From assembly GCA_023249285.1 (NCBI GenBank), contig JAHFCZ010000005.1:1-35471 (forward strand): 35,471 nucleotides of DNA. The letters run 5' to 3'. The notes under the pieces were generated by a model. It did no database searches and had not been told where the DNA came from. It saw nothing but the letters and a program-made list of their open reading frames with translations. This stretch comes from a bacterium. Lineage in GTDB: Bacteria; Margulisbacteria; Marinamargulisbacteria; SXXA01; JAHFDB01. The translations under genes and the position numbers were made by a program. Positions 1 through 35,471 of the stretch are shown one piece after another (within the stretch, counting starts at the first letter, position 1; each line of letters starts with the position of its first letter).

Positions 1-1264
1 ATGCATAGAGATGCTGGTCTTCAAGGGGCTTTTGATCGATGCACAGCCGCCCGTCTTGCGGGACCAAAAGCCCCATCAGAATATCGGCTAGCGTGGACTT
101 CCCGGCCCCGGAATGTCCAACAATGGCCGTAGTGGTATTTTTGGGGATCTGGCAGGTGACATTGATCAAGGCGGTGGTTTCTTGGAAATGGAGGCTGACG
201 TTTTCCAAACTCACCATTGCTGAGAACTGGATCGGCTCTTGGCGCAATTCCTCGCAATGCTGACCAAATTCTCGGAGCATGTCTTGGGCCTCGGTATAGA
301 CGGGGACGATATTAAGGACGCGTAAATAACTCTGTTGCAGGCTAGACAACCTGGGCATTAATCGCGAAAAAATGATCAGCAAGGCCAGCATAGTCACCAT
401 GGGGATCTGCAAAAAGACAATCGAGACCCCAAAAAGAGCTGCAAAAATGACCGAGGATCCCACGCGGACTTGGAGACGAATCCGACCTTGATGACGCCCA
501 AAAATCACTTGATTTTCTTGGGCCTCTCGATTGATCGCTTCAAACTTGTCCATATAGGCCGCCACATGATTATAGCTTTTGGCGAGCTTGAGGCCATCTA
601 GAAACTGACTGAGCTGGACTTGAAGTGCCCGACCAATGTTGAAATTGAGTTTCCCCAGATGCAATGCTTGGTGTTTTCGGGTATACGAAAACAGGATCAG
701 AGCCGCCGCCCCCGCCATCAGGGTGAGTGGTGGGGAGAGGATGAGCGAGAACACGATATAGGCCGCAATCACAATGCATTCCGAGATCATTTGGAGGCAG
801 TAGGTGGTCAGTGCAGAAATTTGGCCCATCCCCGCACAAATCATGTGGTGGGCGTGTTCAATTTTTTGGCGAAGAAGGAATGACCATTTGGCCCTTGCGA
901 CACAGGTATTGAGGTCTTGTTGCAGTTTGAATAGGAAATTCTGGCGCAACTGGACCTGAAGGATGCCCTGCCCGTACTCAATGAGGCTCACCATGGCGGT
1001 CATGATGATAAAAGCCCCCAACGTGACAACCAGCGGGATTTGCGTATTTACGTGAGGCAAGAAGCTGACCACGCGTCCAATTAATCCCTGATTTTGACCT
1101 TGTGGAAGCCACCCGGCATAGTGCAGGAGCGGCACTAGGAGTAAGAGCCCTGCCCCCGCCAAGGTGGTGTTGAGGATCATCACCGCAACGCCAAGGTAAA
1201 ATTGGATGGGGTTAAACGCAATCAGCGCTTTTAAATAGATCCTGAAGTGGTGAAGCGGAGTCAT
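1..1264 (-). CDS. ABC exporter (TMD+NBD), lasso-cluster D-like; 3' end runs off the window
   Basis: Not in the ORF track; both ends translated by hand and in the same frame. Begins MTPLHHFRIYLKALIAF...AGAGLLLLVPLL (ATGA overlap with the upstream stop) and reaches Walker A TTAIVGHSGAGKSTLADILMGLL near 70-135. Confidence 0.9.
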   Translation of the reverse strand, partial: MTPLHHFRIYLKALIAFNPIQFYLGVAVMILNTTLAGAGLLLLVPLLHYAGWLPQGQNQGLIGRVVSFLPHVNTQIPLVVTLGAFIIMTAMVSLIEYGQGILQVQLRQNFLFKLQQDLNTCVARAKWSFLLRQKIEHAHHMICAGMGQISALTTYCLQMISECIVIAAYIVFSLILSPPLTLMAGAAALILFSYTRKHQALHLGKLNFNIGRALQVQLSQFLDGLKLAKSYNHVAAYMDKFEAINREAQENQVIFGRHQGRIRLQVRVGSSVIFAALFGVSIVFLQIPMVTMLALLIIFSRLMPRLSSLQQSYLRVLNIVPVYTEAQDMLREFGQHCEELRQEPIQFSAMVSLENVSLHFQETTALINVTCQIPKNTTTAIVGHSGAGKSTLADILMGLLVPQDGRLCIDQKPLEDQHLYA

Positions 1265-2847
1265 GTCCATTTTTGTAAGAGACTTACGCTCGCCACCCGC
1301 CAAAAACCCCAACGTGGGTTGGCCAGTCGGAGCGTAACCGCGCGTTCAGATTTCATCAACATTTTTTGGAGATATTCCCATTTTTGAGCCCAGGTTTTCA
1401 GGAGGAGTTGGTGGTAGAAAAAGTAGGTGTAGGCATGGGTATTGTGGTCCTCGTCAGGGTGGGTGGAATACCGCCTCCAAATGCGATTAATATGTCGGAC
1501 TCGGAACCGGATCCAAAGGGCGTCCCAAACTCCCACCCGTCGGGACAATTTTTGAGGTAAAATAGGCTTGATTTTTAAAAATTTTTCCAACATGTACTGT
1601 GCCTCCAGCACGCTTCGGGCAAGGTTTCTCTCCCGCATTAAGGCGTCGATTTTCTCCCAATCAAGTGGCACTTTCTGAACAAACTGGGCGATATCCACTA
1701 ACCAAGCGATGCGTTGCCAACAATGCTTTGCCCCATGGAAGCACAGATACAGAAAGTAAGCCTCCGGCTGGGGGATCGGGATTTCCTCGACCTGGGTGAA
1801 CGGTATTAAGGGGATTGGGTTGACTTCATGGACCTGGGAATGGAGCTCGATCACGTGGTGATGGTCGGGATGTACATAACTAAAATCGACGGTGGGGGGG
1901 AGCTTTTGGGCCGCCATCCTGCGATATATGTCGCTCTGTGGCTGATACCCGAGGCTCAGAAGTGCGTCGTGGGCCTCCCAAAAGTGGTCCTGGGCTACCA
2001 ACAGATCAATATCTCGGGAAAAGCGCCTGAAGACCTCGCCATATAACAAGGTGTTGAGCGGGGTCCCTTTGAGAAATACAACGGGGATTTGTCGGGCTTT
2101 GAAAGTGTCGCTGACCGTATGGGTTAAAGCCTTCAAGGCCAATGTTGCATAGACATTGCGGTCCCGTACCTGTTTGGCTTGTTGTGCGATGGGATGGCCC
2201 GCACCCAACTGTGCGATCACCGTATCCGTGAGTAGTAAATGGAGGCGATGCCGCGTCATAAGCGTCTGAAAACGTTGGGGACTCAGGGCCGCACACTGGC
2301 TGGCTGTGAGCGGCATCGGGGGATTCCCTGTCACCGCTGCGCGAATCCAATCCAAGAGGAGGGCCCATTCTTGATGGCGGGAGGGCCGAACTGCTTCCTT
2401 GGCATAGGTCCCAACCACACCGTAGGTCACATGCCGATGCAGGCCCACTGCCCAGCGCGGGCCGCAGCGTAGCCAGGCATGGGCTGCAAAAGACCCTGGG
2501 GGCTTATTTTGGCCTTCTGGGGTTTTTTCGGCGCGGATCATGCCTACGTACAGGGTGGTATCTAGGCCTCGTTTATTGAGCATGCTCTGGGCAGCCAACG
2601 CTTTGTCGAGACAGAGGCTTTTCCAAGGCACGCACCGACTCACAAAGGCAATCACCGATTGCACCAAGGCCACGTGATCTTGTTCGGTGTCTGTGAGGGG
2701 TGTTTTGAGGGTTTCAGCCTGTTCAATCCCCCACTTGGACCGCCATTTTGGAAAGGGAACCCAGACAATTAGAAAGCGCCACCACGCCAGCCAGAAGAGA
2801 CCCTCCAGACAAGGCCAGGCATAGCGCTTAATTTTTTTCGTCGGCAA
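1261..2847 (-). CDS. Fusion: lasso peptide B2 (transglutaminase-like leader peptidase) + NTP_transf_5-type nucleotidyltransferase
   Basis: N-terminal ~150 aa has VPWKSLCLDKALAAQSML and AAHAWLRCG (Cys/His of B2 peptidases). C-terminal part has VFLKG, RFSRDIDLLV, IELH and HGAKHCWQRIAWLVDI. Confidence 0.88.
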   Translation of the reverse strand: MPTKKIKRYAWPCLEGLFWLAWWRFLIVWVPFPKWRSKWGIEQAETLKTPLTDTEQDHVALVQSVIAFVSRCVPWKSLCLDKALAAQSMLNKRGLDTTLYVGMIRAEKTPEGQNKPPGSFAAHAWLRCGPRWAVGLHRHVTYGVVGTYAKEAVRPSRHQEWALLLDWIRAAVTGNPPMPLTASQCAALSPQRFQTLMTRHRLHLLLTDTVIAQLGAGHPIAQQAKQVRDRNVYATLALKALTHTVSDTFKARQIPVVFLKGTPLNTLLYGEVFRRFSRDIDLLVAQDHFWEAHDALLSLGYQPQSDIYRRMAAQKLPPTVDFSYVHPDHHHVIELHSQVHEVNPIPLIPFTQVEEIPIPQPEAYFLYLCFHGAKHCWQRIAWLVDIAQFVQKVPLDWEKIDALMRERNLARSVLEAQYMLEKFLKIKPILPQKLSRRVGVWDALWIRFRVRHINRIWRRYSTHPDEDHNTHAYTYFFYHQLLLKTWAQKWEYLQKMLMKSERAVTLRLANPRWGFWRVASVSLLQKWT

Positions 2848-3103
2848 CAGAGATGAGTTTATTTTCGGTCAACTGTAAAATAAAAGGGGCGATATCTTGG
2901 CTGCATTGCTCGGGCGTAATGTCATACACTGCAACTAGCTTTTCAACGAGGGCTTCTTGGGTGAGGGGCTGCTCTAAGAGTTCCCAAATTTTACGGGCGA
3001 CGGGATTGAGCCCAAAATAGCGCCCTTGGTCACTATCCATCATGACTAAATCGTCATCAATCTGGGTCCCAATGACGGTGGTATTACGTATAAAAGTAGG
3101 CAT
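2828..3103 (-). CDS. PqqD-family RiPP recognition element (lasso B1/RRE)
   Basis: IDDDLVMMDSDQGRYFGLNPVARKIWELLEQP...YDITPEQCSQDI...L pattern. Start moved to ATG 3103, which has GAGG upstream; ATG 3136 lies inside the predicted -10 box. Confidence 0.92.
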   Translation of the reverse strand: MPTFIRNTTVIGTQIDDDLVMMDSDQGRYFGLNPVARKIWELLEQPLTQEALVEKLVAVYDITPEQCSQDIAPFILQLTENKLISVADEKN

Positions 3104-3131
3104 AAAAGGCCCTCTGGGGGAATGATGGAAT

Positions 3132-3160
3132 ATCATAACTCATGGAGCCTAGGGTTTCAA
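3132..3160 (-). promoter_or_regulatory. Predicted sigma70 promoter for the RRE-B2/NTase-ABC module
   Basis: Minus strand reads TTGAAA (3160-3155), 17 nt, TATGAT (3137-3132) in the 82-nt intergenic gap. Confidence 0.6.
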
Positions 3161-3185
3161 CTTTCAGGTCATAATTCTGATCTTT

Positions 3186-4478
3186 CTATGGGGCTAGATC
3201 AGATATAACCTCACGGTAGGTGGGTTCCCAGCCTTCTAAAAGATGGTTATGCCATAAAAATACAAAAATACCCTTATATTTTTTAATCTTATTTTTATAC
3301 TTATGAAATGTTTTTCTGACCTCATTAGGACCCTGTTGTCGGTAGTTTATGAGCGTATGCTCCATTAGAACTAGGGGATATTCTAGCAACCGCAATGTTT
3401 TTTGAGTTACAACATTGAAGGGATGGAAGGCAACGCAAGTTCCACATCGAAATCCTTCACAATCTGCGTACCCCAAAGATGAGTCAATACTCATTCCAGA
3501 GTCTTCCCAAAGCTGCCAGGTGTCAGGTATTGAGAATCGCAGAAAATGTTGCCTACCCTCACGGATAGGTCCGCTCACTACATTTTGGAGTGCCGTAAGC
3601 TCAGCATTCCATAGAGAGGGTTGATTAAATGAATCAAAACTAGGATGGAATCCGATAATATGCCCGCGTTTTTGAATCTGACGGATAAGCGTTTTGAGAG
3701 AAGGATCTTGAATGTCAAAATAATAATCGTACTCATGGTGTCCACCGCTCATGAAATAAAAATGTGATTTCAAGCCATAACGTTCCGACTGGAGCATTAG
3801 AAAATCAAAATAATTGGGTGAAAAAATCCTTTGTATTGCTTGCCGAAGGCGACGGCGCTTGATGATATCTCCGACGCACTTGCGGAATCGAGAGCGAAAT
3901 CCAAAACCAACAAAGGGGACATCTACATCATGGGTGACCATCACTTGATAAGATTGGTCTTTTCGAGGATGAGTTATTCCCAGATGGACCAACATCGCCC
4001 AAAGCATTTCAGTATATTCATTCACAATAGGCCGATCCAAAAATCCTTTTTTGTAGGCCAAAGAAGCTGTAGCTGGAAATCGATTGAGATCATCACGGGT
4101 TGGCAAAACGGCTTCTTCCCATCGCGTCAGCATAAAAAAAACAGAAGCAACTAGATCTATCCCACAGTAAAGTCCCTCCTCCCGCCACTCCATTTTATCG
4201 TTACCATACAAAATAGGAATATCTTCCTCTGGAATAAAAGGGAGTTGAGCGAAAGATACCTCAGTAGGGATGGCTTTTGGCACCAAGTAGCCATTGGTAT
4301 TTTTTGAAAAAAAAACATCTGGGAAAATAAGGGTCTTTCCGTTTTCTAAAAGGAGGTGATAGGCATCCTCCAGGTGATAAGAAAGCGAAAATTCGACTCC
4401 CAAAAAATCAGTTAAAAGAGTACGCCAAACGTAGACTTTTTCAGGCGAAAATAGTGGATTTATACAAAGCGTAATCAC
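3186..4478 (-). CDS. Polysaccharide deacetylase-like protein
   Basis: VTHDVD, IGFHPS, GRQHFLRF, DSSLGY, GFRCGT and FLWHN motifs, with N-terminal FFMLTRWEE...RPIVNEY. GTG 4478 overlaps the GT2 stop (track start 4496). Confidence 0.8.
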   Translation of the reverse strand: MITLCINPLFSPEKVYVWRTLLTDFLGVEFSLSYHLEDAYHLLLENGKTLIFPDVFFSKNTNGYLVPKAIPTEVSFAQLPFIPEEDIPILYGNDKMEWREEGLYCGIDLVASVFFMLTRWEEAVLPTRDDLNRFPATASLAYKKGFLDRPIVNEYTEMLWAMLVHLGITHPRKDQSYQVMVTHDVDVPFVGFGFRSRFRKCVGDIIKRRRLRQAIQRIFSPNYFDFLMLQSERYGLKSHFYFMSGGHHEYDYYFDIQDPSLKTLIRQIQKRGHIIGFHPSFDSFNQPSLWNAELTALQNVVSGPIREGRQHFLRFSIPDTWQLWEDSGMSIDSSLGYADCEGFRCGTCVAFHPFNVVTQKTLRLLEYPLVLMEHTLINYRQQGPNEVRKTFHKYKNKIKKYKGIFVFLWHNHLLEGWEPTYREVISDLAP

Positions 4479-5503
4479 GCGTACACTAGCGGCCACACTC
4501 GTCTTAAAAGGGGCTTAATCGTTTTCAGGAATTGTCGAATCGGAGCAAGATTAAGTACAATATAAAGTATTTTGGCTAGCCAAAGTGGAAGATTGGCAAT
4601 GGGGTAGATATACCCCCAATAGAGACATTTTTTTTGGCCGAAAAGACGCCTTAGTCGGGCTTGCAAAAAAGAATTCATTTTAAAGCCAGATACTTTATGC
4701 AGCAGCGTCTGGGCCAGGAAATTTTTCAAGTATCCCCGAGTCATTGTTTGGAGTAATGCAACGGGAACCACTGTTGTCGCATCCTGAGCGCAAATAGAAT
4801 AGACATCCAAAGAACCGCTAAAAATCTCAAAAAGCATTTGACCACTGCAGTTCTTCCAAGAATCATCGGGAATACGACAGACAATATAGTTAGGGTTGGC
4901 AACCACATAGGCATTTCCTTCAGAGAAATTCCGAAGCCAGATCCCAACCTGCACATAATGAGATCCTAGAAAATCCTCAATAGGGGTTTGCGTGAAATAA
5001 CGCCGCCGCATCACTGTGGCCGGCAAAAAGCTAGGTGCCCGATCAAGTACAGAGAAGTAGTCTGCCGCCGTATTAAAATAAAAGTCTTCTTGCAGAGACA
5101 GCTGTGGTGGCGCGATTTCTTGAGAAAGATCCCCATTTAAATGCTGGTAATTAAAATAGATGAAATTAGTTTTAGGGAATTGATTTAAAATATCAAAGAA
5201 TTTTTGGAAGGTCCCGGGTCTGAAGATGTCATCTTGGCCACTGAGCCAAATATACTCCCCTTGAGCATGGACTGTTGATTGGACAAAATTACGATCCATT
5301 CCGAGATTTTTTTTGTTTTGATATGCATGGATAAAGGGGTGCCGAGCCGCATACTCTTGCGCGATTGCAAAGGTAGTATCCTTGGATCGGTCATCGCACA
5401 AAATAATTTCAATGTCAGGTCTCATTTGAGAGACTAAGCTGTCTAAAAACTCAGGCAAAAATGAGGCTCCGTTATAAATCGGAACACATATAGAAAGTTT
5501 CAT
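4475..5503 (-). CDS. Family 2 glycosyltransferase
   Basis: LSICVPIYNG, EIILCDDRSKD, NLGMDRNF, GEYIWLSGQDD. Confidence 0.92.
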   Translation of the reverse strand: MKLSICVPIYNGASFLPEFLDSLVSQMRPDIEIILCDDRSKDTTFAIAQEYAARHPFIHAYQNKKNLGMDRNFVQSTVHAQGEYIWLSGQDDIFRPGTFQKFFDILNQFPKTNFIYFNYQHLNGDLSQEIAPPQLSLQEDFYFNTAADYFSVLDRAPSFLPATVMRRRYFTQTPIEDFLGSHYVQVGIWLRNFSEGNAYVVANPNYIVCRIPDDSWKNCSGQMLFEIFSGSLDVYSICAQDATTVVPVALLQTMTRGYLKNFLAQTLLHKVSGFKMNSFLQARLRRLFGQKKCLYWGYIYPIANLPLWLAKILYIVLNLAPIRQFLKTIKPLLRRVWPLVYA

Positions 5504-7314
5504 GAGGCTATCCTTTTTTCAAAATTAAGCTGATGGATCAATTTAAACCAGTCATTCTTTTTCAGAAGTTCCTCGTAAGTTCCGCTGGCTGCAATATGAC
5601 CAGCCTCCATCAGAAACAACTTATCGCAGTGTTTCACGGTACTCAATCGATGGGCAATGATCACAAGGGTTTTGGATCGACCCAATTCCACAATAGCCTC
5701 TGATACCGCGGATTCTGTTTCGGCATCCAATGCACTCGTTGCTTCATCAAACACCAAGACTTCAGGATTGTGATACAACGCCCTTGCAATGCCAATTCTT
5801 TGGCGTTGCCCACCGGATAATTTGACCCCTTTGTCTCCCACCACCGTCTCAATGCCTTGCGGAAGTTTTTGAATCCACGAAGACAGCTGTGCGGCCTGAA
5901 GAACCTCCTGTATCCGAGAGGATGAAATGTGATCTTCAGGGATTCCAAACGCAATATTTTTCTCAATTGTATCATCCAGCAGGTAGATAGACTGAGGAAC
6001 ATAGCCGATCAATTGATGCCAGGCCGGGAGGTTGTCTTGAATAGAGACTCCATCAACATAAATCCCCCCCCGCTGAGGATTGAGCACCCCTAACAGCACA
6101 TCTATCAAGGTTGTTTTTCCTGCCCCAGAACTACCCACAATCCCAACGGTACTAGATTTGGCAATCTCAAAAGAGAGCTCGTGAAGGGCATATTCATCTC
6201 GAGAAGGGTACATAAAGGAAAGATCGGCAACCTTAATTTGAGTAGAAAATGTGAGGGGAGCTAGTAGAGGGGGAGGGGGCGTACTCTCAGCGTAAGTGCT
6301 CATTTCTGTGAACAAGGTTTCTAGAGAAATGAGTGTCATCCGCATTTGAGTCACGCCAGCTGTCATCGTGTTCACTAAAGGAAGGACTCTGATCAAAGAT
6401 AAAATATATAAACTGAGCGTAGGCAAGATCAGCTCAAGGTGACCCCCTGAGAGCATAAATGTCGAGATAAAAGCTGCGAATGCAATCACAAAAAATAATT
6501 CTAGCCCTAATTTTGGAATTAATTGATATTCTTGTAACGTCACCGCAATCCGTCGATACCGGTCTGCAATGGTGTTAAATCGCGAGAGGAAAAAAGCGCG
6601 ACGCTCTAGGATCACGACTTCTTTAAAGGCGCCTAAACTCTCCTGAATACATTTATACATATCCACCAGAATTCTATCTTGCTCCTGACCGATTGCATGC
6701 GCCTTTTTCTTAGTAGCCGCTAAGTAAAGCGTCACAAAAATAGAAATCCCGAGGGAAATACTTAAAGTGGCCACAAGATTGTTAAATAACAGGAGTCCAA
6801 AAATGAAAGAAAAAAGAAAAAAACTTGAGATCACGCCCAGTAAATTTTGCAAGAATATCAACACAAAATTATTAATTTGCCCCGTGCACTGGTGGATCAA
6901 AAAAGCGGTGTTTCTCTCCATAAAATGCTCGTAAGGCATCCCCAAATATAGTTTGAGTAAGCGCATTCCCAATGCACCCCGAAGCGTATGAAGGACAGAC
7001 GCCTGAAACTTTTGAGTAAAAAATAAGATCACATTTTTGATTAAGAATACCCCCACCACCATAGCGCTCATGCCGACTACTGCCTGGGCCTGGGTATGGA
7101 TATGAGCAATATGAGAGAGCCAGATCAAGGCAGAATAGCGGGTCATAAAATGAGGATCCAGCACAACACCAAGAAGCGGAAAAATAATGCCGATGCCCAG
7201 CATTTCAAGAAAAGAAGTCCCCACAATAAGTGCAGTTAAAAGGGCTATTTTAAATCGATTTCCTCTCCCCAAGATGAAGCTCAGTTTGAGAAAGAGATGA
7301 CGTATACGAATCAT
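5500..7314 (-). CDS. ABC transporter ATP-binding/permease, PglK/HetA-like glycan flippase
   Basis: Hydrophobic N-terminal half, Walker A GSSGAGKT, LSGGQRQRIGIARALY, DEATSALD, IAHRLST; glycan-locus context. Confidence 0.9.
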   Translation of the reverse strand: MIRIRHLFLKLSFILGRGNRFKIALLTALIVGTSFLEMLGIGIIFPLLGVVLDPHFMTRYSALIWLSHIAHIHTQAQAVVGMSAMVVGVFLIKNVILFFTQKFQASVLHTLRGALGMRLLKLYLGMPYEHFMERNTAFLIHQCTGQINNFVLIFLQNLLGVISSFFLFSFIFGLLLFNNLVATLSISLGISIFVTLYLAATKKKAHAIGQEQDRILVDMYKCIQESLGAFKEVVILERRAFFLSRFNTIADRYRRIAVTLQEYQLIPKLGLELFFVIAFAAFISTFMLSGGHLELILPTLSLYILSLIRVLPLVNTMTAGVTQMRMTLISLETLFTEMSTYAESTPPPPLLAPLTFSTQIKVADLSFMYPSRDEYALHELSFEIAKSSTVGIVGSSGAGKTTLIDVLLGVLNPQRGGIYVDGVSIQDNLPAWHQLIGYVPQSIYLLDDTIEKNIAFGIPEDHISSSRIQEVLQAAQLSSWIQKLPQGIETVVGDKGVKLSGGQRQRIGIARALYHNPEVLVFDEATSALDAETESAVSEAIVELGRSKTLVIIAHRLSTVKHCDKLFLMEAGHIAASGTYEELLKKNDWFKLIHQLNFEKRIAS

Positions 7315-8069
7315 AAAATTGAGGGTGTCCCAGGGAGAGAAAAAAGTTGTCGATTAAGCTTGATGCATTTTTCTAGAACATAGCGACTATTGACGAAAAC
7401 CGATACAAGAAAGATCAAGAGCGTAATCCGAGTAGAATAAGATCCAAAGGCCGCAGGGATTAACAGAAAAACGGTATGCCCATGGATCAAAAAAATACAG
7501 GGCATGATCCATTGTTTGAATTTTTTTAGAGGCGATAGTGGCGCGGTTGGAGCCGCACTAGGTGTGGGGGTGTCAAGCTCAGGGAATTTGGAGAATAACT
7601 GCAGCTCCAATGTAGTTGATTTTTCGCTTAAAACAGCGTAAAAAAGAAAAAAAGTTGAAGATAAAAATGCTAGAATTTGAATATCAATGCTCGGGTATTT
7701 AATACTAATAGCTAGAAAAAACAACAATAACTTAATGTGATCGGTCATATGATCGTAAAAAGCCCCGTTTGGCGTAGATTGATGGGTCAGACGCGCGATC
7801 ATGCCATCACACATATCGCAAGACAGTGCCAAACTCCAAAATACAGCAAAGATCCAGGGGGAAACAGGTAACAACAAAAAGAATAGTCCGACGAGTGCTA
7901 AAAAATTGGAGAGGGTAGTCGCTTGATTGGGGGTTATTTTGAGCCGCATTAAAAGGTGCATCAACGGGATGCTTAAAATATAGAGAGCTCGCATCATTGG
8001 GATCTGATGGGTGAAGTGATTAAATACCGAAAAATAGGTAGAAAAACGGTGGCGTAAAGAAGCTAGCAT
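7311..8069 (-). CDS. CDP-alcohol phosphotransferase family membrane protein
   Basis: Full signature DxxDGxxAR(x8)GxxxDxxxD = DMCDGMIARLTHQSTPNGAFYDHMTD, with ITPNQAT upstream. Confidence 0.9.
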   Translation of the reverse strand: MLASLRHRFSTYFSVFNHFTHQIPMMRALYILSIPLMHLLMRLKITPNQATTLSNFLALVGLFFLLLPVSPWIFAVFWSLALSCDMCDGMIARLTHQSTPNGAFYDHMTDHIKLLLFFLAISIKYPSIDIQILAFLSSTFFLFYAVLSEKSTTLELQLFSKFPELDTPTPSAAPTAPLSPLKKFKQWIMPCIFLIHGHTVFLLIPAAFGSYSTRITLLIFLVSVFVNSRYVLEKCIKLNRQLFSLPGTPSIL

Positions 8070-9181
8070 GCGGTTCTCAACACCTCAAACAACGTGTCCA
8101 TTGGCACTATCCCATTCTTGATTCGGTTGTTTTGAAACACAGACCTGCATAACTCGGGGAAATCATCCTGAGGGAGATAGGTCCATAATAAATGAGATAC
8201 GCCGATGGTATCAAAAAATGCTTTGATTTTCTCCGATGGATTTTGCCCAAATATTTCGTTTAAAGCGGCATCCACAGGTTCCGAAATGCCCTGTGCAACG
8301 TAAGCGATATGTGGAAGTGAAAAACTGCAAGCAATCCCGTGTGCAACCCCATATTTTGCGGTTAAATAATACGAAATGGCATGAGCAACCGCGGTTTGTG
8401 TGTTAGAAAATGCAAGCCCCGCGTATACGGTTGCAAGCATCATCTGATCCCGACACTGTTGATTATCTAGATCGGAAAGGAGGTCCGGCAAAGTAGCCAG
8501 TATTAGTTTAGCACCTTGAATTGCAAAAGCTGTTGAGATGGGATTTGCTTGAATATTCCAGATAGATTCTAAGCAATGAGACAGCGCATCAAGACCCGTT
8601 TGGAGGGTCAATTGGCGTGGAAGAGAGTGTGTTAATTCAGGATCATAAATACACGCTTCTGGCCATAAATCAGGTAAATGGAGTGAAAATTTCTGTTTGA
8701 GGTCCATGTCCCATATCGTCGCCCAAGGCGTTAACTCACTCGAAGTTCCTGCCGTGGTTGGCACGCAGATCAATGGGGTGGTGGTATAATGCAAGTGTGA
8801 TATTTCCCCCAAGATATATTGGGAAATCAGTGAGAAATGAGGTGCATCTACCGAGAACACCTTCGCGCTATCCATCACACTCCCCCCCCCAATGGCTAAA
8901 ATAACGTCAAATTGCGAGCGATCCAAACGGGTATAAATGGCGGCCATTTGCGACAACGTAGGATTAGGTGAAATATCAGAGACCACGGCTACTGGCCATA
9001 TGGCGGCTGCATTTAATTTATCAACCAATCCTCGCTCAACAAAGCCAGCTGAAGTTATGATAAGCACACGCCGGCCCCTAACCCATTCAGCTAAGCGTTG
9101 AAAATACCCTCGTCCAAAATAAATCTGCACTGGAATTTGATAAGAAAAATTAGTGACCGAAGAGTTGTTGCGCACGCTCAT
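8063..9181 (-). CDS. Iron-containing alcohol dehydrogenase, probable phosphonoacetaldehyde reductase
   Basis: AIGGGSVMDSAK, VPTTAGTSSE, GLDALSHCLES, AHAISY, HGIAC. Start probably ATG 9181 rather than 9379. Specific function inferred from adjacency to pepM/ppd. Confidence 0.85.
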   Translation of the reverse strand: MSVRNNSSVTNFSYQIPVQIYFGRGYFQRLAEWVRGRRVLIITSAGFVERGLVDKLNAAAIWPVAVVSDISPNPTLSQMAAIYTRLDRSQFDVILAIGGGSVMDSAKVFSVDAPHFSLISQYILGEISHLHYTTTPLICVPTTAGTSSELTPWATIWDMDLKQKFSLHLPDLWPEACIYDPELTHSLPRQLTLQTGLDALSHCLESIWNIQANPISTAFAIQGAKLILATLPDLLSDLDNQQCRDQMMLATVYAGLAFSNTQTAVAHAISYYLTAKYGVAHGIACSFSLPHIAYVAQGISEPVDAALNEIFGQNPSEKIKAFFDTIGVSHLLWTYLPQDDFPELCRSVFQNNRIKNGIVPMDTLFEVLRTAC

Positions 9182-9857
9182 AATCCTTAAGAAAATCGAT
9201 TTCAACCCATCGAGCACCGTTAGTAGAGATACAATAGATTTTCGAATAAGCGGCAAGTTTTGTAAAGGCATCCGTATCGTAATACATGAGGCTATCATTG
9301 CTGAGGGTCGTTTCAATGACCGAAAACAAGCGGACAGGGTCTCGACAGCAAGCAATGCCGATCCATTCCCCGTCAGCATGGGCCACTTCTTTACTGGACT
9401 CGATCAAAAAATGGCCCTTCGTTTTGACCTTCATCGCTTCAGCATCCGTAGGTCCAAAGTCCGTTGTCAACACCAGGTCATCTTGTCCTGTATCAAAATG
9501 AGCTAAAGTTTCCTCTAAAATAACCGAGTCATAAATAATATCCCCGTGGAGATAGATGAAAGAATCAGATCCTACAAAATCTCTCGCAACCCAAAGTGAA
9601 CCCATATTGTTACAGTGGGAAAAGAAAGGATTGGGAAGGTAAGTAATTTGATCCCCCAAAGCTGCTTTGATTAAGTCCTGTTTATACCCTGTAACAATAG
9701 CAATCTGGGAAATACCTTGCTGGCGAAGCAAGGTAATTGAGCGGGCCAATAGGGTTGTTCCGGCAATTGGCAAGAGTCCCTTCGGCTGGGTAAGGGTCAA
9801 GGGGTAAAGCCGGCTTGAAAGTCCAGCTGCTACAATAACCGCTTTTTTAATCGACAT
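9150..9857 (-). CDS. LicC/PntC-like (phosphocholine/phosphonate) cytidylyltransferase
   Basis: KAVIVAAGLSSRLYPLT..PKGLL, NNMGSL, HGDIIY, WVEIDFLKDYERA. Confidence 0.82.
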   Translation of the reverse strand: MSIKKAVIVAAGLSSRLYPLTLTQPKGLLPIAGTTLLARSITLLRQQGISQIAIVTGYKQDLIKAALGDQITYLPNPFFSHCNNMGSLWVARDFVGSDSFIYLHGDIIYDSVILEETLAHFDTGQDDLVLTTDFGPTDAEAMKVKTKGHFLIESSKEVAHADGEWIGIACCRDPVRLFSVIETTLSNDSLMYYDTDAFTKLAAYSKIYCISTNGARWVEIDFLKDYERAQQLFGH

Positions 9858-10983
9858 GGGTCAAAAATCTACAAAGTCGCTCTTTAACTTGATAAGGCTT
9901 ACTCTTGGGGCGACCTAGGGTGGAGATAGAGCCCTTGGCAATTTTTAGAACCAAACAGGTCAGCTGTGGAAAGCTAAACCACTGCAGAATTTCATCAGTA
10001 AGCGCTTCCAGTGTAGAGACTCCCACACAACGGGGATAGCCAACAGCCGCTCCAATCTGGGTGAAATTTACATTATGAGATACCGTAAACTGCCCACCCG
10101 TCGAATCATGTGTATTATTATCCAGCACTATATGGAGTAAATTTGGGGGATGGTAGGCCGCATTTGTTGCCATCACACCCAAGCGCATTAACAAGGCGCC
10201 ATCCCCATCAATAGTAATGACTTGGCACGTGGGCTTGCTCATCGCAATGCCCATTCCGACTGCACTCACACAGCCCATCGAGCCTACCATATACAAATGC
10301 TGTTCAGAATCTTCTATCGTATAAAGTTCCCGCCCGGTCTTCCCCGTGGTGGCTACGATCACGGTAGACTTGGTTTTAAGCTGATTAATACATGTTAGAG
10401 AGTCATACCTGGTGGGGAACGCATCCGGAGCTGATGAGTGAAAAATAGTCGTTGAGAGTGCTTGAGGCAGGGATTGGGCTTGCAAGGTGGTTTTTAAAAA
10501 GGTGTCCTTTTTTACGACGAAAAAGAAGGGTGTATTTTGATCCAAAACTGCACACGCCCGGTCCAATTGATCCGCAATTTCTTCCATAGACAGGGATAGA
10601 AACTCCCATTTAACCTGCATTAAATCCAGCATTTGAGGGGTAATCTGGCCCATCAGTTCATGCTGGGGCTCATCCGAAATTCCTGGCTCCCCGCGAAAAC
10701 TCACGAATCCTAAAACGGGGATTCGAAAATTATAATTTAAAGAAGTAAGCGGGGAGACGGCATTTGTAAGTCCTGAGTTTTGCATCAAGACCACCGTTTT
10801 TTTGCCCCCAATGTGAGCGCCTGCTGCCAAGGCAACCGCATCCCCCTCGTTAGTCGCCATAACATACATCCCATTATTGAGTGTGTCATTAATCAATGGC
10901 TCAAGGTGAGAACAGGGAACTCCCGTAAAAAAATTAAACCCACGCTCCCGTAATGCTATCCCAAAAAGCGCTGTATCAATCAT
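9847..10983 (-). CDS. aepY: Phosphonopyruvate decarboxylase
   Basis: [53 protein letters not shown], ThDP motif DGDGALLM...[11 protein letters not shown]. Confidence 0.95.
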
Positions 10984-12584
10984 GCAAGATTGCCTGCGAG
11001 CTGGAGATCCATAATGGTATCAATATCCATCCATCCACCCTTCACATATCGAACAGCAACGGGGGAATGGGGGATGATTTCCATTAATAAATCTTGCATG
11101 CGAAGACGTGAAAAATCTGGACGCCGGGACAGCTCCTCCAGAACCATTGATACAATTTCAGCTCCCTTGGGAGAGAGTTTCCACAAGCCGATAAATTCAC
11201 CACAGTAGCCCATCGCGGGGAATTGGTGGGTAACCTGAATTAATTCTGCGCTACCCAAGAAAAAGTTTTTGGAATTTTCACGCGAGGCGACCACGTAATC
11301 AGCATACCCTGATTTCTGACCGCTATCCGAGTCGACGACAATCGTAATATCATTTTGATCAATTAAGAGTTCGTGCAAAATATAGGGCTTAAAGACAATA
11401 TCTCCATAGCTAATTAACGTATCAGAAGTGATTCGTTTTTTAGCTAAAAATAATGAGGCGACTTCTTGAGTCGTAGAAAAGTCATCATTGTCGAGAGTAG
11501 AGATATTAGGAAGTCTAATTTTGTCTTTAGCAAAGCCCCGCACGACAGTAATCATTTTGATGCCGGCCTGATTCATTTCCTGAATTTGGGTTTCTAAGAT
11601 TGATTTGCCATGAATTTGTAAAAGCGTTTTTGGAATATCAGTCGTCAACGTGCCCAATTCTTTACCCTGAGAGGCGGCTAAAATTAAAGCCTGAATTTGT
11701 TTGCCAGAAGTGGGGAGGTATCGTTTTTCAGCATCTTTAAGTTCATCGGCGCTTTGGAGTCGAAATACTTCTGCCACACTGACGATTGTGCCCTCAACAT
11801 TGATCAGAGATTCGTCCTGAAAGATCGTCCTAGAGGTCTCTTGGATGGCTTTAATCGATGCACGAATATTATGATTAGCCCAAATAGCCACGCTAATCCC
11901 TTGCTGTCTGAAATAATCGGTCGGGGTGGAATAGTATTTGGTAGGCACAATGATAATTGGAATACGCTTATCCCACTGAGACATAAAAAGATCTATATCG
12001 CTGGGGTCAGATTTTTTACTATGGACTAATAAGGCATCTGCGCCTGCTTCAGCGTAGGCGTACGCACGTCGCAAAGCCTCATCAACACCCCATCCAGCGA
12101 TAAAGGCTTCGAGTCTAGCCACCACACAAAAATCAGCCTCTTTCTGATGGTCTTTAGCCGCTTTGATTTTTCCACAAAACTCATTCATATCGGCCAGAGG
12201 CTGAGATTCACCCAAAATAAACGAATTGGTTTTTGGGAATAGTTTGTCTTCCAAACATACCCCCGCCACACCACGTTGTTCAAGTTTGTGGATTAAACGA
12301 CGGACATTATTAAAATTGCCATACCCAGTATCTCCGTCCAGCAAAATCGGGATTGAGGTTGCGTCACACATAAATTCCACGACGTCCAAGACTTGAGTCC
12401 AAGAGGCTTCATTGTTGTCACGAACGCCCAAGGAGGCCGAAATAGAAAGTCCGCTGGCCCATATCCCTTTGAATCCAGATTCCTCCACAATTTTGGCAGA
12501 CAAGCCACTATGCGCTTCCATCAGGAACTCTAGTGAATCAGACGTAATCAAATGGCGAAGTTGCTTGGCCTTAGAAAGAGTCAT
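10980..12584 (-). CDS. aepX: Phosphoenolpyruvate mutase fused to a C-terminal NTP-transferase (PntC-like) domain
   Basis: PepM-diagnostic EDKxxxxxNS ([10 protein letters not shown]), [17 protein letters not shown]. After ~aa 295: [12 protein letters not shown]...IPKTLL...SYGDI...WMDID. Confidence 0.96.
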
Positions 12585-12593
12585 ATCAGAATT

Positions 12594-14414
12594 TTACCTT
12601 ATTTTTGGGCCGGGGGCCATGTTGACATCCAAGAATTTCAACAACAATTGGATCATTTTTTCTGGGGCTCCTAAGTTAGTCGACAAAAATATATGCCGTG
12701 CTCTCTGAACATCTGGCCTCTGCCACCAGGATAGAGGATCCTCTATAATGGATTCCAAAAATTGGGCTGCGCCCTTGGAATCCGTGTGACAAATCCCCAC
12801 TTTGATTAATTCATCATAGAAATCTATATATTCAGGAGCCAGTTGATATGCAGCTTTATCGAAAAAAAAGAGCATCGGAATATTCATCGCCAATGTTTCT
12901 AGGTAAGAGGTTGAGATATAGGTAGAAACAACTATTTTGCTTCGACACATCATTTTTTTACAAGATTGAGAGAAATCATCTTGTTTCAACCGGGACAGTG
13001 CCCCCCCTAAATAGCGGTCCAAGTCATACTTCATCCATCCTTGAGCACAATGGGGAGGATAGTCTCGATACAAGATCCTAGAAATCGTGTTGCTTGAAAG
13101 GGTCTCAAAAAAATCTTTATGAAACTGGATATGACGAATAGCATCCTCCCCATTTATTCCATACGACCCCGAATAGAAATCTCGCTTTACAAGTCCTGGG
13201 GCCCCAATAACGAGCACTTCGATATCTTGGGGAACATTTTCTTGAATTTCTAAGCCAAAAAGAGAAGCCCCACCCACAAGATTTTGGAATTTGGGGTCTG
13301 ACCATCCCATAGATACAAAAATATCCGATAATTTTGCAATAAGTGGATTATGGTTACCCAAGAATTGGTGAGAGAGGTAATTATGCTCGTTACAAATGTG
13401 AATGATACCGCGCTTCTGGGCAATTACAATTGCACAACTGATCTCAGAAGAAGTAATCCAGGCTTCGGATACTAGATGAGTTAAGGATGGGTAGTGGTCC
13501 CAATACTGGGAAAATATTTCTTCCATTTGCTCAAATGCTTCTAGCAACGTTATCGGCCATAAGTATTTCAACAACGCTCCCATAAATTGATCCATTCTAT
13601 CGCCTTTTGCTAATTCCGGAATTTCTCTCCAGACCATGTTTGGAGGAAGAAGTATTTCATACGGAGGGATAGTGATCGATTGAATTTTTCCCTTACTTTT
13701 CTCGCTTAATTCCATCAAATATTGGGAGTGAAAATAAGCATAAAACACACCCAATTTTGGAGCTGCAAATTTTTCATAATATTTCATGCGAAAGAACCCC
13801 ATGGAGAATTTTCTTCTCAGCTTTTGCAACCAAGTAGAAGAAGATTTTGGCGGAGGATCTAGCAGGGTTGGCGGTGGCTGTGTCGCCCAAAAGAGTGGCC
13901 AGCCAGCTTCAGGATAAAACTGCTCTATATAGATGCTCAAGAGTTGTTCCTGCCCGAGCTCATCGTGTTGAAGAAAACGAGTCGCTTCTTCCAAACTCTT
14001 GGGAATCACAAAAGCTTTTGGGTCTAATCGCTCGCCATACTGGTTTGCGATCTTGATATTTTCCTCAAAAATACAGAACGCCTCATAGGCAAGTGTCACC
14101 AATCGTTTAAAACTAAGACACATGCATTTTTGCCAAAAATGAACGGGATAATTTTTCCCTAAGGTATGATTAAGCCAGCGGGATAAAATTTCCACATACC
14201 GATTATATCGGGAATCTAGTTGATTCTGAAAATCAGCCAGATCTGATGGGGTTTGTCTTAAAAAATGAGCTACGCGAACCCGTTTCCCAAAGAATAAGTC
14301 CTTATCATGTAGGTAAGGCTCCAAAAGTAAAAACTCGGACCCGAATTTCGATCTAATCCCAGCCCTCATTGCCGAAGGGATGACTACCTCGCGTGGAGCA
14401 GTGGATCCGACCAT
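12594..14414 (-). CDS. Putative surface-glycan transferase, resembling the LIC12162 family
   Basis: 606-aa ORF with ICNEHN, FVSMGW, STYISTSYLETLAMNIPMLFF, LIKVGICH, WWQ; family resemblance is from recall and context only. Confidence 0.6.
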   Translation of the reverse strand: MVGSTAPREVVIPSAMRAGIRSKFGSEFLLLEPYLHDKDLFFGKRVRVAHFLRQTPSDLADFQNQLDSRYNRYVEILSRWLNHTLGKNYPVHFWQKCMCLSFKRLVTLAYEAFCIFEENIKIANQYGERLDPKAFVIPKSLEEATRFLQHDELGQEQLLSIYIEQFYPEAGWPLFWATQPPPTLLDPPPKSSSTWLQKLRRKFSMGFFRMKYYEKFAAPKLGVFYAYFHSQYLMELSEKSKGKIQSITIPPYEILLPPNMVWREIPELAKGDRMDQFMGALLKYLWPITLLEAFEQMEEIFSQYWDHYPSLTHLVSEAWITSSEISCAIVIAQKRGIIHICNEHNYLSHQFLGNHNPLIAKLSDIFVSMGWSDPKFQNLVGGASLFGLEIQENVPQDIEVLVIGAPGLVKRDFYSGSYGINGEDAIRHIQFHKDFFETLSSNTISRILYRDYPPHCAQGWMKYDLDRYLGGALSRLKQDDFSQSCKKMMCRSKIVVSTYISTSYLETLAMNIPMLFFFDKAAYQLAPEYIDFYDELIKVGICHTDSKGAAQFLESIIEDPLSWWQRPDVQRARHIFLSTNLGAPEKMIQLLLKFLDVNMAPGPKIR

Positions 14415-14416
14415 AG

Positions 14417-15400
14417 CTATGTCAATTTTCGAAAGGTGATGCGGATATGGTTGCTTAAGTGATTTTTATCCAGTGACGCTTGCAAGTAAGGGATCATCTC
14501 TTTCAAATTCTCATTATAATCGATTTTATCCTCGTACGATTTCATCGATAAATAATCCATGACATCCCATCCATAGTAATCAATGTTAACTACCTCAAAC
14601 CCACTTTTCTTTGCCAAAAATTCAGCAGATTTTGCATCAAAAAAGCCGAGGTGTTCAAATGGCAATAGCGTATTTTGCAGGCCTTCCTGGAGAAGAAAGG
14701 CAAGAGAATGGACGTGGGGGGTATACGCAACAATGTACCCTTTTGAATTTAATTTTTGATAGGCCTCTTGAAAAAATGCGATCGGATCAGCCAAGTGCTC
14801 CAATACATCAAACATAGTCATGACATCCGAGTGAAATGTAAGTTCTTCCAATCTCTTTTTCTCAACATTTAAGCCGTTGTTTTGGCACAGTTTTACCAGA
14901 AAGTCCGTCAATTCTATACCTAAAGCGTTGACTCCTGAGTCCTTTGCACATTGTATAAAATAACCGGGGCCACATCCAATATCTAATAACGTTGCTTTTG
15001 TCCAATCTATTGGAGCCATCTTTTGAACATATTTTAACCGTTCAGAACCAAATTTTTCTTTTCGATATGCGTAGGTTTCCAAGATTTCTCTCTTCAATGT
15101 TTCTTCATACAATGCATTGTCATACATCGCGATATTTTGATCATTTTCTATTGAAATGTTAGGAAAAACCAACCCACAATTATGACATTCATACAAGGGG
15201 TACCCCTTGTATTCTAAAAATAATTTAGATTCACTTTCTTTACACAAAATACATTTGACCTGATCACGACGTTTGACCAAGCTGATGCGTTGTGGCCACA
15301 TCTCCGCACGCTCTCTCAACATTTCTGCAAAAAAATTTTTGCTCCGCAATTTCGACGGATCAATTGAAAATAGAGTGTATCCTTGAAAAATATCTCTCAA
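14417..15400 (-). CDS. Class I SAM-dependent methyltransferase with N-terminal Zn-finger
   Basis: CILC...CHNC, LLDIGCGPGYF, MFDVLEHL, EHLGFF; TTG start with AAGG upstream. Confidence 0.9.
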   Translation of the reverse strand: MRDIFQGYTLFSIDPSKLRSKNFFAEMLRERAEMWPQRISLVKRRDQVKCILCKESESKLFLEYKGYPLYECHNCGLVFPNISIENDQNIAMYDNALYEETLKREILETYAYRKEKFGSERLKYVQKMAPIDWTKATLLDIGCGPGYFIQCAKDSGVNALGIELTDFLVKLCQNNGLNVEKKRLEELTFHSDVMTMFDVLEHLADPIAFFQEAYQKLNSKGYIVAYTPHVHSLAFLLQEGLQNTLLPFEHLGFFDAKSAEFLAKKSGFEVVNIDYYGWDVMDYLSMKSYEDKIDYNENLKEMIPYLQASLDKNHLSNHIRITFRKLT

Positions 15401-15413
15401 TCGCTGGACCTTT

Positions 15414-16262
15414 TTAGACAGACTTAGTTAATTTTTGAGCGGTAAATACCTCTTCGTAAAATTCACGAGGAGAAACCCCATGCTTGAAAGCGATTTCGGG
15501 AGCATAAAACGTGGGATTTGAGATGTCATGGTACATCCCAACAAGGCTAAATCGGGTTTCTTTTGAAGAATTCTGACCACTTCGATGAAATAGACGACTG
15601 CTAAAAATTAAAAGTTGCCCCAACTGCATTTCACAAGAAATCTGGGGGTATTTTTCCACTAGCCTGTCCTCGACGATAATCTGGGTGGCCCTTCCCGGTA
15701 TTTCATTCCACGACTGATCAGCAATCCCTTCTTTTTGGCTCCCGGGACAAACCTCTATGGTCCCGTTTTGGATCGTCGTGTTCCGGATGAGTGGAGCCCA
15801 GGTTTGCAAGAAATTACTTTTTGGTATGGTGTAAAATACCTCTTGGTGCCAGCCATAGGTCCGTCGGGTGTCAGAGGGCATATCAATTCGACACCTACAG
15901 GTGTAGGTGTATAGTGGATTACTGGACTCCTTTTCAAGCAAGCCATTGATCACATCGGAAGTTTCTTTCTTGGAAATGATTCTTAAAAATTCTGGGATCT
16001 GAGCCGTGGTGTCATAAATTTGTGCTACATATTTATGGTCAACTGATTCGATTTCAAATAATGTTTGATCAAAAATGGCCCCGAGTTCTTGAGGTACAGT
16101 TATCCTTTTTGCGGTTTCAGAATAGATACGCTCGACAGTAGATCGGATAATATCTGCATAAGCCAGGGTAAAATCGTTTAATTCTGTTTTTGAGTAAAAA
16201 TTATCGATGATGAGGTATCCATTTTTCTCAAAAAAGGATTTCTGATCCGAAGTAACTTGCAT
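15414..16262 (-). CDS. Phytanoyl-CoA dioxygenase (PhyH) family Fe(II)/2OG dioxygenase
   Basis: FFEKNGYLII, YGWHQE (HxE), WAPL, NGTIEVCPGSQ, LFHRSGQNSSKETR. ATG 16262 has GGAG upstream (track start 16277). Confidence 0.88.
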   Translation of the reverse strand: MQVTSDQKSFFEKNGYLIIDNFYSKTELNDFTLAYADIIRSTVERIYSETAKRITVPQELGAIFDQTLFEIESVDHKYVAQIYDTTAQIPEFLRIISKKETSDVINGLLEKESSNPLYTYTCRCRIDMPSDTRRTYGWHQEVFYTIPKSNFLQTWAPLIRNTTIQNGTIEVCPGSQKEGIADQSWNEIPGRATQIIVEDRLVEKYPQISCEMQLGQLLIFSSRLFHRSGQNSSKETRFSLVGMYHDISNPTFYAPEIAFKHGVSPREFYEEVFTAQKLTKSV

Positions 16263-16298
16263 AAGCACTCTCCACACATTTCCTGAAAGATACCCCTG

Positions 16299-16350
16299 AA
16301 TATATCAGTCCTTTAGGTGTTTTGCAAAAGCAAGTGCTCTCAATTATAAT
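16299..16350. promoter_or_regulatory. Back-to-back sigma70 promoters sharing one palindromic -35
   Basis: Plus: TTGCAA 16322-16327, 17 nt, TATAAT 16345-16350. Minus: the same TTGCAA, 17 nt, TATATT 16304-16299 with an extended TGn. Confidence 0.7.
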
Positions 16351-16367
16351 CTCCATTGAGGTAAATT

Positions 16368-17405
16368 ATGTCCCCCCACCCCTTTAATGTAGGCCCTTTT
16401 CAGGTTGGCCCTGATTATGAACCATTGGTGATAGCTGAAATCGGAATCAACCATGAAGGTTCTTTTTCCAAAGCTATCCAAATGATTGATGATGCGACGC
16501 AGGCGGGCTGTCAGTGTGTCAAATTTCAATCGCATGTTATCGATGACGAGATGATCCCGAATAACGTCATTCCAGGCAATGCAACCGAGTCCATTTGGTC
16601 CATTATGGATCGATGCAAATTTTCTGAAAGTGAAGAAATTGCACTCAAAAAATATTCGGAAGACAAGGGGCTCCTTTTTTTGTCCACTCCATTTTCAAGG
16701 GCAGCGGCAGATCGCTTGCACAAAATGGACATGGCTGCCTACAAAATTGGTTCAGGAGAATGCAACAACTACCCTCTGATTAAGCATATTGCCGGATTTG
16801 GAAAGCCCGTAATTTTGAGCACTGGAATGAACGACATTGTGTCTGTGGCACCTTCTGTGGAGATTTTGCGTGCCGCCAAGGTCCCCTTTGCACTGATGCA
16901 TTGTACCTCTATGTACCCAACGCCCTATACCAAGGTCCGACTGGGAGCCCTTGCAGATCTACAAACTGCCTTTCCTGACGCTGTCTTGGGACTCAGCGAT
17001 CATTCTCTGGGAAATTATACGTGCTTTGCTGCTGTGGCCTTGGGTGCCCGCATTTTAGAAAAACATTTTACCTCGGATAAAACCTGGCCCGGACCCGATG
17101 TCTCGATCTCCATTGATCCTCAGGAACTTTCTGATTTAGTACAGGGATCTTCGGCGATTTATCATGCTTTGGGGGGTGGGAAAACTATTTTGCCAGAAGA
17201 GCAGCCCACTATCGATTTCGCCTATGCTTGTGTCGTTACTATTGCACCGATCCAACGCGGGGAACTTTTTACACCTCAAAATATTTGGGTCAAGCGACCC
17301 GGAACAGGGGCGGTGAAAGCGGTGCACTTTGAGTCTATTTTGGGAAAAATTGCACAGCAAGACCTTCCTGTTAATGTGCAGCTTGCTTTCGAGGATTATG
17401 CTTAG
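16368..17405 (+). CDS. neuB: N-acetylneuraminate synthase
   Basis: PLVIAEIGINHEGS, VKFQSH, YKIGSGECNNYPL, GLSDHS, LEKHFT, C-terminal SAF domain WVKRPGTG; GAGGT RBS. Confidence 0.95.
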   Translation: MSPHPFNVGPFQVGPDYEPLVIAEIGINHEGSFSKAIQMIDDATQAGCQCVKFQSHVIDDEMIPNNVIPGNATESIWSIMDRCKFSESEEIALKKYSEDKGLLFLSTPFSRAAADRLHKMDMAAYKIGSGECNNYPLIKHIAGFGKPVILSTGMNDIVSVAPSVEILRAAKVPFALMHCTSMYPTPYTKVRLGALADLQTAFPDAVLGLSDHSLGNYTCFAAVALGARILEKHFTSDKTWPGPDVSISIDPQELSDLVQGSSAIYHALGGGKTILPEEQPTIDFAYACVVTIAPIQRGELFTPQNIWVKRPGTGAVKAVHFESILGKIAQQDLPVNVQLAFEDYA

Positions 17406-18548
17406 ATGGACAAAAAAAAAGTCGTATTTCTGACCGGAACACGAGCAGATTTTGGTAAATTAAAACCTCTCATCGAGATTGTGCATCATAATCTTGTTTA
17501 TGACGTCCATCTGTTTGCCACGGGTATGCACATGAGTAAAAAATATGGCCTCACAGTTGATGAAATTGTGCGATGTGGGTATAGCAATATTTATCGCTAT
17601 ATTAACCACCATGACTCGGATACCATGGATATCGTCTTGGCGAAGACTGTCAGTGGATTTTCGGACTATATTAAAGAGATTAAACCCGATTTGATTGTGG
17701 TCCACGGCGATCGCGTGGAAGCTTTGGCCGGTTCCATTACCGGTGCGCTTAACAATATTTTGGTTGGCCATATCGAAGGCGGTGAAGTCTCTGGCACCAT
17801 TGATGAATTGATCCGCCATTCCGTGAGTAAGATGAGCCACGTTCATTTTGTTGCCAATGAGGGGGCAAGACGTCGGCTAGTACAAATGGGAGAGGATCCT
17901 ACTTCAGTCTATGTCATTGGATCTCCAGATATTGATATTATGCAATCAGGAACACTTCCGACACTCGCCTCGGTTCAAGATCATTATGGGATTCCATTTT
18001 CAGACTATGGCATACTCTTATTTCACCCGGTGACTACCGAACAGGATTCACTGGGAGAATATGCCCAAAATTTGGTTGCAGCCACGATTGCCTCTCAGCT
18101 TAATTATGTGGTTATTTTTCCCAACAACGATTCAGGGACTCAATTGATTCTTGACGCATTTTCTCGATTTTCAGGATTACCACAGTTTAGAGTATTCCCT
18201 TCCATGCGATTTGAGAGCTTTTTGGTTTTAATGGAGCATGCCCAGCTGATTGTTGGGAATTCTAGTGCTGGCATCCGAGAGGCCCCTGTCTATGGCGTTC
18301 CAACTGTAAACATTGGGACTCGCCAAAATCGAAGAATCTCCGCGGACTCTATTATAGATTGCGATTACTCCAAAGAGGCGATTATTGATGCCATTTCTCG
18401 CGCCCAACATCTCATTCGAACGCCATGCAGCTACTTCGGTGACGGGAAGAGCGCCAGTCGTTTTGGAGAAATCTTGGCTACAAGTACTTTTTGGGAAATT
18501 CCAAAACAAAAATATTTTATTGATGTTGTCCCTAACGTGCATGGCTAA
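17406..18548 (+). CDS. neuC: UDP-N-acetylglucosamine 2-epimerase (hydrolysing)
   Basis: TGTRADFGKLK, TGMH, VHGDRVE, HIEGGEVSGTIDE, FHPVT, GNSSAGIREA, GTRQ. Confidence 0.95.
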   Translation: MDKKKVVFLTGTRADFGKLKPLIEIVHHNLVYDVHLFATGMHMSKKYGLTVDEIVRCGYSNIYRYINHHDSDTMDIVLAKTVSGFSDYIKEIKPDLIVVHGDRVEALAGSITGALNNILVGHIEGGEVSGTIDELIRHSVSKMSHVHFVANEGARRRLVQMGEDPTSVYVIGSPDIDIMQSGTLPTLASVQDHYGIPFSDYGILLFHPVTTEQDSLGEYAQNLVAATIASQLNYVVIFPNNDSGTQLILDAFSRFSGLPQFRVFPSMRFESFLVLMEHAQLIVGNSSAGIREAPVYGVPTVNIGTRQNRRISADSIIDCDYSKEAIIDAISRAQHLIRTPCSYFGDGKSASRFGEILATSTFWEIPKQKYFIDVVPNVHG

Positions 18549-19296
18549 AAAACGACTTATCGCGCGCATTGATGTCAAAAATGAGTATGCCATCAAAGGC
18601 ATTCAACTTGAAGGCTTGCGGAAAGTGGGGAATCCCAATGACCTATCTCAAAGGTATTACCGAAATGGGATAGATGAGATTTTATTTATGGATGCAGTGG
18701 CCAGCCTGTATGGTCGGAGTAATCTATTTGAGATTATTCGTCTCGCGGCACGCGAGGTTTTTGTCCCGATCACTTTGGGCGGAGGGATTCGCCTTGTCGA
18801 CGATATCGAAGCTGCGCTACACTCTGGCGCGGATAAGGTCACCCTCAATACTCAGGCCATCCGGACCCCTGATTTTATTTCTGAGGCCTCCAAAATTTTT
18901 GGATCTCAATGCATTCTTGGATCTATTGAAGCCAAACGAAAAGGAGGCTCTTGGGAGGCCTATTGTGATACCGGCCGCAATGAAACCGGGCTGGATGCCA
19001 TTGAATGGGCCAAACGTCTAGAAGGACTGGGAGTCGGAGAAATTATTGTGACCTCCATCGATCAGGAAGGGACTAAAAAGGGGTTTGATATCCCTCTCGT
19101 TAAGGCGATCTGCGATGCGGTCTCAGTCCCAGTGATCGCTTGTGGTGGAGCTGGAACTCCAGCGCATATTTTGGATCTGTTTCAAAAAACAACCGTAGAT
19201 GCCGTTGCCATTGCCTCTATTCTTCACTATAACCTTTTCAGCATTGAAGCTCTCAAGTCCTTTCTTTTGTTACAGAATATTCAGGTTCGTGTATGA
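18541..19296 (+). CDS. HisF-like subunit of an acetamidino-sugar modification system (WbuZ/AglZ-like)
   Basis: MAKKRLIARIDVK, KGIQLEGLRKVG, DAVASLYGR, GGGIR, TSIDQEGT. Real start ATG 18541; glycan rather than his context. Confidence 0.88.
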   Translation: MAKKRLIARIDVKNEYAIKGIQLEGLRKVGNPNDLSQRYYRNGIDEILFMDAVASLYGRSNLFEIIRLAAREVFVPITLGGGIRLVDDIEAALHSGADKVTLNTQAIRTPDFISEASKIFGSQCILGSIEAKRKGGSWEAYCDTGRNETGLDAIEWAKRLEGLGVGEIIVTSIDQEGTKKGFDIPLVKAICDAVSVPVIACGGAGTPAHILDLFQKTTVDAVAIASILHYNLFSIEALKSFLLLQNIQVRV

Positions 19297-19934
19297 CCAC
19301 CATTGCCATCATTGACTACGGAATAGGAAATATTCAAAGTATTGTCAATAGCCTAATAGCGGTAGGAGCTACCCCGATTGTTACCCGAGACTCCGCTGAC
19401 ATTTTAAGCGCTCAGGGCATCATCCTTCCGGGGGTTGGTGCTTTTGGAGAAGGGATGGCCAATTTAAGAAAATACCAGCTCATCCCCATTATTTTTGAAG
19501 CTGTTAGGAAAGAGAAGAGCATACTCGGTATTTGTCTGGGAATGCAGCTCCTTTTTCAAGAAAGCGAAGAATTCGGTCACCACCTCGGGCTTGGGCTTAT
19601 CGAAGGATGCGTCAAAAAATTACCGAGTCAGCCTGGAGAAAAGCTCCCCCATGTGAGCTGGAATCAACTCTATCCGCCCACTTCTGAGCGTTGGGCCCAT
19701 TCCATTTTTCAAGAATCCGTTCCCGGAATCGATATGTACTTTGTGCATAGCTTTGCCGCTTATCCTCACCATAAGGCGGATATTTTAAGTGAAACTCCGT
19801 ACGGGGATACATTTTTCTGTTCTTCTGTTCAACGGGGGACTATTTTGGGATGCCAATTTCATCCCGAAAAGAGTGGTCCTGCAGGATTGACAGTCCTTAG
19901 AAACTTTGTTCAGATAGTAACGCTCCGGAACTAA
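19293..19934 (+). CDS. HisH-like glutamine amidotransferase (WbuY/AglY-like)
   Basis: IIDYGIGN, LPGVGAF, GICLGMQ, YFVHS, QFHPEKS. Confidence 0.92.
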   Translation: MTTIAIIDYGIGNIQSIVNSLIAVGATPIVTRDSADILSAQGIILPGVGAFGEGMANLRKYQLIPIIFEAVRKEKSILGICLGMQLLFQESEEFGHHLGLGLIEGCVKKLPSQPGEKLPHVSWNQLYPPTSERWAHSIFQESVPGIDMYFVHSFAAYPHHKADILSETPYGDTFFCSSVQRGTILGCQFHPEKSGPAGLTVLRNFVQIVTLRN

Positions 19935-19963
19935 ATTTTCTATACTCAGAAAAGGAGAGAGAA

Positions 19964-21181
19964 ATCGACGCTTATTTTGGACTGCCCTCTAATGTTGTTT
20001 TTTGTAAAATGTGTGTCATTTCAAACCAAAGACCCAGTTCTACGATTGAATTTAAGCATAGTTTGACCTCTAAAAAAGAAGTCATTGCGTTTGATGGAGA
20101 GGGCGTTTGTTCGGCCTGCCGATTTCATGCAACCAAAGAAGAGGGGATTAATTGGCAGGCTCGCGAAGCCGATCTTATTAAGATTTTAGACCAACACCGA
20201 CGCTCTGATGGGGGCTATGATGTTGTCGTTCCCGGGAGTGGGGGAAAAGATAGTGCCTACACCTCCCATATTCTAAAATATAAATATGGTATGAATCCTT
20301 TGACGGTGACTTGGGCCCCCCATTTATACACTGAGATTGGGTGGAAAAATTTTGAAAATTGGATGCATGTTGGCGGTCTCGATAACCTGCTATATACACC
20401 CAATGGCGTGTTGCATCGACTTCTCACAAAGCTTGCTTTTCACGCTCTTTTACATCCCTTTCAGCCCTTTATTTTAGGGCAACGTATTATTGGTCCATCT
20501 ATTGCGGCAAAGTTTGGGATTCCATTGGTCATGTATGGTGAAAATCAAGCAGAGTATGGCAATAAGGTCGGCGACAATGCTAAACCCACGATGGATGAAA
20601 GCTTTTTTTCTGTGAAAAATCCCTATGAAATGAAATTGGGGGGACTCACTATCCATGAGATCATGGATCAATATGGTTTCACTTACAATGACTTTGCACC
20701 CTATATTCCCACACCATTAGCTGAACTCAAACAAAAACAAGTCGAAGTTCATTACCTTGGCTATTATCTCAAATGGGATCCTCAGGAATGCTATTACTAT
20801 GCCGCAGACCATACAGGGTTCCAGGCTAATACCGAAAGAACTGAAGGAAGCTACTCTAAATATAGTAGTATCGACGATAAAATTGATCCGTTTCACTATT
20901 TCACAACCCTAATTAAGTTTGGAATTGGAAGAGCAACTTACGACGCAGCACAAGAAATTCGTAATGGGAAAATTTCTCGTGAAGAGGGCGTTGAGCTTGT
21001 GAAGCAATTTGATCAAGAATTCCCACGAAAATTCTACTCTGAATTTTTAGACTATATCAGTACCACTGAGGAAGAGTTTTGGGCCTCAGTGAATCGGTTT
21101 CGCTCTCCTCATCTTTGGGCAAGTATGAACGGAGAATGGAAACTGCGACATACGGTTTCCCGCAATGGGCTTGATGACTAA
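19964..21181 (+). CDS. N-acetyl sugar amidotransferase (WbuX/PseA-like)
   Basis: PP-loop VVPGSGGKDS, CKMC...CSAC, YGENQAEYG, YSKYSSIDD, KFGIGRAT. The frame extends 5' of ATG 20009 to an ATC at 19964 behind AAAGGAG; start position uncertain. Confidence 0.88.
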   Translation: MDAYFGLPSNVVFCKMCVISNQRPSSTIEFKHSLTSKKEVIAFDGEGVCSACRFHATKEEGINWQAREADLIKILDQHRRSDGGYDVVVPGSGGKDSAYTSHILKYKYGMNPLTVTWAPHLYTEIGWKNFENWMHVGGLDNLLYTPNGVLHRLLTKLAFHALLHPFQPFILGQRIIGPSIAAKFGIPLVMYGENQAEYGNKVGDNAKPTMDESFFSVKNPYEMKLGGLTIHEIMDQYGFTYNDFAPYIPTPLAELKQKQVEVHYLGYYLKWDPQECYYYAADHTGFQANTERTEGSYSKYSSIDDKIDPFHYFTTLIKFGIGRATYDAAQEIRNGKISREEGVELVKQFDQEFPRKFYSEFLDYISTTEEEFWASVNRFRSPHLWASMNGEWKLRHTVSRNGLDD

Positions 21182-21884
21182 GCAGCCTAGTGTCTTGGCG
21201 GTTATCTTGGCAAGGGCAGGATCTAAGCGAATCCCGGGCAAAAATATGGTCAAAATTGCTGGCCGGCCTCTCCTTGCTTATACACTAGATGCTGCAAAGA
21301 AAGCCACCTGGGTGTCTGATATCGTGGTGAGTTCCGACAGCCCAGAAGTTCGGGCCTTTTCAGAAGAACAGGGCGTCAAAGCGATTGATCGCCCCTCAAA
21401 ATTGGCTAATGATGTCGCTCGATCTGAACCCGCACTTTATCATGCCCTTACATGGTATGCGACCAGGTATAAACCGGTTGATTGGGTCATGCTGCTGCAA
21501 CCCACTTCACCGCTACGAACCTCCCTTCATATTGACGAAGCTTGTACTCAGCTATTCAATACAGATGCCACCGCGTTGATTAGTGTCCAAACACTACCTC
21601 ACTCTCCCTTAAAATCGTTTAAATTAAATGCTGATGGATATATTGAGGGACTGATTAATAACGAAACCCCTTTTCAACGTAGTCAAGATTTACCCGTCTG
21701 CATGATCCCGAATGGGGCCATTTATATTGTAAAATCCGATCTGTTCTTGGCCAGTCAAAAATTGTGGACACCGAAAACACTTCCCTATGTTATGGATGCC
21801 TCACTTGGGATTGATGTAGACACAACAGAAGACCTCGCTCAGGCTGAACAGCAAATTCTCGCTAGCAAGGAAGTAATTTTGTGA
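21174..21884 (+). CDS. neuA: Acylneuraminate (CMP-nonulosonate) cytidylyltransferase
   Basis: ILARAGSKRIPGKN, LLQPTSPLR, NGAIY, IDVDT; start 21165 or 21174. Confidence 0.92.
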   Translation: MTKQPSVLAVILARAGSKRIPGKNMVKIAGRPLLAYTLDAAKKATWVSDIVVSSDSPEVRAFSEEQGVKAIDRPSKLANDVARSEPALYHALTWYATRYKPVDWVMLLQPTSPLRTSLHIDEACTQLFNTDATALISVQTLPHSPLKSFKLNADGYIEGLINNETPFQRSQDLPVCMIPNGAIYIVKSDLFLASQKLWTPKTLPYVMDASLGIDVDTTEDLAQAEQQILASKEVIL

Positions 21885-23932
21885 ACTATCGTAGTGAAAT
21901 TGACGGGCTGCGTGCGCTAGCTGTTATTCCAGTCATACTTTTCCATGCCGGGTTTAGTACCTTTAGCGGAGGTTATGTCGGGGTAGACGTTTTCTTTGTA
22001 ATAAGTGGATATTTAATAACTACGATTTTAATTTCTGATCTACAGGCAGGAAATTTCTCTATTGTACGCTTTTATGAGCGTCGCGCACGAAGGATTTTGC
22101 CAGCATTATTTTTTGTAATGCTAGTCTCAACCCTGTTCGCCTGGGTGTTGCTCACTCCTGATGAATTGGTTAGTTTTTCAAAGAGTATTGCTGCTGTTTC
22201 ATTGTTTGTTTCCAATTTTTTCTTTTGGATAGATGGTGGCTATTTTGAAACCGCTGCCGAATTAAAACCTTTATTACATACTTGGAGTCTGGCAGTAGAA
22301 GAGCAATACTATATTTTCTTTCCAATTTTCCTCATGTTGTTTTGGAGATTTGGAAGGAAATTTATTTTATGGGCTGTAATTTTTGTGGCCATTATTAGCT
22401 TAGCAATAGCTCAGGTTGGCGCCTCATTAAGACCCGTACTAAACTTTTTTCTATTGACAAGTAGAGCGTGGGAAATTGCTATAGGGGCTATTGCCTCTTT
22501 ATTCCTGCTAGATAAAAATTTCTCGAAGGTTGGCTTAAATAGCAAACAGTTTTTTTCATTAGTCGGGTTTGTATTGATTCTGCTATCTGTTTTTTTGTTT
22601 AACAATGATACCCCTTTTCCAAGCGTATATGCTTTGTTGCCGACTGTTGGTGCAGTTTTGATTATTCTATTTGCCGAGAAGGATACGTATATTGGGAAGC
22701 TTTTAAGTACTCGAATCTTTGTTGGGGTTGGGTTGATTAGCTATAGCGCATATTTGTGGCATCAGCCCATCCTTGTCTTCGCAAGGATTGTAGCATTATC
22801 ATTTGGAGTTATCCCAAAGAGTGTGCTCCTTGCATTGATTTTTTCTATATCAATTTTTAGTTGGAAGTACATTGAAGCTCCTTTTAGGAAAAATGATTTC
22901 TTTGGAAGGAAATTTATTTTTTCTTGCTCCATTGGTGCTAGTATTTTTTTTGCATTACTTGGATTCGGATCATCAAGAGCACTTATTGACGTGAATCATG
23001 AATCCATTATGGCTAGAGAGTTGTCGACTGGTGTTGCAATTTACGCTTCAAATATGAATGAGCGAAAATTCATAAAATCACGGATTGAAGTTGAGACAAT
23101 TTCGCCAAAAACTATCGTGTTGGGTTCGTCACGGATTATGCAAATTGGATCTAGAAATATGGGTAACGAGCTTCTTAATCTTGGAATGAGTGGAGCTTCT
23201 GTGGAGGATGATGTTGCTATCTGGAAGTTGGTATCAGAGAGATTTAACCCTGATTTGGTCTTGATAGGTGTGGATCCTTGGCTATTTAATGGTAAATCTG
23301 GACAGTACAGATGGAAGACTCTAGAAGCTGAGTATTACTCGGCTTTGACTGATTTGGATGTTGACGCTCAAAAATCATTAATTGGTGATCATCAAAAATT
23401 ATCAACTGGCGATCAGATGAAAGCCAAGATTGGTAATAATATCCTTGTTAATCTTTATGGATATTTGAATGTTTCAAAAATTGCAGCAATTAATGATTCT
23501 CCAGAATATATGGATAAAATTCGAAGAGATGGCAGTCGAGTTTACAATTTGTCATATGCCAATAAGACTAGTAAAGAGGTTGAAAGTGGGGCTATAGCAT
23601 TAGCATCATATGCGATGTCGCCATATGAATATTCTGCCGTCGCTGAGGATGTTTTCAAAAAATTAATTCGCCACATAAAAAGTAAGCATAGAGTGGTTTT
23701 GGTTTTATCCCCGTATCATCCAAAACTTTATAAGTTTATGGTTACTCAAGATAAAAAATTTATTGAAATTGAAAAACGATATAGGGAATTAGCAGCCAAT
23801 TTAAACGTATCAATAATTGGCTCTTATGATCCAGAAGTAGTTGGATGCAGTAGTGATGAATTTTATGATGGAATGCACCCAAAAGATAGTTGTATGAACA
23901 AGATTGTTAATGAGCTTGTCCACAATCGTTAG
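21881..23932 (+). CDS. Acyltransferase-3 (OafA/OatA-like) O-acyltransferase with C-terminal SGNH-like domain
   Basis: YRSEIDGLRALAV, GVDVFFVISGYLIT, RRARRILP, HTWSLAVEEQYY, ISYSAYLWHQP; C-terminal VLGSSR...FYDGMHP. Confidence 0.92.
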   Translation: MNYRSEIDGLRALAVIPVILFHAGFSTFSGGYVGVDVFFVISGYLITTILISDLQAGNFSIVRFYERRARRILPALFFVMLVSTLFAWVLLTPDELVSFSKSIAAVSLFVSNFFFWIDGGYFETAAELKPLLHTWSLAVEEQYYIFFPIFLMLFWRFGRKFILWAVIFVAIISLAIAQVGASLRPVLNFFLLTSRAWEIAIGAIASLFLLDKNFSKVGLNSKQFFSLVGFVLILLSVFLFNNDTPFPSVYALLPTVGAVLIILFAEKDTYIGKLLSTRIFVGVGLISYSAYLWHQPILVFARIVALSFGVIPKSVLLALIFSISIFSWKYIEAPFRKNDFFGRKFIFSCSIGASIFFALLGFGSSRALIDVNHESIMARELSTGVAIYASNMNERKFIKSRIEVETISPKTIVLGSSRIMQIGSRNMGNELLNLGMSGASVEDDVAIWKLVSERFNPDLVLIGVDPWLFNGKSGQYRWKTLEAEYYSALTDLDVDAQKSLIGDHQKLSTGDQMKAKIGNNILVNLYGYLNVSKIAAINDSPEYMDKIRRDGSRVYNLSYANKTSKEVESGAIALASYAMSPYEYSAVAEDVFKKLIRHIKSKHRVVLVLSPYHPKLYKFMVTQDKKFIEIEKRYRELAANLNVSIIGSYDPEVVGCSSDEFYDGMHPKDSCMNKIVNELVHNR

Positions 23933-24069
23933 ACCCCCAAGCGACGAATCTGAGACATAAAATCATCGTCGTAGGAGTTGTGGGCAGAAATATGTTACTT
24001 TTAGAGCCTGTAGCTGCAGCATCACGGGGTGGATATATTGGAAGAGGCTGAAGCCAAGGAGGACGTCGC

Positions 24070-25866
24070 ATGATGCATTTGATTTATGGGCCCACCGGAT
24101 GCGGAAAAACTCAGGCCATACTCACTCAAATCCAGGCATGGTTAACCGGACAACACGTGCATGCCGATCAGATCATGCTCATTTCCGGGACGGCCAGCGG
24201 GGCTCGGCTTCTCAAATGTGAGCTCCAACAACAACTGGGCGATGCCGCCGCCGGCTTACACGCCACTTCTTTGAAGGCCTGGGCTCTGAGCGTGCTGCGT
24301 GCCCATCACTTGGTGCAAACGCCGAATGAACAGCCGTTTTCACTGTATTGTGCTGACCTGATGTCACGCTTGGGTCTTGGTCCAGAACCGGCTGAGGCCG
24401 TTCACGACTGGCTGGACCAATGGGGGATGTTACGCGACGATGCAATTTTGTCCCGGGCATTGCCGCTGTTTGCCGACCAGGATCGGGTGCTGAGTCTGTT
24501 CCCTTATCGATTTGTGATTATTGATAATGCCCATCACTTGGATGATGCGGTGTCGCTGGCCTTGATCCAAGCCATGGCCCAGGGTCGGGAAATGGCGGTG
24601 GCTTTTGACCCGTTTTTGGCGCAGCATCAAGGTGATTTACTGGGAGACTACACCCAACGATTCCCCAATGCGCGGGTCAGCGCACTCCCGCATCGCCATC
24701 ATGAAGGCCCGGTCTTTGAGGCCCTTTGTGAGGTCAATCCCGCATTGATTGCCCAAGTGCCGACTGCCCACCCGCAACACCCCTTTTTGACCGGTGACTC
24801 CTTCCCCGATGAGGAGGCCTTGGTTGCGTGGATGATCCAGCATATCCGTTACCTGCAAGAAACCCAATGGATCGATGGCTCGGAGATGGTCATGATTTCG
24901 CAAGGGAGCTCCCCGCAATTGGAAGCCGCTTTGCATCTGTCCCAAATCCCGACCCGGCATCTCGGGGAAGATCAGCTGTACCAAACCCCGGAACTCGTCC
25001 GCGTCCTGGCCTATTTGAGCCTGATCCATAACCCCCATGACCCCTTTGCCTTACTGGAAGTGAGTGAAAGCTTGGGCGTTGACCGATCCGAAGTTCAGGC
25101 CTGGATTTCTGCGGCGTTTCACGCGAAACAATCGGTGTCGACGCTCTGCCAAACCCTGAAAATAGATCTGCCCAAAAAAGAAGAACTACAGCGCCTCTTT
25201 ACGCATTTAGCGGCCCTTCAAACGGCCTATTACCACAACGAACATCGCCTGGATGAGCTGATTGGGGCGGTACGTGAAGTGTCGATCCACCATGATGAGG
25301 ACGAATCCCAAGAAGAGATCGAGTTAGCCAACGCGAATGTGTCCGGCTTAGTTGAAGAGGCCATGGAATCCGGCTGGACCCTGCAAGGGCTCCTGGATTA
25401 CGCGCAGTGTTTGACCCCCTTAGAAGATCGGCCGGCCCAAGGCTCCGCGATCTTAGTCATCGATGCCAGTATGGCCTGGATGCTCCAGGATTTGCATCCG
25501 CATCGGGTGGTCTTGATCTTGTCACCGGGGGATGCCGATGATCACCTGGAAGCCACCTATTATTTGGGGCTTGGCCACGCAAAAAATGGCGTGGTACTCA
25601 CCCATTTGAGCACGCACCCGGTGGACCATACCCGTCATCCGTGGTTTGCTTCCATGATGAATGCGGCCCAAAATGGGCATTTTCCAGCCCCGCAAGACCA
25701 TGCGCTTAGAGTGGGTCAGCGCGTCCGTCACGCCACCTGGGGAGAGGGGAAAATCACCCAAATCCAGGCCGAGGCGGACAAAACCTGTCTCCATGTTCAA
25801 TTCCATGACGAATTGCGGGTTCTGATGGCCAAATATGCGGTCTTAGACCTGCTCGAGGACGGCTAA
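24070..25866 (+). CDS. Degenerate PcrA/UvrD-like protein with C-terminal Tudor-like domain
   Basis: Walker A GPTGCGKT, PELVRVLAYLSLIHNPHD, C-terminal LRVGQRVRHATWGEGKI; other helicase motifs eroded; AAGGAGG RBS. Confidence 0.78.
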   Translation: MMHLIYGPTGCGKTQAILTQIQAWLTGQHVHADQIMLISGTASGARLLKCELQQQLGDAAAGLHATSLKAWALSVLRAHHLVQTPNEQPFSLYCADLMSRLGLGPEPAEAVHDWLDQWGMLRDDAILSRALPLFADQDRVLSLFPYRFVIIDNAHHLDDAVSLALIQAMAQGREMAVAFDPFLAQHQGDLLGDYTQRFPNARVSALPHRHHEGPVFEALCEVNPALIAQVPTAHPQHPFLTGDSFPDEEALVAWMIQHIRYLQETQWIDGSEMVMISQGSSPQLEAALHLSQIPTRHLGEDQLYQTPELVRVLAYLSLIHNPHDPFALLEVSESLGVDRSEVQAWISAAFHAKQSVSTLCQTLKIDLPKKEELQRLFTHLAALQTAYYHNEHRLDELIGAVREVSIHHDEDESQEEIELANANVSGLVEEAMESGWTLQGLLDYAQCLTPLEDRPAQGSAILVIDASMAWMLQDLHPHRVVLILSPGDADDHLEATYYLGLGHAKNGVVLTHLSTHPVDHTRHPWFASMMNAAQNGHFPAPQDHALRVGQRVRHATWGEGKITQIQAEADKTCLHVQFHDELRVLMAKYAVLDLLEDG

Positions 25867-25867
25867 A

Positions 25868-26524
25868 ATGCACATCAAAGAAATGTTTTACTCGTTTCAA
25901 GGCGAAGGCCCCTGGGTGGGCTATCCCCAGATTTTTATTCGATTTTATGGGTGCAACATTCACTGTGCCTACTGCGATGAGCCCGATTTTGTCGAGCAAC
26001 GTCACAATTACACCTCGGAAAAAGTCTTGGAAGAAATCCAGCCTTGGGTGGCCAAAAAACCCCATTCGATTTCGATCACCGGCGGAGAGCCCCTGATTCA
26101 GGTGGCGGCCCTCAAAGACCTCTTGCCGCAACTGCCCTTGCCCGTCTACTTGGAAACCAACGGCACCCTGCCCAAGCACTTGGCGGAGGTCTTGCCCTGG
26201 ATTACCTATGCCTCGGTGGATTACAAGACCGGATTTCAGGCTGAATTTACGGATTTTATGGCCCAATTGAAGGATTTGCCTGGGGCCTTTGTAAAATACG
26301 TATTGGTGCGGGATTTCCCTATCCAAGACATTCAAAACATTGTCAAAATCATGTCGGCCCTTAACCCGGCCATGCCGTTTGTGATCCAACCCGTGACCCC
26401 GTTTGCGGAGGTGAAGCACAAAGCCAAGCCCGAAGATATCTTGCGGGCATATACCCTTGCCTCAAAACATCTTTCGGATGTTAGAATTATCCCACAAACT
26501 CATAAATTTATAGGAATTCGGTAA
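25868..26524 (+). CDS. queE: 7-carboxy-7-deazaguanine synthase-like radical SAM enzyme
   Basis: EMFYSFQGEG, FIRFYGCNIHCAYCD, ITGGEP, LETNG, IQP, RIIPQTHK. Confidence 0.85.
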   Translation: MHIKEMFYSFQGEGPWVGYPQIFIRFYGCNIHCAYCDEPDFVEQRHNYTSEKVLEEIQPWVAKKPHSISITGGEPLIQVAALKDLLPQLPLPVYLETNGTLPKHLAEVLPWITYASVDYKTGFQAEFTDFMAQLKDLPGAFVKYVLVRDFPIQDIQNIVKIMSALNPAMPFVIQPVTPFAEVKHKAKPEDILRAYTLASKHLSDVRIIPQTHKFIGIR

Positions 26525-27204
26525 TGAAAAACACCTCGTTTATTCTGCGTTCATGGATCTTGGTTCTGGTTTTGATCATGGGGAGCATGGCTGGCCTTGA
26601 AGCGGCCTCGTCGAAGTTGATCGAGTCCAATGCCCATGGGCAAATTGACTGGGAAAAAGGGACGTTGCGGGCGGATTCGGCGCAGCACATGGACGGGCTA
26701 ATCCAGTCTTTACGGGTGGATACATCGACCACGATCGGGGAGCTGATGCTGTTTGACCCGGGACTCGTCGAGGAATTACCACAGGGGAAAGATGTGGACC
26801 TGTATGGGGATGACGGGATTGCGACCACGGTTTTTGGGAAAGTGGTGGACCCGGAGGCCCAAGCGCTAGCCACACCGGATGCCAAGGCCCCTGACGGCGT
26901 GATCGTGGATGCGACCCTTTGTGACTTTTTCCCTTGCCTGATCCCCAGTTGGATGGGCAGCACTGGCGAGGTGATCTTTGCGCCGGAGCAGCTGTATTCG
27001 CTGACCACGTGTGCGGTGCGTTATGTGGGCAGCCTTCAGGCCGCTAAACTCCTCCTCCCCAACGCAATGATTGTCCGGGCCATTTCGACCGGGGGGGCCT
27101 TTAAGGGATCTTTGGGCTTTAGTGCCGCCGACAGTGACATGCTCAAAGAGTTGGAAGCCAAAACCCAGTGCATTCGGCGTGGGAAAGTCATTATTATCCT
27201 GTAG
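26524..27204 (+). CDS. Hypothetical exported protein
   Basis: Signal-peptide-like N-terminus (ILVLVLIMGSMAGLEA); TAATG overlap with queE; fills the gap to murC. Confidence 0.7.
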   Translation: MKNTSFILRSWILVLVLIMGSMAGLEAASSKLIESNAHGQIDWEKGTLRADSAQHMDGLIQSLRVDTSTTIGELMLFDPGLVEELPQGKDVDLYGDDGIATTVFGKVVDPEAQALATPDAKAPDGVIVDATLCDFFPCLIPSWMGSTGEVIFAPEQLYSLTTCAVRYVGSLQAAKLLLPNAMIVRAISTGGAFKGSLGFSAADSDMLKELEAKTQCIRRGKVIIIL

Positions 27205-27216
27205 GAGAGCCCAGCC

Positions 27217-28647
27217 ATGGAAATTTCAAAACACAAAACACTACACTTTATCGGGATCGGCGGGGCCGGCATGAGCGCGATCGCGACCGTTGCCCTCGAA
27301 ATGGGGTATTCCGTGACCGGTTCGGATTTGAAGGAATCCATCTCTACGATTCGCCTTAAAGATTTGGGGGCCAAGATTTTCTTCGGCAATAAACCTGCGA
27401 ATTTAAGAGAAGCAGACGTGGTCATTGTGTCGACCGCGATCCCGGATGACAACCCCGAATATGCCCACGCGAAACAAGAAAAAATGGTGATTTTACGCCG
27501 TGCGGAGATGTTGGATGTCCTGATGCGGCATTTTCAGCGTCGGATTTCCGTGGCTGGGACCCACGGTAAAACCACGACCTCCTCGATGGTCGCTAAGGCC
27601 TTGATGGACAATGGCAAAAAACCCACGTATTTGGTGGGGGCGGATTTGCGGGACCTGGGTGGCAACGCGGGCCTAGGTACCAGTGATTATTTTGTGGCCG
27701 AATCCGACGAAAGTGATGGTTCTTTTTTGTACCTACATCCCAACGTTGGGATTATTACGAACATCGAAACGGATCACTTGGATTACTACAAAGATTTTGA
27801 CAATATCAAATTTCACTTCCAGAAATTTATGCAAGGGATTCGGGATCGGCAAGGCTATTTGATTATCAACCGGGATGATCCGGTCTTGGTGGAATTGGCC
27901 AAACCCTTCGAAGAGCATGTGATCTACTACGGGATTCACACTAAGGCCGAAGTCATGGCCACCAAAATTGTGCATACCCCAGAAGGGTCAAATTTTACCC
28001 TTAAAATTAATGGCCGCGACAAAGGGGAGGTGTATTTGCAGGTCTATGGCCAACACAATGTCTCGAACTGCTTGTCTGTCATTGCCCTCGGGATCAAAGA
28101 AAACATTTCTTTGGAAGGCATTAAAAAGAGCTTATTTGGGTTCTCTGGGGCCAAGCGTCGGTTCCAATGGATCGGCCAAGAAAATGGCATCGATGTGTAT
28201 GACGATTACGGGCATCACCCGACTGAAATTTATACAACCTTAGACGGCGCGAAACGCAGCTTCCCTGAGCGACGGGTGATTTGTATTTTTCAACCCCATC
28301 GCTACACCCGTACCCGGGATTTATTGGAATCCTTCCCCGATGCGTTCCAAGCCGCGGACATGACGATTATTACCGAAGTGTACTCGGCCAATGAAGAGAA
28401 AATCGCCAAGATTTCCGGGCGACTTATCGTGGATAAAGTGAAGGCGAAGTTCGCGGCTGAAGCCCGATTTATTGCCAAGAAAAGTGACATCCCCAAGACC
28501 TTGGTTCCCTTGTTACGGCCTGGCGACTTGGTGATCACAATGGGTGCGGGCGACATTCATACCGTCGCCAAAGAGTTGGTGGCCCAGCTCAAAACCGCTA
28601 TTCCGAAGAGCCCTGTGCTCACCCCCCCTCATGCAGATCCGGTCTGA
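27217..28647 (+). CDS. murC: UDP-N-acetylmuramate--L-alanine ligase
   Basis: HFIGIGGAGMS, AGTHGKTTT, ESDESDGSF, DDYGHHPTEI, FQPHRYTRT. Confidence 0.97.
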   Translation: MEISKHKTLHFIGIGGAGMSAIATVALEMGYSVTGSDLKESISTIRLKDLGAKIFFGNKPANLREADVVIVSTAIPDDNPEYAHAKQEKMVILRRAEMLDVLMRHFQRRISVAGTHGKTTTSSMVAKALMDNGKKPTYLVGADLRDLGGNAGLGTSDYFVAESDESDGSFLYLHPNVGIITNIETDHLDYYKDFDNIKFHFQKFMQGIRDRQGYLIINRDDPVLVELAKPFEEHVIYYGIHTKAEVMATKIVHTPEGSNFTLKINGRDKGEVYLQVYGQHNVSNCLSVIALGIKENISLEGIKKSLFGFSGAKRRFQWIGQENGIDVYDDYGHHPTEIYTTLDGAKRSFPERRVICIFQPHRYTRTRDLLESFPDAFQAADMTIITEVYSANEEKIAKISGRLIVDKVKAKFAAEARFIAKKSDIPKTLVPLLRPGDLVITMGAGDIHTVAKELVAQLKTAIPKSPVLTPPHADPV

Positions 28648-29482
28648 AGTCCCGATTAGTAGCCTCACCACCTTTCAAAATGAGGGTACGGTGCGAGAAG
28701 TGGTGAGTGTGGACACGCTTGCCGACTTACGGTCTTTTTTGGAGACGCATCGGGTCTTTTCGATCTTGGGGAAGGGCTCCAATACCCTCATTAATCCCGA
28801 AACCTCGATCCCCACTTTTTTACAAATTTCACCGCAATGGCTGCCCCCTGAGGTCCGTCCGGGAAATCGGCTGTTGGCCGGGGCCGGATGCACGGTCCAT
28901 CAGGTGATGAAGGCCTGCGCTACTGCGGGGCTCACCGGGCTGGAATTTGCGGCTGGGGTGCCGGCCTCGATCGGGGGCATGGTGGCGATGAATTTTGGCT
29001 GTTATGGCCGCGACGTCTCCCAGGTTGTCACCCGGGTCCAGGTCGTCACGTTTTCGGGGGAGGATCTGTGGTTGGCCCCCGAAGAGCTGGGGTTTGGCTA
29101 TCGGCATAGTCGGGTTCAAACGGAGCCCTGGATCGTAGTGGCGGCTGAATTTCAGCTGGAAAGCGCGGATATGGACACTGTGAAAGCCACCCAGGCCCGG
29201 TTTGTGGCCGATCGATTGGCCAAACAGCCCTTGCGAGCCCGGACCTTTGGGAGTACGTTTAAGAACCCCCCCAATCAGTATGCTGGGGCCTTGATCGAAT
29301 CCATCGGATTTAAGGGCAAGCCGGTGGGGGCCGTTGGGTTTTCAGCTCAACATGCGAATTTTTTAGAAAATTTAGGGGGTGGCACCTTTGACGCGGCCTT
29401 GCATCTGATTGAAACGGTGCAGGCACAGGTCTGGGCCACCCATCAGGTTGTGTTAGAAACGGAGGTTAAATTGGTGCGATGA
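28631..29482 (+). CDS. murB: UDP-N-acetylenolpyruvoylglucosamine reductase
   Basis: LGKGSN, GLEFAAGVPASIGG, FGYRHS, KQP, GSTFKNP, HANF, LETEV; start likely ATG 28631. Confidence 0.95.
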   Translation: MQIRSEVPISSLTTFQNEGTVREVVSVDTLADLRSFLETHRVFSILGKGSNTLINPETSIPTFLQISPQWLPPEVRPGNRLLAGAGCTVHQVMKACATAGLTGLEFAAGVPASIGGMVAMNFGCYGRDVSQVVTRVQVVTFSGEDLWLAPEELGFGYRHSRVQTEPWIVVAAEFQLESADMDTVKATQARFVADRLAKQPLRARTFGSTFKNPPNQYAGALIESIGFKGKPVGAVGFSAQHANFLENLGGGTFDAALHLIETVQAQVWATHQVVLETEVKLVR

Positions 29483-30396
29483 TTGCGGAATTTAAATCGA
29501 AACGGATTGCAGTTTTGTGTGGCGGGTATTCGGAGGAGCGAGAGGTATCCTTACGGTCCGGGAAAAATGTACTGGAAGCCCTGCTGAGCTTGGGCTATCA
29601 GGCCCGGATTTTGGACCCCGCCGTTGAGTCGTTGGTGGACGGGTCCTATGACCTTGCGTTTAATGCCTTGCATGGCACCTTTGGCGAAGATGGCGCGGTA
29701 CAAAGCCTGTTGGAACACTGCCACATCCCCTACACCGGGTCTGGACCCCAGGCCTCGTTATTGGGGATGGAAAAAAGTCTCACCAAAGTCATCATGCACC
29801 AAGAAGGTTTGCCGACCCCCCCGTTTCAGATCGTGACGCGGGGGACCCCTCACCTTCCCATGACACTCGCATTTCCGGTGATTGCGAAGCCCGTGTCCTC
29901 CGGCTCGAGCGTGGGGACCCTCTATTGCGAGACGCTCCCCGATTATCAACGCCACATTGCCACGCTATTGGCCCAATACGGCACCTGTATGGTCGAGCCC
30001 TATATCACCGGGCAAGAGATCACCATTAGTGTCCTTGACCTGCCCAGCGGTGCGAAAGCCCTCCCCATTTTGGAGTTGATTCCGAAGAATAAATTTTATG
30101 ATTATGAGGCCAAATATACCCCGAATATGACCGAATTTGTGATCCCGGCTCGGCTGGATGCCGCCACCACGCAACGCTGCCAGGCTATGGCGGTGAACCT
30201 TCATCAGCTGTTGGGATGTCGGGGGATGTCCCGCACGGATATGATCGTGCACCCCCAATTGGGCCCGCAGATTTTGGAAATTAATACCACGCCGGGCATG
30301 ACGGATTTGTCGGACTTACCCGCCCAGGCGCAGGCGGAGGGGATTTCGTTCCCGGCCCTCGTCGAGATTATTTTGGAAAGTGCGCGTCGTCCATGA
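29479..30396 (+). CDS. ddl: D-alanine--D-alanine ligase
   Basis: GGYSEEREVSLRSG, LHGTFGEDG, FYDYEAKY, LEINTTPGMT. Confidence 0.97.
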   Translation: MIAEFKSKRIAVLCGGYSEEREVSLRSGKNVLEALLSLGYQARILDPAVESLVDGSYDLAFNALHGTFGEDGAVQSLLEHCHIPYTGSGPQASLLGMEKSLTKVIMHQEGLPTPPFQIVTRGTPHLPMTLAFPVIAKPVSSGSSVGTLYCETLPDYQRHIATLLAQYGTCMVEPYITGQEITISVLDLPSGAKALPILELIPKNKFYDYEAKYTPNMTEFVIPARLDAATTQRCQAMAVNLHQLLGCRGMSRTDMIVHPQLGPQILEINTTPGMTDLSDLPAQAQAEGISFPALVEIILESARRP

Positions 30397-31172
30397 CCGA
30401 GCCCAATTATCGGCGACGAAGACGGTTTACCCTCCTCATTTTAGGGCTACTTTTAGGGACGGGCTTGTGGTGGGGCTATGCCCAGCTTTCGCAATTCCGG
30501 GCCCTGCAAATCCATGAGTTTCGGGTGATCGGGGCTGTGTACTGCCCACCAGAGCGGATCCAGGCCTTGTGTGCCCCCTATCGCAACCAGAACGTGATTA
30601 CGACTTTTTTGTCGGGACGATTGAAACGACGGTTGAAAAAGGCCTTTCCGCAAGCCCAAAAAATCGCCATTTGGCCGCTGTTCCCTTCGGTATTACAGAT
30701 TAAAATCACTGAAAAAACCCCGTTTATTACCCTTGCAGGGTCCACCGAGATGGTCGTGGTTGCCCAAGATGGGACGGCCTTGCAGCGCCTTAACCCTGCC
30801 TGTGCCGCCAGTGCCAACCTGGGGCTGGTGGTCCGTGGGATCCCGCCACGGTGGGCCGTCCCCAAAGTCCCCCCCAAAGCCATGGTCAAACTCGTAACCT
30901 TGGTGGAGGCCCTCCAGCATGCGCAAGGGCTCGACCATCCAGTCATTGTGATCCACCATTTGAGCTTGGTACCGTCCAGTAACCGGGACGACATTGTCAT
31001 ATTGAAAGATGGGATCCTGCCCATTAAAATGGGATCTCTAGATCAAACATCCCAAAAATTGGCCGCTGCTGCCCTGTTTATCACCCATCACCGGACCGAA
31101 GCACCCAGCAAGAACATCGGGTATATCGATGTCCGCGTGCCACACCGAGTAATCGTCAATTATGGCTTCTAA
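30393..31172 (+). CDS. ftsQ: Cell division protein FtsQ/DivIB
   Basis: Basic N-terminus plus one TM helix, POTRA-like region (FPSVLQIKITEKTP), C-terminal YIDVR; lies between ddl and ftsA. Confidence 0.82.
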   Translation: MTEPNYRRRRRFTLLILGLLLGTGLWWGYAQLSQFRALQIHEFRVIGAVYCPPERIQALCAPYRNQNVITTFLSGRLKRRLKKAFPQAQKIAIWPLFPSVLQIKITEKTPFITLAGSTEMVVVAQDGTALQRLNPACAASANLGLVVRGIPPRWAVPKVPPKAMVKLVTLVEALQHAQGLDHPVIVIHHLSLVPSSNRDDIVILKDGILPIKMGSLDQTSQKLAAAALFITHHRTEAPSKNIGYIDVRVPHRVIVNYGF

Positions 31173-32382
31173 TATACTCTCTAGTCGCGCTTCAAAGCTT
31201 GTCATGGGTCTAGACATTGGCTCCACCAAGATTTGCGCCTGTATCTGCGAAATTGGGCCCTATGGCGACATCCACGTCCGGGGCTTTGGCACCAGCGCGA
31301 GCAGTGGGCTGAATAAAGGAAAAATTGTCCATGCCGAGGATTTGCAACGGTCCATCGAGAAGGCCATTCAGCGAGCGGAGCTGGCGGCAGGGGCACGGGT
31401 GGATCAAGTCCTCACCAATTTACCGGTCCTGGAAACGGCCTTTATGCACAATACGGGGCTCATTATCTCCAAGGAAGAATCGGGCAAAATCAGTGAGGCC
31501 GAAAAAATCGAATGTCTGAAACGATCCAAGGCCATTTCCAAGGCCACCGACCAGACCGTCCTGCACATGATTCCGCTCTATTTCAAAGTCGACGACGCCA
31601 TGGTCCAGAACCCTGTCGGGGTGTCCGGCACGCATCTGGAAACCCAAACCCATATTATTTTGGTGGATACGGACCAGCTCAATCAAATCACCTTTATGCT
31701 CAAACGGTTGCGCCTCAAAATTGCCGGAATTGTGTATGACGGCTTGGCCGCAGCCCAGACTATGCTCAGTGACAATGAACTCAAAAATGGGGCCATTGTG
31801 ATGGATATGGGCGGACGCTTTACCAAGGTCGGCATTTTTAAAAATGGACTCTTGCAGCGGGCCTCCGTCATTCCGATTGGCGGCGATACCATTACCCAAG
31901 ACATTGCCCAATGCCTCAAAACGTCCATCGGGGAGGCTGAGCGCATTAAGATTTTGAAAGGGGCCGTGAATTTTAATCAAATTAATCCCGGGGAATTTGT
32001 GGAGATTCGGACGGACAAAGGCGAAAAGACCTCGATTCAACGCCGACTTCTGGCCCAAATTATTCATGCTCGGGTGACTGAGTGGATGACCCTGATCCAA
32101 CAAGAAATGTCCTTTGATTTTGACCCGCATTACTCGATTGCATTGGCGGGACGGGGCAGTCAACTCACGGGGCTGGATCGCTATGTCGAGCAGACCCTCA
32201 ACCGAAAAGTGCGGCTGATGTCGGATACGTTACGGGACCTCGGGGACTCCCCCGAACATGCCTCGGCCATTGGGGTGGTGGTCTATGGCCTTAAGAGCCG
32301 AGCCATCGCTGTGTCCGCACCGCCGCCGCCCTCCCAAGATCCCTTCAACCGATTCAATTCCTGGATCCGGGAGTTTTTCTAG
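31162..32382 (+). CDS. ftsA: Cell division protein FtsA
   Basis: GLDIGSTKI, NPVGVSG, MDMGG, IPIGGDTITQDIA, AERIK, LAGRGSQL, C-terminal amphipathic RFNSWIREFF. Confidence 0.95.
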   Translation: MASNILSSRASKLVMGLDIGSTKICACICEIGPYGDIHVRGFGTSASSGLNKGKIVHAEDLQRSIEKAIQRAELAAGARVDQVLTNLPVLETAFMHNTGLIISKEESGKISEAEKIECLKRSKAISKATDQTVLHMIPLYFKVDDAMVQNPVGVSGTHLETQTHIILVDTDQLNQITFMLKRLRLKIAGIVYDGLAAAQTMLSDNELKNGAIVMDMGGRFTKVGIFKNGLLQRASVIPIGGDTITQDIAQCLKTSIGEAERIKILKGAVNFNQINPGEFVEIRTDKGEKTSIQRRLLAQIIHARVTEWMTLIQQEMSFDFDPHYSIALAGRGSQLTGLDRYVEQTLNRKVRLMSDTLRDLGDSPEHASAIGVVVYGLKSRAIAVSAPPPPSQDPFNRFNSWIREFF

Positions 32383-32505
32383 AGACTGTTGACAAATTAA
32401 TCTGCTGCGTTACCCTGATTCTCAAAACTCCTCATTGAGGACCCACTCAACTCCGGGTTTTTCGCATCAGGCATGCCTTGCATCTTGAATTTGTCGACAG
32501 TCTCT
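32381..32505. mobile_element. 125-bp palindromic MITE-like element
   Basis: Terminal inverted repeats AGAGACTGTTGACAAATT (32381-32398) and AATTTGTCGACAGTCTCT (32488-32505), 17/18 match; nested internal stems; too short to encode a transposase. Confidence 0.7.
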
Positions 32506-32512
32506 GGGCCTC

Positions 32513-32561
32513 TTGCTATTTATTCACCGATTTAATACTATTTCAGTGAGTTTATTCACCG
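32513..32561 (+). promoter_or_regulatory. Predicted sigma70 promoter with two 11-bp direct repeats
   Basis: TTGCTA 32513-32518, 17 nt, TACTAT 32536-32541; TTTATTCACCG at 32519-32529 and 32551-32561. Confidence 0.5.
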
Positions 32562-32646
32562 TTTTTAGTGGGAATTTAGAGAATTCTATCCTTTCGGAGC
32601 GTGTGAAGTGGGGGGTATAACCACCCGTGTATCATTCGTTTCTAGG

Positions 32647-35471
32647 CTAAGTGGGTTCTGGCGCAACGGTCGCATGTCCGCCAAACGGCCACCATGTTTT
32701 TTTCGGTTTGAGGGTGAATTTGTCTGCTTTCCCCGCTGCTATGTAGAGGGCTTTATACCGTTTATAGTCGGCGGGCTTGAGCGATGGCCCGTCACAGGGA
32801 ACCCCCAGTTGAATCAGGGCGGCAAGGGTACGTTGGACCTGTGCTTCATACCTTTGTTGAAACGATTCGCTCGCAAATTGCTGGCTTTGACACATGTCGA
32901 TTACCTCCTCCAACGCCCAGCCTCGCATCATGTCTTGACCCTCTTTGGTTGCGGCTTGTCTGTTGAGCACGTTTAACGCCATTATTGCATAGCCACATGT
33001 CATCTGGTCCGAGAACATCGCGGCCATTTCTGCTAGCTTCACCACTTTTTCGTAGCGGTCGAGGTCATGTGCAAGATTTGCCCACTCTAACGGAGAGACC
33101 TCCTCAGGAAAAGCCGCCATTAACTTTAGTGCGTATTCCCGCCACATGGGCTGTTGATCCTGCCTGAAACTTCTGGCCATTTTTGCCAAACAAATCCGGC
33201 GTGATGATGGATGGAACCCTTTCTCCAAGAGTGCATCCATAAGGCCGGTGTCCTGCTCGCGGATGGCCCTGAGCCAGCATGAATCCCATCCTGCGCCAGG
33301 CTGTGTCTTTTTTGGGGTTGCCGCAATGAGCTCCAAGAGCCTTGCGCGTGGATACTCTGTGTCTGCCACCAAGGATTGTACGTGGTCCCACAACGCCTTC
33401 GCATCCTCTGGGGTCAGGCTCAGTACCAGGTCATATTTTTCTTTAATGGCCTCCCCCGTTTTAAACGCATTCCACTTGTACGTTTCGCGCAACATCATTT
33501 GGCGGGCGGGCACGTCACAGCTGTCTAGCACCCCCAACCGCACGAGCTGAGTGGCACAAACATCCCCAAGGGAAAAAGGGTGAAATTCATAGTTTGTCCA
33601 ATTTACAGATCCCACTATCGCCGCTAGCCTGTCCCGCTCTTGTTGCTCTTGGACGGTACTCAACTGCCTGTTTTCATCTGCAATCACCTTAGTTTTGGTC
33701 TGGATTTTAGAGTCTAGTTTCGCAATTTGTTTTTGGGTGTCTGTTATTCGCGCTACCCACAAATCGAAGCCTAGTGGCGGGACTCGGTTGCGGAGATCCA
33801 CCTGACTATAGAGGGTGCGAGGCTCGGGCGGCTCACCGGCCATGCCCAATGGGCACCCCAGATCCATGAGTTTGAGCATGGTCGGGTAGTCTTTGGTCAT
33901 GACCGCCGCTTCCATTGCCGTTTCAAAGGCCGCTTTACAGACGTCATTCTCCGGATCATAGGTGACGCCCAAATGTGCCTGCAACACCAAAAAATGCGCC
34001 AGACTGCACGCTGCAGCGCTCATCAGCATCGCGTTTTGAGGTGAGCTGGGCAGGGTTGCCCATCGTGTCTTAAAATCGTGGCGGGCTAAGAGTGACTCGA
34101 GTTCGGCCACCGTTTTATCATGGATGACCCTTTCAAGGATACGGTCATATCCTGATCCTGTGGGATTTGCACCCATCCTCAGGGCCAAAACATGCGCATC
34201 CTGCCCGTATCCCCACCATTTGTTGAGCTCCGCTTCGGTTGGTTTGGCACCCAGCTCTATTAAAAGCTTGGCAACATCACTGCCTGGGGTAGAGTCTGGT
34301 ACGAAGAGGCCCTGCCAGTCTATGGTGTCGCGGGGGCAAAACGTCCACAAGTCTCGGATGCGTTGTAGGTTCCATTGATGCTGAAGTCCCTGTTGGGTTA
34401 CGTGCCCTAGCCCATATGCGCTGAGTATTTCGCTTAATCGTCTTTTTTCGGCAGTGTACGTTGGAAGTGGAGCCCGACGCGCGTGTAGCTGTGCTTCGAC
34501 AATCGTTCGGGCCCAGGGTGTATTCCAAATATCGGGCTGAGAGATACCACCCCGCCAGGGTTCTTGCGCCGCAGATAGGGGATCTTGGAGCACACCTTGG
34601 AGCACCTCCGTGGGTTGCGCTTTTGCCCATTTTACAAGCCCCGCCTCGTCTTCGAGCATGAGGATCATCATGATCCTCGACTCCCCTTTTGGCCAGAGCG
34701 ATCTTGCCAGGTCATAGGCCAAAGATTTCAATTTCGGGTCAGCCGACATACGTTTAAGCCCCCTGAAGCAGAACGCTGTAGCCTCTTCTGTTGCCGTACC
34801 GTCGACGTCGTGCAGCATTAAATCTGCGATTGTGGATTTGAGTCTAAATTCAATGGCCACCTCAAGGAGGGTGGTCCAACACAGGTAATCACTCAAAATA
34901 CTCGCGTCTTGATGGCACTTTGCAATCAGGCTTTTCCACGGGAATTTTTTCGCTTGTCCGGCCTGACACGCATTTACCGCCGCATCTTTGACTTGCTTGG
35001 GTGTCCAGCTAAGGATCACCCCTGTTTTTAGGGCCGTACGGACCCCTGATATCGATAGATCTACCGGCTGCTGCGATGCAATTTCGAGTAATGTTGCCGC
35101 CACTGCATTCGCATACGGGGTCTTGGGATTGCCTGTGTTTTCTTGGTATCGCGATTGCATCCCTAATTTCTCAATGAGTGTGCTGGCTTGTAGATAAAGT
35201 GGCGGATTGGCTTTCAGAAGTGTAAATAAGACAATATCCACAAGGGCATAGTCATTGAGAGCGACTTGGGGGCCTAAGGTCTGACAAACCCGATCCAGGT
35301 GTCGGGGGTCTGTGGCGAGACGCTCGAGTTGGAGGGTTTGCAATGTCACTAAGGCGTTGGACTGTTCTTGGGGGCCGCGGAGCGCTTGGGTCATGAGCTG
35401 TAACACTTGGGGACGAAGGGCGTCGTCTTGCAGGCCGAATCGAAGGACATCCAGCAGCTGGTTCGGGGTGA
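32647..35471 (-). CDS. Large helical protein with degenerate ankyrin-like repeats and a coiled coil; 5' end off-window
   Basis: Frame stays open from 35406 to the window edge. Segments VAKLLIELGAKP, LALRMGANP, AAVMTKDYPTMLKLMDLGCP, AIREQDTGLMDALLEKGFHP; heptad stretch ITDTQKQIAKLDSKIQ...QEQQERD. Confidence 0.7.
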   Translation of the reverse strand, partial: TPNQLLDVLRFGLQDDALRPQVLQLMTQALRGPQEQSNALVTLQTLQLERLATDPRHLDRVCQTLGPQVALNDYALVDIVLFTLLKANPPLYLQASTLIEKLGMQSRYQENTGNPKTPYANAVAATLLEIASQQPVDLSISGVRTALKTGVILSWTPKQVKDAAVNACQAGQAKKFPWKSLIAKCHQDASILSDYLCWTTLLEVAIEFRLKSTIADLMLHDVDGTATEEATAFCFRGLKRMSADPKLKSLAYDLARSLWPKGESRIMMILMLEDEAGLVKWAKAQPTEVLQGVLQDPLSAAQEPWRGGISQPDIWNTPWARTIVEAQLHARRAPLPTYTAEKRRLSEILSAYGLGHVTQQGLQHQWNLQRIRDLWTFCPRDTIDWQGLFVPDSTPGSDVAKLLIELGAKPTEAELNKWWGYGQDAHVLALRMGANPTGSGYDRILERVIHDKTVAELESLLARHDFKTRWATLPSSPQNAMLMSAAACSLAHFLVLQAHLGVTYDPENDVCKAAFETAMEAAVMTKDYPTMLKLMDLGCPLGMAGEPPEPRTLYSQVDLRNRVPPLGFDLWVARITDTQKQIAKLDSKIQTKTKVIADENRQLSTVQEQQERDRLAAIVGSVNWTNYEFHPFSLGDVCATQLVRLGVLDSCDVPARQMMLRETYKWNAFKTGEAIKEKYDLVLSLTPEDAKALWDHVQSLVADTEYPRARLLELIAATPKKTQPGAGWDSCWLRAIREQDTGLMDALLEKGFHPSSRRICLAKMARSFRQDQQPMWREYALKLMAAFPEEVSPLEWANLAHDLDRYEKVVKLAEMAAMFSDQMTCGYAIMALNVLNRQAATKEGQDMMRGWALEEVIDMCQSQQFASESFQQRYEAQVQRTLAALIQLGVPCDGPSLKPADYKRYKALYIAAGKADKFTLKPKKTWWPFGGHATVAPEPT

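Follow-up and report, generated by a model that had tools for sequence, protein, structure and literature searches.

B1, B2–nucleotidyltransferase and exporter genes of a probable pseudomycoidin-type lasso cluster at a contig end beside a phosphonate-glycan island in a Margulisbacteria-lineage MAG

Bases 1–3136 of the window (the whole stretch of 35,471 nucleotides analysed here) probably carry the B1, B2–N and D genes of a paeninodin/pseudomycoidin-type lasso cluster that was broken by the assembly at position 1, and the adjoining island is then a separate locus. The assignment draws on gene identities and order, conserved catalytic residues, complete clusters in relatives, a kinase fragment and a precursor-like ORF. 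The window belongs to a Margulisbacteria-lineage MAG (1.67 Mb assembled, 85% complete), and contig C133 ends at its position 1. Gene identities were obtained by Pfam and NCBIfam searches of the window ORFs. Every gene from 16277 down to 1 lies on the minus strand, where a PepM/Ppd phosphonate-glycan operon is followed by B1, the B2–N fusion and an ABC exporter. The features of the module and its upstream gap are:

3132..3160, minus strand, promoter-like hexamers TTGAAA-17-TATGAT (10/12 matches) between the glycan operon and B1
2828..3136, minus strand, PqqD-type RRE (lasso B1), PF05402 65.5 bits, likely start ATG at 3103
1261..2847, minus strand, B2 fused to NTP_transf_5 in one ORF of 528 aa, PF13471 53 bits, PF14907 130 bits
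2..1312, minus strand, partial ABC exporter (lasso D type), N-terminal 437 aa, ABC_tran profile positions 3–51 only

The three genes are rightly described as lasso-type leader-processing and export genes; the domains and the order given by a sequence-only reading of this DNA, with the module behind a packed phosphonoglycan operon on the same strand, were confirmed. The best NCBIfam family of B1 is lasso_PqqD_Bac (lasso PqqD chaperone; 66 bits, under the cut-off of 80). In the fusion, the Transglut_core3/lasso B2 domain spans residues 13–135 (B2 cysteine protease, nucleotides ~2380–2847) and scores 60 bits with NF033537 (lasso_biosyn_B2), above the cut-off of 33. The PsmN-type NTP_transf_5 (NT5) domain spans residues 190–424 (nucleotides ~1261–2373) and thus sits between B2 and the exporter. 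Cys79 and His123 of B2 and Asp279 and Asp281 of the NT5 DxD motif are invariant in an alignment of ten fused homologues, and a second alignment shows Cys79 and His123 invariant as well; both domains are spanned by nine among the best 150 database matches. In a tree, the NT5 domain falls in a clade with lasso-context enzymes (98% support), where it groups with unfused proteins, apart from the other fused ones.

The order B1–B2–N–D is the published pseudomycoidin-type order and the B2–N fusion is already in print, the nucleotidyltransferase being 'in several cases fused to the B2 protein' (PMC8498205); this is a known cluster type, whose lasso peptides bear phosphate and sugar, and the likeness to paeninodin and pseudomycoidin recognized earlier is correct. 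In the available text on the psm cluster of Bacillus pseudomycoides DSM 12442 (PMC6993621), psmN lies between psmB2 and psmD, adds one or two hexoses to phospho-Ser and yields an inactive protein when mutated to D134A/D136A. Shared with psm are the split B1/B2, the NTP_transf_5-type gene between B2 and D, the ABC exporter, an HprK-like kinase, a precursor ending in Ser and the DxD motif, which is needed for psm activity. In contrast to psm, B2 and N form one polypeptide in the window, the host is a Margulisbacteria-lineage MAG and not Bacillus, the kinase seems to be placed downstream of D and searches of the 85%-complete MAG gave no cyclase; C, A and K precede B1 in psm and pade, where the window has the glycan operon instead. 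The bsf cluster of Bradymonas sediminis FA350 (PMC10368454), likewise from a Gram-negative host, comprises genes of the types A, K, B1, B2, N, C and D. Its kinase acts on Ser3, its leader has Ile at −2 and its N is unfused, whereas the candidate precursor of the MAG ends in Ser and carries Thr at −2, and the N of the window is fused to B2.

Paeninodin-like (pade/pba) and LPP (linear polyphosphorylated peptide) clusters of Bacilli, located in capsular polysaccharide loci, share the kinase, NTP transferase, RRE and MsbA-like pump (PMC13381572; PMC8498205), and the W of the WxxP leader motif is shared with the paeninodin type (PMC13381572). The polysaccharide neighbours in Bacilli are those of a Bacillus-type capsule, whereas the neighbour in the window is a predicted phosphonate and nonulosonic-acid locus. 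As far as they are described in the available parts of PMC13381572, LPP clusters comprise kinase, RRE, NTP transferase and MsbA-like pump without a cyclase and have leaders of the YxxP type and a leader peptidase resembling SpI signal peptidases, whereas the window and MAG have B2 and a W leader. Membership of the LPP clusters was rejected: B2 is present, the candidate leader has W and no Peptidase_S26 was found among the window ORFs.

The window contains neither a precursor nor a cyclase, as had been noted. The missing cyclase is best explained by the contig end: because position 1 cuts the exporter right behind Walker A, its absence from view is an assembly limit. The wider genome search that had been proposed was productive for a kinase fragment and a precursor candidate. 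No lasso cyclase was detected in the MAG with PF00733, NF033535, two single cyclases and an 11-cyclase profile. Two AsnB genes (on C40 and C76) were rejected as lasso cyclases; they pass TIGR01536, start with MCG (an intact glutaminase nucleophile) and sit among glycan genes. The C-terminus of an HprK-like kinase (115 aa) lies at C72:13893-14240, with its N-terminus beyond the contig end. A profile of 11 lasso-cluster kinases matches C72:13899-14240 with an E value of 7.5e-31, and the fragment is 27–41% identical to lasso-cluster kinases. C72 presumably continues C133, since both ends cut genes of one cluster type, and a cyclase could lie at these two breaks.

The precursor candidate is a 38-aa W-type ORF at C127:1454-1570 with a WxxPx[LVI] leader, Thr at −2, and an 18-residue core with Asp at position 9 and a C-terminal Ser. 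It ranks first of 48,542 six-frame segments (E value 1.2e-5; runner-up 0.14) with a profile built from 13 foreign precursor ORFs that were chosen by regular expression. Next to the candidate there is no lasso gene but an aminotransferase IV (whose best match, at 46% identity, is in a same-family genome), a TatA-like ORF and a Pro-rich ORF. A predicted complex of B1 with the peptide scored 0.48 (best control 0.02), which lends weak support: of 80 solved complexes 58 pass the same mark, as do 2 of 110 mismatched pairs, and passes with scores up to 0.60 came from only 7 of the 80 solved complexes plus both of these mismatches. The runs share at least 93% of contacts with a partner pLDDT of at least 57; the pass may reflect memory, because RRE–leader complexes have already been solved.

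The module is patchy among relatives, with matches in 3 of 60. In the same-family genome G003, B1, B2, N and D are collinear with window positions 2–3095; its B1 is 50% identical to that of the window, and its cluster exporter, the best match in that genome, is 40.5% identical over 417 aa. Within 9 kb, G003 also holds kinase fragments, a sulfotransferase, a 48-aa WxxPxL peptide, a kinase and a 599-aa protein whose best family is lasso cyclase. The interior of this cluster shows decay, marked by a kinase fragment and a gene for a YhcG nuclease. The same-order genome G011 has B2–D–cyclase and locus L080 has B1–B2–N–D–K. Across the 14 loci with the closest B2, a cyclase-like gene is present in 12, an HprK-like gene in 12 and NT5 in seven.

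[quoted passage not shown] The WxxPxL leader would be bound by the PqqD protein and the B2 domain would cleave behind the Thr(−2) site. An AsnB-like cyclase, not assembled, would join core residue 1 to Asp9 as a ring, the NTP_transf_5 domain would place a sugar on the phosphate in the manner of PsmN, and the product would be exported by the ABC pump.

A relative of lasso clusters that has no cyclase, in which K, B1, B2–N and D yield a linear phosphorylated and perhaps glycosylated peptide (LPP-like, with B2 replacing SpI), is unlikely. A, B1, B2, N, D and K were all found in the MAG while a cyclase was not, and LPP clusters without one are published (PMC13381572). B2 is also not always accompanied by a cyclase: genome G143 has HprK–B2–PqqD followed by four radical SAM genes, and one query found no cyclase there. 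Against this stand the incompleteness of the MAG with its two contig breaks, the cyclase-like genes of G003 and G011, and the candidate core with its Asp9, which aligns with precursors of the cyclase-bearing loci L080, L083 and L084. The leader W is of the paeninodin type, whereas LPPs have Y (PMC13381572, in the available text), and the grouping of the NT5 domain with unfused lasso-context enzymes points the same way.

The neighbouring island consists of an eleven-gene, low-GC phosphonate and glycan operon and a divergent set of putative nonulosonic-acid genes:

3186..16277, minus strand, whole eleven-gene operon, GC 37–47%
15414-16277, minus strand, PhyH dioxygenase
14417-15400, minus strand, methyltransferase
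12594-14414, minus strand, LIC12162-family transferase
10980-12584, minus strand, PEP mutase fused to nucleotidyltransferase, TIGR02320 385 bits (cut-off 320)
9847-10983, minus strand, phosphonopyruvate decarboxylase, TIGR03297 390 bits (cut-off 313)
9150-9857, minus strand, NTP transferase
8063-9379, minus strand, phosphonate-type Fe-ADH, best family PsrA 371 bits (under the cut-off of 424)
7311-8069, minus strand, CDP-alcohol phosphatidyltransferase
5500-7314, minus strand, MsbA/PglK-like ABC
4475-5503, minus strand, GT2
3186-4496, minus strand, DUF7033/VimE-like
16368..23932, plus strand, same low-GC island, NeuB-like, NeuC-like, HisF/HisH-like, WbuX amidotransferase, CMP-sugar synthetase and Acyl_transf_3 genes

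The PepM pathway is represented by both PEP mutase and phosphonopyruvate decarboxylase, above their family cut-offs. PepM–Ppd–Fe-ADH pathways with nucleotidyl activation feed phosphonoglycans or phosphonolipids. The operon shares with them the PEP mutase–nucleotidyltransferase fusion, Ppd, the phosphonate-type Fe-ADH and the CDP-alcohol transferase, but no aminotransferase for 2-aminoethylphosphonate was seen among its eleven genes. NeuC_NnaA (406 bits, cut-off 236) and WbuX (344 bits, cut-off 203) pass their thresholds, whereas NeuB (355 bits) and PseF (148 bits) are under theirs (400 and 206). The neuB, neuC and CMP-transferase genes, which correspond to the sialic-acid part of the locus claimed earlier, lie on the plus strand from 16368, just past the range 1–16262 to which it had been assigned. 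The 20-kb low-GC island would be a separate surface-glycan locus, directing a hydroxyethylphosphonate-type phosphonate and a nonulosonic acid.

It is doubtful that module and island are coupled, with NTP_transf_5 or island transferases decorating the peptide with island donors (an NDP-sugar, CMP-nonulosonate or activated phosphonate are proposed) or the peptide aiding glycan assembly. A peptide carrying or anchoring a phosphonylated or sialylated glycan, as the sequence-only reading had envisaged, is unsupported. The two sets of genes are close: from the operon stop at 3186 there are 49 nt to the first ATG of B1 (3136) and 82 nt, the spacing reported previously, to the in-frame ATG at 3103, and no terminator-like site was seen in this gap. 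The module had been credited with its own predicted promoter; the hexamers at 3132..3160 do exist, but with one site found and 1.9 expected in shuffles they are not above chance and are no evidence on their own. A sharp GC step at the junction separates the module (51–54%, PqqD 45%; genome 50.0%) from the island, in agreement with the earlier remark that the module is GC-richer.

Linkage to glycan genes was counted with a limited panel, in small numbers and in related genomes that are not independent. Panel genes occur at 3 of the 14 closest-B2 loci (3/7 with NT5, 0/7 without) and at 2 of 17 further NTP_transf_5 loci, 13 of which have RiPP partners. Among six members of the window's NT5 clade with visible context, four touch glycan genes: the window, G003 (rfbB–rfbA adjoin B1, which rfbA overlaps by 8 nt), G007 (NT5 between an epimerase and UDP-glucose dehydrogenase; neither B2 nor cyclase was found in this genome) and L085 (with Wzc and Acyl_transf_3 immediately upstream). 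L089 likewise shows polysaccharide-gene linkage, whereas L080 and L087 have no panel genes. The flanks of G003 are not syntenic with those of the window and the glycan genes differ. Precedents for PqqD/nucleotidyltransferase genes beside polysaccharide loci, which had been anticipated, are G003, L085, L089 and the Bacilli, where the adjacency was published in 2026 with its role unknown in the available text (PMC13381572). According to its authors, polysaccharide genes in the surroundings 'could contribute to peptide modification', and LppN may require a partner or an uncommon substrate that the cluster itself does not supply. In a minority of loci, clusters of this type recurrently adjoin polysaccharide genes, as has already been published; a general module–glycan linkage is not borne out. 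The earlier reading had named an ordinary cluster downstream, with no conserved glycan linkage, as evidence against itself: G003 has the remaining lasso genes just downstream of the same four genes and the MAG has the kinase fragment and precursor candidate on other contigs, but glycan linkage does recur in that minority.

That the three genes are an orphan remnant of a decayed lasso cluster, making nothing, is very improbable despite the undetected cyclase, the patchy distribution and the decay in G003, given intact ORFs, retained catalytic Cys/His and DxD residues, a kinase fragment and an exporter that are cut by contig ends and not by stop codons, and a well-formed precursor candidate.

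In one speculative version of the coupling, the B2–NTP_transf_5 protein would itself transfer the peptide, just cleaved and already phosphorylated, to the nucleotidyltransferase domain that it carries, which would use a donor made by the island (NDP-sugar, CMP-nonulosonate or nucleotide-activated hydroxyethylphosphonate). Should this prove true, the product would be an exported lasso or linear peptide with an unusual phosphodiester-linked glycan or phosphonate, and common sources of donors, or a part played in building the capsule or biofilm, would account for the repeated occurrence of such clusters at polysaccharide-locus edges in Margulisbacteria-lineage MAGs, Gammaproteobacteria and Bacilli.

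The module at the left end of the window is probably a pseudomycoidin/paeninodin-type lasso peptide cluster that the assembly has truncated and that neighbours a separate, compositionally foreign surface-glycan island. The source MAG (1.67 Mb, 168 contigs, 85% complete, 2.45% contamination) contains the window as one contig, C133, with the following features.

2–1312, minus strand: ABC exporter (D), cut by the contig end right after Walker A.
1261–2847, minus strand: single 528-residue ORF (B2::N), a lasso B2 domain joined to an NTP_transf_5 domain (NT5).
2828–3136, minus strand: PqqD protein (B1); an in-frame ATG at 3103 gives an 82 nt gap to the operon.
3186–16277, minus strand: phosphonate/glycan operon (Pfam and NCBIfam) with PhyH, methyltransferase, LIC12162 transferase, PEP mutase::nucleotidyltransferase, phosphonopyruvate decarboxylase, NTP transferase, phosphonate-type Fe-ADH, CDP-alcohol transferase, MsbA/PglK-like ABC, GT2 and DUF7033/VimE-like genes.
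From 16368, plus strand: nonulosonic-acid genes.

All genes from 16277 down to 1 are encoded on the minus strand and either overlap or abut, and with the PqqD start at 3103 the 82 nt spacing claimed in the sequence-only reading is reproduced. The PEP mutase and the phosphonopyruvate decarboxylase both passed equivalog cut-offs. Since an Fe-ADH is present in the operon and an aminotransferase is absent from it, the gene content suggests a product of the hydroxyethylphosphonate type. The plus-strand genes include HisF/HisH-like genes with a WbuX amidotransferase (18385–21181), which suggest an acetamidino-modified sugar, and an Acyl_transf_3 protein with a DUF1574-like C-terminal part (21881–23932). 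A 940-residue ORF (32647–35469, minus strand), open at the contig end, matched no Pfam family at E 0.001.

The genome has a G+C content of 50.0%. The island (3186–23932) lies at 37–47%, among the lowest few percent of 3 kb windows, whereas values are typical or high for B2::N (53.8%), for the exporter (51.1%) and, to the right, for the dcw genes (50–57%); the compositional step was therefore placed at the junction of module and island. The PqqD gene is at 45%. The promoter that had been predicted for the module proved to be at chance level (one promoter-like site in the gap, 1.9 expected in shuffles), and the same promoter/terminator scan found no terminator-like site there. The 141 nt junction folds more stably than shuffled sequences (z = −2.95), and an 8 bp-stem hairpin covers the DUF7033 stop codon (3170–3215, minus strand); it was rejected as a terminator as no T tract follows it.

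The order B1-B2-N-D is that of the pseudomycoidin cluster, in which psmN is reported to lie between psmB2 and psmD, to be required for the addition of one or two hexoses onto the phosphorylated C-terminal Ser, and to be inactivated by the D134A/D136A mutation (PMC6993621). A nucleotidyltransferase gene between B2 and D, fused to B2 'in several cases', is also described in a review (PMC8498205). In an exhaustive protein search, nine of the best 150 matches spanned both domains of B2::N (22–27% identity), and Cys79, His123, Asp279 and Asp281 are invariant across the ten fused sequences including that of the window. A less exhaustive protein search returned 15 matches, all to NTP_transf_5 only, with no fused relative; a metagenome scan with the fusion protein returned two distant loci only and did not extend the contig. 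In a tree of 40 NT5 sequences the window domain falls in a clade of 12 (98% SH-aLRT support) together with enzymes of four lasso loci (L080, L085, L087 and that of genome G003) and one in a glycan context (genome G007). Outside this clade are the other fused proteins and the radical-SAM-linked clade of the phylum; because the window domain groups away from the other fused proteins, the B2–N fusion probably arose more than once, as judged from the tree.

The fusion protein was matched in three of 60 relatives. In G003, a genome of the same family, the order is rfbB, rfbA, B1, B2, N, D, with the rfbA stop overlapping B1 by 8 nt, and collinearity with the window is confined to 2–3095. After D follow a YhcG nuclease gene, a kinase fragment, a sulfotransferase, a 48-residue WxxPxL peptide, a convergent gene for a 599-residue protein that scores best against the lasso cyclase family (175 bits, short of the cut-off) and a weak HprK-like gene. 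The nuclease gene (YhcG/DUF1016, PD-(D/E)XK) and the 170-residue kinase fragment (locus L018, G003:C63, 13767–15673) stand between the exporter and the sulfotransferase, as if one of two kinase genes had been disrupted by an insertion. Genome G011, of the same order, combines B2 and D with a cyclase-like gene. A contig scan of genomes with a B2 alignment gave 14 loci (31–43% identity), two of them those of G003 and G011. Gene labels in the compared loci came mostly from our own BLAST panel, built from Pfam-checked proteins and covering 14 + 17 + 19 loci, with family searches for a few. By this panel a cyclase-like gene is present in 12 of the 14 closest-B2 loci (exceptions L085 and L090), an HprK-like gene likewise in 12 (exceptions L081 and L086) and NT5 in seven. 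The genome of L085 carries a cyclase-like gene on another contig, and L080 has a cyclase and two precursors upstream of B1-B2-N-D-K, where K is the HprK-like kinase.

The remainder of the cluster was sought elsewhere in the MAG. A profile of 11 lasso-cluster kinases matched contig C72 at 13899–14240 (E 7.5e-31). The match spans the last 115 residues encoded by a gene that starts beyond the contig end, and this fragment is 27–41% identical to the lasso-cluster kinases. C133 and C72 are thus each interrupted within a gene of this cluster type, and the orientations are compatible with B1-B2::N-D-[gap of at least 1 kb]-K-HAD; L080 shows the order B1-B2-N-D-K too, as does G003 apart from an insertion. 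We infer that the two contigs join. After the kinase fragment C72 continues with a HAD-like gene and then convergent NYN, dnaJ, dnaK and hrcA. The HAD/PNK3P-like gene (L153, 13340–13903, minus strand, 187 residues) overlaps the stop of the kinase fragment. Because its homologue in L135 adjoins NTP transferase, epimerase and NT5 genes, it may be part of the cluster and encode a sugar-phosphate phosphatase. When the kinase, sulfotransferase and precursor of G003 were used as single tblastn queries, the MAG gave no match; for the sulfotransferase this is weak evidence, since the kinase miss by the same method was overturned by the profile search. A motif scan of the other contig ends did not find the rest of the exporter. 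The start of C94, a tblastn lead for it, encodes an Opp/Dpp-type ATPase instead.

The main rival is a pathway to a linear phosphopeptide that operates without a cyclase. In its favour, no cyclase was found in the 85%-complete MAG, where every search returned just two AsnB genes, each of which passes the equivalog for asparagine synthase, begins with MCG and has glycan genes around it. The frequency of cyclase-like genes among the closest-B2 loci points the other way, and we regard this pathway as unlikely.

As for the precursor, the lasso-leader regular expression matched 28 ORFs in the genome. A profile was built from 13 of 17 ORFs chosen by the expression from foreign loci; the four left out (one from L081, two from L086 and one from L089) were long with the motif far from the start. 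With this profile the precursor candidate, a 38-residue ORF at C127:1454–1570, came out on top among 48,542 six-frame segments (E 1.2e-5, 26.4 bits, with the runner-up at 0.14). It has W at 6, P at 9 and Thr at −2 of the predicted cut, and a predicted core of 18 residues with Asp at 9 and a C-terminal Ser. The ORF occupies an intergenic gap, with GAAAGG 9–14 nt upstream of its ATG. Immediately upstream (L094, 1571–1625, minus strand) is a tandem direct repeat of ~23 nt, the second copy of which provides the putative ribosome-binding site and start. Complex prediction lends weak support to the pairing of B1 with this peptide. The neighbouring genes show no similarity to any compared locus; the C127 aminotransferase IV gene has its best match in a same-family genome at 46% identity, and MurC matches the same genomes at 58–66%. 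The second regular-expression match, C72:10053–10160, was rejected as antisense inside dnaK, and the remaining 26 as having a profile E of at least 0.14 or being unscored.

The sequence-only reading had proposed that the leader-processing module may be coupled to the phosphonylated or sialylated glycan as one hybrid system, a legitimate possibility that has been published as speculation. Our first view, that the glycan adjacency is incidental, was revised after L085 and the report of Popov et al. (PMC13381572), in which the association of such modules with polysaccharide genes is already described for Bacilli. In four cases the module has glycan genes as direct neighbours: those of the window itself, rfbBA in G003, Wzc and Acyl_transf_3 in L085 (by Pfam, immediately upstream and in the same orientation) and, in L089, epimerase-like genes 2–6 kb from the cluster edge. 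By the incomplete BLAST panel they occur in three of the seven closest-B2 loci with NT5 versus none of the seven without, and in two of 17 further gammaproteobacterial NT5 loci, 13 of which have RiPP partners. From these counts, which are small, include kin genomes that are not independent and come from an incomplete panel, the glycan association is a recurrent but minority trait. In G007 (L020, G007:C16, 10823–16593) an NT5 of the lasso clade lies between an epimerase and a UDP-glucose dehydrogenase with abutting ends, and a DUF7033/VimE-like gene 2 kb away is 41% identical to that of the window; this setting hints at a role of the enzyme family in ordinary glycan operons as well. Neither B2 nor a cyclase was found in this 83%-complete genome. 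With the compositional step at the junction, we consider the hybrid system improbable.

Across the phylum the fusion profile was matched in 24 of 146 genomes, the B2 part in only four of the 24. Most NT5 genes of the phylum accompany PqqD, two to four radical SAM/SPASM genes, an S26-like peptidase and an ABC pump, and the NT5 of this set forms a separate clade (100% support). In L061, L064, L065, L066, L068 and L070 (G116, G105, G106, G129, G140 and G144) the radical SAM/SPASM proteins are ~370 residues and the peptidase 200 residues. Labels rest on Pfam for L066 and L073 and on BLAST to those for the other loci. Published linear polyphosphorylated peptide clusters share the S26-type peptidase, RRE, nucleotidyltransferase and pump, but have a kinase where this set has radical SAM enzymes. 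L073 (G143:C85, 8186–14367) has a 95-residue ORF, an HprK-like gene, B2 and PqqD, then four radical SAM genes, and would be an example of a radical SAM pathway that employs a lasso-type leader protease; one cyclase query found no cyclase-like gene in the 90%-complete G143.

The finding is an ordinary one: an assembly break has left a fragment of a cluster whose type is known. Also known already are the B2–N fusion and the location near polysaccharide genes; the lineage appears to be new, as does a neighbour of the phosphonate/nonulosonate kind. It extends lasso clusters of the kinase/nucleotidyltransferase type to a Margulisbacteria-lineage MAG and adds two cases outside the Bacillota (this lineage and a gammaproteobacterial MAG) to a published, unexplained co-localization with surface polysaccharide genes. 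Because the donors of the island, phosphonate and nonulosonic acid, are chemically distinctive and should be readily visible by mass and 31P NMR, the locus is a good test case for the hybrid system, and it bears on what PsmN/LppN enzymes transfer and why such peptides sit in capsule loci.
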